Shown here one piece after another: positions 1 through 64,000 of a DNA stretch of 64,000 bases (positions are counted from its first letter, which is position 1; the number at the start of each line of letters is the position of its first letter). The notes below the pieces were generated by a model, which did not search any database, was not told the origin of the DNA, and was given only the letters and a program-made list of their open reading frames with translations. The DNA is from Isurus oxyrinchus. Taxonomy: Eukaryota. Both the position numbers and the translations under genes were made by a program. The DNA lies in the NCBI GenBank assembly GCA_026770705.1, contig JANJGN010000071.1, positions 1,302,001 through 1,366,000 on the forward strand, written 5' to 3'.

Positions 1-483
1 CAGCTACATGTGTGCATACACACACAAACACACTCACATGTGCAGTAACACAAACACACACATACACACGCGAGAGTTCTCAGTGCTGCACTGGAGTCTC
101 GGTATCAGCTCCGATTCTGTGTTGAAGGAAGGTAAACTCCGGATCAACAAGACCCTGAATTGGATGGAGCAACCTCCTGAACAGAGAATTGTAGATTTAC
201 CCCTCAGTGCTCCCTCAATCAAACATTGCCTGTCAAGCCCTTTGCGAAATCCTGAGGATGTGAAAGCAAACTTCTTTCATTCTAGATGGGCAACACCTCT
301 ACTGGTGGGAGAATGCAACTGCAGTGTGACAGTTTACATAAGCAGTGTCAATTATAAATGTGCCATAAGACCTTATCCTGAGGGAAGTTATCTGCAAATG
401 CATTCGGACATCAGATACAGAGAGATGATGCATGGCGTCTTGTGCACTATGTTGCTCACTTTAAAATCTTTCCATATATTTAG

Positions 484-765
484 ATGCACCATTGAATCTC
501 TCAATTAATTCTCTTGATATGATTAACGCTTCATCGATCAATATAATTGAGGGGAATTCTGCAGTGATAATCTGCTCTGTCGAGAGCTTCCCAGCTTCTA
601 ACCTGACGTGGTGACATCTTAATGTCCAAATGAACAGAACAAGTTCCAACAATGAGCTGTGGTTGGTGATTCCTCACGTTACATCCAGGGACACTGGAGA
701 CTATCAGTGTGTGGCAGAGAATGAACATGGAGCAGTAGAGGGGTTCATAACCATCACTGTGGAAC
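484..765 (+). pseudogene. Siglec-like C2-set Ig exon with in-frame stop (gene A)
   Basis: AG at 482-483 and GT at 766-767; 282 nt, phase 1-1. Reads (D)APLNLSINSLDMINASSINIIEGNSAVIICSVESFPASNLTW*HLNVQMNRTSSNNELWLVIPHVTSRDTGDYQCVAENEHGAVEGFITITVE. TGA at 612-614 where the paralogous exons at 47-49 kb have CGA. Confidence 0.88.
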
Positions 766-1734
766 GTGAGTTAACACAAGCTTCAACATTACTCTCACAT
801 ATACACAGACACACTCATACACACTCATACACACGTGCACACAAACAAGCATTCATGTGCAATCCCACATGTGCACAGGTGTGCACGCCTGTATGCTCAC
901 ACACAGAAGCATACATACAGAATCACACGTGTGCTTGCTCACACACACACAGACATGTGTGAGTTGTCTGTTCTCCCTGTGCTGCACTGGAGTGTTGCTC
1001 CAGATTCTGCTCTGAAACACTGACGACATCAGCTGAACAAGACCCTGTATTGGACGAGCAGCCCCCTGCACAGAGAATTGTAGGTTTATCACTCAATACC
1101 CCATTATTCTAAAGCAATTCCTCCACTGTCAAATCCCTGTGAACATCCTGATGATGTGAAAGACATTTTCTTTTCTTCTAGACCGACAGTGTCTCCTCTG
1201 GTAGATGGCTGTAATTACAGCGTGACAGTTTACATATCCACATGCAGCAAGAGCTGAATAACACTCAGCTTGGGCTGAGACAATTAATGCATCACAATTA
1301 CCAGGCAGTGATCATGTCCAACAAGAGAGAATCTAACCATCTCCCCTTGATGTTCAGTGAGTTTACTATCACTGAATCCCCCACAATCAACATCCTGGGG
1401 GATGTTAACCAAACTACTAACTGGACCGGCCATAAATACTGTGGCTACAGGAGCAGGTCAGAGGCTGGGAATTCTGTGGGTGTGAAAAACTCACCACCAC
1501 CTCCTCAAGGGCAATTAGGGATGGGTAATAAATGCTGGTCTAGATAGATACATCCACTTCCCATGAATGTGCAAAAAGAAAAACACCGGCAGTGACCATT
1601 ATAAAAGTTGACATAGGAACTTAAAACAGGAAAGAACTCTTGAAATGCACATAGACACCAAATAGAGAGAGATGTATCATGGAGTCTTGCTGTGCACTGT
1701 GTTTGCTGACAATGAAACCTTTATTTGTATTTAG

Positions 1735-2016
1735 ATGCACCACGGAACCCATCAATTACTTCTCTTGATATGATTAACGCTTCATCGATCAATATAATTG
1801 AGGGAAATGCTGCAGTGATAATCTGCTCTGTCGAAAGCTTCCCAGCTTCTAACCTGACGTGGTGACATCTTAATGTCCCAATGAACAGAACAAGTTCCAA
1901 CAATGAGCTGTGGTTGGTGATTCCTCACGTTACATCCAGGGACACTGGAGACTATCAGTGTGCGGCAGAGAATGAACATGGAGCAGTGGAGGGATTTATA
2001 ACCATCACTGTGGAAC
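1735..2016 (+). pseudogene. Second tandem C2-set Ig exon with the same stop and a lost splice donor (gene A)
   Basis: Near-identical to 484-765; TGA at 1863-1865 is the same codon; donor reads ATGAG instead of GTGAG at 2017. Confidence 0.88.
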
Positions 2017-2049
2017 ATGAGTTACACAGAATTGAACGTTCTCGTGTTA

Positions 2050-3085
2050 TTAGCTCATGGGATGTGGGCATTGTTGACAAGACCAGAAATTATTGCCCAT
2101 CTGTAACTGCCCCTTGAGAAGGTGGTGGTGAGCTGCCTTCTTTAACCACTGCAGTCCATGTGGTGTAGGCGCACCCACAGTGCTGTTAGGGAGGGAGTTC
2201 CAGGATTTTGTCCCAGTGATGGTGAAGGAACGGCCGATATATTTCCAAGTCCCAGGGCAGACCACCACCTCAAGTTCGCTTCCAAGTCACACACCTCACT
2301 GACTTGGAACTGTCTTGGTGGAAGAGGTTAAGAGTTTGGAAGGTGCTGTCGAAGGAGCCTTGGTGAGTTGCTGCAGTGCATCTTGTAGATGGTGCACACT
2401 GCTGCCATTGTGTGCCAGTGGTGGAGGGTATGAATGTTTATGCTGGTGGATGGGCTGTCGATCAAACAAGCTGCTCCTGGATGGTGTCGAGCTTCTTGAG
2501 TGTTGTTGGAGCTGCACTTATTCAGGCAATTGCAGATTATTCCATCACACTCCTGACTTGTGCCTTGTCAACGGTGGACAGGCTTTGGAGAGTCAGGAGT
2601 TGAATTACTCACCACAGAGTTCCCAGCCTCTTACCCGCATTTGTAGCCACACTATTTCCAGTTGCTGGGTTGTTGCCAGGGCCAATAGTCTTTGCTGTAT
2701 CCAGTATCATCAGCTGATTCCTGATGTCACGTGGAGTCAATCGAATTGTCTGAAAGCTGACATCTGTGATGCTGGGACCCTCTGGAGGAGGCCAAGATGG
2801 ATCATCCACTCAGCACTTCTGGCTGAACATGGTTGCCAATGCTTCAGCCTTGTCGTTTGCACTGATGTGCTGAGCTCCCCCATCATTAAGGATGGGGATA
2901 TTTGTGGAACATCCTCCTCCTGTTAGATCTTTAGTTGTCCATCACCCTTCATGACTGGATGTGGCAGGACTGCAGAGCTTAGATCTGACCCGTTGGTTGT
3001 GGGATCGCTTTGCTCTGTCTATAGCATGTTGTTTCCGCTGTTTGGTGTGTATGTAGTCCAGTGTGTCACCTCAGCAGCTTGGCAC
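2050..3085 (-). mobile_element. Degenerate CR1-type LINE fragments
   Basis: Shares sequence with the RT-bearing LINE pieces at 22.6-23.7 kb, 41.6-42.7 kb and 56-58 kb (e.g. gagcttcttgagtgttgttggagctgcac). Confidence 0.7.
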
Positions 3086-3280
3086 CTCTGTTATATGTGA
3101 ATCCTCCTTATAGAAACCTGCATGTACATGGATATTATCAATAAATATTACATAGATAAATGTTATTTGTATAGACCTTTCATGCATAGACAATATCACT
3201 TCACAAGTTCAGAATTACTACATGTACATAGGGAACCATTCTCAAACTGTACCGGAGTCATTCATTGGCTGATTTTACAG

Positions 3281-3377
3281 GGCGAGATTCCAATGAATGG
3301 AAAGCAGGATTGCTTGGAGCTGGAATCTGTTTGAGTGTTGGACTGAGTGGATTCTTCATCTTCAAGTGTGTGAGAAA
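3281..3377 (+). CDS. Transmembrane exon of Siglec-like gene A
   Basis: ttttacAG acceptor and GTAAGT donor; 97 nt, phase 1-2; RDSNEWKAGLLGAGICLSVGLSGFFIFKCVRK. Same length as, and homologous to, the TM exon at 46324-46420. Confidence 0.82.
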
Positions 3378-4019
3378 GTAAGTGTGAAGGTTTAATTGGT
3401 TGTTTTTGAACATGTTTTCTTCAACCTTCTCTCCTTATAGAAAGAACTTGCATTTCTATAGCACCTTTTACAACCCAAAACGCTTCACAGCCCCTGAAGA
3501 GCTTTGATGTTCACCTACTGTTTAACATCTCATCCAACACTCACTGTTTCACAACTCAGTCCTGTAACAGGCAGTGTTGACCCGGACCATAAGATACCTT
3601 GTGACCTCCTGAGTTTGTGAAAGGTGCTATATAAATGAAAACCTTTCTTTTGTTAGTGAATACAATCTCTTTCCTTTTTCCATGTTTCATTCACTCTCTC
3701 TTACCTCCACTAATGCTCTCTTCTCATTCTCTCTCTCATTCACTCTCTCTCCAATCTCCACTAATGCTCTCCTTCTCATTCTCTCTCTCGTCCTCTTACA
3801 TGTTGTTCAGTCTCTCACATTTTTAAGGAGCGCTGAGCAACATCTGCTCCTTCAGAAGATCCACCTCAACACCTGGATTGAGCAGTGAATTGAAACTCGC
3901 TCACCGACTGCTCAGCTTTACACAGGAATCACGTCACAGAGTCAGGACACAAAGGGTTAACAGTTTGTTTACAACACAACACTAAGGCCCTACGTTTCAG
4001 TGAAAGGGTTTTCACAATT

Positions 4020-4165
4020 GTTCCCCAATTCCTGATTTGACTCACAGAGACACATCAACCCTTTCTCATTAAATACACAGAGGGAGCAGCACAGGAAGAG
4101 GTCATTCAGCCCAAGCAGAGCGTGTGGGCAGTTCCTCCCCAGGCGAGCAGTCGGACAGGTCCTGG
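4020..4165 (+). other. Promoter/exon-1-like module, copy 1 (85-nt exon-like block 4081-4165)
   Basis: Near-identical to 7255-7397 and 9462-9604; ends in GG|GTAAGT; TGACTCA upstream. Confidence 0.55.
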
Positions 4166-4339
4166 GTAAGTAACGGAACGATTGGAATTCACTTCCATGA
4201 CCAACACCGTCCTTTGTTGATGTTGTGACTTTATAAAGACAGATTCCAATGATTGATGCCTTTGAAAGATTTCTACTGATTATTGAGATCTGGGTGTGAG
4301 GCTCAAGTCTGTTGTACAGAACATCTTTCTGGTTAAATT

Positions 4340-4610
4340 ATGCAGACAGGTTACACACAGTCTACGATTATATTCCCTCGGGCCTAGAAGATTAAGGAGT
4401 GATCTAATTGAGGGGTTCAAACTGATTAAACACTCGATAGGGTCGATAGAGAGAAGCTATTCCCTCAGGTGGGGGTGGGTGGTGGGGGTCGGGTGGAGTC
4501 CAGAACAAGGGGGCCGGAACTTCAGATTGGAGCCAGGCCGTTCAGGGGTGATGTCAGGAAGTACTTCTTCACACAAAGGGGAGTGGAAATCTGGAACTCT
4601 CTCCCCAATA
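4340..4610 (+). mobile_element. CR1 LINE 3' fragment
   Basis: LYSLGPRRLRSDLIEGFKLIK and ttcttcacacaaaggggagtggaaatctggaactctct are typical of the CR1 ORF2 C-terminus. Confidence 0.75.
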
Positions 4611-4676
4611 ATCAAACCCAACACCCAATACACATCATGTTGATTGTCACTCTGTCCATTTCCATCTCTATTACAG

Positions 4677-4781
4677 AAGAGAGGCGAGGGGAAAGCAGGA
4701 ATCAAATCGAACCACCGTGTTGATGAATATCGAGGTCCTGTTTATGAAAACTGTGAGCGTGGTTGGGCTTTGAGGAATCAG
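4677..4781 (+). CDS. Cytoplasmic-tail exon with YEN motif (probably gene A)
   Basis: ctattacAG acceptor and GTGAGT donor; 105 nt, phase 0-0; KRGEGKAGIKSNHRVDEYRGPVYENCERGWALRNQ. Confidence 0.65.
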
Positions 4782-4913
4782 GTGAGTCACACACCACAGG
4801 ATCACCAGCCTCTCAGCTGCTCCAGTAGCCAGGTTATTGATATGGCTGCTCCAGTCCTGTATCTGCAATGTTTTATACAGTCACTCCCAAACCCAACCAA
4901 ACTCACACCCAAC

Positions 4914-5483
4914 ACCGTTCAGAATCAATAATCAAACCCCGATCAGTATCAATAATCAAACCCCATTCAGAATCAATAATCAAACCCCGTTCAGTATCAA
5001 TAATCAAACCCCGTTCAGTATCAATAATCAAACCCCGTTCAGAATCAATAATCAAACGCCATTCAGTATCAATAATCAAACCCCGTTCAGTATCAATAAT
5101 CAAACCCGTTCAGAATCAATAATCAAACCCCATTCAGTATCAATAATCAAACCCCGTTCAATATCAATAAGCAAACCCCGTTCAGTATCAATAATCAAAC
5201 CCCGTTCAGTATCAATAATCAAACCCCGATCAGTATCAATAAACAAACCCCATTCTGTATCAATAATCAAACCCCGTTCAGAATCAATAATCAAACCCCG
5301 TTCAGTATCAATTATCAAACCCCGTTCAGAATCAATAATCAAACCCTGTTCAGAATCAATAATCAAACCTCGTTCAGTATCAATAATCAAATCCCGTTCA
5401 GAATCAATAATCAAACCCCGTTCAGAATCAATAATCAAACCCCGTTCAGTATCAATAATCAAACCCTGTTCAGTATCAATAAT
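4914..5483. repeat. 24-bp minisatellite (aaccccgttcagtatcaataatca)n
   Basis: About 23 directly visible copies; the source of the spurious periodic ORFs. Confidence 0.95.
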
Positions 5484-5581
5484 TAATGTATCCATTGTGG
5501 GTGGAATTTTCGATTTGGATCAATAATACTAAACACTGATCACTCTGATTGTCACTCTGATCATTTCTGTTTCTATTACAG

Positions 5582-5698
5582 AAGAAAGATGAGAAGGATC
5601 TGGAAATGAAATCTAACCGCGGAGTCAATCCTGATACAGATGATGATCTTTACGCAAACTGTGAATTTGCCAAGGATTCTGTTTATGGGAATTTATAA
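5582..5698 (+). CDS. Terminal cytoplasmic exon with two Tyr motifs (probably gene A)
   Basis: ctattacAG acceptor, phase 0; KKDEKDLEMKSNRGVNPDTDDDLYANCEFAKDSVYGNL* (TAA 5696-5698). Its acceptor region and 5' part resemble exon 4677-4781. Confidence 0.68.
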   Translation, partial: KKDEKDLEMKSNRGVNPDTDDDLYANCEFAKDSVYGNL

Positions 5699-7254
5699 AC
5701 TGAGCAAGAATGAGACACACACAGTGTGGGGAGAATACAGAACGGGAGAATCATTCAAAACTCCAATTTACCTTCCTAATATCCACAGGAACTCACTCAC
5801 AGGAAATAGATTTAAACGTCTTGTTACAATCTGATGGAATTTCTTCGGAATGATCTATCCAGGATGATTGTCTGTGGGTTTCAATTCGAACATCCTCCTT
5901 CAGATTTGTCCCTCCCTGTTGGAAACATCCTTCTCTCCATTCTGATTGTAAATGTCTTTGGATATCGTTCGATGATGTACCAGGACAGAACGGACAAATT
6001 CAATCCCGTGTCCATGATTATGAGTTAATTTTCATTCTGTTATTCACCTTCCTGTCAGTCAGTGTTTACAGAATATTCATCAGCCAGTGTAGACTTCAGG
6101 AAATGCAGGATCGGTGGATAATTGGAGCAGAGGAGATAGGCAAAATTTACTCAGCATTTTGTAATCAAATGTATTTTCAGATATATATTTGGATTTTACA
6201 CTTCATCGTTATCAGCAAAACTAACAGCAATCTGGGAAACAGGGAAACAATTTTTTTGGAGGTTTGAGAAATTCTCTGCAGCTCAGAGGAGAACAGATGT
6301 GCTACAGTGCCACCACTGGTGGGAGGACATCATTTCAGCGTGACATGTTTACATTGATGTTGCCAGTGAACATAGGAAATTATGATGTGAAAAATTGGTT
6401 GCAGGTTTACCTTCTTCAGAAGTTCATGGATGGATGAGACAGCTTTGATAACAGAATGAGATATAGCTGCAATAAACCTCAATTTTAGTCTTTCACACTT
6501 GGAGAGTACAATTAGCATCCATTCTGAAGGCTGAGTGGATGGGTGGACTGTGCGATGTGTTTCAGATCACAGAGACCAACATCCTTGATCCTGGTTCTGC
6601 TCTATGTTTGATGACATTCTTGGATAAAAGATTGGGAAAATAAATAATCCTCCTGCATTGATCTGTAACTGGTCTCTCCATCTGTCAATGTCCTGAGGAG
6701 AGAATTGGGTTTGAGGTCCAAAATCAGATGCATACTTTGACTGCCCATTGAATAGGAACAGGAGGAGGCCATTCAGCCCCCTCGAACCTGCTACACAGGA
6801 ACAAGAGAGCACCTGAAATAAAAACAGAAAATGCTGGAGAAACTGAGTAGGTCTGGCAGCATCTGAGGAGAGATAAACAGAATTAACATTTCGAGTCCGT
6901 ATGACCCTTCTTCAGAGTCTATAAGCAAAAACTCTGTTTCTCTCTCCACAGCTGCTGCCAGACCTGCTGAGTTAAGGCAACATTTTTCATTTTTATTGAA
7001 GATTTACAACATCTGCAGTATTTATTTTTAATGAGAGGAGGACATTCAGCCCCGCGACCCTGTTACACAGGAACAGGAGGAGGCCATTCAGCCCCCTCAA
7101 GCCTGTTACACAAGAACAGGAGGAGGCCCGTTCAACCACCTCGAGCTTAAAGCATGTGAACAGTCGATGGCCCTTCAGCCACATTCTTGGCACACAAAGG
7201 GTTAACAGTTTTCTAACTGTGCGAGGCAAAGAGATGCTTTCTAACTTGGTACTA

Positions 7255-7397
7255 ACCACTTCCTCATTTTGTCTCACAGTGACACATCAACCCTTTCTCA
7301 TTAAACACACAGAGGGAGCAGCACAGGAAGAGGTCATTCAGCCCAAGCAGAGCGTGTGGGCAGTTCCTCCCCAGGCGAGCAGTCGGACAGGTACTGG
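7255..7397 (+). promoter_or_regulatory. Promoter and non-coding exon 1, copy 2 (ETS/PU.1-like ACTTCCTC)
   Basis: ACTTCCTC at ~7258; exon-like 7313-7397 with GTAAGT donor; about 410 nt upstream of a signal-peptide exon. Confidence 0.55.
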
Positions 7398-7840
7398 GTA
7401 AGTAACGGAACGATTGGAATTCACTTCCACCACCAACACCGTCCTTTGTTGATGTTGTGACTTTATAAAGACAGATTCCAATGATTGATGCCTTTGAAAG
7501 ATTTCTACTGATTATTGAGATCTGCGTGTGAGGTTCAAGTCTGTTGTACAGAACATCTTTCTAGCTCAAGGGATGAGGGAAGAGCAGGGACATGAGCTTT
7601 GGGGTGTCCTGAGCAGGTGAAAGGCGACATAGAAATGCAACTCCTTCATTGTTTTACTTTCTTAAAGCCTTGTAACTCTCTGCAGAGCAACTATCATCCC
7701 ACAGAGAATCAAATTAGTCTGTGAAGACATTGTCTAAAAGCAGTTCTGATCTCTCGAGGGGTGTCGGACAAGAGGTGAGGTCTCGTTAACTCCTTTCTCT
7801 TTCACAGCTTGAGAACCAATGAAATACCTGGGAGTGGACA

Positions 7841-7880
7841 ATGATCAGGAAATCTTACTTCCTCCTGTCACTTCTCCAAG
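7841..7880 (+). CDS. Signal-peptide (leader) exon, copy 1
   Basis: Exon 7808-7880 (tttcacAG ... GTAAT); ATG 7841 gives MIRKSYFLLSLLQ+G (phase 1), compatible with the V exon at 15524; out-of-frame upstream ATG at 7819. Confidence 0.75.
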
Positions 7881-8664
7881 GTAATATCATTGTCAGCTCG
7901 GATAGATTTATGGCTAATCATCTTTGTAAAACATAATTCTTATTGAGCTCTGATTGGGAACAGATTCAGCAGTGAGCCAGTGTACAATCTCACACCAAGT
8001 CCCATTCACCCATCACCCCTGTGCTCACTGATATACACTGACTCCCTGTCTGACAGCAGAATTGGAGGAGAGCAGAGGACTATGAGGTTTGCATGGTTGG
8101 AGGAGAAAGTGATTGGAGAAGAGGAATGGAGGGAATGGAAATTGAGGATGAGAGTCTTAAACTCGATTCTCTGCTGGTCTGGGAGCCAGTGCAGGTCAGC
8201 GAGTGGCAGAGGGTGTGAGGTGTTGAGTTGAGAAACAGTGATAAATACTGGGGGATGAAGTCTATCCTGATGCTTGGATGCCGATAGCAATGGAATGAAA
8301 TTTGTGTCTTTTCCTGATTTTAATCAGAATTTCCCATGAAGACAGCACAGCAGCTCCTAGAATAGACAGGCTGTTCAGTGCCACACTTCCTGTCCATTCT
8401 CACCTTGCTAGATACTTCAATAAGGGAGCAAGATAACTGAAAGAGAGAAGGAAGGTAAAGCTGTCCGTGTGTAAAGGTGTCAATATTCAGTTTGCATATT
8501 TGTCTTTCACTCGACACATGCAGAGCTCAGGCTAGAGGCACTTTGTTAGTGTGTTTCACAGTGTCTGCTGGAGTAGGGTCAGTGCTGAGCTTGGGGACAA
8601 GTCAGTCTACAATGCTGCATCGGAATCAACAATACAACAATATGGGGTTTGGATCAGAAATAAT

Positions 8665-8902
8665 CCCTTAGACAATGAGGATCCAAAGAGATTCCTTAGA
8701 CAATGAGGATCCAAAGAGATTCCTTAGACAATGAGGATCCAAAGAGATTCCTTAAACAATGAGGATCCAAAAAGATTCCTTAGACAATGAGGATCCAAAG
8801 AGATTCCTCAGACAATGTGGATCCAAAGAGATTCCTTAGACAATGAGGATCCAAAGAGATTCCTTAGACAATGAGGATCCAAAGAGATTCCTTAGACAAT
8901 GA
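8665..8902. repeat. 28-bp minisatellite (ccttagacaatgaggatccaaagagatt)n
   Basis: About 8.5 near-perfect copies. Confidence 0.95.
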
Positions 8903-9049
8903 ACATACAAAGTGCACCAATCAGATTGAATCAGATTAACCAATCAGCTGTGTTGAAGAGCAGACAGGAATGTTAGGCTAATTAGTGATTCATGACGGTG
9001 ATAATGGCGGGAGTTCTGAGGGCTCCTAATCCATTGTCCTGTCTTGTAA

Positions 9050-9237
9050 ATCAGCACCTTAATACTGACCCTCCAACAGTGCAGCACTCCCTCAGTACTG
9101 ATCCTCCAACATTGCAGCACTCCCTGATTAATGTCCCTCTGACACTGCAGCACTCCCTCAGTACTGACCTTACAATAGTGCAACACTCGCTCAGTAATGA
9201 CCATCCGACAGTGCAGCACTCCCTCAGTACTGACACT
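9050..9237. repeat. 33-bp satellite (cagtgcagcactccctcagtactgaccctccga)n
   Basis: Same unit recurs at ~20633-20850, 26715-26980, 28985-29328, 34570-34680, 36726-37010, 44600-44968, 50575-50890, 52675-52905 and 59425-60270. Confidence 0.9.
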
Positions 9238-9461
9238 GGGGAGTTTCAGTCTACTCTGTGGGGCAGACGTCCCCTGAATCGGGTCTTGAACCCCACAACA
9301 TTCTGACCCCCTGAATTTGGCTGTGAAACCCACTGACCCACAGGAGAAATTCCTGGTCAATGACTGTCCACCTGTGAGCAGAAATATCACCACAGGGTCA
9401 GGACACAAAGGGTTAACAGTTCACCAACATCTCAAAACATGAGCTGCTCTGTCACTTTGAT

Positions 9462-9604
9462 CCAACTTCCTCATTTTGACTCACAGAGACACATCCACCC
9501 TTTCTAATTAAACACACAGAGGGAGCAGCACAGGAAGAGGTCATTCAGCCCAAGCAGAGCGTGTGGGCAGTTCCTCCCCAGGTGAGCAGTTGGACAGGTA
9601 CTGG
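9462..9604 (+). promoter_or_regulatory. Promoter and non-coding exon 1, copy 3 (ACTTCCTC plus AP-1 TGACTCA)
   Basis: acttcctcattttgactcac at ~9465-9484; exon-like 9520-9604 with GTAAGT donor. Confidence 0.58.
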
Positions 9605-10054
9605 GTAAGTAACGGAACGATTGGAATTCACTTCCACCACCAACACCGTCCTTTGTTGATGTTGTGACTTTATAAAGACAGATTCCAATGATTGATGCCT
9701 TTGAAAGATTTCTACTGATTATTGAGATCAGGGTGTGAGGCTCAGGTCTGTTGTACAGAACATCTTTCTAGCTCAAAGGATGAGGGAGGTGCAGGGACAT
9801 GAGCTTTGGGACATCCTGAGGTGGTGAAAGGTGCTATAGAAATGCAAGTCCTTCATTGATTTATTTTTTTAAAGCTTTTTAACTCTCTGCGGAGCACCTA
9901 TCATCCCACAGAGAACCAAATTAGTCTGTGAAGACATTGTCTAAAAGCAGTTCTGATCTCTTGAGAGCTGTCGGACAAGAGGTGAGGTCTCATTAACTCC
10001 TTTCTCTTTCACAGTTTAAGAGTCAGAAGCTAAAGGAATATCTGGGAGTGGACA

Positions 10055-10094
10055 ATGATCGGGAAATCTTACTTCCTCCTGTCACTTCTCCAAG
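10055..10094 (+). CDS. Signal-peptide (leader) exon, copy 2 (gene B)
   Basis: Exon 10015-10094; MIGKSYFLLSLLQ+G; splices in frame to the V exon to give MIGKSYFLLSLLQVGLSQEWKG... Confidence 0.8.
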
Positions 10095-11159
10095 GTAATA
10101 ACATCATCAGCTTGGACAGATTTATGGTGAATAGTCTTTGTAAAAGAACATTCTTATTGAGCTGTGATAGGGAACCGATTCAGCAGTGAGCCAGTGTACA
10201 AACTCACACCAAGTCCCATTCACCCATCACCCCTGTGCTCACTGATATACGCTGACTCCCTGTCTGACAGCAGAATTGGAGGACAGCAGAGACCTCAAAG
10301 GGTTTCAGGGCTGGAGGAGGTGACAGTGACAGGGAGTAGAGAGGGAGGATGGAGGGATAAGGAATCAATGAAGAGATTTTGAAAATTGAGTCAGTGCTGG
10401 ACTGGGAGCCAGTGTTGGTCAGCGAGTGACAGAGGAGCGATCGGCTGAATAGAGAAGCAGGGATAAAAACTGGGGGATGAAGTCTATCCTGATGCAAGCA
10501 CTCCGATGTCAATGCCCTGAAATTTTTCTCTCTTGCTGATTTTCATCAGAATTTCCCATGAAGACAACACAGAAGCTCTTAGATTAGACAGGCAGTTCAG
10601 CGTCACACTTCCTGTCCCTTCTCACCATGCTAGAAAATTCGATAAGATAGCAAGATAACTGATAGAGAGAAGGGAGGCAAAGCTGTCTGTATGTAAAACT
10701 GTCAAATATTCTGAGTTATCATGATTGTTTCTGATCTGCTGCAGAGTTTATATTTAACAGAATCTGAGCACTTTGCAGCTCAGAGAGAGACCATTGACTC
10801 ACTGCCTGAAAGGCCGGTGGAAGCAGATTCAACAGGAACTTTCAGAAGGGGAACTGGATAAATACTTGAAGGGGACATTTTGCAGGGTTGTGGAGGAGAG
10901 AGTAGAGGTTAGAGTGGGACTTATTGGACAGATCTATCAAAGGCCCAGCACAGGCTCGATGGGCCAAATGGCTTCCATCAGTTCCGGATCATTCTACAAT
11001 CCGATAAATTAAGTCTCTTATCAGTAACTCTTCAGGCTCCTGCTGCAGGAATGGATCTTTCATAAGGGCAGGGAACAAGCGGTTTCTCATATCATGTTCA
11101 TATTTATTGACAATTACATAAGTGCATGGAACTGTTGAATATTTGAGTCTCTAAAGTGT

Positions 11160-13220
11160 GGATTTAACCTTCTGATACACCCAGATCTTGTGCTGGTTAC
11201 CTTGTCTGGAGGTGTCTTTAATTGCTCACAGTGATCTGTGGGATTGTCACCCTTGAATGTTGTTCCTGATTTCATGTGGGATCTTCTCCTCGATGGAATA
11301 GGAGCGGGAATGGATCTGATTTATCCTCGGTTCCACCTCACCGCTGTGCCCTTGTGTGTTTGACTCCATAGGCCCTTGGTTCTGAACAAATCCTTGTCAC
11401 CTCGGCTGGTGATCATGAACCTTCTGTGGGATCCTGGATGTGAACTTGTCCCAACTGTAAACTTGGCAACTCTGCACCTCCATTTTTATCATGAACATTC
11501 CTTATCTTCTCTTGTAGTTTTAAAAGTTGCGCTCTGGTTTCTGAGAGAGTAGAATGGGTAAGAGTAGCGAAATTGGTCACTACTGGCCCACCAAACATGA
11601 TCTCTGTCAGTGACGGAATAAGGTGAGGTGATGGTGTAGTGGTATTGTTGCTGGATGAGTAATTCAGAGACCCAGGGTAATGTCCTGAGAATATGGGTTC
11701 AAATCCTGTCATAATAGATGATGGAATTTGAATTTAATAAAAATATGAAATTCAAAGTTTAGTGATGACCACAAAACCATTGTTGGAAATCCCACCTGGT
11801 TCACCAGTGCCCTTTAGGGAACAAAATTGTCTGGCCGACATGTGACTCCAGACTCCACGTCAATGTGGTTAACTCTTACATTAGGGATGGGTAATAAATC
11901 CTGGCCTGGCCAGTGACTCCCACATCCCATGAATGAATTTAACAAAGTTGCAGTTGTAGGTGTCGATCTCAGATGTAACATTGCAATGTGTGGATCTTGC
12001 TTGGTCTGTCTACATTTGAGAATTAGGGATTTCACTGTGTGAATCATTCATTCAGCTAGGCTGTTAGATCTGGGGTAATGAGGAGAAGAAGTAGTGTGAT
12101 TGATATTCCAGATTATCTGTAATCATGTCCCTAGTTTCACCACATAAACTGAAAATAGTGCTTAGAGTGTGTGCACCAGTTGTGCTTGGTGTGTTGTGCT
12201 ATTTTTGAATAACGGGATATCTGGTAAAGCTGTCGACGATGACGATGATGTCAGTGACATGGACATGAAAGGATTCAGATGTGATTTTGGACTAAGAATG
12301 GGCAGGAATTTCCTGTGGAATCAGTGGTTCTTTGTGTTGACTTGGCTCATCCTCTTGACAAGCCTCGTACTTCCCTACAACAACTTCAAGGTCATTGTTC
12401 ATACCCGGCCAGTGACTGTATCTCTTGTGAGTCTCCTTGTCTGATCTGTGCCCATGTGTGAGGGATGAAGTTGTTGAAGAATATAGGATCACAGATGCGA
12501 TGCCTGCCATTAAAAATGACTCCCTGGGAGATGCCTCGCTTATCCCGATGAGGTCAAGTTGAATCAGGCCACCCTTTCAATGATATTTCCACAGTTCCTG
12601 TAGAATTTTTCACTGTTCCCTCTTGTAGCTGCTGTCATTTCTGTTGTGCTAAATATACTGGATCAATTGACAGACTTGCATTCTCCTGCAGCTGTAATGT
12701 TGCAGCTCCCTTGAAACTGCCAATACTGTTGAAACTTTCTGCATATTTCAATGTTATGGCATGAACTGAGGTGATGGGGTAGTTTCTGAGGTTGACCCAT
12801 GTGAGATCTGACAGATTCCTGGATTGTCACTAGTATGAGGTCACCACATGCCGGTAGACTTGTAATTGCTCAGCCTTTAGCCTCCACAATGTAGAACATC
12901 TGTGACACCCAGGAGGATTGATTGTACTTGCACCCCAGGACTATGGATTCTGCACATGGAGTTGGTGAAGTGTTGTACACAGCAGTAGGTTTCCCATTGC
13001 CTTCCATGTCCTTGGATACATGTCTTTGAAAATTTGCTGGTTTGGGCTGGGGGAGGGGAATGTTGGCACTTGCCCCTGTGTCAATCTTGGCCAATAAAGG
13101 GGAGGTAGCAACTTTCTCAGGGCAGATAATTGGAATCTTGGCCAATAGTGCGGGTGATGTGACAGCATCTGTTCACCGTGAGATTGATGGTGTAAAAGGT
13201 GTGAAATTGTTCTACAATTG
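11160..13220 (-). mobile_element. Decayed Ty3/Gypsy-type LTR retrotransposon (protease and integrase remnants)
   Basis: AKIDTGASAN (aspartic protease DTG motif); HRSDKETHKRYSHWPGMNNDLEVVVGKYEACQ (integrase Zn-binding region); HTVKSLILKC...DPHIAMLHLRSTP (integrase core end). Many stops. Confidence 0.8.
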
Positions 13221-13429
13221 CAAAATACGTTGAGCACAAGTGCTGCACAAACTCTAGGCCGGGGTTTTGCGGCCCAGTCATGGTGGGACCTGCCGTGGGA
13301 GAATGGGACAGACATAAATCCATTGGCTTTCGGCCAGACCGGACAATCCTGGCAGTGGGTGGGGCCAGAAAATCCCACCCCTATTGGACATTTTCAGTTT
13401 ATTTGATGTGACCAGAGAGATCATTAAGG

Positions 13430-14130
13430 ACAACAATCCCTGCCTCTGTAACCTGCCCCAGTCACTACAACCCTCCCGACCTCTGCAAACTCCTCCAGAT
13501 TCTACACTCTCCCAATCTCTCTTAACTTTTCCAGCCCCTACAACCCCCCCTATTTCTGTAACTTCCTCCTGCCCCTAAAAGCTTCCCTATCACTGTAGCC
13601 TGCTCCAGTCCCGACAACTTTCCCTACCCCTGTAACCTGCCCCAGTCACTACAACCCTCCCTACCTCTGCAAACTCCTCCAGACCCTACACTCTCCCAAT
13701 CTCTCTTAACTTTTCCAGCCCCTACAACCCTCCCTATCTCTGTAACCTCCTCCAGCCCCTCCAACCCTCTGAGGTCTCTGTGCTCATCCAATTCCAGCCT
13801 CTTGACCATCCCCCGATCCCATCACTACAACATCGGCGGCCGTGCCTTCAGCTGCCTGGGACCCGAGCTCTGTAATACCCTCCCTCAACCCCTCTCCATG
13901 CCTCTCTCTCACTCTCTCTGTCTCTCTCTCTCTCTATCTCTATCTCTCTCTCTCTCACTATCCATTTCATCCCTCTTTGAAGATTCTCCATAACACCGAC
14001 CTCTTCTGGCCAGCTGTCGCTAATATCTCCACACGTGTCTGGGTGACATACTTTGTTTTATGACGCTCCTGTGTAGCACTTTGGGGTGATTTGTCATGTT
14101 AAATTTGTTGTGTAAATATAACTTGTTGCA
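13430..14130 (+). repeat. 37-bp-type repeat array followed by an L2-like LINE 3' end
   Basis: Units like cctacaaccctccctatctctgtaacctcctccagc; GGRAFSCLGP motif. Confidence 0.65.
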
Positions 14131-14679
14131 CTTTGACCCTCGACCCCAGCTCGAGTCTTATTTTAGAGGGAATGTACAACCTCCTTAGATTTCTGACCAA
14201 AATGTCATTTGATTATTTTTATTGAGCGAATGCCAAGCCCCGATACCGAGCGAGATCCTCCTCATTTGCTGAGTTTAGGGTGATGAGTCAGCCCCTTAGT
14301 CCGTAGAGGGGATTCTCCTCGGTAATGTGCAGCCTTGTTTGTGTCTCTCCACAAGCGCATGAGGGGTTTGTACAGAGGCTGCAGCGCTGGAGGGGGTCTG
14401 CACAGGGGTCCTGGCCTGTCCTGAGCCGGTTTTAGCAAGGACCACTCTGGCCTTGGCAGCTGAAAGCCAGCCATTGGACAGACGGGGCCTATCACAAGGA
14501 GCCTGTTAGTCACTCCCCCCCGTGTCTCCTCTGCTCGGATCCAGACCATGTTGGCTGGTGGATCTGGCTCAGGAAGGGTCCTCCCCATGGGACCCCCAGA
14601 TGGAAGGTGGGTCGAGCGGGTCAGTCACTTGCATGTTTATTCTGCAGCTTTAATATTTTAAGAAGGTAAGAATGTAGGA

Positions 14680-15400
14680 ACATAAGAAATAGGGACAGGA
14701 GCAGGCCATTCGGCCCCTCCAGCCTGCCCTCGCTGATCTGGTTGTGGCCTTAACTCCATTTTCCTGCCTGTCCCCCAAACCCTTGACTCCCTTGTCGATC
14801 AAAAACCTGCCTCACTCAGCCTTGAGTCTATTCAATGGCCCAGCCTCCACTGCTCTCTGGGGAAGGGAATTCCACAGGCTAGCGCCCCTCTGAGAGAGGA
14901 AATTCCTCCTCATCTCAGTCTTAAATGGGAGAGTCCTCATTCCGAAACTGTGCTCCCTGGTTCTAGATTCCCCCACGAGGGGGAAACATCCTCCCAGCAT
15001 CCACCCTGTCAAGCCCCCTCGGAATCGGATATGTTTCAATAAGGTCACCCCTCATTCTTCTAAACTCCAATGGATACAGGCCCAACCTGCTCAACATTTC
15101 CTCACAGGACAAACCCTTTAATCCCAGGAATCAGCCCAGTGAAGTTTCTCTGAACTGCCTGTACACAATGATCCTGTTACAATCTCACTAACGCCCTGTG
15201 CAGCTGTTGCAAGACTTCCCTCCTTTTATACTCCATCCATTTGCAATAAAGGCCAACAATCCACTTGCCTTCCTCATTCTGTGGTGTTCCTGAATGCTGA
15301 CTTTCTGTGATTCATGTACAAGGACACCCAGATCCCTCTGTACTGCATTCTGCAGCCTGTCTCCATTTAAATAATATTCTGTTTTTCTATTCTTCCTGCC
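14680..15400 (-). mobile_element. CR1 LINE 3' fragment with SINE-like tail
   Basis: QRDLGVLVHESQKV and FKTEMRRNFLSQR...LWNSLPQRAVEA motifs. Confidence 0.82.
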
Positions 15401-15523
15401 AAAATAATTTGTTGCCATTCTCCTCAGTATTGACCATCCCCCCAATTCAGCCTCATCTGTAAATATCGGGTTCAGTGGATCCACAAACCATCCAGAGTTA
15501 AATATTGATATTTCTCTCCCCAG

Positions 15524-15892
15524 TTGGACTGTCACAAGAGTGGAAAGGTGACACTCCACGAGAGGTGACAGCACAGGAAGGTTCGTGTGTACAGATTCCA
15601 TGTCATTTCAGTTATCCATCGTGTCTGGAAAACCAACCGCGAGGTGGAGTCTGGTTTAATAATGAGGAACATATTCCCTGGGCTCCCATTGACTTTCACT
15701 CCAAGGATCACAGTCACGAGTTACCACGGTTCTGCCATCGGACCCGGCTGTCTGGAGACCTGAAAGATGGCGACTGTTCCTTGATCATAGACAACATCAG
15801 ATGAGAAGATGCGGGACCTTATTTTTTCAGAATAGAATTTGACAATGGTCCAAGCCATAACTATTACCCTGTAACCCAGCTTCACGTTTCTG
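15524..15892 (+). pseudogene. Siglec V-set exon with premature stop (gene B)
   Basis: ctctccccAG acceptor and GTAAGT donor; 369 nt, phase 1-1. EGSCVQIPCHF, GDLKDGDCSL and DAGPYFFRIE show the Siglec Cys pattern and the sialic-acid-binding Arg. TGA at 15802-15804 where the paralogue has CGG. Confidence 0.9.
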
Positions 15893-16618
15893 GTAAGTGC
15901 TGTGTTATAATTACTCAACAATTCACATTCAACACTCAATGGGAAATAACACAAACTGTGACGTTTACATATTAACACAAACACAGTTTATTATAACACA
16001 CTGTCTGATTCTCAATAACCTGGTGATAGCTCCCAGTTCAGTCCTAAAGCAACCTCTAATACTCACTTTAATATCAATGATAAATGTATTGACTGTGTCC
16101 ATCAATGTTATCAAGTTATCCACTCCCATCGATCTCTCTAATCCTGTCTCGAAGTCTGACATATCGACAAAAGAAAGATTCACATTTCTATGGAGCCTTT
16201 CACCACCTCAATATGTACCAAGTCACTTCACAGCCAATGAGCTGATTCCTGAATTGTATTTACTGTTGTAATGTGAGAAACACAGCAGCCAATTTGCGCA
16301 CAGCTAGCTCCCACAAATTGCAAAGTACTAAATGGCCCAGATCATTGAGTGAATGATGGGGTAGTGCACTCCAAACTCTGGTCTGCTCCTCCACCCTCAC
16401 CCACTATTATCAGTTCAAGTGTCTCGGAGTGAACGTGTGTTAAACTGAGAGACAGAAACACCAAAGTCTCAAAGCAGGAAATTCTCTCCTGATCATTGTA
16501 ATCTCTCAGTTCTGATATCATCCTTGTAAAAGAGCTTTTTCTTGTGGGACTGTCATTTCTATTTGAACTGATGCTTCACGTTATATTTCTCTAAAAGGAT
16601 CCATTCTCTGTCTGTTAG

Positions 16619-16915
16619 ATTTCACAGATAAACCCATGATATTCCCTGCTGAAATTATTGCAGGAAAGCGTGTGGATGTAATCTGCACCTTCAACACAAC
16701 GTGCAATGGAACAGCAGCACCTGTCTTAACCTGGGACACTCCCACTGACGTACCTGGATCAGTCTCAAACACTGTAACTCAGCATGGTGTCACTCTGACC
16801 TATACTTCTGTTCTGACCCTGATCCCATCACTCAAACACCACGGACACACACTCAGCTGCAGAGTGAGATATCCATCTGTTTCATCGGAGCGGACTCTCG
16901 TACTAACTGTACAAG
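16619..16915 (+). CDS. Siglec domain-2 C2-set exon (gene B)
   Basis: 297 nt, phase 1-1; DFTDKPMIFPAEIIAGKRVDVICTFNTTCNGTAAPVLTW...LSCRVRYPSVSSERTLVLTVQ. The extra Cys (CTFNTTC) is typical of the Siglec D1-D2 disulfide. Confidence 0.9.
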
Positions 16916-17243
16916 GTAAGTTGAGAAATCCTTCTACATCAGCACTCCCTCAGCGCTGACCCTCTGACAGTGCAGCCCGTTCTCAGTATCCACATTCTCA
17001 TGCCTCTCAATTAGCTTCACAGTCGATAGAAGTTAACTGATCTTTATTTGATTGTTGCTGAATGAAGAGACAAGCTGTTTAAACTTTAAATCTCACACAC
17101 ATTATTTTCCATGGCAACACCTCTGAGACCACTTGCCAATCAATCAGCACTCTCTTCCCTTTAAATATAAATTGTTGTTCACTCTCTGTTGGTAAACATG
17201 CGATCTGTCTTGTTGAGTCCTGCCCTGATATCTGAATATCACA

Positions 17244-17379
17244 ATGAACAGAACAAGTTCCAACAATGAGCTGTGGTTGGTGATTCCTCACGTTAAATCC
17301 AGGGACACTGGAGACTATCAGTGTTTGGCAGAGAATGAACATGGAGCAGTGGAGGGATTCATAACCATCACTGTGGAAT
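17244..17379 (+). pseudogene. 5'-truncated C2 exon relic
   Basis: Only the second half (MNRTSSNNELW...ITITVE, GTGAG donor) of the 282-nt C2 exon remains; the acceptor and first Cys are replaced by unrelated sequence. Confidence 0.85.
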
Positions 17380-19063
17380 GTGAGTGCACACAGATTTCAT
17401 CATCTGTCTCAGATTGAAACATGACACAAACACACACAAATATACAGACCTAAATAGACACCTGCAGATACACAATCCCTTGTATATGAGCACACACAAA
17501 GACACCAACAAACACACTAGCACAATACTCCCCAGTGGGTTACCTGACCTCCCTCAGTGCTGCACTGGAGAGTTGACCTGGATTCTGAGATTTCTGTTCC
17601 CTTTCATGTTTATGGAAGAATATGGAAATTGCAAAGTCTATTACAGACACTCAGATGCATAGAGACACTCACAGATACTCTCTGTCTCTCCAACTCTCTA
17701 TCCTCCTTTAAGAAGCTTCCTGAAACCTAACCCTTTGACCAGTCAATTGTCCCAACTCTTCCTTACCTGAATCTGTGTGAAATTTTGTTTGAGTATCTGA
17801 GAGTAAGAGAGAGGTGGAGAGGTTTAGGAAGGGAATTCCTGTTGGTGAAAAGCTTACATCATGTTCTCACTTTTCCAGTGCCCGTATTTCACCTGATGTC
17901 CAATGTCCTTGTTTATAATAGGGATTGCCTATGTAAACGTCACGCTGTAGTTACACTGTACCACCAGTGGTGGCAAGGTAGCACTTAACCCTTGCATCTC
18001 TCAGCTTTTCAAGCAAATCCACTTCCCAGTTTGCTACACAAGCTGTGAGTTCATCGGAATTAAATTATTTCTCAAACGGTAGATTTGATGTCATTTTATT
18101 GAAAACTTCCTCAGCGCCTCCCTGAAGGGTTTACACTCTCCGGGAAGCAGGAATAGGCTGGATGTTGGGGAGTTCATCTTTTCCCAGAGAGTAGTGATCC
18201 TTGGGAATGTGCTGTCAGTGGGTGTGGTGGTTGCTGTTTCTCTGTCACCTTCAAGAGGGATCTGGAGTGGTTACTGACTGGGGGAGAGATCATGGAAGCG
18301 GAGAATGATACAGCACAGGAGGAGGCCATTCAGCCCATTGTGCCTGTGCCAGGTCTTTCAATGTGCTATCCAATCAGATCCACTAACCACCACTCCACTT
18401 TGCCCCCATCTTCCTCCTTCTAGTGTTTATCCAATTTCCCTTTTGAAAGTTCCTATTGAATCTGCTTCCACCGCCCTTTCAGGCAGAACCTTCCAGATCA
18501 CAACAACTCACTCTGTCAAAACAAATTCTCCTCATCTCCCCCTCCGGTTTGTCAATCTGTGTCCCTCTGGTTACCGACCCTCCTGCTCCTTAAATACATC
18601 GATACTGTTCACATCACCCACTCCCGGTGGGAGCGAGTTCCACATTCTCCCCTCTCTCTGGGTAAAGATTGGAACTGTTTATTAAGCGGGGGGTGTAAGT
18701 CCGTGGGGGAGTCCATCTCGATCCTGCCTGATTCGCACACATGTCCGAGATGGATTTCCACCCGGCACTAAACGTTTCCAGAATTTTCTACAGCACAATC
18801 CTGTACACAGCGATGGAGAGAAACATTGGACAGGGAGTCCAACAGCACAATGATCCATTCTCACCAATGTTCCACGCTAAGGGGAAAGTTCCGATTGTCC
18901 ACTCTTAGAGTGTTTACAATGAAAACATTCATTCCACATTGAATCCCAGTGGATGGGTCAATATTACAGCAAATGTTGCAGTGATATGAAGCTTGATTGT
19001 TCAGCCAGAGTGAGAGATTGAAAGCGGAGAGTCAGTGATGATTTCTTTCTGTGTGTTCTCTAG

Positions 19064-19203
19064 ACAGTGGAGGAGAGATTCTGCACGTGATCCTGATCCT
19101 GGGAATACGAGCTGTGATATTCCTTGTGGCTGTGGTTATCACTATCGCTGGAGTCTGTGTCTGGGAGAGACAAACAGTGAAAGGAAGTCGACAGACTGTT
19201 TGA
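19064..19203 (+). CDS. Terminal TM exon with intramembrane Arg and short tail (activating type, gene B)
   Basis: gttctctAG acceptor, phase 1; (D)SGGEILHVILILGIRAVIFLVAVVITIAGVCVWERQTVKGSRQTV*. Arg codon 19108-19110, TGA 19201-19203. Confidence 0.85.
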
Positions 19204-19309
19204 AGCTTTGTACAGCAACAATCTGGTCAGTCAGTGTGGACAAATAACGTGTGATGTTGGGTTAAGTTGTAAAGAAACTGGTCAGTGTCCTGGTTAGAAT
19301 CACCTTCGT

Positions 19310-19930
19310 ATCAGAGAGGCATTCCAGCACAGTAGGAGTCCATTCAGCCCATTGAGTCCATGCTGTCTCTGTGTAGAGCAATCCACTCAGTCCCATTTCC
19401 CCCTCTCTATCCCCGTATCTCTGCAAGTTTATTTCCCCTCAAGTGTCCAACCAATTTCTGTTTGATATCGTTCATCGTCTCCACTTCCACCATCCTCGTA
19501 GGCAGCGAGTTCCAGCTCATTACCACTCGCTGTGTAAAAAAGTTCCTCCTCACATCCCCCCTCTGCCCAAAACCTTCAATCTGTGTCCCCCAGTCCTTGT
19601 ACCATCAGCTAATGGCAACAGCTTCTCTTTGTCTACCTTATCTAAACCCATCATCATCTTGTACACCTCGATCAGATCCCGCCTCAATCTCCTTTGCTCC
19701 AAGGAGAACAACCCCAGCTTCTCCAACCCAACCTTGTAGCTAAAATCCCTCATCCCTGGACCCATTCTGCTCAATCTCCTCCCCACCCTCTCAAGGACCC
19801 TCACTTCCTTCCCAAAGTGAGGAGACCAGAACTGGACACAATACTCTAGTTGTGACCTAACCAGAGCTTTATAAATGTTCAGCATAACCTCCCTGTGTTT
19901 GTACTCAATCCCTCGATTTATGAAAAGCTT
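19310..19930 (-). mobile_element. CR1 LINE 3' fragment
   Basis: ORF 19550-20017: YKALVRSQLEYCVQFWSPH...LGLFSLEQRRLRRDLIEVYKMM. Confidence 0.9.
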
Positions 19931-20281
19931 ATTCTTTCCATCAGCACAAACAGCAATTTCCAAGCGGACTCCCATCAGCAGACAGAGTGCAATGAAACAT
20001 CGGCATGCCTGCTTCATAATGTACGGAGAGAATCCTGGAACGAGAGATTCTCCTTCTTCTCCTCAGCAAGCTGAAACTTTTCCTTATACCTGGTGCTCCC
20101 CAGTCCTGCTGTGTGGACACATCATAACCACGGCATTGTCTGGCTGTGTGCAGCCAACATGGTCGAATAGGAATGAACAGAAATGTGACGTTGCTAAACT
20201 CTGTTCTCTGATTGGAATGTGCTTTCTGAATGCTGCACCTTTTTCATGCTGCGATAGATTGTAAGAAGCATTTGGGTTATG

Positions 20282-20287
20282 AATAAA
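20282..20287 (+). terminator. Candidate polyadenylation signal for gene B
   Basis: AATAAA at the end of a 3'UTR block homologous to the 3'UTR of the ITIM gene (43700-43883); mirrored at 60613-60618. Confidence 0.5.
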
Positions 20288-21239
20288 ATTACATTGATTA
20301 ACACAAGTGATTAAAATGCTCAGCCTGTTCTGTAGCTATTTATAGATTAAAATTCTTATTTTGCTGCCAAATTCTTGGCTCAAAGACATTACTTCATGTT
20401 GTCACGTTTTCCAATCAGATGAATTCCTGTGCCCATCTTTATAATAGAAATTTCCAAAGTAAACATGTCACATTGCAGCTGCACACACTCCTGCCAGTGG
20501 GTGGTGCGATATGAAGGCTGCCTTGCTGCTCAGAAACAGCGAGAAATATTCCTGTTTTTGCATGAACTTCATGTGTGCATGAAACACAGGCATCAGAAGC
20601 AATTTTGTACAATTTGTACAATGTTCTTTAGACAGCGCAGCACTCCCTCTGTTCAAACCCTCCAACAGTGCAGCACTCCCTCAGTTCAAACCCTCCGACA
20701 TTGCAGCTCTACCTCAGTTCAAACCCTCCGACAGTGCAGCACTCCCTCAGTTCAAACCCTCCGACAGTGCAGCACTCCCTCAGTTCAGACGCTCTGACAG
20801 TGCAGCACTCCCTCAGTACTGATCCTCCGACAGTGCTGCACTACCTCACTAATTAGCGACTGGAAGGTTTATGTTCATTTATCTTTATTTTCCATTCCTA
20901 TTGAGCTATGGAGCTCCTGATTTGTCACCTTTCTGTACCTCGTCCAATGCTTCTGTTATCAGGACTTCCACATCGATGTGAAAGAGCCATGATGATAGCA
21001 GACAGTCGCACAATGGGAATGGCACTAGGCCAGTGATCCAGAGGCCCAGGTGAATGCTTTGGAGGTAAGGGTTCAAATCCCACCACGGCAGCTGGAGGAA
21101 TTTAGATTCGATTAATCAATAAATTTAATTGATTGATACATTTTTTTCTTATTCATTTCAGGGATGTTGGTGTCGCTGACTAGGCCAGTATTTGTTGCCC
21201 ATCCCCAATTGCCTTTGAGAACATATGGATATCTGAGTT

Positions 21240-22170
21240 AGGATCAGGAGTAGGTCACTCAGCCCCTCGAACCTGCTCCGCCATTCAGTAAGATCATGGC
21301 TGATCTGATTGTCACCTCAACCTCACATTCCTGTCTACCCCCAATGACCTTTCACCCCCTTGTTAATCAAGAATCTATCTAGCTCTGCCTTAAAAATATT
21401 CAAAGACCCTGTTTCCACTGCCTTTTGAGGCAGAGTGTTCCAAAGACTTACTACCCTCTGAGAGAAAAGATTTCGCCTCATCTCTATCTTAAATGAGCGA
21501 CCCCTTATTTTTAAAAAATGACCCCCTAGTTCTAGATTCTCACACAAGAGGGAACATCCTCTCCATATCCACCCTGTCAAGACTCCCCTGGATCTTAAAG
21601 GTTTTAATTAAGTCGCCTCTTACTCTTCTAAACTCCAGTGGATACAAGCCTAACCTGTCCAACCTGACCTCATAAGACAAACCACCCATTCCTGGTATTA
21701 GTCTAGTAAACCTTCTCTGAACTGCTTCTAATGCATTTACATCTTTCTTTAAGTAAGGTGACCTTACTGTACAGAGTACTCCAGATGTGGTCTCACCAGT
21801 GCCCTGTACAACTGAACATAACCTCCCTACTTTTCTATTCAATTCCCCACACAGTAAATTATAACATCCCATTAGCTTTCCTCATGACCTGCTGTATCTG
21901 CAAACCAGCCTTTTGTGATTCATGCACGAGGACACCCAGATCCCTCTGCATCTCAGAGCTCTACCATCTCTCACCTTTTAGATAATAATCTTCCTTCTTG
22001 TTCTTTCTGACAAAATGAACACTTTCACATGCGCCCACATTATTCTCCATTTGTCAGATCTTTGCCCACTCACTTAACCTATCGATGTCACTTTCTAACC
22101 ACCTTACATCCTCTTCACAATTTACTTTCCAACCTATCTTTGTGTCAGCAGCTCATTTCGCCGCCATTCC
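21240..22170 (-). mobile_element. CR1 LINE 3' fragment
   Basis: ALEAVQRRFTRLIPGMGGLSYEVRLDRLGLYPLEFRRVRGDLIKTFKI; mostly absent from the inverted copy. Confidence 0.88.
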
Positions 22171-22649
22171 TGGGCAGTCCAGGTGCTTCTCCACCGAGGT
22201 TCAAATGAGCACAGTTTATATATTTTTACTCTCAGTTACAAGGTAATGGTATTAGTTAGACAAAGGCCACAGCACAATGACCCTCCGGTGGGCTGATAAT
22301 TGTGTGCTTGTACAGTAATTACAGGGCAGAAACTGGCTATTGTCCTTTTGAGACAGCAAAGAATCTATGTTTGTTCAATACAAAAGGTTTCCGGAGGCTG
22401 ACTGGATGTGGTTCAAGGCCATCGGACGGTGTGAAATAACCTTCCCCATTTCTTGATTGAGTCACCCTGTGTCCTTGTGTGTGTGTCTCCCATTTCCTCA
22501 TTGCAAATTTACAGCTGAACCCTTTGTACAGGTTTTTAGCTTTCACGTAAGGATGTGATTGTCTGTGTACGCTTTGTCACCCTAGCTGCTGGTCCTGGCT
22601 GGCTCTTTAAAATAAATCCAAATTTTCTGCACCTTCAATGAGATTCTCT

Positions 22650-23720
22650 CTTGTTGAAGCTGGTCATTGCCTGGCACTTGTGTGGCATGAATGTTACTTA
22701 TCACCTGTCAGCCCAAGCCTGGATGTTGTCCAGGTCTTGCTGCATTTGGACATAACTTGCTTCAGTATCTGAGGAGCCGTGAATGGTGCTGAACATTGTG
22801 CAAACATCAGCAAACATCCCCACTTCTGACCTTATGATGGAAGGAAGGACATTGATGAAGCAGCTGAAGATGGTTGAGCCTAGGACACTACCCTGAGTAA
22901 CTCCTGCAGTGATGTCCTGGAACTGAGATGATTGACCCCCAATAATCACAACCATTTTCCTTTGTGCTGGGTCTGACTCCAAGCAGCAGAGAGTTTTCCC
23001 CCGATTCCCATTGACTCCAGTTTTGCTCGGGCTCCTTGATTTGCCACACTCAGTCAAATGCTGCCTTGATGTCAAGGACAGTCACTCTCACCTCACCTCT
23101 GGAGTTCAGCTCATTTGTGCATGTTTGAACCAAGGCTGTAATGAGGCCAGGAGCTGAATGATCCTGGTGGAACACAAACTGAGCGTCAGTGAGCAGGTTC
23201 TTGGTAAGCAGGTGCTGCTTGCAAGCGCTGTTGATGACCCCTTCCATCACTTTAGTAATGATCAAGAATAGACTGCTGGGGAATTGGCTGGGTTGGATTT
23301 GTCCTGCTTTTTGTGTACAGGACGTAACCCATAGACAGGTAGTTGCCAGTGTTGCAGCTGTACTAGAAAATTCCAGAAAGCTTGGCTAGGGGCGCAGCAA
23401 GTTCTGGAGCACAAGTCTTCAGTACTATTGCCGGAATAATGTCAGGGCCTGGAGCATTTGCAATATCCAGTGCCTTCAGCCCTTCCTTGATATCACATGG
23501 AATTAATCGAATTGGCTAAAGATTGGCATCTGTGATGCTGGGGACCTCCGGAGGAGGCCGAGATGGATCACCCACTCAGCACTTCTGGCTGAAGGTTGTT
23601 GCGCATGCTTCAGTCTTGTCTTTTGCACTGGCGGGCTGGGCTCCTCCATCATTGAGGATGGGGATATTTGTGGAGACTCCTCCTCCAGTGAGTTGTTTAA
23701 TTGTCCACGACTGGATGTGA
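22650..23720 (-). mobile_element. CR1-type LINE reverse-transcriptase fragment
   Basis: GVTQGSVLG...FINVLP...MFADV (RT core) and LDIKAAFD; frameshifted. Confidence 0.88.
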
Positions 23721-25559
23721 CATCTGGAATGCGAAGCTAGTCTCAGTAATGGTGACCATGAAACTAAGGCCAATTGTTGCAAAAACCCATCTGGGTCACT
23801 AATGCCCTTTGGGGAAGGAAACCTGCCGTCCTTACCCATTCTGGCCTACGTGTGACTCCTGACCCACAGCAATGTGGTTGACTCTTAACTGGCCCCTGAA
23901 ATGGCCGAGCAAGCTACTGAGTTATATCAAAACCCGCCACAGACCAGTCAAACCAGGCGAACTGCAGCACTTCGAAAAGGCAGCTCAGCACCCCCTTCTC
24001 AAGGGGTCAGTCAGGAACAGGTAACAAACGCTGTCCACATCCCGTGAAACAATTTTGGTAAAAAGGTAGCCCTGTATCACCACCCACGGCCAGCGCCAAC
24101 CCCCCCAACCCTACCTGATTGCACCAGTTTCAGATTACACCAGGTCAATGAACGGATAGAAACCCAAACCAATGAGATGAGCACAGAGAAGGATCAAGCC
24201 AGAGAGAGTTGGTGGGAAGAATTGGGAAAGCAACAAAAAAGGCAGAGCGGACACTAACACTATAACAAAGTAAAGACCAGAGGAGGAAGGAAGCAAGTGT
24301 GAAGAGGAATTGAGAGCAGAGCTGGTAGGCTGCTTGTCAAAGCCAAGGACCCTCCATAGGGCACATCCACAGTGCTGTTGGGGAGGGTGATACATGATTT
24401 TGACCCAGGATCATCAAGTTTTGCACTGGCAGAGCCTTTAAAGAAAAGGGACCTTCACTACCCGTGTCCCCCGCCCAACAAAGCTGTTGACATGCCGAGT
24501 CCACCTGTGCAGGCAACCTCCAGACAGTTGACTACAAAGGCCATTGCAGCTGCTGAATATGACTTCCAGTTTCAAAACCTTCATGAATACAAGGATGGGG
24601 GATTCAGCAGGAATATTCCTGCACATCCTGTGGCAGATCCTGTAAATAAAAGGGACCTTCACTCACTCCTCAAAGCTGCTGACCTGCTGATTCACATCTA
24701 CAGGCAACCTCCAAACAGTCGACTAGAGAAGACAATGCAGCTGCTGAATGTGACTCCTAGTTTCAAACCCTTCACTCTGGAAAGAAGGAATCCAGAGCAA
24801 TGGGCCTCACTATAATACTTGACAGAAACTGATTTTAACTCTCATCTCTAAGTATTATTTTTCCTTTGCTTACATTTTAATCCTTGCACCTGATGGCTTT
24901 ATTGCTTCAACTTAAATAACTTTCAGCAGGAGCCAGGTTCAAATTGAATGGACAAGCAGGCTTGGGAGGCCAAAAGGCCTACTCCTGCTTCTGTTTATTT
25001 ATGTTTGTGTTGTTATGTAGTGGAACTAGAGAGGTTATAGCAGTTATGAGAGCATTAAGCAAACAGCAGCAAGAATTGAATACCTACGTTGTGGTTTATG
25101 AAAAGGTTTTCAACCTGGTCAACTGGTAAAATCTGTTGAAAGTGGGCTATCATGGCGTGTGCCCTTTGTGAGATATTTGTAACAACGTTCTCGATGTCGG
25201 AACAGCTTGCATTGAACAAAGCTGATCTTTACCCAGAACTTCAGAGGAAGGGGGGACAATTGTTCCCTGGTGTGGGGAGCATGGTGGGGGGGGGAGGGTG
25301 GGGGAGAGACAAGTAGCCTGAAATACCAAGCCAGACACTTTGGGAAGACAAAAGTTGTTTATTCATTTTTTTTTACAAATCATCATCTTTACAATTAAAG
25401 TCCCGACAAGATAATGGTGAATCATGAACACATTGTCGGGGTGAATCTGTGCCCGGGAGCAGAAAGCAGCAAAATCAGCAGCCCGCTTTACATCTCTCTG
25501 AATTTTAACTATCATTAACCCCAGTAACATCCATTCAAATGACTTAGTCATAAGATTCC

Positions 25560-25800
25560 TCACACATTCACTTGCACACTCACACACCCACACCCACACA
25601 GACACACTGACACACTCACTCATTCACATTGACACACACTGACACAGTCACACACACCCACACAGACACACTGACACACTCACTCATTCACATTGACACA
25701 CACTGACAGTCACACACACCCACACAGACACACTGACACACTCACTCATTCACATTGACACACACATATTGACAGTCACACACACACACACACACACACA
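25560..25800. repeat. CA-rich compound microsatellite/minisatellite
   Basis: Directly visible; mirrored at ~53820-54125. Confidence 0.9.
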
Positions 25801-26132
25801 CGCTCATAAAGACAGACACAAACACAGTCACGTGAGGTGAATAGTGTCGATGTATTTAAGGGGAAGCTGGATAAACACACGAGGGAGAAATGAATAGAAG
25901 GATATGGTGATGGGGTGAGATGGAGAAGGGATGGGCGGAGACTCGTGTGGAGCAGAAACACCAGCATGGAACAGATGGGCCGAATGGCTTCTTTCCCTGC
26001 TGTAAAACGCAGGTAAAGTTTCAGTTGGAATTAATGAACAGGGCCTGTGTGAAATAGATTGCTAAGCAGTAGATAAGGAGGGGAGAGGCTGTGGCATGGT
26101 GCAGGATGACCTTGCGTGAATGAGGCCAGGGT

Positions 26133-26249
26133 CTAAAATCTACAGCAGAGACCACAAGTCTCATTTGGTTCTCTCCAATTACAGCAGTGACAGCAGAATC
26201 TGCAGCGCCGCTGTCTGCTCATTCTGTTCTGGCGCTGCAGCAAGGAGCC
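26133..26249 (-). CDS. hamp: Hepcidin exon 3 (end of pro region plus 8-Cys mature peptide)
   Basis: gcgtttccAG acceptor, phase 0; GSLLQRQNRMSRQRRCRFCCHCCNWREPNETCGLCCRF* has the C-x2-CC-x-CC-xn-C-G-x-CC hepcidin signature. Confidence 0.93.
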   Translation of the reverse strand, partial: GSLLQRQNRMSRQRRCRFCCHCCNWREPNETCGLCCRF

Positions 26250-28517
26250 CTGGAAACGCAGGAGGACAATAGGTGAGAACATTCCGGAAAGAAAGAAGGC
26301 ATCATTTCAATCAGGCGCGTCATTGGAAGGAGGATGGCGCAATTCTATAGCGCCTTTCCCCTCCTCAGGATGGCCCAAAGTGTTCCACAGCTGAAGGAAG
26401 GACTTTTTCTGAAGTGAGCTCACCGCTGTAATGTAGGAAACGCAGCAGGCAATTCACGCACAGCAAGATCCCACAAACAGAAATGTGATAATGGCCCCGA
26501 TTTTCAGTTTTTTACCAATGTCAGTTGAGGGATAAATGTTTGCCCCAGGAAAGCGGACATAACTGCATCCCATCCACCCCCCACCACCCCCTCCACACAT
26601 ACCCCCAACTCCTGACGCACTTCATTTAAATTGTGGCCATGGAATCCTCTACATCCATCTGAGAGGGCAGATGTTGTCTCAGTTTAACATCTCATCTGAA
26701 AGACAGCGCCTTCAACAGTGCAGCACCCCCTCAGTACTGACCGTCTGACAATGCAGCACCCCCTCAGTACTGACCCTCCAACAGTGCAGCACTCCCTCAG
26801 TACTGACCGTTTGACAATGCAGCACCCCCTCAGTACTGACCCTCCGACTGTGCAGTCCCCCGCCGGTACTGACCCTCTGACAGTGCAGCACTCCAAGACT
26901 GACCGTCTGACAATGCAGCACCCCCTCAGTACTGACCCTCCGACTGTCCTGCCCCCCCGCCGGTACTGACCCTCCGACAGCTCGGTAATTTCTCAATTAT
27001 GCCTGGTGGTCCTTTTAACTCAGAGCTGAGAGTTGCAGAGAATCGAGCACACATCCTGAACTGACACTTGCAGTGCAAGTACTGGGAGCGCGCTGGTCAT
27101 TATCATGCTGCTGTCTGTGGGATCTTACTGTGCGCCAATGGCTGATTCTTTTCCCACAGTACATCAGTGACCTCACATGAAAGAAAAAAAGCACTTGATT
27201 GTCTGCGAAACACTTTGGGACGTCCTGATGTGTTGGAAGGCGCTAGAGAAATGCAAGTCCTCTTTGTCTTTCACTCGATCCTCTAAGGTGTCTGTTGATT
27301 AACCAGCCTCTCGGTGTATGATGTAGGCCTGGTTATAAACAGTTAGAAGGATCAAATATCAAAAATGCTTTGGCTGACAGTCAAACCGATTGTGCATTCG
27401 GAGAGATTAGATATGGTCTGCACACAATGACTCCAGTCTCTGGCACTGACTGCCGCCTGGGGTCTCCCTTCCACATAACACTCACAACTTGCATTTACAC
27501 AGCGCCTCTGACTTTGCAAAATGTCCCAGCCCACATTACCGGAGCGTAAATCAGAGAGAAGTCTAACACTGAGTCACATATGGAGATATTAGGGTTAGGT
27601 GACCAAAAGCTTGGTCAAAGATGTCAGGTTTAAGGAGCGTCTTAAAGGAGAGAGAGAGAGAGAGGCAGAGAGGTTAAGGGAGGGTATTCCGGAGCTCAGG
27701 GCCCCAGGCAGCTGAAGGCACGGCCACCAATGGTGGAGCGATGGGAATCAGGGGGACCCGGGAGATGCAGTAATGTCAGAGATTTTGGAGGAACATCGGG
27801 ACCGGAGGAGGTGTTCTCCTGCTCCATATCTCTCTCTCTCTTCCTCTCATCCACTCCTCCTCTCCCTGTCTCTCTCTCTCCTACTCTTCCTCTCAATTGC
27901 CCTCTCTCCCAATCTTTCACTCCTCTCTCCCTTTTCCTGTCTCTCTCCCTCTCTCTCCCCTGTCTCCTTCTCCCACTCTGTATCTCTCCCTCTCTCTCAC
28001 AGTATTTTTGTACCTTTCGCTCACTCTGTAACTCTCCCTTTCCTGTTAATTTCTCTCTCTTGGACAATCTCTCTTCCCTTTTCACTTTCCCTCACTCCGC
28101 ATCTCTTCTTTAATTTCTCCCTCTGTCACTCTCTCCCACCTATGTTCTTTCCCTTTCACCCCTCCCCGTCCCACTCTCTGTCTCTCTCTTCCAATCCCTC
28201 CCTCCCCCATTCCATCCCTCTCTCCGACTCTCGACTCCCAGCCTCTCTTTAACCCACTCCCAGGCTGGATCAGTCTCCCTCTCACTATTCCCGGCGTGGG
28301 TTACATTTAAAATTCCTGTGGGGATATGTTCACTTCCTTGGAATTGCCTCTTCCCAGCTTTGCAAAAAAAGTGGGGGCGGGGGGGGCTCGATTTCAAACA
28401 TGCCTCCTGAGTATAACCGAGACAGACTGCCACTGAAATCAGCTTGAAATCAGAAAACTTTCTGTGGAAGAAACGAGCAGGGAGAAACCTTAAAATAAGG
28501 AATGAATTTCCACCTAC

Positions 28518-28574
28518 CGTGTCCGGGGAATCCACAGATTTCTCAATCGTCGAAGAACCTAAAGCAGTGTCAAC
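28518..28574 (-). CDS. hamp: Hepcidin exon 2 (pro region)
   Basis: ctttttgcAG acceptor and GTAGGT donor; 57 nt, phase 0-0; VDTALGSSTIEKSVDSPDT. Confidence 0.82.
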
Positions 28575-29404
28575 CTGCAAAAAGAAAGAATTTATCAGGG
28601 AGAAAGTGAGAGGAGGATTGAGGGAGAGGGAGAGAGAGAGAGAGAGGTACAGGAGAGAGAGGGGGAGGAGGACAGACTTGCATTTCTCTAACGCCTTTCA
28701 CCACATCCCAAAGCATTTCACAGCCACTGAAGGATGTTTTTGAAGTGCACTCACACTGTAGGAAATGTGGCAGCTGATTTGTGCACAGCAAGATCCCACA
28801 AATAGCAATGTGATCATGGCCTAGATCATCTGTTTTTGGTGATGTTGGGTGAGGGATAAATATTGGTGCCAGGACACCGGGGAGAACACCCCCTGCTCTT
28901 CCTCCAAATAGTGGCTGTGGGATCTTTCACACCCGCCCGAGAGGGCAGACGGGGGACTCGGTTTAATGTCTCATTCAACATTGTTGTGCTCCCTCAGTAC
29001 TAACCCTTTGACACTGCAGCACTCCCTTAGTATTAACCCTTCGATAGTGCTGCACTCCCTCAGTACTGTCCCTCCGTCAGTGCAGCTCTATTTCAGTACT
29101 AACCCTTCGACACAGCAGCACTCCCTCAGTACTAACCCTTCGATAGTGCTGCACTCCCACAGTATTGTCCCTCCGTCAGTGCAGCGCTCCCTCAGTACTG
29201 ACCCTCCGACACAGCAGCACTCCCTCAGTACTGACCTCCGACAGTATAGCACTCACTCAGTACTGTCCCTCCAATAGTGCAACACTTCCACACTACTGAC
29301 CCTCTGACAGTGCAGCACTCCCTCAGCACGGAGTGTTGACCGACGTTATGGGACTGAATTCCCTGGAGTGAGACTCAGACCAGAGATTTAGGTAGGGTTG
29401 TTCC

Positions 29405-30210
29405 GGCTGGAGGAGGTTACAGAGATAGGGAGGGTTGTAGAGGCTGTAGGAGGTAACAGAGATAGGGAGGGTTCTAGAGGCTGTAGGAGGTGACAGAGAT
29501 AGGGAAGGTTGTAGGGGCTGTAGGAGGTTACAGAGATAGGGAGGTGAGTAGGGGCTGTAGGAGGTTAATGAGATGGGGGGGGTTGTGGGGGCTGGAGGAG
29601 GTTACAGAGGTAAGGAGGGTTGTAGAGGCTGGAGGAGGTTACCAAAATAGATACTGCTGTAGGGGCCACAGTAGGTTACAGAGATAGGGAGAGTTATAGT
29701 GTGGAGAGGACGTTATAGAGTTCATGAGCATTGTAGGGACTGGAGGAGGTTACAGTGATTCTGAGGGTCGTGGGGCCTGGAGGAGGTTACAGAGATAGGG
29801 AGGGTTGTAGGGTCTGGAGGAGGTTACAGAGATAGGGAGGGTTGTAGGGTCTAGAGGAGGTTACAGTGATCATGAGGGTTGTGGGGCCTGGGGGAGGTTA
29901 CAGAGATAGGGAGGTTTATAGGGGCTGGAGGAGGTTACAGAGATAGGGAGGGTTGTAGGGGCTGGAGGAGGTTACGGAGATAGGGAGTGTTGTAGGGGCT
30001 GGAGGAGGTAACAGAGATAGGGACAGTTGTAGGGGCTGGAGGAAGTTACAGAGATGGGGATTGTTGTAGGGACTGGAGGAGGTTACAGATATAGGGAGGG
30101 TTGTAGCGGCTGGAGGAGGTTACAGAGATAGGGAGGGTTGTAGGGGCTGGAGGAGTTTACAGAGATAGGGAGGGTTGTACGGGCTGGAGGAGGTTACAGA
30201 GATAGGGAGT
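29405..30210. repeat. 37-bp minisatellite (ggaggaggttacagagatagggagggttgtaggggct)n in hepcidin intron 1
   Basis: About 21 degenerate copies; same family at ~13430-13770 and ~32860-33110 on the opposite strand. Confidence 0.9.
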
Positions 30211-30410
30211 CGCTGAGGAGGGATTGAAAACAAGAATGAGAATTTCAGGGGAAATGACAGAAGGAAATGATGTTAAATTCATAGAGGGCGACAATATTAA
30301 AGGCACGAACATAATAATATCAAACTGCGGAAGTGACCAGTCTATCTGGGTGGTAGATGTAGAGTCATGTGCAAGAAACACCTCACCCAGAGGGACATCT
30401 CTTAGCTTAC

Positions 30411-30503
30411 CCTCGACAAGGAGAAGAAGTGACTCAGCTGCAGGGAGAGCAGCAAAGTCAGAGTGAACAAGACAAGTCGCCATTTCATCTGGGAGCTTCC
30501 CAT
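30411..30503 (-). CDS. hamp: Hepcidin exon 1 (signal peptide)
   Basis: ATG 30503; MGSSQMKWRLVLFTLTLLLSLQLSHFFSLSR then GTAAGC donor; 93 nt, phase 0. The 31+19+38 aa, all-phase-0 layout matches the vertebrate HAMP structure. Confidence 0.85.
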
Positions 30504-30574
30504 CTCTGCCTGTCTCTTCTGATCTTCTGGCTCTGCTTTGATGCTTTGGTTTGTAACTAGAGGAGCTTCCTGCT

Positions 30575-30790
30575 CTTATACCTGAAACACTTGAAGGGGA
30601 CAGCCGCGGGTGGGTAGCTGTGTGGTATCACACCCATTTCTGGATATTGCAGTGTCGATGTTCCCTGTCCCACTGGCCTGGGACCAGCAGTAAGGTCACT
30701 GGGACATAGACTGTCTGGCGCCGAGAACTATCAGTCCCTCCGCAACGCCCTTCACCTTGTGCAAATATGTGTTCATATTGATGCAACACA
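30575..30790 (-). promoter_or_regulatory. Hepcidin proximal promoter: TATA, BMP/SMAD element, C/EBP-like sites
   Basis: TATAAG 30580-30575; GGCGCC-AGACA-GTCT 30722-30708; TTGTGCAA 30757-30764; TGATGCAA 30779-30786. Confidence 0.72.
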
Positions 30791-31169
30791 ACATAGCAAA
30801 AACAGAGGGGCTGGTTCTTATGTCGGCAAATCAGGTGAACCGCATGCCCCCTAACCCCTTACTCCTCTCATTGCTACACTTACTATTTTACAAATTGTGT
30901 GCGTTGCTTTTATTTTGGACAAGGGGCCTCGAGGGGGAACTGATTTACGCTGAGGTTTAAGGGTTAACAGCCATGTCATGTGTTGATTGGTCAGTGTTTA
31001 CCATGTGGAGACTGTCTGTCACCAGCTTTGTTCATGGTTTATCCAGGAACATTGAAGGGCATGAACGTTCTTGCTTTGTATGGAACAAGTCACCAACTGG
31101 GTTCAGTCATCGACTCAGACTCACATCAACATAAACTGGCTTCTGACAGGTAAGTTTCTATTACATGAG

Positions 31170-31770
31170 GGTAGGAGGAGGCCATTTGGCCCCTCGAGCC
31201 TGCTCCACCATTCAATGAGATCATGGCTGATCTGCAAACTAGCCCCATATGGCTTTGTCCCATCTCCTTTAATACCTTTGGATAACAAAAATCTATCAGT
31301 CTCACAGGTTTAAAATGAACAACTTGATCGTGCATCAGTTTCAGTTTGGGGAAGACCGTTCCAAATTTCTCCCACCCTTTGTACTTCCTAATTTCACTCC
31401 TGAAAGGTCAGCCTCTCCTTTTTAGGCTCTGACCCCGAGTCCCAGACTCCCCCCAACCAGGGGAAATGGTTTCTCTTTATCGCCCCCGATCTGTTCCCCT
31501 TAATATCATGCAAACTTTCATCAAATCTCCTGCTTAACATTCTAACTTCCAGGGAATACATGCCGAGTTTGTGTTTAATCTCTCCTTGTGATTTAACCCT
31601 TGGAGTCCCGGTCTCATTCTGGTAAACTGACACTGCTCTCCCTCCGAGGTCAATATATCCTTCCTAAGGTGTGGGGCCCAGAATGTCTCACAGTGACTCC
31701 AGGTGTGGTCTAGCCAGGGCTTTATGTAGACTGAAGCATGACCTCTGCCCCCTTATATTCTAATCCGTGA
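31170..31770 (-). mobile_element. SINE-like tail plus CR1 LINE 3' fragment
   Basis: ggaggaggccatttggcccctcgagcctgctccaccattcaat; KLGMYSLEVRMLS; GLEYKGAEVMLQ. Confidence 0.7.
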
Positions 31771-33597
31771 GATAGAAAGGGCAGAGTTCCAGAATTGTTG
31801 TGTTTATTCGACAACAGAATAACAGAGGAAGGTTTCCTCTCTGCCCTCTTCAGCCCCACTGGGAAGGTCAGGATGAGAAGGTTGGGCTGGGTCCCCTGTA
31901 CTGGACACTCGCTGAATCTTCCAATGATAGTTCTGGGCTGGATTTCAAAACGCATAGACAAGGATTCAGTGTTCCATCACATTCTGCCTTTGTCTCTTTT
32001 CCTCTCGTTCTCTTTCTCTACCATCCTCTCTCTCTATCTATCTATCTTTCTCCTCATTCTCTCCTGCTTCATCTCTATCACTTTCTTTCTACTTCTTTGT
32101 GTGTCTCTGTCTGTCTCTCTCTCTCACTCTTTCTTTCCTTGTCCTTATCTCTTTCAGTGTCTCCCTCTTTCTCTCTCTCTCTCTCTCTCTAAATGTGACC
32201 CTCTCTAACAGTTTGGCCCAGTACTCTTATTTCCCTGTTTTACTGGTGTTCCATTTGAAGGTATACAAGACCAGATCAGACCAGAATGTTTATTTTCCAG
32301 TGTTTACTGTGTTTTTTTCATTCTGGGTGTCTCTCGACTCTGTCTGTCCCTCTCTGTCCTTTTATTTCATTCTTTCATGTGATGTGGACATCACTGCCTA
32401 GGCCAGCATTTATTGCCCAACCCTAATTGCCCTTGTTCAGAGGCCACTTTTTAAAAGTGAACCACATTGCTGTGGGTCTGGAGTCACATGTAGGCCAGAC
32501 CAGGTAAGGACAGCAGATTTCCCTCCCTAAAGGGCATTTGTGACCCAAATACAAGAATCAGCAATGGTTTCCTGGTCATCATCGGACTTTTAATTCCAGG
32601 TTTTTATTGAGTTCAAATTCCACCAACTGCTGTGGTGAGATTCTAACCAGGGTCCCAGGAGCATTACGCTGGGTCTCTGGATTACTGGTCCAGTGAAAAT
32701 ACCATCAGGCCAACACCTCCCCACTCTTCCCTTCCACCATCTTTCACACTTGTTCTCTCTCTCTCTCACTCTCCTTCTCTCTTCTCCCTCTCTCAGTCTC
32801 TGTCTGTCTCTCAATCTCTCTATCGCTCTCTATCTCCTGGAGGCTCTCTCTCTGACTGTCTCCCTCCCTATATCTGTAACCTCCTCTCTCTCTCCCTTTC
32901 CTCCAGCCCCTACAACCCTCCCTAAGGCAGCCTCCACCTGCCTCTACAATCCTCCCCATCTCTGTAACCACCTTCAACCCCTACACCCCTCCCTATATCT
33001 GTAACCACCTCCAACCCCCACAACCCTCCCCATCTCTGTAACCACCTTCAACCCCTACAGCCCTCCCTATACCTGTAACCTCCTCCAGCCCCTGTAACCC
33101 TCCCTATCTCTTGAAGGGTTCTCAAAATTCCCACATTTTCCATATCATCAACAAGGATATTACTTTTGCACCTTTAAACTGCTGAGTTAAGTGGAAAACC
33201 CTGCAGACAGGAGGCTGGGCCCATGAAGGCCTGGGGCTGCACATGTCCGGGCTTATTGAGAGCAGTGTGGAATGTTTGGCCTGAAACCAGACAACGAGAG
33301 GAGACAGAATACGCATTCTTCCCTTTAATACAATCAACCCAGAGAAAGACTTCACTTCACACGCAACTGAAGCCCATCTAAATCTTGCATCAATAATCGC
33401 TCCTAACTTCTGAGGCCGGCAATTTAATTATGCAAACCCATCAATACTCCACACATACAATGGCTTTCAGTTCAAAACTAGTTACTGGGCAGGAAGACAA
33501 TGATAAACATCATGCGAGCCCATTAACAACAACGAGACATCAATCACCTGGGGAAGCCCACCAAAGACAAACAAAGAACAAACCTTGATTTGATTAG

Positions 33598-34080
33598 AAA
33601 TCTCTCTATCACACTCTTCTGCTCTATCTCTCTCTCACACACACACACATTCTCTCTCTAACACTCACAATCTCTCTCTATCACACTCTTCTGCTCTATC
33701 TCTCTCTCACACACACACACATTCTCTCTCTAACACTCACAATCTCTCTCTATCACACTCTTCTGCTCTATCTCTCTCTCACACACACAGACATTCTCTC
33801 TCTAACACTCACAATCTCTCTCTATCGCACTCTTCTGCTCTATCTCTCTCTCTCACACACACACATTCTCTCTCTAACACTCACAATCTCTCTCTATCAC
33901 ACTCTTCTGCTCTATCTCTCTCTCTCACACACACACATTCTCTCTCTAACACTCACAATCTCTCTCTATCACACTCTTCTGCTCTATCTCTCTCTCTCTC
34001 ACACACACACATTCTCTCTCTAACACTCACAATCTCTCTCTATCGCACTCTTCTGCTCTCTCTCTCTCTCTCACATACAC
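33598..34080. repeat. ~70-bp CT/CA-rich tandem repeat
   Basis: Unit aatctctctctatcacactcttctgctctatctctctctcacacacacacacattctctctctaacactcac, about 7 copies. Confidence 0.9.
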
Positions 34081-35816
34081 ACATTCTCTCTGTCTCCCTC
34101 CCTCAAATACATTCTCTCTCTCTCTCAGACACAAACACTCTCTCACACACTCACACACTTTCCCTAAAACTAACACAATCTCTCTTTCTGTCAAGCACAC
34201 ACTCTCTCTCACACACACACACTCTCTCTCTCAGACACACACATTCTCTCTCTCTCAAACATTTAACATTTCTCTTCATCTCGATCTTCTGCTGTCTCTC
34301 TCTTTCTCTCCCTCGCACACACACACACACTCTCTGTCACAAACACACGCTCTCTCCCACACACTCTCTCTCACACACTCTCACATGCACACTCTCTCCC
34401 TCATATACAAACACTCGCCCTCACACATGCACACTCTCTATCTCTTTTTCTCTCTCACACAGTCTCTCTGTCTCTCTCTCTCTCTCAGACACTCTCTCTC
34501 TCTCTGATACAGAATGTTTTAAGACCTGCTCATGATTTCAGCTCAAAACCCAGGTAGATTCTCCCCAGTGAGGGAGTGGTGAGGGAGTGCTGCACTGTCA
34601 GAGGATCAGTACTGAGGGCGTGCTGCACTGTCAGAGGGTAAGTACTGAGGGAGTGCTGCACTGTCGGAGGATCAGTACTGAACACAATGTCCATTCAGAA
34701 CAGCTCGGTCCCCGATCAGAGAAACAGCCTCAGACAGAACCAACTGACGCTGGAATCCATACAATTCATCAACGTGTTGGGAGTTAGTTTGATGTCGGAG
34801 ATGGAGTGTTACTGGGAAGGAGGGAACCCGTCAGGATGAACAGCTCGATGTACGACAAGGAAAGGATGAGCTAAGAGGGGTTGGCCACGGACAGACGGAG
34901 CATGTGAAGACTCAACAAGCTAATGGCAGGTGAAGAGCTGGAAAGGTGTCTTTTCAACACAAGGTTTAGACACAGAACTCGATGTTTGATCGGGTATTTC
35001 AAACCAGAGAAACTCTTTACAGGGTGAATGGACCTTGTCAATAATCCATCCAGCCAACCTCGCCTGGAGATTAGTCCAATATTAGACACTAAACCGAGTC
35101 CCCCGTCTGCCCTCTCGGGCGGGTGTGAAAGATCCCACAGCCACTATTTGGAGGAAGAGCAGGGGGGAGATCTCCCCGGTGTCCTGGCACCAATATTTAT
35201 CCCTCAACCAACATCACCAAAAACAGATGATCACATTGCTGTTTGTGGGAGCTTGCTGTGCGCTAATTGGCTGCTGCGTTTCCTACATTACAACAGTAAC
35301 CACACTTCAAAAAAAGGGTTCACTCAGTTGTAAAGTGTTCTGGGACATCCAGAGACCATGCTGTACAGAAGAGATTTGACAGGAGCAGCAAGTGTTTTAC
35401 TTACAGGAGAATGAGTCCCCAGGGTTGTAGAGTCAATCCTGTCAGATGAATGTCTAACTGGAGACACTTCAGGGAGCTGATCTAATTCTGGAAATGTTCA
35501 GTTTAGTAGGATCGGAGGAGAGATGATCTTCCTCTCCTGACTGCATCGGACACGAGGTGAACTGGCTCTGGGAGGAGGGTCAGTGTTAACCCAGTTTTTC
35601 TGTGCTTGAGGGAGATGTGAAACTGGGGAAGTCACGTGGTTTTTTGGTGTGGTCACTCCATGTCTTTATTTGGTGCAGCACTCATTTAGTTCATGTCGTT
35701 GTTTCAATGCTACAAAACCACAGCGCATTCTGGACTATTTCTGCCTGACTTGCTGTCAGATACACACAGTCTGACAGAGAGGCGGAAAAGTGGTCCCTAG
35801 CAACGTGTGTAACTGT

Positions 35817-38800
35817 NNNNNNNNNNNNNNNNNNNNNNNNNNNNNNNNNNNNNNNNNNNNNNNNNNNNNNNNNNNNNNNNNNNNNNNNNNNNNNNNNNNN
35901 NNNNNNNNNNNNNNNNNNNNNNNNNNNNNNNNNNNNNNNNNNNNNNNNNNNNNNNNNNNNNNNNNNNNNNNNNNNNNNNNNNNNNNNNNNNNNNNNNNNN
36001 NNNNNNNCACTCTTTTGCACAAACACTCTTTCACGCACACACATGCACACACACACGCACACAAACGCACAAACTCACTCACACACAAACCCTCACACAC
36101 ACACAGACACAAACATTAGCACACACACACACACACTCACACATGCACACATACTCTCAAACACACACTGTTTTGCACAAACACTTTCTCTTTCACACAC
36201 ACACATACACACACACTCTCTCTCTCACACACATGTTCTCTCTCACTCCCTGTCTCAAACACACAATCTCCCCCTCCCTCAAACACTCACACCATCTCTT
36301 TCTCGCACACTCCCTCTCTCAAACACACACACCCTCTTTCTCAAACACACACACACACATGATCTCACACACACACTCTCACATACACAAACACTCTCTC
36401 ACAGACACACACTCTGTTTTGCACACACACTATCTCACACGCACATTCTCTCTATCTTTCTCTCTCACACATAAATTCTCTCTCACTCTCACAGACGTTC
36501 TCTTTCTCTCACACACACTCTCTCTCTCTCACACACAAGCTACCTCCCTCTCTCATGCACACACACTCTACCTCTCTTTTGCTCTCTCACACATACACAC
36601 TCTCAGTCTCTCACACATACATTGTCTCTCTCTCTCACATAAACGCACTCTCTCTCTCTGAGATGGAAGGTTGGGATTTTGAGACCGTCTCAAGGTTTCA
36701 GCTTAAAATGCGGACGGACTCTTCCCAGTGAGGGAGTGCTGCACTGTTGGAGGGTCAGTACTGAGGGAGTGCTGCACTGTCAGAGGGTCAGTACTGAGAG
36801 AGTGCTGCACTGTTGGAGGGTTAGCACTGAGGGAGTGCTGCACTTCCAGAGGGTCGGTACTGAGGGAGAGCTGCACTCCCAGAGGGTCAGTGCTGAGGGA
36901 GTGCTGCACTCCCAGAGGGTCAATACTGAAGGAGTGCTGCACTCTCAAAGGGTCAATGCTGAGGGAGTGCTGCACTGTCAGAGGGTGGGCACTGAGGGAA
37001 TGCTGCTCTGTCAGACCTGCCATATTTCAGATGACATTTGAAATTAGCAACATGCCTCATGTATAATTATATATCATCAGCTCAAAATAAATAGATTATT
37101 CCTGTACGTTTCACTTTACTGTAAATTGTTTGCAGTTTCATTTCCTTAGAAACCAGGCTTGTGTGATCACTATTTTTAAATAACGTTAATAATAAAGATG
37201 CAACAATCCACACGCACACATGTACACACACACACACATTCACTCACAAGGGTACATAGACAGACACACACTCACNNNNNNNNNNNNNNNNNNNNNNNNN
37301 NNNNNNNNNNNNNNNNNNNNNNNNNNNNNNNNNNNNNNNNNNNNNNNNNNNNNNNNNNNNNNNNNNNNNNNNNNNNNNNNNNNNNNNNNNNNNNNNNNNN
37401 NNNNNNNNNNNNNNNGTTAGAGTCCAATAAAAATTTAAAAGAATATATGATTAATACAATTGCTTGTCTTTGAGGTGCAGATTGTTGACGTTTGCAGCTG
37501 TTCAAGGTTAATTGGTTTCCTGTGGCATCCTGGTGGTGATTTGATTCAGATTTGCACTTTGTTGAAGATGCGCTGTTAGCTTCAGAAAGAGAGAGAGAGA
37601 GAGAGAGAATTTCTGCTCTTTTCCAGCAGTGTTTTTGAGTGACTGCCATCTTTCTTTTTCCTCCTACTTTCTCTTATATCTGCTTGACAGAACCTGTTGT
37701 TAAACTCCTGTCTGTATATTCCCAAAGGGAATTCGATCAGCATGTCTTGCATTCATTGTCGCAGACCAAGTAATCCCTTTTTTGATCTTTGCATCTCTGA
37801 AACATTTGATGCATTTCAAGATATAAATCAACAGGAGATGGAGTCATTTCATCCTCCACAAGGGGTTTTGAATGACTGATGAATATCTGCATGGTGAGCA
37901 GTTCCCATTAGCTTGATAGACCTACAGTGATCAGAGTCCAGCGCTTTGCATTTTTAATGGAGCCCCTGTTTCAAGTGGACCCTGACACACCTCAGTGAGA
38001 ACTTTCATGCAACATGTCTGTAGTGCAATTCATTTGAAGCTTTCCAGAGAAGTGATCAAGTTTGCAGTATCAGCAATCAGGTGACTCGTGACAGCCATTT
38101 TTGATCAATGCCTAATCTTGTACTTTTGAAAAACAGGTCTCCTTTAAACAGTTCAATACGTTTTTGGCTCGTTGGTTAAGTTGAAGGAAGCTCTGTTATG
38201 ACATAACAGATGGTAAATGCTGAGCTGTTCAAATCCTGGAGGGAAACTTGAAACAACTGTCACAACTAATTTCCAACTTGTATGTTTTGAGATGTGGGCT
38301 TTGAATTCAGTAGTAATGAGATTAAGATGTTTAAGAGGTAATTATGGTTGGTTGACAAAAAGGGTTTAAAATATATTTTCCCCCAAATGCAATTTCCAAA
38401 GCAAGTCTCTTTGATTGTTAAGAATGAACCAATTAAACCACGTATGGTGGAGTCAAAGAAAGAGTAAGTTTATTAGTTACCTAACTGGAGGAAAAATAAT
38501 NNNNNNNNNNNNNNNNNNNNNNNNNNNNNNNNNNNNNNNNNNNNNNNNNNNNNNNNNNNNNNNNNNNNNNNNNNNNNNNNNNNNNNNNNNNNNNNNNNNN
38601 NNNNNNNNNNNNNNNNNNNNNNNNNNNNNNNNNNNNNNNNNNNNNNNGACAGACAAATGCGCANNNNNNNNNNNNNNNNNNNNNNNNNNNNNNNNNNNNN
38701 NNNNNNNNNNNNNNNNNNNNNNNNNNNNNNNNNNNNNNNNNNNNNNNNNNNNNNNNNNNNNNNNNNNNNNNNNNNNNNNNNNNNNNNNNNNNNNNNNNNN

Positions 38801-39974
38801 NNNNNNNNNNNNNNNNNNNNNATAATTATAGAGTCCAAGAAAAAATTAAAAGAGTCGTTTGCTTGTACTACAGCGTAGGCTGTGAAGTTTGAAGCTGTTT
38901 TAAATTAGTTGGTTTTCTGTAGATTCCTGTATTTTATCTGGCTCAGACTTGCACATTGTTGAAGACATTCTGTTAGCTTCAGACAGAGAGAGAAAGAGGG
39001 AGAAATCATTTCTGCTCTTTTCCAGCAGTGTTTGTGGAAGACTGCCATATTTCTTTTTCCCCTCCTTTCTCTTATATCTGCTTGGCAGAACCATTTGTTA
39101 AACTCCTGTCTGTATATCCCTGAAGTCAATTCGATCAGCATGTTTTGCATTCATTGTTATAGACCAAGTATTCCCATTTTTTTATCTTTGCATCTCTGAA
39201 ACCTTTGATGCATTTCAAGATATAAATCAACAGGAGACGGGGGTATTGTATCCTCCACAGGGGGTTTTGAATGGTTGATGATTATCCGCTTGGTGAGCAG
39301 TTCCCAATGTTTTGATAGAACTACAGCTGATCAAAGTCCAGCACTTTACATTTTAATGCCTTCCTTTTAAGAGTGTCTCTATTTGAAGTGGACCCTGACA
39401 CACCCCAGGCGTGAACTTCCATGCAACAGGTCTGCAGTGCAATTCATTTGAACCTTTCCAGAGAAGTGATCAACTTCACAGTATCAGCAATCAGGTGACT
39501 TGTGTCAGCCATTTTTGATCTGTGTACAATCTTGTATTTCTTTGAAAAACAGGTCGCTTTTAGACAGTTCAATATGTCTTTGGTCTCTTAGTTAAGTTGT
39601 AGGAAGCTCTTAATCGCAGTTTGTTGTCATTGGGATATTGCCTTTGTGTGTGTGTTTGTGTGTGTGAGTGAGTGTGTGAGTGAATGTGTGTGTGTGAGTG
39701 AATGTGTGTGTGTGTGTGAATGTGTGTGTTTGTGTCTGTCTGNNNNNNNNNNNNNNNNNNNNNNNNNNNNNNNNNNNNNNNNNNNNNNNNNNNNNNNNNN
39801 NNNNNNNNNNNNNNNNNNNNNNNNNNNNNNNNNNNNNNNNNNNNNNNNNNNNNNNNNNNNNNNNNNNNNNNNNNNNNNNNNNNNNNNNNNNNNNNNNNNN
39901 NNNNNNNNNNNNNNNNNNNNNNNNNNNNNNNNNNNNNNNNNNNNNNNNNNNNNNNNNNNNNNNNNNNNNNNNNN
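35817..39974. other. Assembly-gap region (N runs 35817-36007, 37276-37415, 38501-38647, 38664-38821, 39743-39974)
   Basis: N characters in the sequence. Confidence 1.
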
Positions 39975-40679
39975 ACAGAGTGAAACCTCCTTGAGTCTGG
40001 CCACTGTGTTTAACATTTAAGCCACACAGACAGGATGTGGTTAAAAGGTGAAACCACAAGGAGTGAGTGTGTATCCCAGTGACTGTCTCTCTGTGGGTTT
40101 CCTGTGGGTTTCTGTGAACTGCCTGTGGTTTTAAAAAGAATCTTCCAACCCCACATGCACGGCATCAAATAAGGATTTGGAAGCTGCTGCTCAGAGAGTA
40201 ACTAGTCCCCCGAGAATTCACAGCCCCTCAAACACAGATTAACAGCATTAATCCTGACCGTCAGCCCACTCACTCATTGCCTCTTGTCTCAGACACTAGA
40301 AAGTGGAAGTTAAGGCCGGATTTTCACTCCCGGGTCGGGGGTCACAGAGACGGCAGGAAAAAATAACAAAATATGTCTCGAGCACACAGAGCTCCAAGGG
40401 AAGGGTCGTGCTGCAGCTAAGGTGTGAGACATGGCACATTCCCCGGATGCAGCATTGAGGCTTGTATGTCTACACAGCTGATGTAGGTGCACATGGAACA
40501 CATGTGAATGAGCACTGTGATGCACACACACCCTGGAGAGTAATATCCCTCCATGCACTACATATCAGGCTAACATCAACTCATGTTGTCATTGCTGACC
40601 AACAGGGTTGAAGCAGGTCACAGAGACGGCTGCGTCTGGGGTTGGGCCAGCCTCCCTGAGACTCACCGTCCTAACATTT

Positions 40680-41190
40680 GATTGGATCACGTCTGATCTG
40701 TATCTTAACCCCATCCACCCGCCTCGGTTCCGTGACCCTTAACCCCCCGACCCAACAAACATCTCCCAATCTCAGTTTTGAAATTTACAATTGACCCCTC
40801 CCAGTCTCGACAGCTTTTTCTGGGGGAGTGAGTTCCAGATTTCCACCCCCGCTTTGTGTGAAGAAGTGCTTCCTGACATCACCCCCTGAACGGCCTGGCT
40901 CCAATTTTAATGTTCTGCCCCCTTGTTCTGAACCCTCCTCACCTCAACCCCATCAGAGGAAATAGTTTCTCTCTATTGCCCATAACAAAGCCTTTAATCA
41001 TCTTAAACCCCTCGATTAGATCACCCCTTAAACTTCGAGACTCGAGGGAACACAAGCCTGGTCTGTGCAACCTGTCCTCGGGATTTAACCCTTTCAGCCC
41101 CGGGATCATTCTGGTGACACTGCACAGCACCCCCTCCAAGGACAATATATCCTTCCTAAGCTGCTGGACCCAGAACTGAACTCAGTGACA
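40680..41190 (-). mobile_element. CR1 LINE 3' fragment
   Basis: TRMIPGLKGLNPEDRLHRPGLCSLESRSLRGDLIEGFKMIKG. Confidence 0.85.
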
Positions 41191-41639
41191 CCAGATTGGT
41201 TGTGAGGGGACCTTAATAAAACTGTGCCAGACACTTCAAAAATCTCTTCAATTCAACCTTGTAAACGCAGTAGGAAAAATCCCAGGGGGCCATTGTATCT
41301 TAGCAACATCGTAAACTTGGCCAAAAGAATCTCCCTGGTCACCCCTGAGTGTTACTAATATTGTAAGCACAATGTATACAGCTCCTCCAGTCTCTGAGAA
41401 GCAAAACTAGGACACTAAAGCACCACCACTGGTAGGAGGCTGTAATTACAGTGTGACATGTTTACATGGGAATGTTCCATTACCAATGACACAGGAATTT
41501 AAATAATCAGAAGGACATGTGACAACAGGAAGTGGTGCCTTGGAGAATGGAATTATTCACTAGAGTACGTATTTAATTTGATAAAAATGTACAGAAATGT
41601 CAGGGCATTTTAATTGCTTCTTTTTTGTATTCATTCACT

Positions 41640-42696
41640 GACACTGGCGAGGCCAGAATTTATTGCCCATCCCTAATTGTCCTTGAGAATATGGGGGTGA
41701 GCTGCCCTCCTGAGCTGCTGCAGTCCCTGTGGTGTATGTACACCCACAGAACTGTTTGGGAGGGTGTTGCAGGATTCTGACCCAGCGACAGTGAAGGAAC
41801 GGTGATATATTTCCAAGTCAGGATGGTGAGTGACTTGGAGGGGAACTTCCAGGTGGTGGTGTTCCCATGTGTCTGCTGCCCTTGTCCTTCGAGATGTTAG
41901 TGATCATGTGTTTGGAAGGTGCTGTCTAAGGAGGCTTGGTGACTCCCTGCATTGCATCTTGTAGATGGTACACACACTGCTGCCACTGTGCGTCAGTTGT
42001 AGAGGGAGAGAATGTTTGTGGACGGGGCGCAAATCAAGCGGGGCTGCTTTGTCCTGGACGGTGTCGAGCTTCTTGAGTGTTGTTGGAGCTGCACTCATCT
42101 AGGAAAGTGGAGAGTATTCCATCACTTGTGACCTGTGCCTTGAGGTTGGTGGACAGGCTTTGGGGAGTCAGGAGGTGAGTTACTCACCACAGGATTCCCA
42201 GGCTCTGGCCTGCTCTTGTAGTCACAGTGTTTATATGGCTAGTACAGTTCAGTTTCTAGTCATTGGTAACCCCCAGAGTGTTGATAGTGTGGGATTCAGC
42301 AATGGTGATGCTATTGGACATTAAGGGGAGATGGATATATTCTCTCTGGTCGGAAATGGTCATTGCCTGGCACTTGTGTGGCATGAATGTTACTTGCCAC
42401 TTGTCAGGCCAAGCCTGGATATTGTCCAGGTCTTGCTGCATTTGGACATGGACTGCTTCAGCATCTGATGAGTCATGAATGATGTTGAACGTTGTGCAAT
42501 CATCAGCGACCTTCCATAATTCTGACCATCTGATAGAATGAATGTCATTGATGAAGCAGCTGAAGATGGTTGGGCCTAGGACACTACACTGAGCAACTCC
42601 TGCAGTGATGTCCTGGAACTGAGATGACTGACCTCCAACAACCACAACCACCTTCCTTTGTACTTGGTATGAATCCAACGAGTGGAGAGTTTTCCC
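41640..42696 (-). mobile_element. CR1-type LINE RT fragment, interrupted by an LTR
   Basis: GVAQCSVLGPTIFSCFIND...VADDCT...QQDLDNIQAW; the element resumes at ~43593. Confidence 0.85.
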
Positions 42697-43592
42697 TGTG
42701 ACATGACATGGCAGATGATGTGTGCTTGGTGCTCCAAATCCACAAGGGAAAATTGGTCATGCTATCACAATAGTTTTGCAATTTGTATTTATTACAAGAA
42801 GTGTGCACTGAATTCAGGAGTAATGAGTTGACCACAACCTTTAGAGATTTTAAAAATTCAATTAAGATATTTATTAACAAAATAAAAGATTTCAAGCACA
42901 GACATAATACCACGGTTAGTTACAGCTAAAATATATTCTCAAATTCCTAATTAACCTGACTCCCAGTTACAGAGCCTGTTTAAGGCAACAGTCCAAAATA
43001 AGATTTTAGATTAAAAACAAATCCAGCGAGTTAACACAGCACACACTTGACACTGGAATTCTAAATGGATTTCTCCAACTTTATTTACTGAACATAACAG
43101 ACTTATGCACAAATGCCTGGAGGCTTCTTCAAGCCTGTTTCACACACTCCTGTTAGATCTTACATGGCCCCCAACATAGCCTTTCATTCTCCTTTATACA
43201 TGTTTCTCTCTCTTTGATGTGTAAATTCTTTGGAACTGTACCTTTCCCATAATATAAACTTTCATGTTGCCAATATTGTCAATGAAGTTTGGGTAAAATT
43301 AAAAAAAAAACTCCTTAGCTTTGCTTATTGGGCTTGTCCTAAACAGACCAACATCCCTTTGAAATCTAAACAGCCCCTTCACACCTTACATGATAAGGCA
43401 GCCTCCATGTGTTCTCATTAGCATTTCAAGTACATTTCTACATCTAGCTTCTTTTGATAATCTCAAACTTGCAGTGTACCTGTCTCCAGATGTAATTAAA
43501 CTACACAGACAGACCCATCTACACTCACACCCAGAAACCTAGTTTACAACAAACCAGGAAAATATTAAGCAAATTATTATACTTTCGTACCA
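42697..43592. mobile_element. Probable solo LTR inserted in the CR1 fragment
   Basis: 896-bp block with TG...CA ends splitting the CR1 sequence gagttttccc|ccctgattcacattgactcc (uninterrupted at ~22990); C-run target duplication. Confidence 0.6.
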
Positions 43593-43883
43593 CCCCTGAT
43601 TCACATTGACTCCAGTTTTACTCGGGATCCTAGATGCCACACTCGGTCAAATGCAGACTTGATGTCAAAGGCAGTCACTGTCACCTCACCTTGTATTAAC
43701 AGATGTAAAATTATACATAATTCATAAGCTTCTCACAATCTTTTACAGCATGGAAAAAGGTGCAGCATTCAGAAAGCTCAGTTAAAACCAATAAAAAAAA
43801 GTTGAGCAACATCATATTTGTGTTCATTACTATTTGGCCATGTTGGCTGCACACACCCCACAGCCCCGCTCCCTGTTTCACAC

Positions 43884-44132
43884 TCAGTTTTTCTGGAACC
43901 TGATCTGTGCGTATTCCGTGTCCTCGCTCCTGTGCACAGTCCTGTCACCGCCGGGCAGCTTTGAAAAGTTGATGTTGGCGTAGAAAAGCTCGTCGGGTTT
44001 GTCGGGGTTTCCATGTCCAACATCGCCTCCCACTGGACCTTCAGAGAGACCCCGGGGAGCTGGGGTCTCCCCCTCACTAGTTGTGTCTCTGGTTGTGTTC
44101 TGGGGCTCAGTAATCAGCACGTTCTGTTTGCC
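43884..44132 (-). CDS. Terminal cytoplasmic exon with ITIM and ITSM-like motifs (inhibitory Siglec, gene C)
   Basis: ctctgtAG acceptor, phase 0; GKQNVLITEPQ...PDELFYANINFSKLPGGDRTVHRSEDTEYAQIRFQKN*. LFYANI is an ITIM and TEYAQI is TxYxxI, as in CD33-related Siglec tails. Confidence 0.9.
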   Translation of the reverse strand, partial: GKQNVLITEPQNTTRDTTSEGETPAPRGLSEGPVGGDVGHGNPDKPDELFYANINFSKLPGGDRTVHRSEDTEYAQIRFQKN

Positions 44133-45180
44133 CTACAGAGAAATAGAAACAGAAGACATCCTCACATCATTTACTGGCACTGATAGGGTTAAGTTATTCT
44201 GCAGCCTCGTTACTGTCAGTCATGTCTCAATGGGTTTAACCCTCTTTTTCACTCTCTTTCTCTGTCTCCTTTTTTTCAATCTCTTTCTCTGTCTCCCTTT
44301 CTCTCTCTCTCTCTTGCTTTCTCTCTCTATTTATCATGTAATCTCTCTCGCTATCGCAGACCTGAGTCTTGAAGTCCTATGTTACCATCCCAATCATGAG
44401 ATTTGTGCCCCATTATTCACAAACACAGACACACAAAGAACCTCACGCCAATGAAGGAATTTTATTGAAGGGCGACACTGCTACAGTGTTGGAAATGTGG
44501 CCATGGGACCAGATAAGATGGTAAACATGGTCAGCATTATACAACTATTCTGAAAGAGGCATCTCGAACACTGCAATGTTCTCTCAGTGCTCTCTGCTGA
44601 CAGTGCAGCTCTCCCTCGGAACTGCCCCTTCAAGAGGGCAGCACCCCTTGAAAATGGACTCTTTGACAGTGCAGCACTCACTCAGTACTGTCCTCAGTAC
44701 TGACCATCCGACAGTGCAGCACTCCCTCAGTACTGGCCCTCCGACAGTGCAGCACTCCCTCAGTACTGACCATCCGACAGTCCAGCACTCCCTCAGTACT
44801 GACCCTATGACAGCGCAGCACTCCCTCAGTACTGACCCTCTGACAGTCTAGCTCTCCCTCAGTACAGACCCTCTGACAGTGCAACACTCCCTCAGTACTG
44901 ACCTTCTGACACTCCAGCACTCCCTCAGCACAGGCCCTAGGACAGTGCAGCACTCCCTCACTACTGACATCAGGTGCCTTGTCATTATTGCGTTCAGGTT
45001 TCTGGTCAAAGAGCGAGTGATGGAGGGAAGAGGGGGAGGGAGCGAGAGACAATGCTACCTACTGAGCCATATCTGACTCCACAGGTAGATATCTGTGGGT
45101 AACCTGGCTGGGAATCTGGGACATGTGTTGTCTACACACTGAGATTGAAGCTTTGGAGTGAGTGTAAACAGCTCCTGTAC

Positions 45181-45262
45181 CTGGTGCTTCACAGAGAGTG
45201 GACTGGGGGTCAATACAATGTCACTGGTCCCTGAAACTCTCTCCTCCATCGCTGTCTTTCTC
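45181..45262 (-). CDS. Juxtamembrane cytoplasmic exon (gene C)
   Basis: 82 nt, phase 2-0; RKTAMEERVSGTSDIVLTPSPLSVKHQ; links the TM and ITIM exons exactly in frame. Confidence 0.82.
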
Positions 45263-45799
45263 CTGCAATAACACAATATCACACTGTGGTTATCATATAG
45301 CAGAGAGTCAGTGCAGCACAGACACAGAGCCCAGTGTAACCTTACACCAACGAATGGACTGTCTCTAGTTCCAATAAGGGATATCAGCGTGACATCACTA
45401 TAATGGAAGTGTGTCATGTGATCCAATCTTAGTTTGACTTTTGCTTTGAGCAGAACACACACTCACAGCTCTGATGCCTTCAATCTTTCTCCATATGTAT
45501 AACTGTTCTCGTGCCGAGTCTTGATAAACAAATCATTAACATTCTCACCCAATCCCTGTGAGCGATTGGTGCTTTGTTTCTTGTACAATAAATAAGCCTA
45601 AGGTATAATATCATTATAATGACACGCCATATCTTTGACCCCCCCTCCACCCCTGCTCTTCCCCCCATAGCCCTTCAAATGTTCCCCCTTCAAGTATTTA
45701 TCCAATTCCCCTTTTGAAAGATCCTATTAAATCTGCTTCCAGCGCCCTTTCAGGCAGCACCTTCCAGATCACAGCAACTGATTATTATTCATCTGGATA

Positions 45800-46290
45800 A
45801 CGGGCAATGAAAAACACTGTCTGGATCGTAAGGGACAAAAGAGACCAGTTACGGAGAGGCATCTAGTGCTTAACACAAGGGAAACAATCACCGACTTCAG
45901 GAAAGAACATTGAAGCAAATATTTATCCAGGAGTAATCGTGCAGAGTGAGGAATCTCTGGGTCTCGTGATTGTTTACTGGATACAGGACAATGAAAGGTT
46001 CTCTCCGGATCATAGTGGACACAGGGACCAGTTACGGAGAGGGACCTGGTGCTGATCCCAAGGGAAACAATCACCGACTTAAGGAAAGAACATTGAAGCA
46101 AATATTTATCCCGGAGTAATCGTGCAGAGTGAGGAATCTCTGGGTGTCGTGATGGTTTACCTGGATACAGGACATTGAAAGGTTCTCTCCGGATCAGAGT
46201 GGACACAGGGATCACTTACAGAGAGGGACCTGGTGCTGATCCCAAGGGAAACAATCACCGACTTAAGGAAAGAACATTGAAGCAAATGTT
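45800..46290. repeat. ~183-bp tandem repeat, about 2.5 copies
   Basis: gaaacaatcaccgactt recurs at 45881, 46064 and 46248. Confidence 0.9.
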
Positions 46291-46323
46291 TATATTAAAA
46301 TCAAGTTAAATCTTCAGACTTAC

Positions 46324-46420
46324 TTTCTCACACAGATGAAGATGAAGATTCCAGCCAGGAAAACACTCAACATGATCCCAGCCGTGAACAATCCTACTGT
46401 CCATTTACTGGAGTCTCTAC
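46324..46420 (-). CDS. Uncharged transmembrane exon (gene C)
   Basis: tttttacAG acceptor and GTAAGT donor; 97 nt, phase 1-2; RDSSKWTVGLFTAGIMLSVFLAGIFIFICVRK. Confidence 0.88.
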
Positions 46421-47235
46421 CTGTAAAAACAGCCATTAATTACTGCACTACAGGTTTACAATGATGCTCCGATGTATCTCGAGAAGCGATACACTCACTC
46501 AGTGTTTAAATACTCATTCTCGGGCAATGCTGACATTTATTTTCCATCCCTAGTTTCCCCTTGAGAAGGTGGTGGGGGGTCTTCCTCCTGAACCACTGGT
46601 TTGTCCCAAACTGGGAGACCAGTTCAGAGGGCAGGTAAGAGTTAACCATGTTGGTGTCTGAGACTGGAGTCACATCCACATCGAGACATGCTTCCCTCCC
46701 TTAAAGGGTATGTAGTCTCTACACATGTAACAACCAACCTCACTGAAATAATCGACTATCAGGTCATTATCACACGGTGGTTTGCGGGATCTTGCTGTGC
46801 ACAAATCAGTACCTGTGTTTCCTACATTACAACAGTGAGCTCACTTCGATAATGCTTCACTGGCTGTTGAATGTTTAGTAATTTCTAAGCAATTTATGAA
46901 TACAAGTGTTGCATTTCAAAGTAATCCATGTAACATTTATATATATTTATCAATTAAAGAATGAGAAGTTCAGCAATTAAAAGGGTTGTTCAGGACAGTT
47001 AGAGAGAGAAAGGTCGTCAAGTACGGAGATTGGAAACGAAGACCTGACAGCCTTGTCCTGACAACCATTGAAGGAGAAACTGAGAGCAAAAACAGAAAGG
47101 GAGAGGAAAAATTGGATGTGTGGATAACGTGGACTGAGCGAGGATTGAAGAAAACTGGATTAAAAACAACACGATCCCAATGGCTCCACGGAGACCACGG
47201 AGACAACAAACAAACAAATGTATCTCCACACTCAC

Positions 47236-47517
47236 GTTCCACAGTGATGGTTATGAACCCCTCCACTGCTCCATGTTCATTCTCTGCCACACACTGATAG
47301 TCTCCAGTGTCCCTGGATGTAACGTGAGGAATCACCAACCACAGCTCATTGTTGGAACTTGTTCTGTTCATTGGGACATTAAGATGTCGCCACGTCAGGT
47401 TAGAAGCTGGGAAGCTCTCGACAGAGCAGATTATCACTGCAGAATTCCCCTCAATTATATTGATCGATGAAGCGTTAATCATACCAAGTGAAGTAAATGA
47501 GAGATCCTGTGGTGCAT
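47236..47517 (-). CDS. C2-set Ig exon 3 (gene C), open
   Basis: 282 nt, phase 1-1; DAPQDLSFTSLGMINASS...ICSVESFPASNLTWRH...GDYQCVAENEHG...TVE. Confidence 0.9.
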
Positions 47518-48208
47518 CTAAAAACAAATCAAGTGTTTAATGTGAGCAAACCTATTGCACAGCAAGACTCCATGCATCATATCTCTGTATCTGATGTCTG
47601 AATGCATTTCCAGGTAACTTCCCTCAGGATAACGTCTTATGCCACATTTTTAATGGACACTGCCTATGTAAACTGTCACACTGCAGTTGCATTCTCCCAC
47701 CAGTAGAGGTGTTGTCCATCTAGAATGAAAGAAGCTTGCTTTCACATCCTCAGGATTTCGCAAAGGGCTGGACAGGCAATGAATTGTACTTGATTGATGG
47801 AGCACTGAGGGGTAAATCTACAATTCTCTGTTCAGGAGGTTGCTCATCCAATTCAGGGTCTTGTTGATCTGGAGTTTACCTTCCTTCAACACAGAATCGG
47901 AGCTGATACCAAGACTCCAGTGCGGCACTGAGAGAGGAGAGGGAACTCACGTGTGTATATCTGTGTGTTTGTGTTTCTGCACATGTGAGTGTGTTTGTGT
48001 GTGTATGCACACATGTGTCTGTGTGTGTGCATGCGCGTGTGTCTGTGTGTCTAGGTCTGTCCATGAGTGAGAGTATGTGCATGTGTGTGTCTATGTGTGG
48101 GCATGAATGTGTGTGTGTGTTTGAGATGGGTGTGTATTTTCCTGTGTATGTGCTTGTATGTGTATGACTGTGTGTGGATAATTATGCATGTGTGTGCCTA
48201 CAGGTTTC

Positions 48209-48241
<33 letters not shown>

Positions 48242-48300
48242 CTGTGTGTGTGTGTGCGTGTGTGTGTGTGTGAGTGATGTTGGAGTTTGCAGTAACTCAC

Positions 48301-48581
48301 GTTCCACAGTGATGGTTATGAACCCCTCCACTGCTCCATGTTCATTCTCTGCCACACACTGATAGTCTCCAGTGTCCCTGGATGTAACGTGAGGAATCAT
48401 CAACCACAGCTCATTGTTGGAACTTGTTCTGTTCATTGGGACATTAAGATGTCGCCACATCAGGTTAGAAGCTGGGAAGCTCTCGACAGAGCAGATTATC
48501 ACTGCAGAATTCCCCTCAATTATATTGATCGATGAAGCGTTAATCATATCAAGAGAATTAACTAAGAGATTCTGGGTGCGT
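48301..48581 (-). pseudogene. C2-set Ig exon 2 (gene C) with a 1-bp deletion near the acceptor
   Basis: 281 nt rather than 282; the canonical acceptor gives xAC GCA CCC AGA ATC TCT TAG; the rest of the domain is open in the shifted frame. Confidence 0.8.
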
Positions 48582-49335
48582 CTAAAAGAAATAAAGATTT
48601 TAATGTGAGCAAGCATAGTGCACAGCAAGACTCCATGCATCATCTCTCTGTATCTGATGTTGGAATGCTTTTCCAGGTACCTTCCCTCATGAAAAATTAC
48701 TGTCATATTTATAATGGTCACTTCCTATGTAAACTGTCACACTGCAGTTGCTTCCTCCCACCAGTAGAGTTGCTAACCCTCTAGAATGAAAGAAACATCC
48801 TTTAACACTCTCAAGATGTCCCCAAGGGCTTGATAGGCAATGAATTGTATTTGATCGATGGAGCACTGAGGGCTAAATCTACATTTCTCTGTTCAGGAGG
48901 TTGCTCATCCAATTCAGGGTCTTGCTGATCTGGAGTTTACCTTCCTTCAGCACAGAATGGGAGCTGATACCATGACTCCAGTGCAGCACTGAGAGAGGAG
49001 AGGGAGCTCACACTTGTGTGTGTACTTCTGCACGTGAGTTTGTATTTGTGTGTATGCGCGTGTCTGTCAGCACATGTGTGGACGCGTGTGTGTGTGTGTG
49101 TGTGTGTGTGTCTGTGTGTGTATGTCTGTATGTCTGTGCTTGAGGGAGTGTGTGTGCATGTGTGTGTCTTTGTGTGCGCATGAATGTTTGTATGTGTGAG
49201 TTGAGTTTGTGTGTGTTTCTGTGTATGTGTTTGAACGTATGTTTGTGTGTAAGTGTGCATGTTTGTGTCTACACATGAGTGTTTTTGCATGTGTGAGTGT
49301 GTGTGTGAGAGATGTTGAAGTCTGTGTACACTCAC

Positions 49336-49617
49336 ATTCCACAGTGATGGTGATGAATCCCTCCACTGCTCCATGTTCATTCTCTACCACACACTGATAG
49401 TCTCCAGTGTCCCTGGATGTAACGTGAGGAATCACCAACCACAGCTCATTGTTGGAACTTGTTCTGTTCATTGGGACATTAAGATGTCGCCACGTCAGGT
49501 TAGAAGCTGGGAAGCTCTCGACAGAGCAGATTATCACTGCAGAATTCCCCTCAATTATATTGATCGATGAAGCATTAATCATTTCAAGCGAAGTAAATGT
49601 GAGATTCTGTGGAGCAT
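49336..49617 (-). CDS. C2-set Ig exon 1 (gene C), open
   Basis: 282 nt, phase 1-1; DAPQNLTFTSLEMINASS...GDYQCVVENEHG...TVE. Confidence 0.9.
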
Positions 49618-52600
49618 CTAAGAACAAATCAAGTGTTTAATGTGAGCAAGCAGCGTGCACAGCAAGACTCCATGCATCATCTCTCTGTATCTGATGTCTG
49701 TATGCATTTCCAGATACCTTCCCTCCATATAACTTCCACTGTCAAATTTATAATGGGCACTGCCTCTGTAAACAGTCAAACTACAGTTACATTCTCCCAC
49801 CAGTAGAGGTGCTGTTCACCTAGAATGAAAGAAACTTTCACATCCTCAGGATTTTGCCAAGGGATTTACTGGAATGAATTGTATTTGATCGATGGAGCAC
49901 TGAGGGGTAAATCTACAATTCTCTGTTCAGGAGGTTGCTCATCCAGTTCAGGGTCTTGTTGATCTGGAGTTTACCTTCCTTCAACACAGAATCGGAGCTG
50001 ACACCGAGACTCCAGTGCAGCCCTGAGAGAGGAGAGGGACCTCGCGCGTGTTTATGTGTATGTGTTTGTGTTTCTACATATGTGAGTATGTTTGTGTGAG
50101 TATGCATGCATGTGTCTGTGTGTGCATGTGTGTATGTGTTTGCGCAAATGTGCGTGTGTCTTTGTGTATATTTCTGTGCATAAGTGAATGTGTGTACATG
50201 TGTATGTGTATGTGTGTGCACGTGTGAGTGTGTGTGTGTGAGTTGAGTGTGTGTATGTTTCTGTGTAGGTTTTTGCACGTGTATGACTGTGTGTAAATGT
50301 GCATGTATGTGCCTACACATGAGTGTGTGTGTGTGTGTGTGTGTGTGTGTACATGTGTGCATGTGGATTGTCGCATCTTTATTATTAACGTTATTTAAAA
50401 ATAGTGATCACACAAGCCTGGCTTCTAAGGAGATGAAACTGCAAACAATTTACAGTATAGTGAAATGTACAGGAATAATCTATTTATTTTGAGTTGATGA
50501 TATATAATTATACATGAGGCATGTTGCTAATTTCAAACATCATCTGAAATATGGCAGGTCTGACAGAGCAGCATTCGCTCAGTGTCCACCCTCTGACAGT
50601 GCAGCACTCCCTCAGCATTGACGCTTTGAGAGTGCAGCACTCCTTCAGTATTGACCCTCTGGAAGTGCAGCACTCCCTCAGTGTTAACCCTCCAACAGTG
50701 CAGCACTCCCTGAGTACTGACCCTCTGACAGTTCAGCACTGCCTCAGTACTGACCCTTTGATAGAGCAGGGTTTCCCTCAGTACTGACCTCCTGACAGTG
50801 CAGCACTCCCTCAGTACTGACCCTCTGACAGTGCAGCACTCCCTCAATATTGACCCTCCAACAGTGCAGCACTCCCTCAGCACTCCCTCACTGGGGAGAG
50901 TCCATCTGGGTTTTGAGCTGAAACCTTGAGACGGTTTGAAAACCCCAACCTGCTGTCTTGGAGAGAGAGAGAGAGAGAGTGAGTGCGTGTGTGAGAAAGA
51001 GAGACAATGTGTGTGTGAGAGAGTGACAGTGCGTATGTGTGCGAGAGAGAAGGATAGAGAGAAAGAGAAAATGTGTGAGAGAGCAAAAGAGAGGTAGAGT
51101 GTGTGTGTGCATGAGAGAGAGAGGTAGCTGAATTGTGTGAGAGAGAGAGTGTGTGTGAGAGAAAGGGAATGTCTGTGTTAGAGAGAGAGCTTATGTGTGA
51201 GAGAGAAAGAAAGAGAGAGAATCTGTGTGTGTTAGATAGTGTGTGTGTGAAAGAGAGAGTGTGTATGTGAGAGAGCGTGTGCGTGAGAGCGTGTGTGTGT
51301 GTGTGTTTGAGAGAGAGGGTTTATGTGTTTGAGAGAAGGAGTGTGCGAGAGAGGGTGTGCGTGTTTGAGAGGGAGTGTGTGTGTTTAAAAGAATGAACAA
51401 GGGAAAATGTGTGTGTGTGTGTGTGTGTGTCTGCGTGTGCATTCTGAATGAGCTGAGTTACAGAGTGAGCGAAAGGTACAAAAATAGTGTGAGAGAGAGG
51501 GAGAGATACAGAGTGGGAGAAGGAGACAGGGGAGAGAGAGGGAGAGAGACAGGAAAAGGGAGAGAGGAGAGAAAGATTGGGAGAGAGGGCAATTGAGAGG
51601 AAGAGCAGGAGAGAGAGAGACAGGGAGAGGAGGAGTGGATGAGAGGAAGAGAGAGAGAGATATGGAGCAGGAGAACACCTCCTCCGGTCCCGATGTTCCT
51701 CCAAAATCTCTGACATTACTGCATCTCCCGGGTCCCCCTGATTCCCATCGCTCCACCATTGGTGGCCGTGCCTTCAGCTGCCTGGGGCCCTGAGCTCCGG
51801 AATACCCTCCCTTAACCTCTCTGCCTCTCTCTCTCTCTCTCCTTTAAGACGCTCCTTAAAAACTGACATCTTTGACCAAGCTTTTGGTCACCTATCCCTA
51901 ATATCTCCATATGTGACTCAGTGTTAGACTTCTCTCTGATTTACGCTCCGGTAATGTGGGCTGGGACATTTTGCAATGTCAGAGGCGCTGTGTAAATGCA
52001 AGTTGTGAGTGTTATGTGGAAGGGAGACCCCAGGCGGCAGTCAGTGCCAGAGACTGGAGTCATTGTGCGCAGACCGTATCTAATCTCTCCGAATGCACAA
52101 TCGGTTTGACTGTCAGCCAAAGCACTTTTGATATTTGATCCTTCTAACTGTTTATAACCAGGCCTACATCATACACCGAGAGGCTGGTTAATCAACAGAC
52201 ACCTTAGAGGATCGAGTGAAAGACAAAGAGGACTTGCATTTCTCTATAAAAACAAAGAAAACTGCGGATGCTGGAAATCCAAAACAAAAACAGAATTACC
52301 TGAAAAAACTCAGCAGGTCTGGCAGCATTGGCGGAGAAGAAAAGAGTTGACGTTTCGAGTCCTCAGAAGGGTCATGAGGACTCGAAAAGTCAACTCTTGC
52401 ATTTCTCTAGCGCCTTCCAACACATCAGGACGTCCCAAACTGTTTCGCAGACAATCAAGTGCTTTTTTTTCTTTCATGTGAGGTCACTGATGTACTGTGG
52501 GAAAAGAATCAGCCATTGGCGCACAGTAAGATCCCACAGACAGCAGCATGATAATGACCAGCGCGCTCCCAGTACTTGCACTGCAAGAGTCAGTTCAGGG

Positions 52601-53371
52601 TGTCTGCTCGATTCTCTGCAACTCTCAGCTCTGAGTTAAAAGGACCACCAGGCGTAATTGAGGAATGACCGAGCTGTCGGAGGGTCAGTACCGGCGGGGG
52701 GGCAGGACAGTCGGAGGGTCAGTACTGAGGGGGTGCTGCATTGTCAGACGGTCAGTCTTGGAGTGCTGCATTGTCAGAGGGCCAGTACCGGCGGGGGACT
52801 GCACAGTCGGAGGGTCAGTACTGAGGGGTTGCTGCATTGTCAGACGGTCAGTACTGAGGGATTGCTGCACAGTCGGAGGGTCAGTACTGAGGGGGTGCTG
52901 CACTGTTGAAGGCGCTGTCTTTCAGATGAGATGTTAAACTGAGACAACATCTGCCCTCTCAGATGGATGTAGAGGATTCCATGGCCACAATTTAGATGAG
53001 GTGCGTCAGGAGTTGGGGGTATGTGTGGAGGGGGTGGTGGGGGCTGGATGGGGTGGAGTTATGTCTGCTTTCCTGGGGCAAACATTTATCCCTCAACTGA
53101 CATTGGTAAAAAACTGAAAATCGGGGCCATTATCACATTTCTGTTTGTGGGATCTTGCTGTGCGTGAATTGCCTGCTGCGTTTCCTACATTACAGCGGTG
53201 AGCTCACTTCAGAAAAAGTCCTTCCTTCAGCTGTGGAACACTTTGGGCCATCCTGAGGAGGGGAAAGGCGCTAGAGAAATGCGCCATCCTCCTTCCAATG
53301 ACGCGCCTGATTGAAATGATGCCTTCTTTCTTTCCGGAATGTTCTCACCTATTGTGCTCCTGCTTTTCCAG

Positions 53372-53488
53372 GGCTCCTTGCTGCAGCGCCAGAAGAGAAT
53401 GGGCAGACAGCAGCTCTGCAGATTCTGCTGTAACTGCTGTAATTGGAGAGAACCAAATGAGACTTGTGGTCTCTGCTGTAGATATTAG
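53372..53488 (+). pseudogene. hamp: Orphan hepcidin exon 3 (second paralogue; exons 1-2 not present in the window)
   Basis: cttttccAG acceptor; GSLLQRQKRMGRQQLCRFCCNCCNWREPNETCGLCCRY*; open, 8 Cys, canonical RQKR site. Confidence 0.85.
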
Positions 53489-53935
53489 ACCCTGGCCTCA
53501 TTCACGCAAGGTCATCCTGCACCATGCCACAGCCTCTCCCCTCCTTATCTACTGCTTAGCAATCTATTTCACACAGGCCCTGTTCATTAATTCCAACTGA
53601 AACTTTACCTGCGTTTTACAGCAGGGAAAGAAGCCATTTGGCCCATCTGCTCCATGCTGGTGTTTCTGCTCCACACGAGTCTCCGCCCACCCCTTCTCCA
53701 TCTCACCCCATCACCATATCCTTCTATTCATTTCTCCCTCGTGTGTTTATCCAGCTTCCCCTTAAATACATCGACACTATTCACCTCACGTGACTGTGTT
53801 TGTGTCTGTCTTTATGAGCGTGTGTGTGTGACTGTCAATATGTGTGTGTTAATGTGAATGTGTGTGATTGTGTCAGCGTGTGTGTGTGTATGTGTGACTG
53901 TCAGTGCGTGTCAATGTGAATGTGTGTGATTGTGT

Positions 53936-53975
<40 letters not shown>

Positions 53976-55969
53976 CTGTGTCAGTGTGTGTCAATGTGAA
54001 TGAGTGAGTGTGTCAGTGTGTCTGTGTGGGTGTGTGTGACTGTGTCAGTGTGTGTCAATGTGAATGAGTGAGTGTGTCAGTGTGTCTGTGTGGGTGTGGG
54101 TGTGTGAGTGTGCAAGTGAATGTGTGAGGAATCTTATGACTAAGTCATTTGAATGGATGTTACTGGGGTTAATGATAGTTAAAATTCAGAGAGATGTAAA
54201 GCGGGCTCCTGATTTTGCTGCTTTATGCTCCCGGGCACAGATTGACCCCGACAATGTGTTCATGATTCACCATCATCTTGTCGGGACTTTAATTGTAAAG
54301 ATTATGATTTGTGAAAAAAAATGAATAAACAACTTTTGTCTTCACAAAGTGTCTGGCTTGGTATTTCAGGCTACTTGTCTCTCCCTCACCCTCCCCCCCC
54401 ACCATGCCCCCCACACCAGGGAACAATTGTCCCCCCTTCCTCTGAAGTTCTGGGTAAAGATCAGCTTTATTCAATGCAAGCTGTTCCGACATCGAGAACG
54501 TTGTTACAAATATCTCACAAAGGGCACACGCCATGATAGCCCACTTTCAACAGATTTTACCAGTTGACCAGGTTGAAAACCTTTTCATAAACCACAACGT
54601 AGGTGTTCAATTCTTGCTGCTGTTTGCTTAATGTTCTCATAACTGCTATAACCTCTCTAGTTCCACTACATAACAACACCAACATAAATAAACAGAAGCA
54701 GGAGTAGGCCTTTTGGCCTCCCAAGCCAGCTTGTCCATTCAATTTGAACCTGGCTCCTGCTGAAAGTTATTTAAGTTGAAGCGATAAAGCCATCAGGTGC
54801 AGGGATTAAAATGTAAGCAAAGGAAAAATAATACTTAGACATGAGATTTAAAATCAGTTTCTGTGAAGAATCATACTGAGGCCATTGCACTGGATTCCTT
54901 CTTTCCAGAGTGAAGGGTTTAAAACTAGGAGTCACATTCAGCAGCTGCGTTGTCTTCTCTAGTTGACTATTTGGAGGTTGCCTATAGATGTGAATCAGCA
55001 GGTCAGCAGCTTTGGGGAGTGAGTGAAGGTCCCTTTTATTTACAGGATCTGCCACAGGGTGTGCAGGAATATTCCTGCTGAATTCTCCATCCTTGCATTC
55101 ATGAAGGGTTTGAAACTGGAAGTCATATTCAGCAGCTGCAATGGCCTCTGTAGCCAACTGTCTGGAGGTTGCCTGTACATGTGGACTCAGCAGGTCAACA
55201 GCTTTGTAGGGTGGGGGGGGTGCACGGGTAGTAAAGGTCCCTTTACTTTAAAGGCTCTGCCAGTGCAACACTTGATGATCCTGGGTCAAAATCATGTATC
55301 ACCCTCCCCAACAGCACTGTGGATGTGCCCGATGGAGGTTCCTTGGCTTCGACAAGCAGCCTACCAGCTCTGCTCTCAATTCCTCTTCGCACTTGCTTCC
55401 TTCCTCCTCTGGTCTTTACTTTGTTATAGTGTTAGTGTCCGCTCTGCCTTTTTTGTTGCTTTCCCAATTCTTCCCACCAACTCTCTCTGGCTTGATCCTT
55501 CTCTGTGCTCATCTCATTGGTTTGGGTTTCTATCCGTTCATTGACCTGGTGTAATCTGAAACTGGTGCAATCAGGTAGGGGTGGGGGGGTTGGCGCTGGC
55601 CGTGGGTGGTGATACACGGCTACCTTTTTACCAAAATTCTTTCACGGGATGTGGACAGCGTTTGTTACCTGTTCCTGACTGACCCCTTGAGAAGGGGGTG
55701 CTGAGCTGCCTTTTCGAAGTGCTGCAGTTCGCCTGGTTGACTGCTCTGTGGCGGGTTTTGATATAACTCAGTAGCTTGCTCGGCCATTTCAGGGGCCAGT
55801 TAAGAGTCAACCACATTGCTGTGGGTCAGGAGTCACACGTAGGCCAGAATGGGTAAGGACGGCAGGTTTCCTTCCCCAAAGGGCATTAGTGACCCAGATG
55901 GGTTTTTGCAACAATTGGCCTTAGTTTCATGGTCACCATTACTGAGACTAGCTTCGCATTCCAGATGTC

Positions 55970-57925
55970 ACATCCAGTCATGGACAATTAAACAACTCAC
56001 TGGAGGAGGAGGCTCCACAAATATCCCCATCCTCAATGATGGAGGAGCCCAGCAGATCAGTGCAAAAGACAAGACTGAAGCATGCGCAACAATCTTCAGC
56101 CAGAAGTGCTGAGTGGGTGATCCATCTCGGCCTCCTCCTGAGGTCCCCAGCATCAGAGATGCCAATCTTTAGCCAATTCGATTAATTCCACGTGATATCA
56201 AGAAAGGGCTGAAGGCACTGGATATTGCAAAGGCTCCAGGCCCTGACAATATTCTGGCAATAGTACTGAAGACTTGTGCTCCAGAACTTGCTGCGCCCCT
56301 AGCCAAGCTTTTCTGGAATTTTCTAGTACAGCTGCAACACTGGCAACTACCCGGCTATGAGGTACGTCCTGTACACAAAAAGCAGGACAAATCCAACCCA
56401 GCCAATTCCCCAGCAGTCTATTCTTGATCATTACTAAAGTGATGGAAGGGGTCATCAACAGCGCTTGCAAGCAGCACCTGCTTACCAAGAACCTGCTCAC
56501 TGACGCTCAGTTTGTGTTCCACCAGGATCATTCAGCTCCTGGCCTCATTACAGCCTTGGTTCAAACATGCACAAATGAGCTGAACTCCAGAGGTGAGAGG
56601 GACTGCCCTTGACATCAAGGCAGCATTTGACTGAGTGTGGCAAATCAAGGAGCCCGAGCAAAACTGGAGTCAATGGGAATCGGGGGAAAACTCTCCGCTG
56701 CTTGGAGTCATACCCTGCACAAAGGACGATGGTTGTGATTGTTGGGGGTCAATCATCTCAGTTCCAGGACATCACTGCAGGAGTTACTCAGGGTAGTGTC
56801 CTAGGCTCAAACATCTTCAACTGCTTCATCAATGACCTTCCTTCCATCATAAGGTCAGAAGTGGGGATGTTTGCTGATGTTTGCACAATGTTCAGCACCA
56901 TTCACGGCTCCTCAGATACTGAAGCAAGTTATGTCCAAATGCAGCAAGACCTGGACAACATCCAGGCTTGGGCTGACAGGTGACAAGTAACATTCATGCC
57001 ACACAAGTACCAGGCAATGACCAGCTCCAACAAGAGAGAATCTAATTGAAGGTGCAGAAAATTTGGATTTATGTTCAAGAGCCAGCCAGGACCAGCAGCT
57101 AGGGCGCCAAAGCGTACACATCCTTACGTGAAAACTTAAAAACCTGTACTAAGGGCTCAGTTGGAAATTTGCAATGAGGAAATGGGAGACACACACACAA
57201 GGACACAGGGTGACTCAATCAAGAAATGGGGAAGGTTATTTCACACCGTCCGATGGCCTTGAACCACATCCAGTCAGCCTCCGGTAACCTTTTGTATCGA
57301 ACAAACATAGATTCTTTGCTGTCTCAAAAGGACAATAGCCAGTCTCTGCCCTGTAATTACTGAACAAGAACACAATTATCAGCCCACCGGAGGGTCATTG
57401 TGCTGTGGCCTTTGTCTAACTAATACCATTACCTTGTAACTGAGAGTAAAAAATATATAAACTGTGCTCATTTGAACCTCGGTGGAGAAGCGCCTGTACT
57501 GCCCAGCGTTTGCTCCCCACATGCGTAATAAAGGAACCACTTGAATATTGCATCTGGAGTCCGAGTGTTGAAATTTTGTACCAGAATATCCCACAGACCA
57601 TTCATAACCATCGCCCCTTGGCATTCAATGGCATTACCATCAATGAATCCCCCAATATCAACATCCTGGGAGTTACCATTGAGCAGAAACTGAACTGGAC
57701 CAGCCATATAAACACTGTGGCTGCAAGAGCAGGTCAGAGGCTGGGAACCCTGCAGACAGTAACTCACCTCCTGACTCCCCAAAGCCTGTCCACCATCTAC
57801 AACGCACAAGTCAGGAGTGTGATGGAATACTCTCCACATGCCTGGATGAGTGCAGCTCCAACAACACTCAAGAAGCTCGAAACCATCCAGGACAAAGCAG
57901 CCCGATTGATTGGCTCCCCTTCCAC
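55970..57925 (+). mobile_element. CR1-type LINE RT fragments (mirror of 22.6-23.7 kb plus an extra 3' part)
   Basis: GVTQGSVLG..FINDLP..MFADV; ILGVTIEQKLNWTSHIN...YNAQVRSVMEYSPHAW. Confidence 0.88.
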
Positions 57926-59424
57926 AGAGCTAGATAGATTCTTGATTAACAATGGGGTGAAAGGTCATTGGGGGTAGGCAGGAATGTGAGGTTGAGGTGA
58001 CAATCAGATCAGCCATGATCTTACTGAATGGCGGAGCAGGTTCGAGGGGCTGAGTGACCTACTCCTGATCCTAACTCAGATATCCATATGTTCTCAAAGG
58101 CAAATGGGGATGGGCAACAAATACTGGCCTAGTCAGCGACACCAACATCCCTGAAATGAATAAGAAAAAAATGTATCAATCAATTAAATTTATTGATTAA
58201 TCGAATTGAAATTCCTCCAGCTGCCGTGGTGGGATTTGAACCCGTGCCTTCAAAGCATTCACCTGGGCCTCTGGATCACTGGCCTAGTGCCATTCCCATG
58301 GTGCGACTGTCTGCTATCATCATGGCTCTTTCACATCGATGTGGAAGTCCTGATAACAGAAGCATTGGACGAGGTACAGAAAGGTGACAAATCAGGAGCT
58401 CCATTGCTCAATATGAACGGATAATAAAGATAAATGAACATAAACCTTCCAGTCGCTAATTAGGGAGTCACTGTGGAACCCATGAGTCCCTCGCAGCGCT
58501 ATTGCAACCTTCTGGATCCCCAGTAGGGGACTCGGGGTGCAGCTGTGTCTTCCTCATCATTTGGAAAAGCCGGAATTGTTCGGGTGCCCCTTCAAACAGG
58601 CCGAAGATGCAGTGGGTGATGTCTCCCACAGGCCCTGGGAGACCTCCCCTGCCAATTTGTTTTGTAGCTTATTCTTCAACTGCGACATTGGATCAGCTTG
58701 AAAAAGGGTGGGGCTGAGGCAATGCCACCAGGTAAGCGTCTATTCCCTCACACGTCACCCCCCCCCCACCCCCGTAACCATCACAGTCCCTCCCATCGTG
58801 CTGGAGGAGCATAATGTGCACATTCCCCTCCTTCCAATCAGTCTCCTCCCTTCCTCTCTAATCCTTGATCTTATTGTGTTCGGGGTTGACATCCCAGTCC
58901 TCCTCCCTAGACTGTCTGATGTTGACATCCCAATGCCCCATGTAGACCTGACCTCTCTCCAACTAGAGGTCCATTGTACTGTGACTTACAGAGACCACCG
59001 GCCCCCCTCGATTCCCACCCCCACCCCTACCCTCTATATTACCTGCTCCCCACTGACAGGCTGCAGATGCCTCCCCTGACTGGGATTGTGCCACCTGCGG
59101 CCTAGTATCAAGCCACCCACCCCCAGGACCGACGTGTGTGAGGGACTGACCACGTCCTGCACACCATGCTGGGCACCACCAACCCAGGACTGCCAGGCTC
59201 TCCCCACCACACTGGACTGGGACTAGAATAGGCGTGCCAAGCACAGCTCTCTAAATCGTGGCGCAGACCCACAGCACTCGCAATGTTTTGTGGCCCGAAT
59301 CCTTGCTGAGGAACTGCCCAGCACTAAAAGCAAAAAAACTGCGGATGCTGGAAATCCAAAACAGAAACAGAAACAGAAATACCTGGAAAAACTCAGCAGG
59401 TCTGGCAGCATCGGCGGAGAAGAA

Positions 59425-60270
59425 CTGAGGTAGTGCAGCACTGTCGGAGGTTCAGTACTGAGGGAGTGCTGCACTGTCGGAGGGTCTGAGCTGAGGGAGT
59501 GCTGCACTGTCGGAGGCTCTGAACTGAGGGAGTGCTGCACTGTCGGAGGGTTTGAACTGAGGGAGTGCTGCACGGTCGGAGGGTCTGAGCTGAGGGAGTG
59601 CTGCACGGTCGGAGGGTCTGAACTGAGGGAATGCTGCACTTTCGGAGGGTTTGAACTGAGGGAGTGCTGCACTGTCGGAGGCTCTGAAATGAGGGAGTGC
59701 TGCACTGTCGGAGGGTTTGAACTGAGGGAGTGCTGCACTGTCGGAGGGTCTGAACTGAAGGAGTGCTGCACTGTCGGAGGGTTTGAACTGAGGGAGTGCT
59801 GCACTGTCGGAGGGTTTGAACTGAGGGAGTGCTGCACTATCGGAGGGTATGAACTGAGGGAGAGCTGCACTGTCGGAGGGTTTGAACTGAGGAAGTGCTG
59901 CACTGTCGGATGGTTTGAACTGAGGGAGTGCTGCACTGTCGGAGGGTCTGAACTGAAGGAGTGCTGCGCTGTCGGAGGGTCTGAACTGAGGGAGTGCTGC
60001 ACTGTTGGAGGGTCTGAACTGAGAGAGTGCTGCACTGTCGGAGGGTCTGAACTGAGAGAGTGCTGCACTGTCGGAGGTTCTGAACTGAGGGAGTGCTGCA
60101 CTGTCGGAGGGTCTGAAATGAGGGAGTGCTGCACTGTCGGAGGGTTTGAACTGAGGGAGTGCTGCACAGTCGGAGGGTCTGAACTGAGGGAGTGCTGCTC
60201 TGTCGGAGGGTTTGAACTGAGGGAGTGCTGCATTGTCGGAGGGTCTGATCTGAGGGAGTGCTGCACTGTC
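59425..60270. repeat. Expanded 33-bp satellite array (about 25 copies)
   Basis: (gagggagtgctgcactgtcggagggtttgaact)n; the paralogous site at 20633-20850 has only about 6 copies. Confidence 0.95.
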
Positions 60271-61001
60271 TAAAGAACATTGTACAAATTGCACAAAATT
60301 TAATCTGATGCCTGTGTCTCATGCTAACATGAAGTTCATGCACACAACAGGAATATTTCTCTCTGTTTCTCTGCAGCAAGACAGCTTTGGTATCACACCA
60401 CCCACTGGCAAGAGTGTGCAGCTACAATGTGACATGTTTACATTGGAAATTTCTATTATAAAGATGGACAGAGGAATTCATCTGATTGGAATACGTGACA
60501 ACAGGAAGCTATGTCTTTGAGCCAAGAATTTTGCAGCAAAACAAGAATTTTAATCTTTAAATATCTACAGAACAGGCTGAGCATTTTAATCACTTGAGTT
60601 AATCAATGTAATTTTATTCATAACCCAAATGCTTCTTACAATCTATCGCAGCATGAAAAAGGTGCAGCATTCAGAAAGCACATTCCAATCAGAGAACAGA
60701 GTTTAGCAACGGCACATTTCTGTTCATTCCTACTCGATGAACAATTTCAAAAGGAAATTGGACGGAAATTGGAAATAAATTTGCAGGGATACGGGGATAG
60801 AGCGGGGGATGGGACTGAGTGCATTGCTTTACAGAGAGACAGCATAGACTCAATGGGCCAAATGTCCTCCTCCATTGCTGGAATGACTCGATGATACGGA
60901 GATGATTCTAACCAGGACACTGACCAGTTTCTTTACAACTTAACACAACATCACACGTTATTTGTCCGCACTGACTGACCAGATTGTTGCTGTACAAAGC
61001 T

Positions 61002-61141
61002 TCAAACAGTCTGTCGACTTCCTTTCACTGTTTGTCTCTCCCAGACACAGACTCCAGCGATAGTGATAACCACAGCCACAAGGAATATCACAGCTCGTAT
61101 TCCCAGGATCAGGATCACGTGCAGAATCTCTCCTCCACTGT
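61002..61141 (-). CDS. Terminal TM exon with intramembrane Arg (activating type, gene D)
   Basis: Same peptide as 19064-19203: SGGEILHVILILGIRAVIFLVAVVITIAGVCVWERQTVKGSRQTV*. Confidence 0.85.
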
Positions 61142-62255
61142 CTAGAGAACACACAGAAAGAAATCATCACTGACTCTCCGCTTTCAATCTCTCACTCTGG
61201 CTGAACAATCAAGCTTCATATCACTGCAACATTTGCTGTAATATTGACCCATCCACTGGGATTCAATGTGGAATGAATGTTTTCATTGTAAACACTCTAA
61301 GAGTGGACAATCGGTACTTTCCCCTTAGCGTGGAACATTGGTGAGAATGGATCATTGTGCTGTTGGACTCCCTGTCCAATGTTTCTCTCCATCGCTGTGT
61401 ACAGGATTGTGCTGTAGAAAATTCTGGAAACGTTTAGTGCAGGGTGGAAATCCATCTCGGACGTGTGTGCGAATTGGGCAGTATCGGGATGGACTCCCCC
61501 ACGGACATACACCCCCCGCTTAATAAACAGTTCCAATCTTTACCCAGAGAGAGGGGAGAATGTGGAACTCGCTCCCACAGGGAGTGGTCGAGGTGAATAG
61601 TAGCAAATTAGGAAGTGAAATTGCTTGAAAAGCTTGGAGATGCAAGGGTTAAGTGTTACCGTGCTACCACTGGTGGGAGAGTGTAACTACAGTGTGACGT
61701 TTACATAGGCAATCCCCATTATGAACATGGACATCATGTGAAAAATGGGCACTGGAAAGCTGAGAACTTGATGTAAGCTTTTCACCAACAGGAATTCCCT
61801 TCCTAAACCTCTCCACTTCCCTCTTATTCTCAGATACTCAAACAAAATTTCACACAAAATCACGTAAGGAGGAATTGGGACTGGTGACTGGTCAAAGAGT
61901 TAGATTTCAGGAAGGTTCTTAAAGTAGGATAGAGAGTTGGAGAGGCAGAGAGTATCTGTGAGTATCTCTGTGCATCTGAGTGTCTGTAATAGACTTTGCA
62001 ATTTCCATATTCTTCCATAAATATGAAAGGGAACACAAATCCCAGAATCCAGGTCAACTCTCCGGTGCAGCACTGAGGGAGGTCAGGTAATCCACAGGGG
62101 AGTATGTGCTAGTGTGTTTGTTTGTGAGTGTGTCTTTGTGTGTGCTCATAGATGTGGGATTGTGTGTCTGCAGGTGTCTATTTAAGGCTGTATATTTATG
62201 TGTGTTTTTGTAGTGTTTCAATCTGAGAGAGATGTTGAAGTTTGTCTTAACTAAC

Positions 62256-62391
62256 GTTCCACAGTGATGGTTATGAACCCCTCCACTGCTCCATGTTCAT
62301 TCTCTGAGCACACTGATAGTCTCCAGTGTCCCTGGATGTAACTGTGAGGAATCACCAACCACAGCTCATTGTTGGAACTTGTTCTGTTCAT
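62256..62391 (-). pseudogene. 5'-truncated C2 exon relic (mirror of 17244-17379)
   Basis: Same truncation point; also carries a +1 and a -1 indel that scramble the GDYQC motif. Confidence 0.82.
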
Positions 62392-62731
62392 TGTGATATT
62401 CAGATGTCAGGACCGGACTCAACAAGACAGATTGCAGGTTTACCAACAGAAAGTGAACAACAATTTATATTTAAAGGGAAGAAAGTGCAGGTTAATCAGC
62501 AAGTGGTCTCTGATTGGAGGAGGTGTTGCCATGGAAAATAATGTGTGTGAGATGTAAAGTTTAGACAGCTTGTCCCTTCATTCAGCAACAATCAAATAAA
62601 GATCAGTTAACTTCTATCGACTGTGAAGCACTTTGAGAGGCATGAGAATGTGGATACTGAGAATGGGCTGCACTGTCAGAGGGTCAGCGCTGAGGGAGTG
62701 CTGATGTAGAATGAATGGTGTATGTAATTAC

Positions 62732-63028
62732 CTTGCACATTTAGTACGAGGGTCCGCTCCGATGAAACAGATGGATATCTCACTCTGCAGCTGAGATTGT
62801 GTCCGTGGTGTTTGAGTGATGGGATCAGGGTCAGAACAGAAGTATAGTTCAGAGTGACACCATGCTGAGTTACAGTGTTTGAGACTGATCCAGGTACGTC
62901 AGTGGGAGTGTCCCAGGTTAAGACAGGTGCTGCTGTTCCATTGCACGTTGTGTTGAAGGTGCAGATTACATCCACAGGCTTTCCTGCAATAATTTCAGCA
63001 GGGAATATCGTGGGTTTATCTGTGAAAT
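62732..63028 (-). CDS. Siglec domain-2 C2-set exon (gene D), open
   Basis: 297 nt, phase 1-1; DFTDKPTIFPAEIIAGKPVDVICTFNTTCNGTAAPVLTW...LSCRVRYPSVSSERTLVLNVQ. Confidence 0.9.
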
Positions 63029-63756
63029 CTAACAGACAGAGAATGGATCCTTTTAGAGAAATATAACGTGAAGCATCAGTTCAAATAGAAATCACAGTCC
63101 CACAAGAAAAAGCACTTTTACAAGGATGATATCAGATCTGAGAGATTACAATGATCAGGAGAGAATTTCCTGCTTTGAGACTTTGGTGTTTCTGTCTCTC
63201 AGCTTAATACACGTTCAGTCCGAGACACTTGAACTGATAATAGTGGGTGAGGGTGAAGGAGCAGACCAGAGTTTGGAGTGCACTACCCCATCATTCACTC
63301 AGCAATCTGGGCCACTTATTACTCTGCAATTTGTGGGAGCTTGCTGTGCGCAAATTGGCTGCTGTGTTTCTCACATTACAACAGTAAATACAATTCAGGA
63401 ATCAGCTCATTGGCTGTGAAGTGATTTGGTCCGTGCTGAGGTGGTGAAAGGTGCTATAGAAATGTGAATCTTTCTTCTGTCGCTATGTCAGACTTCGAGA
63501 CAGGATTAGAGAGATCGATGGGAGTGGATAACCTGATAACATTGATGGACACAGTCAATACATTTTATCATTGATATTAAAGTGAGTATTAGAGGTTCCT
63601 TTAGGAGTGAACTGGAAGCCATCACCAGGTTATTGAGAATCAGACAGTGTGTTATAATAAGCTGTGTTTTGTGTTAATATGTAAATGTCATAGTTCGTGT
63701 TATTTCCCATTGAGTGTTGAATGTGAATTGGTGAGTAATTATAACACAGCACTTAC

Positions 63757-64000
63757 CAGAAACGTGAAGCTGGGTTACAGGGTAATAGTTATAGCTCGGA
63801 CCATTGTCAAATTCTATTCTGAAAAAATAAGGTCCTGCATCTCCCCGTGTGATGTTGTTTATAATCAGGGAACAGTCGCCATCTTTCCGGTCTCCAGACA
63901 GCCGGGTCCGATGGTGGAACCGTGGTAACTCGTGACTGTGATCCTTGGAGTGAAAGGCTGTAGACGATGTTCTCCATTCCTCATTATTAAGCCAGACTCC
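63757..64000 (-). CDS. Siglec V-set exon, 3' part (gene D), open; continues beyond the window
   Basis: GVWLNNEEWRTSSTAFHSKDHSHELPRFHHRTRLSGDRKDGDCSLIINNITRGDAGPYFFRIEFDNGPSYNYYPVTQLHVS then GTAAGT donor; essential Arg retained, no stop. Confidence 0.9.

Follow-up and report, generated by a model that had tools for sequence, protein, structure and literature searches.

Siglec genes, an inverted duplication and a candidate type-2-like hepcidin array in Isurus oxyrinchus

Siglec and hepcidin genes in the window

The window analysed here, a 64,000-nucleotide stretch of an Isurus oxyrinchus contig (JANJGN010000071.1, positions 1,302,001 to 1,366,000), carries Siglec and hepcidin sequences, several of them damaged. 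On the forward strand, Siglec A comprises a signal-peptide exon (10055..10094, with a second copy at 7841), a V-set exon (15524..15892) that retains the arginine of its FFRIE motif and contains an in-frame TGA, an open C2-set exon (16619..16915), a half Ig exon recognized by sequence match as a remnant (17229..17384) and a last exon (19064..19203) encoding an arginine-bearing transmembrane segment and a short tail devoid of tyrosine. On the reverse strand, Siglec B is represented by the open 3′ part of a V-set exon (63757..64000), the 5′ part lying past the window, an open C2-set exon (62732..63028), a frameshifted half Ig exon remnant (62254..62406) and a last exon (61002..61141) identical to that of Siglec A. 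The domain order is that of Siglecs: V-set and Ig_CD22 matches with the FFRIE motif, whose arginine we take to be the sialic-acid-binding one, are followed by C2-set_2, with Siglec A broken by its stop codon. The ILGIRAVIF membrane segment and the short tail without an ITIM are predicted from sequence to be those of an activating Siglec.

Two further segments, at 0.5–5.7 and 43.9–49.6 kb, are of inhibitory type; these, and the complete left hepcidin gene described below, were absent from the initial annotation of this DNA. Siglec Y, on the reverse strand, has three Ig exons in tandem (47236..49617), of which 49617–49336 and 47517–47236 are open and 48581–48301 is one base short. It has no V exon of its own, and its 3′ end (43884..46420) consists of an uncharged transmembrane exon and two cytoplasmic exons with the ITIM-type sequences LFYANI and TEYAQI. 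Siglec B and Siglec Y may be one gene with alternative activating and inhibitory ends; no single protein with both kinds of motif was found among 149 fetched proteins. The 3′ part of Siglec X (484..5700, forward strand), with two Ig exons that each contain a TGA, an uncharged transmembrane exon and a tyrosine-bearing tail, is likely a pseudogene. A Pfam scan of 219 stop-to-stop frames (216 of the 374 frames of at least 62 residues, selected by a complexity filter left of 51455, plus three from the right arm of the duplication) matched nothing but Ig domains, apart from two reverse-transcriptase fragments and a satellite artefact. Other cysteine-rich frames in the window were rejected as satellite or retroelement frames.

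The left hepcidin gene (hamp), on the reverse strand, has three coding exons of 31, 19 and 38 codons, specifying an 88-residue precursor. Exon 1 (30411..30503) encodes the signal peptide, exon 2 (28518..28574) the pro-region, and exon 3 (26133..26249) RQNR, then MSRQRR and eight cysteines. A second exon 3, an orphan in this assembly, lies on the forward strand at 53372..53488 and encodes RQKR, then MGRQQL and eight cysteines. The two copies differ by six amino-acid changes and match Pfam Hepcidin (PF06446) with 29.9 and 31.6 bits (cut-off 27). Upstream, on the same strand as the gene, are a TATA-like box read from sequence (30574..30580) and, 205 bases before the start codon, a BMP/SMAD-type element GGCGCC-N5-GTCT (30708..30722; motif from PMC3203580 and PMC3879105). 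This element occurs once in the window, against 0.03 expected, and appeared in three of 100 shuffles. No STAT-type site of the pattern TTCYNRGAA is present in the 64-kb window.

Evidence for splicing comes from sequencing run X1, an RNA-like run of the matching organism. Both hamp splices are present there, with joints between 26248/26250 and 28517/28520 (GT–AG ends) in nine contigs and in one; loose contig ends at 28575 and 26250 coincide with the ends of exons 1 and 2, and depth in exon bins exceeds that in intron bins by a factor of hundreds. Because of these joints, none of which were found in runs X2, X3 and X10, we treat X1 as RNA; RNA-like and DNA-like are the tool's guesses, and X1 could stem from the assembled animal. 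We equate the matching organism (A) with the species of the window on the strength of 99.6% identity beyond the arms (three differences in 778 bases, X2), not of a name. The main expressed exon 3 in X1 carries the right copy's letters at 6/6 coding differences. A depth of 9717, well above intron depth, is left over at both 26209 and 26226, and a left-type transcript thus seems to exist.

An inverted duplication with a breakpoint in hepcidin

Positions 15646–28034 (left arm, forward strand) pair with 64000–51455 (right arm, reverse strand) in six collinear inverted blocks of 91.8–98.7% identity within the 64-kb window. The inverted duplication is real in the assembly. It is at least 12.4 kb long, since 15646 merely mirrors the window edge at 64000, which sets the outer end. 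Substitutions affect 421 of 10,040 aligned bases (4.2%) when two 500-bp bins (21146–22145), where the arms contain different retroelement pieces, are dropped, and 632 of 10,689 with them. Divergence is 6.3% in the outer part and 2.7% in the inner part, and an inner block of 791 bases is the most alike (9/791 differences, 98.9% identical). The arms also differ by a right-only insert of 962 bp (58464–59425), by a 33-bp satellite with 6.6 copies on the left and 25.7 on the right, by left-only stretches at 18035–18602 and 19475–20162, and by a right-only insert of 163 bases (52247–52409).

These results uphold the initial annotation in its description of inverted copies distinguished by repeat indels, and in placing an activating Siglec tail-to-tail with hepcidin exon 3 in each arm: the arginine-bearing transmembrane exon and the Pfam Hepcidin match occur in both. 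Its view that Siglec and hepcidin had been duplicated as a unit fared worse. The inner breakpoint falls in hepcidin intron 2; exons 1 and 2 are not part of the duplicated block and are present in a single copy in the window. Each arm keeps one gene intact: on the left, hamp has all three exons and its neighbouring Siglec has a stop codon; on the right, the Siglec is open and hepcidin is represented by an orphan exon 3. At the right inner junction (51455), hepcidin intron 2 meets DNA upstream of the inhibitory Siglec 3′ half, and past the inner junction the two sides consist of unrelated DNA. Five N gaps of 140–232 bases each all lie between the arms, and both inner junctions are gap-free. The right inner junction is known from this assembly alone; of the loose contig ends, 24 were listed and 3020 were not, and none of the 24 lies at 28034. 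The proposed birth and death of genes is borne out by stop codons, a frameshifted exon, half exons and the orphan exon. In a cluster of this kind an inverted duplication is in itself nothing unusual, and judged by sequence the arms look like paralogues rather than alleles.

Siglec linkage and hepcidin copy number

MAG and CD22 are single-copy conserved genes with five or seven Ig domains, and CD22 is also part of the mammalian HAMP linkage. With two whole Ig exons each and membership of a large family, Siglecs A and B were rejected as MAG or CD22 orthologues; the window yielded no match to MAG, CD22 or FFAR. The A/B family gave 170 matches among 292 candidates across sharks and rays, and by sequence similarity the receptors belong to an elasmobranch CD33-like paired family, the names coming from automatic annotation. 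The same arginine transmembrane motif occurs in 12 annotated white shark proteins, on six small scaffolds; in the C2 domain, Siglec A shares 96 of 98 residues with a white shark protein and Siglec B 93 of 98. Mammalian paired CD33-related Siglecs, such as Siglec-5/14 and -11/16, are similar in their very alike V and C2 ectodomains, in combining an arginine-membrane, tailless form with an ITIM or ITIM-like form, and in their inverted neighbours and pseudogenes; unlike them, the shark family is elasmobranch-wide and named by automatic annotation only.

Mammalian HAMP is linked with USF2, FFAR and MAG according to PMC4453067, and the window had been read as an echo of a HAMP–MAG–CD22 linkage. The linkage itself recurs, as basking shark hepcidin and several Siglecs lie on one contig of 13,667,426 bases with near accession numbers; the receptors themselves are neither MAG nor CD22. 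In both lineages hepcidin adjoins Siglec genes, but the shark neighbours are an expanded Siglec family. An ancestral HAMP–Siglec neighbourhood is plausible. The literature covered, which takes in few subscription journals, yielded no paper dealing with types or copy number of hepcidin in sharks or with their paired Siglecs.

Contig depth, a rough gauge of copy number that should not be summed and equated with copies and that is uncertain by a factor of two (haplotype or diploid background), was available for hamp over 25840–28900 only. Six listed hamp pieces with at most five differences have depths of 1141–2000 in X3, where two diverged pieces have 23 and 27 (median ratio 61), and three hamp pieces have depths of 613–850 in X10, compared with 14–38 for four background pieces, one repeat piece of depth 288 being left out (ratio 39); these backgrounds are only two and four listed pieces, from 65% and 48% of the two runs. 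Mobile elements alone do not account for the deep pieces, which contain exon 2 in X3 and the whole of exon 3 in X10. Although X2 amounts to only 142 Mb of contigs, hamp is assembled there too, in pieces of 863 and 617 bases. The three DNA-like runs come from three studies and two organisms, and X3 and X10 represent both organisms. Likely, therefore, there are tens of near-identical hamp copies, probably collapsed by assembly. With this depth excess and two exon-3 copies in the window, hepcidin here is not the single gene characteristic of type 1. The X2 contigs have right-arm letters at 10 listed sites yet lack the right arm's 163-base insert, so neither arm is the main hamp class.

The activating Siglec and hepcidin could together be the repeating unit of this array, the window displaying two damaged units. 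The tail-to-tail order is the same in both arms over 12 kb, the white shark proteins and the basking shark contig fit such co-amplification, and the depth result is compatible with it. However, the sole visible breakpoint cuts hepcidin, neither arm has both genes intact, and the depth figures pertain to the hepcidin interval. We regard this as possible, with the odds distinctly against it.

Somewhat more doubtful is a mis-join in which exons 1 and 2 belong with the right-type exon 3 and the assembler crossed over within the 791-base block, leaving the left exon 3 as an orphan beside the dead Siglec A. The main mRNA does join exons 1 and 2 to a right-type exon 3, the presumed crossover lies in the part most alike, gaps separate the arms, and the left copy is closer to the main class outside the duplicated arm (3/778 sites differ) than within it (17/1453; p 0.10). 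Against this, an unseen array explains the main mRNA, a left-type transcript seems present, the right arm has private changes absent from the main class, and both junctions are in gap-free sequence.

A type-2-like peptide and its interpretation

Both exon 3 copies encode eight cysteines in the pattern C-x2-CC-x-CC-loop-C-x2-CC (positions 16, 19, 20, 22, 23, 32, 35 and 36), with a loop of eight residues. The predicted R-x-K/R-R convertase site is RQKR in the right and main forms; in the left form this position reads RQNR, and a new RQRR follows six residues later. According to PMC8502971, the N-terminal motif Q-S/I-H-L/I-S/A-L defines type 1, and type 2 is recognized by its absence. The window peptides, beginning MGRQQL and MSRQRR, lack the motif, whereas the mature part of the basking shark protein P0124 (LOC144671611, XP_078389754.1, annotated as uncharacterized) begins MSHLSV; the main and left forms also lack His. 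Loose ends in X1 read HLSICMYCCG and NKKGTK and match P0124, and by this sequence evidence a separate type-1-like hepcidin exists in the same run and in basking shark. P0124 has the same 88 residues, exon split, cysteine spacing, loop length and Siglec linkage, with 94% identity in exon 1 and 50% in exon 3, but retains the MSHLS N-terminus and has a lysine-rich loop. The window hepcidin is thus type-2-like in lacking the motif, in being multi-copy and in occurring alongside a type-1 gene.

The N-terminus differs among the left copy, the right copy and organism B, and the loop NWREPNET is kept. Left and right exon 3 differ by six non-synonymous changes and no synonymous ones (p 0.29 taken alone). 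Exon 3 is changed at 6/93 sites compared with 29/1798 in the flanks (Fisher p 0.006, rising to 0.018 when the innermost block is left out and to 0.06 when a background of 3% is assumed). The main peptide has a net charge of about +2, below that of the type-1-like peptide (five lysines, no acids), and its N-E-T sequon would be unusual in a peptide that acts on membranes. An AlphaFold model from a three-sequence alignment has a mean pLDDT of 54, too low for the four-disulphide beta-hairpin of hepcidins to be read from it. The CRFCCNCC core, a point of likeness to teleost type-2 hepcidins, is common to the shark peptide and PDB 1s6w (E 0.26). A protein search with the left exon 3 gave no candidate among proteins of 31–100 residues, two matches from a representative library were rejected as low-complexity, and a metagenome scan with a 23-base loop motif gave no matches.

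Teleost type-2 hepcidins (hamp2/hampII of Percomorphaceae and Ovalentaria) likewise have three exons, eight cysteines and a furin-type site, lack the type-1 motif, occur in several tandem copies beside a type-1 gene and change fast. In contrast, the shark peptide belongs to a cartilaginous fish and carries a sequon, and its signal, pro-region and 8-residue loop are common to the shark type-1-like gene. A separate origin is likely because exon 1, pro-region and loop length are shared with that gene. According to PMC6240063, Larimichthys crocea peptides have loops of about 4–5 residues and teleosts have three to five genes, against the tens of near-identical copies suggested by depth in the shark.

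The amplified peptide could still be mainly an iron hormone, its N-terminus matched to shark ferroportin and its gene dose serving iron withholding. The canonical BMP/SMAD-type element fits iron control equally well, the net charge is low, the window has no STAT-type site, and certain type-2 peptides of teleosts show no antibacterial activity and do influence iron (PMC6240063). Nevertheless, the main and left forms have neither His nor the type-1 motif, variation is greatest at the N-terminus, there is a type-1-like gene, and strong amplification is the teleost type-2 pattern (PMC9073008 and PMC6240063); we consider a mainly hormonal role unlikely. Least probable is that the arms are two alleles scaffolded head to head: the gaps between them, the very diverged haplotypes that immune clusters can have and a heterozygote's ability to yield both exon-3 types in one RNA sample are outweighed by 4.2% substitutions and six indels above 150 bases, compared with about 0.4% between window and other samples outside the arms, by the closer similarity of Siglec A to white shark paralogues than to Siglec B, and by the unrelated DNA past the inner junctions.

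Our best reading is a shark split into type-1 and type-2-like hepcidins with an amplified type-2-like array. With a probability of roughly 55%, the window is part of a lamniform Siglec cluster containing two diverged side copies of a collapsed hamp array that encodes a type-2-like defence peptide, iron control residing in a separate type-1-like gene. Ectopic recombination among local repeats would have copied and inverted a block ending in hepcidin intron 2, after which each arm lost one gene; most hepcidin copies would be so alike that the assembler merged them. Furin would cut the 88-residue precursor to a 29-residue peptide, secreted in quantity owing to high gene dose, under BMP/SMAD control through the upstream element, and acting on microbes, not on ferroportin. 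A bolder version, which we consider a long shot, is a lamniform type-2 hepcidin independent of teleosts, long-looped and possibly glycosylated, encoded by 20–60 homogenized genes that, together with activating Siglecs, make up a repeating innate-immune module amplified as a whole; the inverted arms might also flip the 23-kb centre, swapping the exon 3 joined to hepcidin exons 1 and 2 and the ectodomain joined to the ITIM tail.

Hepcidin is linked to Siglecs in two lamniform genomes, and the shark Siglecs come in paired forms, activating and inhibitory in type. In PMC6240063, type-2 hepcidins are said to occur only in percomorph teleosts. A defence-peptide expansion that arose separately from that of bony fish is likely; if true, hepcidin would have split into hormone and defence peptide on two occasions, in lineages separated by nearly the full breadth of the jawed vertebrates. 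Such an expansion would also mean a new peptide scaffold, with its 8-residue loop and sequon, absent from the protein collections searched, and a high-copy immune gene hidden by assembly collapse.

An inverted duplication with reciprocal damage

Comparison of the window with itself paired 15646–28034 (left arm) with 64000–51455 (right arm) through six collinear inverted blocks; since the outer end coincides with the window edge, the size of the duplication is a minimum. Of the 10689 bases in the full alignment, 632 are mismatched; once two bins with different, opposed retroelement pieces are excluded, the count is 421/10040 (4.2%). The arms are 6.3% divergent in their outer part, 2.7% in their inner part and 1.1% in the innermost 791 bases. 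All five N gaps are short and lie at 35.8–40.0 kb. The initial annotation had described the inverted duplication and its indels, and both were recovered, together with three more indels, but hepcidin exons 1 and 2 lie outside the duplicated block. Taken alone, such a duplication is ordinary.

The DNA immediately past the right junction (50326–51439) has inverted copies (about 70–79%) at 33.6–34.7 kb and 36198–37248, which may mark more fragments hidden in gaps. The centre (28035–51454) carries hepcidin exons 1–2 at one end and the inhibitory-type Siglec Y at the other, so that its inversion would swap both partners.

Damage to the arms is reciprocal: the left has a whole hepcidin gene and a broken Siglec, the right an open Siglec and an orphan hepcidin exon 3. 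Siglec A (left, plus strand) has a signal exon and a V exon interrupted by an in-frame TGA, followed by the C2 exon, half an exon and a final exon whose membrane segment contains Arg; in Siglec B (right, minus strand) all visible parts are open. With 170 hits among 292 candidates, the C2 exon matched proteins of white shark best (up to 95%), followed by basking shark (92%) and then by catsharks, carpet sharks and rays, which places the window in a lamniform shark. Of 149 proteins retrieved, 18 carry the Arg motif; white shark accounts for 12 of these, on 6 scaffolds. X (0.5–5.7 kb) and Y (49.6–43.9 kb) are each represented by a 3′ half in which the membrane segment is uncharged. Both Ig exons of X contain stops. 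Y has three Ig exons, one of them short by a single base, as well as one ITIM and one ITIM-like motif, without its own V exon. The activating genes and Y are alike in their 3′ untranslated DNA, at 76–79% (20142–20307 versus 43858–43690; 60593–60732 versus 43690–43832). This likeness, together with the half Ig exon kept in both, makes it likely that the activating forms derive from a Y-like gene.

On the minus strand, B (64000–61002) is followed by Y (49617–43884). The B V and C2 exons could splice to the Arg exon, or skip it to the Y ITIM tail; hepcidin exon 3 would be antisense inside the putative B-to-Y intron. The two Arg transmembrane exons (19064–19203 and 61141–61002) show 0/142 differences, with adjacent DNA 5–9% apart, reflecting either gene conversion or strong constraint. 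Local tandem duplications involve the Siglec signal exon and Ig exon units of about 1 kb (7192–8503 and 9403–10728; 47228–50365; 6–2037).

The hepcidin gene and its expression

The complete hepcidin gene of the left arm (minus strand) comprises exon 1 (30503–30411), exon 2 (28574–28518) and exon 3 (26249–26133), all GT–AG and phase 0. Only exon 3 was duplicated, exons 1 and 2 being present once in the window, and each exon-3 copy scores above the Pfam cut-off for Hepcidin. Upstream lie a TATA-like box and the sole GGCGCC-N5-GTCT of the window, a pattern picked post hoc and matched anywhere in 3/100 shuffles; passages of PMC3203580 and PMC3879105 describe the human HAMP BMP element as GGCGCC with 5-base spacing to GTCT. 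TTCYNRGAA has no site on either strand of the whole window, where about 7 would be expected.

The exon-3 copies differ by six non-synonymous and no synonymous changes, 6/93 sites compared with 29/1798 flanking bases (p 0.006, rising to 0.018 when the inner block is excluded and to 0.06 if a 3% background is assumed). The left copy has lost RQKR, the convertase site before the mature peptide, and gained two arginines and an RQRR site; the second organism coded in the sequencing runs agrees with the right copy at 5/6 differences. These counts are suggestive of selection on exon 3.

Part of 25840–26700 was found in 20 of 24 runs listed, from two coded organisms, and four runs (X1, RNA-like; X2, X3 and X10, DNA-like) were compared with 25840–28900. 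In X1 the exon 2–3 joint appears in 9 plus 1 contigs, and one loose end coincides with the end of exon 1; the joint was found in none of the other three over this interval. The main X1 form carries the right-arm letter at 6/6 coding differences between arms, and an equal leftover depth of 9717 at 26209 and 26226 suggests that one left-type contig is also expressed. More minor variants occur in run data at 26150 and 26168. In one X1 contig, exon 2 is joined to a cryptic acceptor within intron 2 (27327–28517), a minor splice form.

Copy number and two hepcidin types

Among pieces listed, X3 has six closely matching ones at depth 1141–2000 and two diverged ones at 23 and 27, and X10 three at 613–850 and four diverged at 14–38; median depth ratios among these are 61 (X3) and 39 (X10, leaving out one repeat piece of depth 288). 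The deep pieces of X3 include exon 2, and those of X10 exon 3. From these depths we infer roughly 20–60 hepcidin copies per haploid genome with most 31-base words in common, an estimate based on few background pieces among those listed. X2, a small run, assembled the gene at flat depth 17–36. At 10 listed sites within 25881–26742 its letters are right-type, yet it lacks the 163-base insert of the right arm, so that neither arm represents the commonest class.

Two further loose ends in X1 have the sequences HLSICMYCCG and NKKGTK. Among proteins of 31–100 residues, the exon-1 search matched only two basking shark isoforms (2/2 candidates) and the exon-3 search no relative. One isoform, P0124 (88 residues), has the exon split of the window gene; its mature part begins MSHLSV and its loop is NKKGTKKT, in agreement with both loose ends. 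P0124 and the four Siglec clusters looked up all lie on one 13,667,426-base contig. By the definition in the part of PMC8502971 consulted, the sequence of P0124 is type-1-like and that of the window peptide type-2-like. Its annotation lists P0124 as uncharacterized. Downstream of exon 3, each arm carries a retroelement piece (23163–23053 and 56526–56631) that matches, at 92%, the last exon of basking shark hepcidin isoform X3 (P0123), through a shared flank or a common repeat.

Excerpts of the literature describe type 2 hepcidin as confined to Percomorphaceae and Ovalentaria (PMC6240063), lineage-specific tandem expansions of hepcidin (PMC9073008) and hepcidin in nurse shark plasma (PMC9207270); the sections consulted of PMC6795676 and PMC3832898 hold nothing further on shark hepcidin. 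A search of an incomplete library found no paper on a type-2-like array in sharks.

Alternative readings and proposed mechanism

The initial annotation saw linked Siglec–hepcidin units undergoing birth-and-death expansion in an ancestral neighbourhood, which is borne out in part: reciprocal damage leaves each arm with one of the two genes whole or open, and no MAG, CD22 or FFAR sequence was found within the window. Amplification of such units together, which is compatible with an array, is a tentative possibility. A mis-join at the inner block is doubtful. Four features suggest a putative defence peptide: the type-1 motif is lost, the N-terminus varies, the gene appears amplified and a type-1-like gene exists separately. 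Against this count the low net charge (about +2), the sequon within the loop and the retained BMP element; that the window hepcidin is instead the iron hormone appears unlikely. The arms are quite improbable as alleles, because X2 contigs differ from the window outside the arms at only 3/778 bases and the A C2 domain is nearer to a white shark protein (96/98) than to B (93/98). These alternatives overlap, and their probabilities are not intended to sum to one.

Repeat-driven ectopic recombination likely builds and erodes the Siglec/hepcidin cluster, and one such event probably produced the inverted copy of an activating Siglec together with the hepcidin 3′ end. Secretion of the precursor and cleavage at RQKR would give a predicted 29-residue, four-disulphide peptide. 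Most hepcidin copies probably lie elsewhere, in a homogenised array. Sharks likely harbor a hidden array of type-2-like hepcidin.

What the first reader, a model, noticed from the sequence alone, without database searches (positions are those of the whole stretch)
19064..61141. Paired activating (TM-Arg) and inhibitory (ITIM/ITSM) Siglec-type receptors in a probable cartilaginous fish
Seen: two V-C2-TM genes whose TM contains Arg (ILILGIRAVIFLV) and ends in a tyrosine-free ~12-aa tail, clustered with a module that has an uncharged TM and LFYANI/TEYAQI motifs. The C2 relics in the activating genes are nearly identical to the C2 exons of the inhibitory module. Established: a basic TM residue recruits DAP12/FcR-gamma in Siglec-14/15/16, and paired Siglecs (5/14, 11/16) are best known from mammals. 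Inference: an independent or very ancient paired-Siglec system. I cannot check whether it has been described.
Basis: partly seen in the sequence, partly recalled or inferred. Interest (0 to 1): 0.82.

Follow-up and report, generated by a model that had tools for sequence, protein, structure and literature searches.

The report
Shark Siglec cluster with activating-type copies
This shark DNA holds a cluster of sialic-acid-receptor (Siglec) genes, including two mirror-image copies of a short form with an arginine in its membrane anchor and an inhibitory tail module, so the activating/inhibitory pairing known from mammalian Siglecs also exists in sharks, where it has not been described.

Summary
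Two TM-Arg exons (19064-19203 +, 61141-61002 -) are 140/140 identical. They sit in the arms of a 12-kb inverted duplication (92-99% identity). Each follows a Siglec V exon (GSCVQIPC, YFFRIE) and a C2 exon. An ITIM/ITSM module (49617-43884, -) is also there.

RefSeq models of five other shark species carry the same ILGIRA membrane segment.

Three caveats apply:
- Copy A has an in-frame TGA in its V exon, so it is probably a null copy. Copy B's V exon runs off the window.
- The inhibitory module has no leader, V or first C2 exon of its own, and one of its three C2 exons is frameshifted. It is either an alternative 3' end of copy B or an orphan.
- Adaptor pairing and sialic acid binding are inferred only.

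The assembly gaps lie in microsatellite DNA and touch no exon.

The family sits beside hepcidin. It forms a shark clade apart from tetrapod CD33-related Siglecs. Its ectodomains group by taxon, not by tail type. It is auto-annotated in databases, but I found no paper that describes it.

The parts
10055..10094 (+). Leader exon of copy A (MIGKSYFLLSLLQ, phase-1 donor). A second leader-like exon lies at 7841-7879 in a tandem 1.3-kb unit.
   Evidence: Regex and translation. It matches the N-terminus of shark models P0148, P0158 and P0160. Splice site read.
15524..15892 (+). V-set exon of copy A. It carries GSCVQIPC, DGDCSL and YFFRIE, and an in-frame TGA at 15802-15804.
   Evidence: PDB matches: MAG 7e-10, Siglec-5 4e-8.
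16619..16915 (+). First C2-set exon of copy A (ICTFNTTCNG ... LSCRV).
   Evidence: Pfam C2-set_2 4e-9. The acceptor was placed by homology to the RNA-supported acceptor of copy B.
17229..17384 (+). C2 relic of copy A: the 3' half of a DTGDYQC-type C2 exon, with no 5' half and no acceptor.
   Evidence: 94-95% identity to the full C2 exons.
19064..19203 (+). TM-Arg terminal coding exon of copy A (DSGGEILHVILILGIRAVIFLVAVVITIAGVCVWERQTVKGSRQTV-stop).
   Evidence: It is 140/140 identical to copy B.
20142..20310 (+). 3'UTR relic with AATAAA. It is homologous to the DNA just after the stop codon of the ITIM exon (43858-43686).
63757..64000 (-). V-set exon of copy B, 3' part only because the window ends. 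YFFRIE is present and there is no stop. The C-C' loop differs from copy A.
   Evidence: The donor at 63757 is used in an RNA contig.
62732..63028 (-). First C2-set exon of copy B.
   Evidence: Pfam C2-set_2 6e-8. PDB matches to CD33, Siglec-10 and MAG. Both exon ends are defined by contig joints.
62255..62406 (-). C2 relic of copy B, with two indels.
61002..61141 (-). TM-Arg terminal coding exon of copy B.
   Evidence: The joint 62732 to 61141 with GT..AG ends is present in run X1.
49336..49617 (-). Inhibitory module, C2 exon 1, intact.
48301..48581 (-). Inhibitory module, C2 exon 2. It is one base short, so in the normal phase it reads DAPRIS-stop. It is a pseudo-exon.
47236..47517 (-). Inhibitory module, C2 exon 3, intact.
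46324..46420 (-). Inhibitory module, uncharged TM exon.
   Evidence: An RNA contig loose end matches 46418-46391 exactly, 28 of 28.
45181..45262 (-). Inhibitory module, juxtamembrane cytoplasmic exon (RKTAMEERVSG...KHQ).
43884..44132 (-). Inhibitory module, terminal coding exon with ITIM LFYANI, ITSM-like TEYAQI and the stop codon.
   Evidence: The tail is conserved in shark models P0001, P0003 and P0010.
484..3378 (+). 3' part of a third Siglec-like gene (L). It has two C2 exons (484-765, 1735-2016), both with the same in-frame TGA, and an uncharged TM exon (about 3280-3376). Tail exons follow near 4073-4165 and 5582-5695.
   Evidence: An RNA loose end matches 3282-3311 exactly.
35817..39974 (.). 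Cluster of five assembly gaps in CA/CT microsatellite DNA, near the symmetry centre of the inverted duplication. No exon is involved.

Best explanation
The window is part of a shark multigene cluster of CD33-like Siglec receptors that lies next to hepcidin.

Activating-type copies. An inverted duplication carries two copies of a short gene: leader, one visible Siglec V-set domain, one C2 domain, a membrane segment with an embedded arginine, and a 12-residue tail without signalling motifs. The arginine most likely docks the receptor to an aspartate-bearing ITAM adaptor of the DAP12 / FcR-gamma / CD3-zeta kind, so that ligand binding activates the cell. That step is inferred. Copy A is probably a null copy because of a stop codon in V.

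Inhibitory type. The cluster also encodes inhibitory-type tails, a membrane-proximal ITIM plus a distal ITSM-like motif, which would recruit SHP-type phosphatases. That is also inferred. The inhibitory module in this window is transcribed and spliced but has no head exons of its own.

Evolution. The ectodomain exons are shuffled and homogenised among cluster members, while the signalling exons are old and conserved. This is the pattern of paired immune receptors. It most likely arose within cartilaginous fishes, independently of the mammalian Siglec-5/14 and Siglec-11/16 pairs.
For: Siglec identity:
- The V exon pieces match only Siglecs at E below 1e-5. MAG scores 7e-10, followed by Siglec-5, -8, -10, -7, CD33 and sialoadhesin. 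GxCVxIPC and the E-strand Cys are aligned.
- YFFRIE aligns with the YFFRVE motif of Siglec-5; that this motif holds Siglec-5's sialic-acid-binding arginine is my own knowledge.
- The C2 exon matches CD33 domain 2, Siglec-10 and MAG. Pfam gives V-set, Ig_CD22 and C2-set_2.

Splicing:
- Run X1 has contig joints 63757->63028 and 62732->61141. Both have GT..AG ends on the minus strand. Neither appears in the three DNA-like runs.
- X1 loose ends at the relic donor read exactly into the inhibitory TM exon and into the TM exon of gene L.

Conservation:
- The first C2 exon finds 147 relatives, and every one of the top ten whose name I looked up is a shark RefSeq model.
- V-C2-TM-Arg models exist in C. 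carcharias, S. canicula and S. torazame. Long-ectodomain or partial models exist in C. punctatum and C. plagiosum. ILGIRA is invariant, and the exon is 82-96% identical to the window.
- The TM-Arg exon is 140/140 identical between copies A and B, whereas the introns are 88-96% and the V exon is 86%.

Pairing:
- In great white shark models from one scaffold, the TM-Arg form and the ITIM form share 90% of the ectodomain, against 79-80% to a third tail type.
- The C2 tree puts all these shark forms in one clade (SH-aLRT 98) that groups by taxon, not by tail type.

Synteny: hepcidin last exons lie at 26136-26303 (-) and 53318-53485 (+) and pass Pfam's threshold.
Against: - Copy A has a TGA in V. 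Copy B cannot be judged upstream of 64000.
- No adaptor, surface expression or ligand binding was tested. A 2014 survey found no FcR-gamma chain in the shark data then available (PMC4016189).
- The run that shows the splice joints is only guessed to be RNA. It also holds an unspliced contig across 61141 (record 3). Its contigs differ from the window at some places, for example 62965, so the joined transcript may come from a near-identical paralogue or from another individual.
- The inhibitory module is headless, and one of its C2 exons is frameshifted.
- The shark models used for comparison are automatic predictions.
Confidence: 0.7

Rival explanations
1. One gene with two signalling ends. Copy B and the headless inhibitory module are a single gene of about 20 kb on the minus strand. 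After the shared leader, V and first C2 exons, the transcript either ends in the TM-Arg exon (activating form) or skips it and runs on to the C2 exons, the uncharged TM exon and the ITIM/ITSM tail (inhibitory form).
For: - tblastn with full-length shark models finds no leader, V or first-C2 exon between 61002 and 49617.
- Strand and exon order fit, and all the joints are phase 1.
- The module is spliced in RNA-like contigs.
- Other sharks have models that join the same first C2 domain either to DTGDYQC-type C2 domains plus an ITIM tail (P0003, P0007, P0010) or directly to the inhibitory TM (P0001).
Against: - No joint from 62732 to 49617 or to 46420 was seen. Such a joint would leave the laid stretch and appear only as a loose end, and none stood among the listed ones.
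- A hepcidin exon on the opposite strand lies inside the supposed 11-kb intron.
- The TM-Arg unit has its own 3'UTR relic, with an AATAAA signal in copy A, so it looks like a complete gene.
- The module shows decay: C2 exon 2 is frameshifted.
- The left arm shows no such module before the gaps.
Confidence: 0.25
2. Birth-and-death debris. The features in this window are mostly decaying remnants of a fast-turnover cluster and have no function here. Copy A is dead, the module is an orphan, and the C2 exons of gene L are stopped. The functional pairs lie elsewhere in the cluster.
For: - TGA in the V exon of A.
- The same TGA in both C2 exons of gene L, and a frameshift in C2 exon 2 of the module.
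- Half-exon relics in A and B, the one in B with indels.
- Duplicated leader and tail fragments at 7.2-10.7 kb.
Against: - The TM-Arg exon and its flanks are 100% identical in A and B, while neighbouring DNA has diverged by 4-12%.
- The visible part of copy B is intact.
- RNA-like contigs use exactly these exon borders, and 28-30-nt loose ends match the window's TM exons exactly.
- The TM, cytoplasmic and ITIM exons of the module are open and conserved.
Confidence: 0.2
3. The membrane arginine has another role. The short form would be a decoy, a ligand-sequestering receptor, or a partner of some other membrane protein, and it would not signal through an ITAM adaptor.
For: - No adaptor was examined here.
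- An older survey found no FcR-gamma homologue in sharks (PMC4016189).
- The arginine sits in the outer third of the helix, not at its centre.
Against: - A single basic residue in an otherwise hydrophobic TM, followed by a short motif-free tail, is the standard mark of adaptor-dependent receptors, including Siglec-14, -15 and -16 (PMC7226832, PMC6288428).
- ILGIRA is invariant across three shark orders.
- Activating and inhibitory Ig receptor families with charged TMs are already described in a skate, the MDIRs (PMC3031540).
Confidence: 0.12
4. Assembly artefact. The two activating copies are one locus assembled twice, joined in opposite orientation across the gap cluster.
For: The symmetry centre of the inverted duplication (about 39.8 kb) falls in the gap cluster.
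Against: - The arms differ by 1-14%, by a 565-nt insertion in A at 18037-18602, by a replaced C-C' loop with a 3-nt indel, and by the stop codon.
- About 23 kb of unlike DNA separates the arms. Most of it is gap-free and unique to one side: the hepcidin 5' part on the left and the inhibitory module on the right.
Confidence: 0.04

Closest known systems
Human paired Siglecs: Siglec-5/Siglec-14 and Siglec-11/Siglec-16
   Same: - A Siglec V-set plus C2 ectodomain is combined either with an ITIM / ITIM-like tail or with a basic TM residue and a short tail.
- The ectodomains are kept alike by sequence exchange.
- Null alleles of the activating member are common (PMC6288428), as copy A may be here.
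   Different: - The mammalian pairs are young and share more than 99% of their first domains (own knowledge). The best shark pair seen, in great white models, shares 90%.
- The shark TM-Arg exon is old and conserved across shark orders. It shows no DNA similarity to the inhibitory TM exon.
- The shark family forms its own clade.
- In this window the inhibitory part has no head exons.
Siglec-15
   Same: It is a short V-C2 Siglec with a basic TM residue that signals through DAP12/DAP10, and it is conserved in fish (PMC7226832).
   Different: - Siglec-15 has Lys, not Arg.
- It is only a weak match to the shark V exon (E 0.005 to 0.02).
- It is a single conserved gene, not a member of a fast-evolving cluster with inhibitory partners.
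MAG (Siglec-4) / CD22 region next to HAMP
   Same: - MAG is the best solved-structure match to the N-terminal V piece (7e-10).
- Pfam's CD22-like first Ig domain also matches.
- Hepcidin is the direct neighbour, as HAMP is of MAG and CD22 on human 19q13.12 (own knowledge).
   Different: - The domain number and the tails are of CD33-related type (two Ig domains, ITIM plus TEY motif).
- Sharks have separate MAG-like and SMP-like genes (P0115, P0147).
Modular domain immune-type receptors (MDIR) of the clearnose skate; teleost NITR/LITR; chicken CHIR
   Same: They are multigene families of activating (charged TM) and inhibitory (ITIM) Ig receptors in non-mammals. The MDIRs show that this logic exists in cartilaginous fish (PMC3031540).
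   Different: They use other Ig folds and lineages (CD300/TREM/pIgR-like, KIR/LILR-like). They are not Siglecs and have no sialic-acid-binding arginine motif.

Membership tests
Siglec (I-type lectin) family | N-terminal V-set Ig domain followed by C2-set domain(s), type I membrane protein | tested here: met
   Pfam V-set and Ig_CD22 on the V exons, and C2-set_2 on the next exon. Leader and TM exons are present.
Siglec (I-type lectin) family | Conserved arginine on strand F (YFFRxE) that binds the sialic acid carboxylate | tested here: met
   YFFRIE is present in both copies and aligns with YFFRVE of Siglec-5.
Siglec (I-type lectin) family | Siglec cysteine pattern: B-E intrasheet pair plus an extra Cys in V (GxCVxIPC) and an extra Cys in the first C2 (CxxxxxC) for the interdomain bond | tested here: met
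   GSCVQIPC and DGDCSL align with MAG and Siglec-5. ICTFNTTCNG aligns with the CD33 domain 2 cysteines. The bonds themselves cannot be tested.
Siglec (I-type lectin) family | Binding of sialylated glycans | not testable with these tools
   Needs glycan arrays with the expressed V-C2 domains and the Arg mutant.
CD33-related Siglec subfamily | Cytoplasmic membrane-proximal ITIM plus distal ITIM-like/ITSM (TEY..) motif | tested here: met
   LFYANI and TEYAQI lie 22 residues apart in the last exon. The same layout is found in shark, amphibian and mammalian hits.
CD33-related Siglec subfamily | Orthology with the tetrapod CD33-related cluster | tested here: inconclusive
   The tree of the first C2 domain separates a shark clade from the amphibian and mammalian clades. 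It is unrooted, built on 98 columns, and lacks CD22, Siglec-1 and Siglec-15 references.
Paired activating/inhibitory receptors | Activating member: basic residue inside the TM and a short tail without signalling motifs | tested here: met
   HVILILGIRAVIFLVAVVITIAGVCVW followed by ERQTVKGSRQTV-stop.
Paired activating/inhibitory receptors | The mRNA joins the ectodomain to the charged TM exon | tested here: met
   Contig joint 62732->61141 with GT..AG ends in run X1. RefSeq models in five shark species carry the TM-Arg segment, and most of them join it directly to an Ig exon.
Paired activating/inhibitory receptors | Inhibitory counterpart with a near-identical ectodomain encoded by a separate gene | tested here: inconclusive
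   In the window the ITIM module has no V or first-C2 exon of its own. In great white models from one scaffold, the TM-Arg and ITIM forms share 90% of the ectodomain.
Paired activating/inhibitory receptors | Association of the activating member with an ITAM adaptor through the basic residue | not testable with these tools
   No adaptor sequence was examined. This needs co-precipitation and an Arg-to-Ala mutant.

The most novel reading that the evidence does not exclude
A single shark Siglec gene gives both an activating and an inhibitory receptor with the same ligand-binding head. It would do so by choosing between an early terminal exon (TM-Arg) and a distant set of exons (C2 domains, uncharged TM, ITIM/ITSM). 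In that case the pair would be made by RNA processing, not by two genes.
Probability: 0.25. Interest if true: 0.72.

Novelty: new member of a known kind. Interest (0 to 1): 0.55.

Why it matters
Reviews of fish Siglecs state that fish genomes lack CD33-related inhibitory Siglecs and regularly have only Siglec-1, CD22, MAG and Siglec-15 (PMC7226832). Paired Siglecs are discussed as a mammalian, mainly primate, feature (PMC6288428).

This work shows a clustered, expressed family in sharks with CD33-type ITIM/ITSM tails and a conserved TM-Arg partner exon. The family lies beside hepcidin, that is, in the region that holds MAG and CD22 in humans.

Two consequences follow:
- Activating "counter-receptors" to inhibitory Siglecs would have arisen at least twice.
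- The dating of this receptor logic can be tested in the oldest jawed-vertebrate lineage.

It also offers a natural case for asking whether such pairs can be made by alternative terminal exons.

Tried and rejected
- Splice acceptor. My first guess for the C2 acceptor (63019 / 16628) was wrong. The RNA joint puts it 9 nt upstream, at 63028 / 16619.
- Origin of the TM-Arg exon. I looked for DNA similarity between the TM-Arg exon and the inhibitory TM exon. The score equals that of shuffled sequence, so the TM-Arg exon is not a mutated copy of that exon.
- Second ITIM tail. No second ITIM/ITSM tail exists on the plus strand for gene L. Gene L has another tail type.
- Literature. Searches for Siglecs in sharks or chondrichthyans, and for TYROBP in sharks, gave nothing specific.
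- Earlier notes. A word search of the scan's earlier notes for adaptor genes found nothing.
- Joined model. All searches of the window were exon by exon, by reference. dN/dS and the tree were also computed per exon.
- Hairpin artefact. The idea that the inverted duplication is a hairpin assembly artefact was rejected because the arms differ.


Full report
**Layout**

The window is vertebrate genomic DNA with many Ig exons, satellites and transposon remnants. A self-comparison shows a large inverted duplication. The stretch 15646-28034 (+) pairs with 64000-51455 (-) at 92-99% identity, and 36257-37248 pairs with 51386-50326. The symmetry centre, about 39.8 kb, falls among the five N runs. About 23 kb of unlike DNA separates the arms.

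The arms differ in several ways:
- 1-14% of bases.
- A 565-nt insertion in the left arm (18037-18602).
- A replaced loop in the V exon with a 3-nt indel.
- A stop codon in the left copy.

These differences mean that the arms are true paralogues and not a hairpin artefact.

**Gaps (tested first, as asked)**

All five gaps are flanked by CA/CT microsatellite DNA or short non-coding contigs, one only 16 nt long. No exon of any gene described here touches a gap, so there is no frame to check across them. What they leave open is only whether the left arm continues into an inhibitory module of its own.

**The observation**

The string ILILGIRAVIFLV occurs at 19090-19128 (+) and at 61077-61115 (-). 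Each lies in an exon that starts after an AG (19064; 61141) and encodes DSGGEILHVILILGIRAVIFLVAVVITIAGVCVWERQTVKGSRQTV-stop.

Upstream of each TM-Arg exon lie:
- a V exon (A: 15524-15892; B: 64000-63757, cut by the window end);
- a C2 exon (A: 16619-16915; B: 63028-62732);
- a half C2 exon, the relic.

All donors and acceptors are phase 1.

LFYANI and TEYAQI lie in a terminal exon at 44132-43884 (-). Before it come a short cytoplasmic exon (45262-45181), an uncharged TM exon (46420-46324) and three DTGDYQC-type C2 exons. The relics are 94-96% identical to the 3' 158-163 nt of the full C2 exons.

- Copy A has TGA at 15802-15804 (IIDNIR-stop-EDAGPYFFRIE). Copy B has CGG there, and great white shark models have Arg, so a CGA-to-TGA change is the simplest origin.
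- The relic of copy B has two indels.
- The middle C2 exon of the inhibitory module is one base short and reads DAPRIS-stop in the normal phase. The other two C2 exons are intact.
- At the left end of the window lies the 3' part of a third gene, L. Both of its C2 exons carry the same TGA (LTW-stop-HLNV). Its TM exon is uncharged, and its tail is of another type.

**What the proteins are**

Searches of the window were made exon by exon, by reference. I built no joined spliced protein.
- The N-terminal V piece matches only Siglecs at E below 1e-5. MAG scores 7e-10 and Siglec-5 scores 4e-8, followed by Siglec-8, -10, -7, CD33 and sialoadhesin. The hallmark GxCVxIPC and the E-strand cysteine are aligned.
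- In the C-terminal V piece, YFFRIE aligns with Siglec-5 YFFRVE. That motif contains the arginine that binds sialic acid (own knowledge).
- The first C2 exon matches CD33 domain 2, Siglec-10 and MAG, including the CxxxxxC pair.
- Pfam gives V-set and the CD22-like first Ig domain, then C2-set_2, and Ig_3/I-set for the distal C2 exons.

**Relatives**

An HMMER scan of 1.84 billion representatives with the first C2 exon gave 147 hits. Every one of the top ten whose name I looked up is a RefSeq model from a shark:
- C. carcharias 'CD33-like', 92% identical, with V-C2-TM-ITIM/ITSM.
- Mustelus asterias 'Siglec-13'.
- S. torazame 'CD33-like', in which the C2 domain runs directly into VILILGIRAVIF...KGSRQTV.
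- Chiloscyllium punctatum 'Siglec-13', with a long ectodomain ending in the same TM-Arg segment.

A word search restricted to the TM-Arg part found further short forms in C. carcharias (270, 346 and 348 aa) and S. canicula (272 and 273 aa). ILGIRA is invariant in all of them, and the segment is 82-96% identical to the window.

The window is not from the great white shark, because exon identities to its models are 83-96%. More distant hits are amphibian, turtle and mammalian CD33-related Siglecs and shark MAG-like proteins. Most of the 147 hits carry the Siglec cysteine or arginine motifs, and many carry LxYAxI plus TEYxxI tails.

**Expression and splicing**

One public run, X1 (coded 'organism A'), is only guessed to be RNA. 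Its contigs show two joints:
- 63757 -> 63028, from the V donor to the C2 acceptor.
- 62732 -> 61141, from the C2 donor to the TM-Arg acceptor.

Both joints have GT..AG ends on the minus strand and sit exactly at the predicted borders. Neither joint appears in three other runs, which behave like DNA: short contigs over exons and introns alike.

Loose ends of X1 contigs at the relic's donor (62254/5) continue into sequences that match 46418-46391 and 3282-3311 exactly. These are the inhibitory TM exon and the TM exon of gene L. Distal C2 exons are therefore spliced to these TM exons in that sample.

Caveats:
- X1 also has an unspliced contig across 61141.
- Its contigs differ from the window at a few places, for example 62965, where all four runs read C.
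- The shorter side of the key joint is only 23 letters.

The transcript may therefore stem from a near-identical paralogue or from another individual. I saw no evidence for or against a joint from 62732 to the inhibitory module. Such a joint would leave the laid stretch, and only the best-supported loose ends are listed.

**Evolutionary pattern**

Between copies A and B:
- The TM-Arg exon and about 40 nt of flank on one side and 20 on the other are 100% identical.
- The introns are 88-96% identical.
- The first C2 exon has 8 differences, with dN/dS 0.77.
- The V framework has dN/dS 0.46.
- The C-C' loop is entirely different: EHIPWAPID against EWRTSSTA.

Both loop types recur in great white models with other tails: IPWAPIA in an ITIM form and GGRSSVA in a third-tail form. 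Loop variants have thus been shuffled among signalling types.

In the tree of the first C2 domain, the shark forms make one clade (SH-aLRT 98). Inside it, sequences group by taxon rather than by tail type, and the amphibian and mammalian clades stand apart. The tree is unrooted, short, and lacks CD22, Siglec-1 and Siglec-15.

In great white models from one 1.8-Mb scaffold, the TM-Arg form shares 90% of its ectodomain with the ITIM form, against 79-80% with the third tail type.

The TM-Arg exon shows no DNA similarity to the inhibitory TM exon. About 940 nt downstream of its stop codon lies a relic of the inhibitory gene's 3'UTR, with an AATAAA in copy A. The short gene thus looks like an old inhibitory-type gene that acquired a foreign TM exon.

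**Neighbourhood**

Hepcidin last exons lie at 26136-26303 (-) and 53318-53485 (+). Both are above Pfam's threshold, and both are antisense to the Siglec genes. In humans HAMP lies beside MAG and CD22 (own knowledge), so the cluster sits in what looks like the ancestral Siglec region. The right-hand hepcidin exon lies between the TM-Arg exon of copy B and the inhibitory module.

**Reading**

Best reading, about 0.7: this is a shark-lineage family of paired Siglec-type receptors.
- The short form is a real, spliced, conserved product. Its arginine probably docks an ITAM adaptor (inferred).
- The ITIM/ITSM tails probably recruit SHP-type phosphatases (inferred).
- Copy A is probably a null copy, which recalls the common null alleles of human SIGLEC14 and SIGLEC16 (PMC6288428).

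The main open point is the headless inhibitory module. It is either an alternative 3' end of copy B (about 0.25) or an orphan left by birth-and-death turnover. tblastn finds no head exons between 61002 and 49617, and the phases fit. Against the one-gene model stand the intervening hepcidin exon, the short gene's own 3' end and the decayed C2 exon.

**Novelty**

The proteins are in public databases under automatic names: CD33-like, Siglec-12, -13 and -14. I found no paper that treats Siglecs of cartilaginous fishes beyond a passing mention. The fish Siglec literature states that fish genomes lack CD33-related inhibitory Siglecs (PMC7226832). Activating/inhibitory Ig receptor families as such are known from a skate (MDIRs; PMC3031540). 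An older survey found no FcR-gamma in sharks (PMC4016189), so the adaptor question is open. I rate this a new member of a known kind, of moderate interest.

**Tools**

Noticed in passing
26136-26303 (-) and 53318-53485 (+): There are two hepcidin last exons (eight-cysteine peptide, Pfam Hepcidin above threshold), one in each arm of the inverted duplication and antisense to the Siglec genes. The arm homology ends at 28034/51455, so the 5' part of the right-hand copy may be missing.
   Followed up: partly
484-765 and 1735-2016 (+): Both distal C2 exons of the left-hand gene L carry the same in-frame TGA (ASNLTW-stop-HLNV; CGA in the intact exons). Even so, an RNA-like contig joins such a C2 exon to the TM exon of gene L.
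   Followed up: partly
7192-8488 and 9403-10711 (+): A tandem 1.3-kb unit holds a tail-exon-like piece (7317-7397, 9524-9604) and a leader exon (7841-7879, 10055-10094). It is a duplicated gene boundary, which leaves one spare leader exon.
   Followed up: partly
15670-15720 (+) against 63930-63980 (-): The C-C' loop of the V domain is completely different in the two copies (EHIPWAPID against EWRTSSTA) although the rest of the exon is alike. Both loop types recur in great white shark models with other tails.
   Followed up: partly
P0009, P0015, P0021 (sawfish Pristis pectinata for P0009; the other two not looked up), not in the window: Some relatives of this family carry an ITAM-like tail of their own (YQEL-x7-YSEL) instead of a charged TM or an ITIM.
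   Followed up: no
20400-20850, 26700-27000, 29000-30200, 36729-37015, 44580-44970, 50560-50880, 52660-52910, 59420-60270: Arrays of a 33-bp satellite (TGAGGGAGTGCTGCACTGTCAGAGGGTCAGTAC) are scattered through the locus on both strands. Short copies lie just after the first C2 exons (16940-16976, 62655-62703).
   Followed up: no
62965 (window A; all four laid runs read C): Every contig of all four public runs reads Ser (VDVSCTF, as in great white models) where both window copies read Ile (VDVICTF).
   Followed up: no
18037-18602 (+): A 565-nt insertion sits in the intron before the TM-Arg exon of copy A and is absent from copy B. It is probably a transposon.
   Followed up: no

Follow-up and report, generated by a model that had tools for sequence, protein, structure and literature searches.

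A multi-copy hepcidin subfamily with an extended hairpin loop in the shark Isurus oxyrinchus

An intact hepcidin gene

The window analysed here, a 64,000-nt stretch of the Isurus oxyrinchus genome (assembly GCA_026770705.1, contig JANJGN010000071.1, positions 1,302,001 to 1,366,000), carries on its minus strand an intact three-exon gene of the hepcidin family with a correctly spliced layout, designated copy 1. The coding part of exon 1 (30503-30411) encodes the 31 amino acids of the signal peptide, with a hydrophobic signal-like core (GRAVY 2.07), and begins with an ATG that has a purine at -3 and a G at +4. Its donor (AGG/gtaagc) opens intron 1 (28575-30410; 1836 nt), which is made up mostly of repeats, including an array in which a 37-nt unit is repeated 22 times and a SINE-like array with a 33-nt unit. 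Exon 2 (28574-28518) supplies 19 amino acids of the pro-region and is followed by intron 2 (26250-28517; 2268 nt), inside which, at 28034, lies the edge of an inverted duplication. The coding part of exon 3 (26249-26133) contributes the remaining 38 amino acids and a TAG stop codon, and contains the end of the pro-region, the cleavage sites and the mature peptide. All four splice borders are of the GT..AG type with good polypyrimidine tracts, and the introns are all in phase 0. A first-pass annotation of this DNA had proposed an 88-amino acid prepropeptide in three exons, and both its coordinates and its translation (31+19+38 residues) prove to be exact. The 3' untranslated region (25900-26132) reaches at least to 25900; in X1, one of two sequencing runs of the same organism (the other being X4), word depth is 600,000-800,000 in the bins covering 25900-26221. 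An AATAAA hexamer is found near 25360.

Assignment to the hepcidin family, which the annotation had suggested checking with a profile search, is borne out by the Pfam model PF06446 (Hepcidin; cut-off 27 bits), against which exon 3 on its own reaches 29.9 bits (E 7e-7), 34 residues aligning to 30 profile positions with a net insertion of four. The eight cysteines near the C-terminus are spaced C-x2-CC-x-CC-x8-C-x2-CC (2/1/8/2/2), a pattern that turns up only twice across all six translated frames of the 64-kb window and in none of 100 shuffles. The three-exon layout and an R-X-(K/R)-R convertase site ahead of the mature peptide are likewise those of the family. In the PDB, the sole match of exon 3 is bass hepcidin (1S6W), aligned with a four-residue gap in the loop, whilst hepcidin clusters stand at ranks 2 and 3 in the ESM Atlas (scores 0.76 and 0.75), which we treat as a lead only. 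A phmmer search with the 38 residues of exon 3, a query too short to be informative, returned two weak matches in long cysteine-rich proteins (E 5e-4 and 8e-4) from 1.84 billion representatives. Throughout, single exons served as the queries. An AlphaFold2 model of exon 3 built from the single sequence (pLDDT 68.7) was set aside, as it shows two helices and so is not credible for a four-disulfide hairpin.

Copies and genomic neighbourhood

The annotation had presented this as a lone hidden gene, but copy 1 belongs to a hepcidin (HAMP-family) subfamily with several copies. Exon 3 of a second copy is found on the plus strand at 53372-53488; it scores 31.6 bits against the Pfam Hepcidin model (cut-off 27) and encodes an RQKR site, a six-residue head and the same loop as copy 1. 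No exon 1 or exon 2 of copy 2 was found in the 64-kb window, which contains five N gaps between 35817 and 39974. The two third exons differ at six positions, each of them non-synonymous, and their divergence (5.1%) exceeds that of the flanking non-coding DNA (1.8%; p 0.026). Both belong to an inverted duplication of ~12 kb, detected by blastn of the window against itself, the arms of which are 92-99% identical in collinear blocks. The left arm (15646-28034) contains Siglec/MAG-like exons together with the hepcidin 3' untranslated region, exon 3 and a portion of intron 2, whilst the right arm (51455-64000) extends past the end of the window. Most of the transcripts described below trace to a third copy, or an allele, that is nearly identical in sequence. 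Both the existence of several copies and the different letters that most transcripts carry at five positions in exon 3 had been missed in the first-pass annotation. A weak tblastn match at 41960-42022 was considered as a further hepcidin exon and rejected, its translation not being hepcidin-like.

The Siglec/MAG-like gene lies on the plus strand at 15502-16956, with a V-set exon at 15502-15801 and a C2-set exon at 16567-16956, and is mirrored on the minus strand at 62679-64000. Pfam recognises V-set and C2-set_2 domains plus a weak Ig_CD22 match. The solved structure closest to the V-set exon is that of myelin-associated glycoprotein (E 8e-10); Siglec-5, -8, -10 and -7 and CD33 come next. In the human genome MAG lies immediately adjacent to HAMP. 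HAMP, USF2 and MAG are found at one locus on human chromosome 19 (PMC4453067). Judged by these matches, the shark hepcidin lies in a Siglec/MAG gene cluster and so shares the neighbourhood of mammalian HAMP.

Transcripts, splicing and promoter

The annotation had staked its gene model on splicing at the two predicted introns, and both joints (26249-28518 and 28574-30411) are found in RNA-like contigs of X1 and X4, exactly as predicted. The intron 1 joint is present in 11 contigs of X1 and one of X4 and reads as 28572->30409 (cut +2), with plus-strand ends CT..AC, equivalent to GT..AG on the minus strand. The intron 2 joint (26248->28517, cut +1) is present in eight contigs of X1 and one of X4, and is also seen in X5, a run of a related organism (26249-28518); a variant of it occurs in X1 and X5. 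One further contig uses a minor alternative acceptor at 27328 within intron 2 (joint 27327->28517).

Word depth in X1 is 170,000-800,000 in exon bins against ~700-2,000 in unique intron bins, the exon 2 bin (~172,000) being flanked by intron bins of ~1,000-2,000; contig depth is not a true measure of expression, and the tissue and library of X1 are not on record. These depths show very high expression of the hepcidin family, not of copy 1 itself. At the five exon 3 positions specific to copy 1, ~86-99% of X1 depth, depending on position, carries a letter other than that of the reference, and the share of transcripts that belongs to copy 1 is little or nothing measurable. A single X1 contig, whose loose end at 26217 comprises 35 letters, follows the shared pro-region with HLSICMYCCG, a head of canonical type, and suggests that a separate paralogue with an SHLSIC head is also expressed. 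This would fit a split of the shark hepcidins into canonical and divergent classes.

Upstream of exon 1, also on the minus strand, are a TATA-like box (tataaga; 30574-30580) and an exact match to the bipartite BMP/SMAD response element GGCGCC-N5-GTCT (30708-30722). Transcription probably starts ~25-30 nt downstream of the TATA-like box, since X1 contig depth falls from ~312,000 at 30408-30568 to ~7,700 at 30569-30700 and one X4 contig ends at 30547. The GGCGCC-N5-GTCT element lies ~160 nt upstream of this likely start and has no second match in the 64 kb, where 0.03 are expected from shuffles. We take its function to be that of the known HAMP/Id1 element. Such an element and very high expression are hallmarks of an iron-regulated hepcidin gene.

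Loop, head and cleavage sites

The feature that sets the encoded peptide apart is its hairpin loop, NWREPNET (26157-26180, minus strand), with eight residues against four to five in the known hepcidins compared; only loop length departs from the usual cysteine spacing. The eight-residue loop with its N-E-T sequon, noted in the first-pass annotation, is real: loop and core are identical in all four versions available from two species (copy 1, copy 2, the dominant X1 transcript and organism B). By contrast, the hexapeptide before Cys1 is different in each of the four. The sequon itself is not special, bass hepcidin carrying N-M-S at the aligned place. Bass hepcidin was reportedly purified in unglycosylated form by Shike and colleagues in 2002. 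Glycosylation of the shark loop, which the annotation had suggested, may occur but is speculative and unsupported.

The four versions also differ in how they may be processed. The three versions other than copy 1 keep an upstream RQKR convertase site and lack RQRR; six residues separate RQKR from Cys1, which is the spacing of hepcidin-25. The heads of these paralogues read MSRQQL, MGRQQL or MSQHQF and lack an S-H-L/F motif. In copy 1, five derived amino acid changes appear to have weakened this older site to RQNR and to have created, 18 nt downstream, a new RQRR site (26205-26216, minus strand) directly before Cys1. The predicted product of copy 1 is therefore a headless peptide of 23 residues with eight cysteines (26136-26204, minus strand), the cleavage position being inferred. 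The annotation was right that copy 1 has no His/aromatic N-terminal head: with zero residues between RQRR and Cys1, the iron-type head (His3 followed by a hydrophobic residue) is absent. The headless N-terminus is specific to copy 1 among the four versions compared. The 23-residue peptide is barely cationic (net charge +0.8, pI 7.7), and the net charges of the predicted products run only from +0.8 to +3.5.

Possible functions of the long-loop peptides

On the basis of these features, copy 1 would encode a secreted prepropeptide consisting of a signal peptide, a short pro-region and an eight-cysteine domain, which would be cut by a furin-type convertase; the product is predicted to fold as a disulfide-locked hepcidin hairpin in which the turn is lengthened from four to five residues to the eight of NWREPNET. 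In copy 1 itself, cleavage at the newly created RQRR would release the headless 23-residue form. In hepcidin-25 it is the six residues before Cys1 that carry ferroportin binding. Amongst the teleosts, type 1 hepcidins, with the motif Q-S/I-H-L/I-S/A-L, serve iron regulation and type 2 hepcidins antimicrobial defence, and loss of the motif is accompanied by loss of the iron role (PMC8502971). We therefore favour, with a probability of roughly 60%, the view that the long-loop subfamily is a type-2-like side branch that does not act as a ferroportin hormone and probably functions in host defence or another role unconnected with ferroportin, because the head is the most variable part among the copies and lacks the S-H-L/F motif, and because an SHLSIC transcript is found in the same run. 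The non-iron-regulatory class proposed in the first-pass annotation thus stands in part: the headless copy 1 and the suggested canonical-head paralogue make a non-iron, type-2-like role plausible, whilst the BMP/SMAD element and the very high expression of the family speak against it. The near-neutral charge (+0.8), moreover, would be poor for a membrane-active antimicrobial and counts against a defence role.

The same promoter and expression data invite the opposite view, namely that the long-loop peptides are the shark iron hormone, or one of several, in which the loop is a tolerated decoration: the family would be BMP/SMAD-driven and liver-expressed, and the 29-residue forms with a six-residue head would still bind ferroportin. 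Consistent with this are the exact and solitary GGCGCC-N5-GTCT near the start, the extreme word depths over the exons and the RQKR followed by exactly six residues in the three versions other than copy 1, which further resemble hepcidin-25 in having a hydrophobic residue 6 and Phe9. In the cryo-EM structure of ferroportin with hepcidin the hairpin turn reportedly faces away from the transporter, and a long loop alone therefore does not exclude ferroportin binding. The heads, however, lack His3 and its hydrophobic neighbour at position 4 and differ in every copy, in copy 1 RQRR is followed at once by Cys1, the canonical SHLSIC head occurs on a transcript of the same run, and teleost hepcidins that lost the motif also lost the iron role (PMC8502971), so that we consider an iron hormone unlikely. 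It is doubtful, too, that copy 1 is a silent or nearly silent decaying duplicate whose splice evidence comes from near-identical paralogues. This would account for the preponderance of other letters (~86-99% of X1 depth) at the five copy-1-specific positions, for the ATG in place of ACG as last codon of exon 2 in the major joint variant, for X1 intron contigs that carry a 163-nt insertion of copy 2 absent from copy 1 (loose end at 27244) and for the clustering of five derived non-synonymous changes in exon 3. Yet copy 1 retains an undisrupted reading frame, its four splice sites, TATA box and BMP element, and all eight cysteines; reference-type letters are present at depths of ~4,000-36,000, well above intron level; eight contigs have the reference-type joint of exons 2 and 3; and an intron contig (26596-26740) matches copy 1 exactly at letters in which copy 2 departs from it. 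The odds against copy 1 being such a relic are accordingly considerable.

A further idea, which we regard as highly improbable, arises from the co-amplification, gene by gene, of long-loop hepcidins with Siglec-type sialic-acid receptors: forming a cartilaginous-fish class with an extended turn N-glycosylated at N-E-T, the peptides might be secreted in abundance as sialoglycopeptides that act as ligands or decoys of Siglec-type receptors. If true, this would place them outside both iron control and direct microbe killing.

Relationship to known hepcidins

In vertebrates, hepcidin is the master hormone controlling iron and, to our knowledge, its split into an iron form and a defence form is known only from teleosts. 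No description of shark, elasmobranch or chondrichthyan hepcidin sequences, or of the loop motif, was found in the open literature; automatic shark genome annotations may already hold such genes as hepcidin-like. The closest counterpart is teleost type 2 hepcidin (HAMP2; sea bass hamp2 and hybrid bass hepcidin 1S6W), the core of which is near-identical (CRFCC-N-CC ... CG-V/L-CCRF; PMC8502971). Both lack a QSHLS head, have three exons, form multi-copy families with diversifying changes and carry a P-N-x-S/T motif in the loop. They differ in that the shark loop has eight residues, NWRE being added before PNET, whereas that of HAMP2 has five, and in that the shark genes lie within a Siglec/MAG cluster and copy 1 begins directly at Cys1. 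Having arisen in the cartilaginous-fish lineage, the long-loop genes are presumably an expansion independent of HAMP2, and the likeness between the two would be functional and architectural only. If so, a second, independent hepcidin expansion would show how easily the scaffold is re-used and which of its parts are free to change: in the shark the doubled hairpin loop is invariant, the head hypervariable and expression very high.

With hepcidin-25 (that is, mammalian HAMP) and teleost type 1 the shark genes share the Pfam family, eight cysteines, three exons, a furin-type site, the MAG/Siglec neighbourhood and a BMP response element close to the start, and the paralogues, though not copy 1, match hepcidin-25 in having six residues before Cys1. 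Unlike these hormones, they lack a D-T-H-F-P-I or Q-S-H-L-S-L head, have a loop of eight residues instead of four (HRSK) or five, and are multi-copy, with a separate canonical-head transcript apparent in the same animal. The long loop of the shark peptides offers a natural test of the importance of the hairpin turn for ferroportin binding. Human hepcidin-20 and -22, which are headless like the predicted product of copy 1, reportedly do not regulate ferroportin (work of Nemeth and colleagues in 2006). The truncation in copy 1, in contrast to theirs, would stem from a new convertase site in the coding sequence and would not result from later trimming.

Structure and family membership

Copy 1, the hepcidin gene on the minus strand (30503-26133), belongs to the hepcidin family and encodes a secretory prepropeptide. 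The ATG that opens its first coding exon (30503-30411, minus strand) is preceded by a purine at position -3 and followed by a G at +4; the exon comprises 31 codons, whose translation is strongly hydrophobic in its core, and ends at the donor AGG/gtaagc (30411/30410, minus strand). Exon 2 (28574-28518, minus strand; 19 codons) lies between the acceptor ...ttgcag and the donor ACG/gtaggt, and exon 3 (26249-26133, minus strand; 38 codons and TAG) follows the acceptor ...tttccag. On the minus strand the introns are phase 0 throughout, and the three-exon gene reads as the first-pass annotation had described it.

Searches were made one exon at a time. Exon 3 alone scores 29.9 bits (E 7e-7) against the Pfam Hepcidin profile PF06446, which has a curated cut-off of 27 bits, and the profile search that the first-pass annotation had proposed thus places the gene in the family. 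The alignment sets 34 residues against 30 profile positions, giving a net 4-residue insertion. Among all solved structures bass hepcidin (1S6W) is the only match to this exon; the alignment opens a gap of four residues in the loop of bass hepcidin, where NWRE has no counterpart, and pairs PNET with PNMS. Translated in six frames, the 64-kb window contains the cysteine pattern C-x2-CC-x-CC-x8-C-x2-CC only twice, and 100 shuffles gave no instance of it. Profile score, cysteine pattern, gene structure, convertase site and neighbourhood are all those of the hepcidin family; the defining motif of iron-regulatory hepcidin, in the head (the residues between convertase site and Cys1), is lacking in copy 1. 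Teleost type 2 hepcidins are nearest in architecture and core sequence, from which copy 1 differs in its 8-residue loop, its chondrichthyan origin and its co-amplification with Siglec genes.

Transcription and splicing

Contigs of four public runs were compared with window positions 25900-30700, which X1 and X4, both from organism A, cover best. The joint 26249-28518 is found in eight contigs of X1 and one of X4, and the joint 28574-30411 in 11 and one, respectively. The joints coincide exactly with the predicted introns, and the skipped segments end CT..AC on the plus strand, that is, GT..AG on the strand of the gene; the splicing that had been predicted is present in both runs. The exon 2-3 joint is also present, at low depth, in X5 from the related organism B.

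Contig depth is a poor measure, and summed word depth in X1 runs from about 170,000 to 800,000 in bins over the three exons and 3' UTR, against about 700 to 2,000 in unique intron bins. So large a contrast, together with the exact joints, identifies X1 as RNA and ranks the messages of the long-loop hepcidin gene family with the most abundant of this sample. Depth in X1 falls beyond 30568 and a TATA-like box lies at 30580-30574 (minus strand), which puts the start of transcription near 30550. In one X1 contig exon 2 is joined to a minor alternative acceptor within intron 2 at 27328 (minus strand); its use would append nine codons before a stop, giving a truncated product.

Gene copies and the source of the transcripts

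A second exon 3 (copy 2; 53372-53488, plus strand) passes the Pfam Hepcidin threshold at 31.6 bits, with frame and acceptor site intact and all eight cysteines kept. No exon 1- or exon 2-like sequence accompanies it within the window, and copy 2 is either a truncated duplicate or served by other exons further upstream. It lies in one arm of an inverted duplication (15646-28034 against 64000-51455; 92-99% identity) that carries Siglec-like exons together with the 3' half of the hepcidin gene and has its inner edge within intron 2. The inner edges lie in low-complexity GA/GT-rich DNA. Since five N gaps lie between the arms (35817-39974), the duplication may be an assembly artefact.

Neither copy accounts for the bulk of the X1 message. 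At 26226, 26209, 26206, 26189 and 26137 about 86-99% of depth carries the copy 2 letter and not that of copy 1, exon 2 ends with the codon ATG and not ACG in the more frequent exon 2-3 joint, and the 163-nt intron insertion of copy 2 is also seen (loose end at 27244); the copy 2 letters at 26219, 26265 and 26347, however, are absent from X1. Because X1 combines these features, the dominant message must come from a third complete, near-identical gene or allele. Copy 1-type letters nevertheless persist in X1 at depths of thousands, eight contigs have the copy 1-type exon 2-3 joint, and a contig from the intron matches copy 1 exactly at sites where copy 2 differs. Copy 1 is thus likely to be expressed to some extent, as a minor member of a multi-copy long-loop family. 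The 163-nt insertion (52246-52396), present in the copy 2 intron and in the expressed paralogue and absent from copy 1, resembles a small mobile element and includes an inverted repeat.

A conserved loop and a variable head

Four versions of exon 3 were compared: copy 1, copy 2, the major form in X1 and that of organism B (an X6 contig, about 4% diverged). From Cys1 to the end they are invariant apart from H or N between the cysteine pairs and F or Y at the last residue. The 8-residue loop NWREPNET noted in the first pass is conserved in all four; the long-loop family has a conserved, doubled hairpin loop. The segment before Cys1 is different in every version, reading SRQRR, GRQQL, SRQQL or SQHQF after M. 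In three of the four, six residues separate an RQKR site from Cys1, a spacing that matches hepcidin-25; only copy 1 has RQNR in place of this site and a new RQRR immediately before Cys1, so that its predicted product has 23 residues and starts at Cys1 (net charge +0.8, pI 7.7).

All six positions at which copies 1 and 2 differ in exon 3 are non-synonymous, and copy 1 is the odd one out at five of them. The 1,985 nt of non-coding sequence compared on the flanks diverge by 1.8%, exon 3 by 5.1% (Fisher p 0.026). With so few sites this pattern is only suggestive, but would fit diversifying selection or gene conversion from another paralogue.

Iron hormone or type 2-like peptide

In hepcidin-25 and the type 1 peptides of teleosts it is the head that binds ferroportin. 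In teleost type 1 the head reads Q-S/I-H-L/I-S/A-L (PMC8502971). In the long-loop versions such a head is absent or scrambled, and the head region varies most among copies. One X1 contig shares the exon 3 pro-region up to 26217 and then continues HLSICMYCCG, which reads as a canonical iron-type head (His3, Leu4, Ile6, Cys7); on the basis of this single contig, the transcript presumably derives from a paralogue elsewhere in the genome. That a canonical-head transcript accompanies them in the same RNA run also suggests that the long-loop family represents a type 2-like branch rather than the ferroportin hormone. The claim that the N-terminus has no His/Phe motif holds, copy 1 being left headless by the predicted RQRR cleavage; its product would resemble hepcidin-20, a truncated form that is not known to act on ferroportin.

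Against a type 2-like role, the long-loop genes may be under iron-type regulation. The hepcidin promoter contains an exact GGCGCC-N5-GTCT (30722-30708, minus strand), the sequence of the bipartite BMP/SMAD element of the HAMP and Id1 promoters; the window has no second match, and chance alone would give 0.03. This element and the level of expression are as expected of an iron-regulated gene. The long-loop peptides are also only weakly cationic. The earlier proposal of a non-iron-regulatory hepcidin is partly supported: the head and the canonical-head contig favour it, the promoter and expression level oppose it. Loop length alone is no argument, because the turn of the hairpin lies on the side away from the transporter in the structure of ferroportin with hepcidin. 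The N-E-T sequon is indeed present in the loop, but is not distinctive: N-M-S stands at the corresponding position of bass hepcidin, which was reportedly isolated without a glycan.

Shark hepcidin receives only passing mention in open-access papers, none of which contains the loop motif; a nurse shark plasma proteome lists hepcidin (PMC9207270). Automatic genome annotations may already list such long-loop genes. This is an expressed, unusual hepcidin family in sharks, one more variation on the duplication and divergence already known for hepcidins.

Genomic surroundings

Siglec-type exons flank copy 1. The best solved relative of a V-set exon among them, at 15502-15801, is myelin-associated glycoprotein (E 8e-10), followed by Siglec-5, -8, -10, -7 and CD33. 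Both this exon and a Siglec-type C2-set exon (16567-16956) are mirrored in the opposite arm of the duplication. Mammalian HAMP is immediately adjacent to USF2 and MAG. The three genes have a chromosome 19 locus in common (PMC4453067). With Siglec/MAG-type neighbours as in mammals, the neighbourhood supports assignment to the HAMP locus, here amplified with Siglec genes. Three tandem Ig exons lie at 46973-49636 (minus strand), and near-identical I-set/C2 exons, at these positions and at 615-959 and 1866-2114 (plus strand), recur at intervals of about 1 kb, with GT/CA microsatellite DNA after each; they belong to a Siglec/CD22-like gene whose domains are tandemly duplicated.

Much of intron 1 of copy 1 is taken up by a 37-nt tandem array (29389-30209; 22 copies, 82% matches), which has a similar counterpart at about 13430-13770. 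A SINE-like element forms arrays with a 33-nt unit and a 99-nt higher order at 26715-26980, 28989-29326 and 59226-60270; these draw very many contigs from all runs, and the element is a highly abundant genomic repeat.

Follow-up and report, generated by a model that had tools for sequence, protein, structure and literature searches.

A headless inhibitory receptor module that stands behind an activating-type receptor gene, on the same strand, raises a plain question: does the upstream gene use the module as a second signalling end, or is the module a leftover? The window analysed here, a stretch of 64,000 nucleotides from an Isurus oxyrinchus contig (JANJGN010000071.1), contains this anatomy, and the anatomy is real: gene D, then the headless module (gene C) 11 kb downstream of it, with fitting exon phases and a sharp junction at 51455 that truncates a hepcidin copy. 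The nearest proteins are Siglec-, CD33- or MAG-like by name and come from Carcharodon and Cetorhinus (90-95%); 154 related protein models were compared. On balance, gene C is probably what remains of a V-less Siglec-like inhibitory unit: a non-functional fragment without a promoter, stranded behind gene D as birth-and-death debris.

Gene D has these features in the window:

63757..64000, minus strand, V-set exon, 3' part only, running past the window edge (profile match)
62732..63028, minus strand, first C2-set exon, phase 1-1, donor AAG/GTAATT
62250..62408, minus strand, decayed 3' half of an I-type Ig exon, acceptor absent, frameshifted; gene B has one too
60980..61141, minus strand, anchor exon with an intramembrane Arg (LILGIRAVIF); its stop ends at 61002
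60585..60738, minus strand, 3' end, with a 688-bp deletion point at 60737/60738, AATAAA at 60613 and ATTAAA at 60585

The V-set match comes from a partial exon and lies just under the curated cut-off (E 1.6e-5); the C2-set_2 match has E 5e-8. The V part keeps the motif YFFRIEF, whose Arg we take to be the essential F-strand arginine of Siglec V domains. Gene D has the Siglec-like order of V-set then C2-set; gene C alone has no V. The leader and about the first 41 V codons fall beyond the window edge, so that the description of gene D as V-C2-Arg anchor is drawn from a partial gene.

In RNA, V is joined to C2 (63757-63028) in all four runs. The C2 exon has a D-specific 3' end (LVLNVQ), and a D-type joint of C2 to the Arg anchor (62732-61141, CT..AC ends) is likewise present in 4/4; a single contig of run X19 covers C2, anchor and 3'UTR. 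The RNA samples may not carry the haplotype of the window: its letter at 62848 is missing from all four runs that show the C2-anchor joint, and its letter at 49589, in exon C2a of gene C, from the X6-X8 contigs. For gene D itself, as opposed to these D-type or paralogous transcripts, C2 would be spliced to its own Arg anchor and the transcript would end near 60570-60600, so that gene C would be reached only through leaky read-through. The AATAAA noted earlier at 60613 is indeed present.

The module itself is made up as follows:

49336..49617, minus strand, Ig exon C2a (I/C2-type), open, phase 1-1
48301..48581, minus strand, Ig exon C2b, 281 nt, with a 1-nt frameshift near its 5' end
47236..47517, minus strand, Ig exon C2c, open, phase 1-1
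46324..46420, minus strand, uncharged transmembrane exon, open
45181..45262, minus strand, cytoplasmic exon 1 (cyt1), open
43884..44132, minus strand, last exon (cyt2) with LFYANI and TEYAQI; relatives 53-90% identical

The first-pass annotation described the gene C exons as open. This holds for C2a, C2c, TM, cyt1 and cyt2, which have AG/GT splice sites and compatible phases, but not for C2b, which is one base short and, from its normal acceptor, runs into a stop after 5 codons; a cryptic downstream AG (exon start 48561) gives an in-frame exon of 261 nt. The open C2a, C2c, TM and tail exons with good sites count against a remnant, being what function or a recent loss would leave, and the codon comparison among Ig exons (4-9 non-synonymous and 2-8 synonymous codons per pair) offers too few changes to judge selection. 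LFYANI is presumably ITIM-like and TEYAQI ITSM-like. The annotation also found no leader or V exon between 49617 and 61002; the window search agrees, and adds that neither a 5'UTR exon nor a first-C2 exon lies there. Window-wide, leader matches occur only at 7841 and 10055, V matches only at 15523 and from 63757, and first-C2 matches only at 16619 and 62732. Gene C, which in its arm has no first exon, leader, V, C2 or surrogate exon of its own and whose C2b is frameshifted, has the marks of a gene-fragment pseudogene. General decay in the cluster also counts for a remnant: beside C2b there are a stop at 15802 in the V exon of gene B and further stops at 612 and 1863, which interrupt the two Ig exons of gene A.

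One way to read the locus is as a dual-tail gene, in which the promoter of gene D drives both V-C2-TM(Arg) and V-C2-Ig-Ig-TM-ITIM. The cluster has the materials of paired receptors, similar ectodomains with a charged anchor (Arg, in D and B) or an ITIM-like tail (in C), and among relatives this first C2 occurs with both kinds of end (19 Arg-anchor models; 46 of the 57 ITIM-tail models with C2). Coupling of these shark receptors to adaptors (DAP12/FcRgamma) and recruitment of SHP would be predicted from the motifs. To make the inhibitory form, the anchor exon would have to be skipped over a 13.1-kb intron to 49617, with C2b skipped or re-framed. The product would resemble architectures that occur naturally: P0026 reads L-V-C2-I-I-TM, P0132 keeps this order but with extra Ig domains, and the V domains of both are within the top three matches to the partial V of gene D. 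Read-through is plausible, because the usual acceptor of the 3'UTR donor at 60980 was lost with the 688 bp and because some RNA contigs extend beyond the hexamer at 60613, the first poly(A) signal, reaching 60511 in X7 and 60303 in X6 and X17 (the X6 contig with mostly B-type letters); another X6 contig (60705-60907) passes over the deletion point.

Even so, such a gene is unlikely. The phase fit reported earlier, gene D's C2 ending in phase 1 at 62732 and C2a starting in phase 1 at 49617, is correct, but phase 1-1 is common to every Ig exon here and the fit is therefore uninformative. Two isoforms from one promoter, as first proposed, are possible in geometry; the C2-anchor join, however, occurs in 4/4 runs and the inhibitory join in 0/4, with no C2-type letters at the C2a acceptor in the complete seven-row list of loose ends, a negative that contigs with about 30 letters on the stretch could escape and that is weak because the RNA samples lack some window letters. 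The anchor acceptor lies 1.6 kb from C2 and has 16/20 pyrimidines, against 13.1 kb and 13/20 for C2a, and C2b is frameshifted. The path from gene D to gene C crosses six further minus-strand stops of AATAAA/ATTAAA type (AATAAA at 58189, 55035, 54466, 50483 and 50378, besides 60613) and one antisense exon. In 17 of the 19 related models with an Arg anchor, the first C2 is the preceding exon, and four isoform models of Carcharodon Arg-anchor genes (P0125, P0127, P0129, P0020) all finish in that anchor. That none of the 19 Arg-anchor models has an ITIM tail was set aside as evidence; the stop in the anchor exon makes both in one protein impossible.

NKp44 isoforms share one anchor, whereas the dual-tail reading would need two alternative transmembrane exons, each from a different gene, with 13 kb between the genes. 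The logic is otherwise that of NKp44/NCR2 and NKp30/NCR3, one gene with splice isoforms of different signalling (PMC4682172, PMC5078064, in the portions available), the NKp44 isoforms differing in ITIM presence (PMC5078064, likewise).

The history of gene C has to be sought in its upstream flank and in a second copy of it:

15646..28034, plus strand, sister arm of an inverted duplication, matching 64000-51455, with gene B (V-C2-Arg anchor), hepcidin exon 3 and intron 2
26133..30488, minus strand, intact three-exon hepcidin of the sister arm (exons 30488-30411, 28574-28518, 26249-26133)
36188..37248, plus strand, sister-arm counterpart of the intron piece that precedes gene C; an N gap follows shortly after it
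50326..51454, minus strand, likely intron 1 remnant of the V-less unit (microsatellite, 33-mer array, 193-bp unique piece)
51454..51455, no strand, junction of hepcidin intron 2 with sequence homologous to 36188 onward
53372..53488, plus strand, orphan hepcidin exon 3 (mature-peptide exon), open, acceptor intact, Pfam Hepcidin match

In the arm alignment, a block of V-C2-Arg-anchor gene and hepcidin is present in two inverted copies, about 90-99% identical. The alignment stops at 28034/51455 and resumes at 36188/51452; relative to the sister arm, about 8.15-8.2 kb are missing. Identity to hepcidin intron 2 (332 of 335 columns) ends sharply at 51455. The first-pass annotation placed here a join of hepcidin intron 2 to Siglec intron within CT/CA repeats. 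The hepcidin side stands; the homologue of the far side is 36188-37248, some 5.7 kb upstream of where the intact hepcidin begins, rather than the intron after the C2 exon of gene D, and the breakpoint, though between repeat tracts, is complex (40 nt contain 32 different 4-mers, and the flanking tracts 16-17) and its 40-mer occurs once in the window. The 193-bp unique piece is 95.9% identical to 37016-37208 (8 of 193 letters differ). Likely, from this comparison, a deletion in the D arm took hepcidin exons 1-2, as had been proposed; that it also took the 5' half of gene C is not borne out in that form, as the sister-arm counterpart of the lost block (28035-36187) contains, outside a 191-N gap, no leader, V or C2 exon. 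What it does contain, beside hepcidin exons 1-2, is one further exon:

31123..31149, plus strand, 3' end of an exon in divergent orientation, on the back side of the hepcidin promoter; donor CAG/GTAAGT; only this end is defined

This exon is on the opposite strand, about 0.6 kb back from the hepcidin start, and is joined directly to a C2a-type acceptor in contigs of three of the four RNA runs (X6, X7, X8), a single sample from a related animal. The loose ends at the C2a acceptor in these runs equal window 31123-31147, exactly and uniquely (no match in 100 shuffles), with AG/GTAAGT directly after, and the junction contigs run unbranched along the C2a side for 51 nt (X6) and 67 nt (X8). The RNA differs from C2a of gene C at 1 of 67 letters, and an unspliced X7 contig shows 4 differences from gene C in 110. 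No Ig exons to partner the 31149 exon lie in the window, which has an N gap at 37276, and a third copy elsewhere is a possible source of the RNA. The D-C arm has no homologue of 30900-31170. An in-frame ATG at 31080 would add 23 residues before the Ig exon; these do not look like a signal (their best 8-residue hydropathy is 1.0, compared with 1.89 in the true leader and 2.6 in exon 1 of hepcidin), and a weak search with the surrogate peptide, the exon supplying 28 of 40 query residues, found no longer protein sharing three 5-residue words. Between the divergent exon and hepcidin exon 1 are a TATA-like word (30576) and GGCGCC (30717), the latter given as the BMP element of human hepcidin in the available part of PMC3879105; no STAT-type site was found in 30488-31150.

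Likely, then, the lost exon was the surrogate first exon of a V-less module, and the deletion removed it. As the lost block has no leader, V or C2 and the RNA splices the divergent exon to a C2a-type acceptor, the module was likely V-less before the deletion; as the divergent first exon is missing from the D-C arm, the gene C copy is likely a dead leftover.

A second perspective supposes that the junction is an artefact: an 8-kb block collapsed onto the sister arm, flanks falsely joined at 51455, and gene C in truth still having its divergent first exon and being the expressed copy. The window has five N gaps, one beside the sister intron piece; the arms are about 99% identical in the last kilobase ahead of the junction; low-complexity tracts lie on both sides of the breakpoint; and the RNA fits C2a closely. 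This is nonetheless improbable. The join is gap-free and in complex sequence, the parent continuation and the far side show no visible overlap, and the arms are elsewhere assembled apart at 2-10% divergence, with identical runs of at most 346 and 254 nt; moreover, the departures of the unspliced X7 contig and of the sister intron piece fit a paralogue better than the same locus.

That the V-less unit of the sister arm is functional, its product, either an ITIM protein without V or a regulatory RNA, being regulated together with hepcidin, and that gene C is a copy that lost this function, is very unlikely: the spliced transcript, the ATG, the words between the two exons and two V-less I(n)-TM-ITIM models (P0146 and P0149, 2 of 57 with this tail) speak for it, but the 23 residues do not resemble a signal, the peptide search returned nothing longer, a lone 6-mer motif is no proof of regulation, and the two models share scaffolds with the tail-less P0022 and P0016, so that they are possibly split annotations and were not accepted as proof that a headless gene is conserved.

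The remnant reading would thus unfold in steps. It starts from the block of V-C2-Arg-anchor gene and hepcidin that is present in two inverted copies. The RNA of the one related sample shows a C2a-type exon spliced from the exon behind the hepcidin start; an Ig-TM-ITIM module that had already lost leader, V and C2 would therefore have come under divergent transcription that starts in the region of the hepcidin promoter. By comparison of the arms, the deletion of about 8.2 kb in the D arm would then have taken hepcidin exons 1-2, the promoter region and the divergent first exon, and gene D would go on splicing to its own anchor. The same events have a small chance of a different outcome, in which the V-less ITIM module, taken up first behind the hepcidin promoter, was passed by a second deletion to the activating Siglec upstream, giving one gene with the same V-C2 head on Arg anchor or ITIM tail.

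Likenesses to known systems are partial. At the human SIGLEC14/5 fusion allele, the activating gene is deleted and SIGLEC5 is placed under the SIGLEC14 promoter (PMC4042635, from the part available). In what is accessible of that paper and of PMC6288428, the likeness is an activating gene upstream of a same-strand inhibitory gene and a deletion that shifts a candidate promoter; but the human allele encodes plain Siglec-5 whereas the shark inhibitory part is headless, and the shark breakpoint lies in hepcidin intron 2 rather than in shared V/C2 sequence, unlike a fusion-allele deletion. The analogy drawn in the first-pass annotation is loose, since the activating anchor and poly(A) signals stay between the two parts here. 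Primate paired Siglecs 5/14 and 11/16 (PMC6288428, PMC2832619, in part) share similar ectodomains with ITIM tails or a positive anchor, inverted clusters and null alleles; the shark family, known here from sequence, is an independent modular expansion with hepcidin copies within the duplicated block. KIR fusion genes and the pseudogenes KIR2DP1 and KIR3DP1 (PMC7516082, available portion) are alike as recombination fragments and fusions in a repeat-rich paired-receptor cluster, and KIR gene fragments may, by the same portion, feed later fusions; KIR is known at haplotype and transcript level, the shark locus from a single assembly and from RNA contigs that come from different animals. No matching arrangement was found among the freely accessible papers listed, judged by title and start of abstract.

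If gene D did splice to both ends, a paired receptor would have collapsed into a single alternatively spliced gene, a direct route from a gene pair to one switchable receptor. If gene C is a dead fragment, it would be a further sign of birth-and-death evolution in shark Siglec-like clusters, as in KIR and primate Siglec clusters. What is new here is that the duplicated block includes hepcidin, and that a receptor tail is joined by splicing to an exon from behind the hepcidin promoter.

The genes considered here belong to a modular Siglec-like family: a leader, at least one V exon, a first C2 exon, I-type Ig exons in varying number and an anchor of one of three kinds. Two of these are uncharged, one carrying an ITIM tail and the other a different tyrosine tail; the third bears an arginine and has a short tail. 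The nearest proteins indicate a lamniform shark, the first C2 exon of the activating-type gene D being 90-95% identical to Carcharodon and Cetorhinus Siglec-like models.

Exons of gene D, of the headless gene C and behind hepcidin
64000-63757, minus: gene D, partial V
63028-62732, minus: gene D, C2
62408-62250, minus: gene D, decayed half Ig exon
from 61141, stop at 61002, minus: gene D, Arg anchor
49617, 48581 and 47517, minus: gene C, Ig exons C2a, C2b and C2c
ending 43884, minus: gene C, uncharged TM and two tail exons
31123-31149, plus, donor at 31150: 3' part of an exon behind hepcidin, which the RNA contigs from one sample join to a Siglec Ig exon

The first-pass annotation proposed that D could splice to C after a deletion at 51455; its observations are partly confirmed, and its interpretation partly supported. 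Protein and nucleotide searches found, as it had said, no leader or V exon between 49617 and 61002, and no first C2 exon there either. The exon phases of D and C are all compatible, but C2b is not open as claimed: it is one base short, and its reading frame stops after five codons unless splicing shifts to a cryptic AG 20 nt downstream.

The D-C arm of the inverted duplication (64000-51455, minus) aligns with 15646-28034 (plus), which carries gene B, another V-C2-Arg-anchor copy. Identity is ~99% over the last kilobase before the junction; 0/162 columns differ in the anchor exon, 6/119 in hepcidin exon 3, 8/297 in C2 and, far above this, 26/244 in V (63757-64000 against 15646-15892). The best matches of the D V are mostly V domains of models lacking an Arg anchor, and gene conversion of the D head is possible. 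The B V, with a stop at 15802, is preceded by two leader exons (7841, 10055) and three copies of an exon-like piece (4041, 7273, 9480). The plus arm continues through exons at 28574 and 30488 that complete an intact hepcidin; the minus-arm match ends at 51455 and resumes with 36188-37248, for which the simplest reading would be a single deletion of about 8.15 kb, and this fits the proposed loss of hepcidin exons 1-2. The orphan exon 3 (53372-53488) is still open, and both it and its counterpart (26133-26249) retain eight cysteines as well as a long loop in which an NET sequon lies. Five N gaps lie within 35817-39974; between gaps are two copies, 83% identical, of a ~720-bp element (37486-38194, 38883-39610), candidate long terminal repeats.

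The deletion probably did not, as had been supposed, take the 5' half of gene C: apart from a 191-N gap, the block 28035-36187 is free of leader, V and C2 exons, and holds a different exon instead. In a comparison, at 96% likeness, of four RNA-type contig sets with the C2a exon and acceptor, the loose end in three (X6, X7, X8; one sample) was a 23-25-letter string that matches 31123-31147 exactly, and nowhere else in the window, followed there by AG and then GTAAGT. This exon is head-to-head with hepcidin, about 0.6 kb behind its ATG; no homologue was found in the D-C arm. The fourth run, X19, gave an Ig-to-Ig join from a more distant paralogue (six differences). C2-type letters stood at the C2a acceptor in none of the seven loose-end rows of the complete four-run table. 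This splice and the lack of C2-type ends make it most likely that the module had no V even before the deletion and started from the divergent exon. The samples may not carry the window haplotype: the window letter at 62848 is missing in all four runs covering 60300-64000, and that at 49589 in X6-X8; therefore, the absence of a D-to-C join is weak evidence.

The in-frame ATG at 31080 gives 23 residues that are not signal-peptide-like, and a weak search found no longer protein sharing words with them; the transcript is thus probably non-productive. The Ig exons to which the exon ending at 31149 is spliced are not in the window; they would fall within the gap at 37276, past it, or in a different copy. 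P0134, a Carcharodon model, has LSHFFSLS, which also ends hepcidin exon 1 here, immediately ahead of Siglec V sequence; this may be a further hepcidin-Siglec join or an artefact of the model.

For gene D, whose leader and V start fall outside the window, D-type or paralogous transcripts occur among RNA contigs compared with 60300-64000 at 88% likeness (four runs, three samples, two organisms): V is joined to C2, and C2 to the anchor, with canonical splice ends in all four runs, and C2, anchor and 3'UTR share one 850-nt X19 contig. This contig and X17 reveal a further 3'UTR intron, with its donor at 60980, 22 nt beyond the stop, joined to an exon that adds 218 letters. Its acceptor in gene B is 19945, and from there exactly 218 nt remain of a 688-bp block; D lacks that block and hence the acceptor (B region 19226-19945). 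In relatives the Arg-anchor exon is, then, non-terminal. One X6 contig (60705-60907, two differences) crosses the D deletion point, so the D-type 3' end is transcribed. The 850-nt X19 contig ends at 60566, close to ATTAAA at 60585, contig ends being no more than a hint; others extend to 60511 or 60303, and termination may therefore be leaky. The 3'UTRs of the Arg-anchor genes (20142-20307, 60593-60732) are 76-79% homologous to that of the ITIM gene (43690-43858), which suggests that activating genes derived from inhibitory ones through tail replacement.

Gene C is most likely a promoterless leftover, and the decay around it agrees: gene A has a stop in each of its two Ig exons, the B V has one too, a hepcidin is truncated, and C2b is frameshifted. 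The stops in the gene A exons (484-765, 1735-2016) fall at one and the same codon (612, 1863), as CpG decay or conversion between units could produce. Dual-tail splicing of D to C is unlikely: although its product would look like P0026 and P0132, with V domains that rank among the best matches to that of D, and although the D 3' end is weakened, splicing would have to pass over a nearby acceptor in favour of one at a distance of 13.1 kb. Equally doubtful is a false join at 51455, where a gap-free, complex sequence is flanked by repeat tracts and the junction is probably real. Least probable is a functional V-less unit.

In the SIGLEC14/5 allele the activating gene is deleted and its promoter comes to drive Siglec-5 (PMC4042635); the likeness first drawn to it is loose, since the shark locus lacks that defining loss and works more like KIR fragments and fusions (PMC7516082). 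Paired Siglecs and inverted clusters are on record (PMC6288428, PMC2832619), as are splice variants of NKp44 and NKp30 with differing signalling (PMC4682172). No shark Siglec-hepcidin block or hepcidin-divergent receptor transcript appeared in the literature listings searched, which covered few subscription papers. The finding most worth keeping is the divergent exon behind hepcidin.
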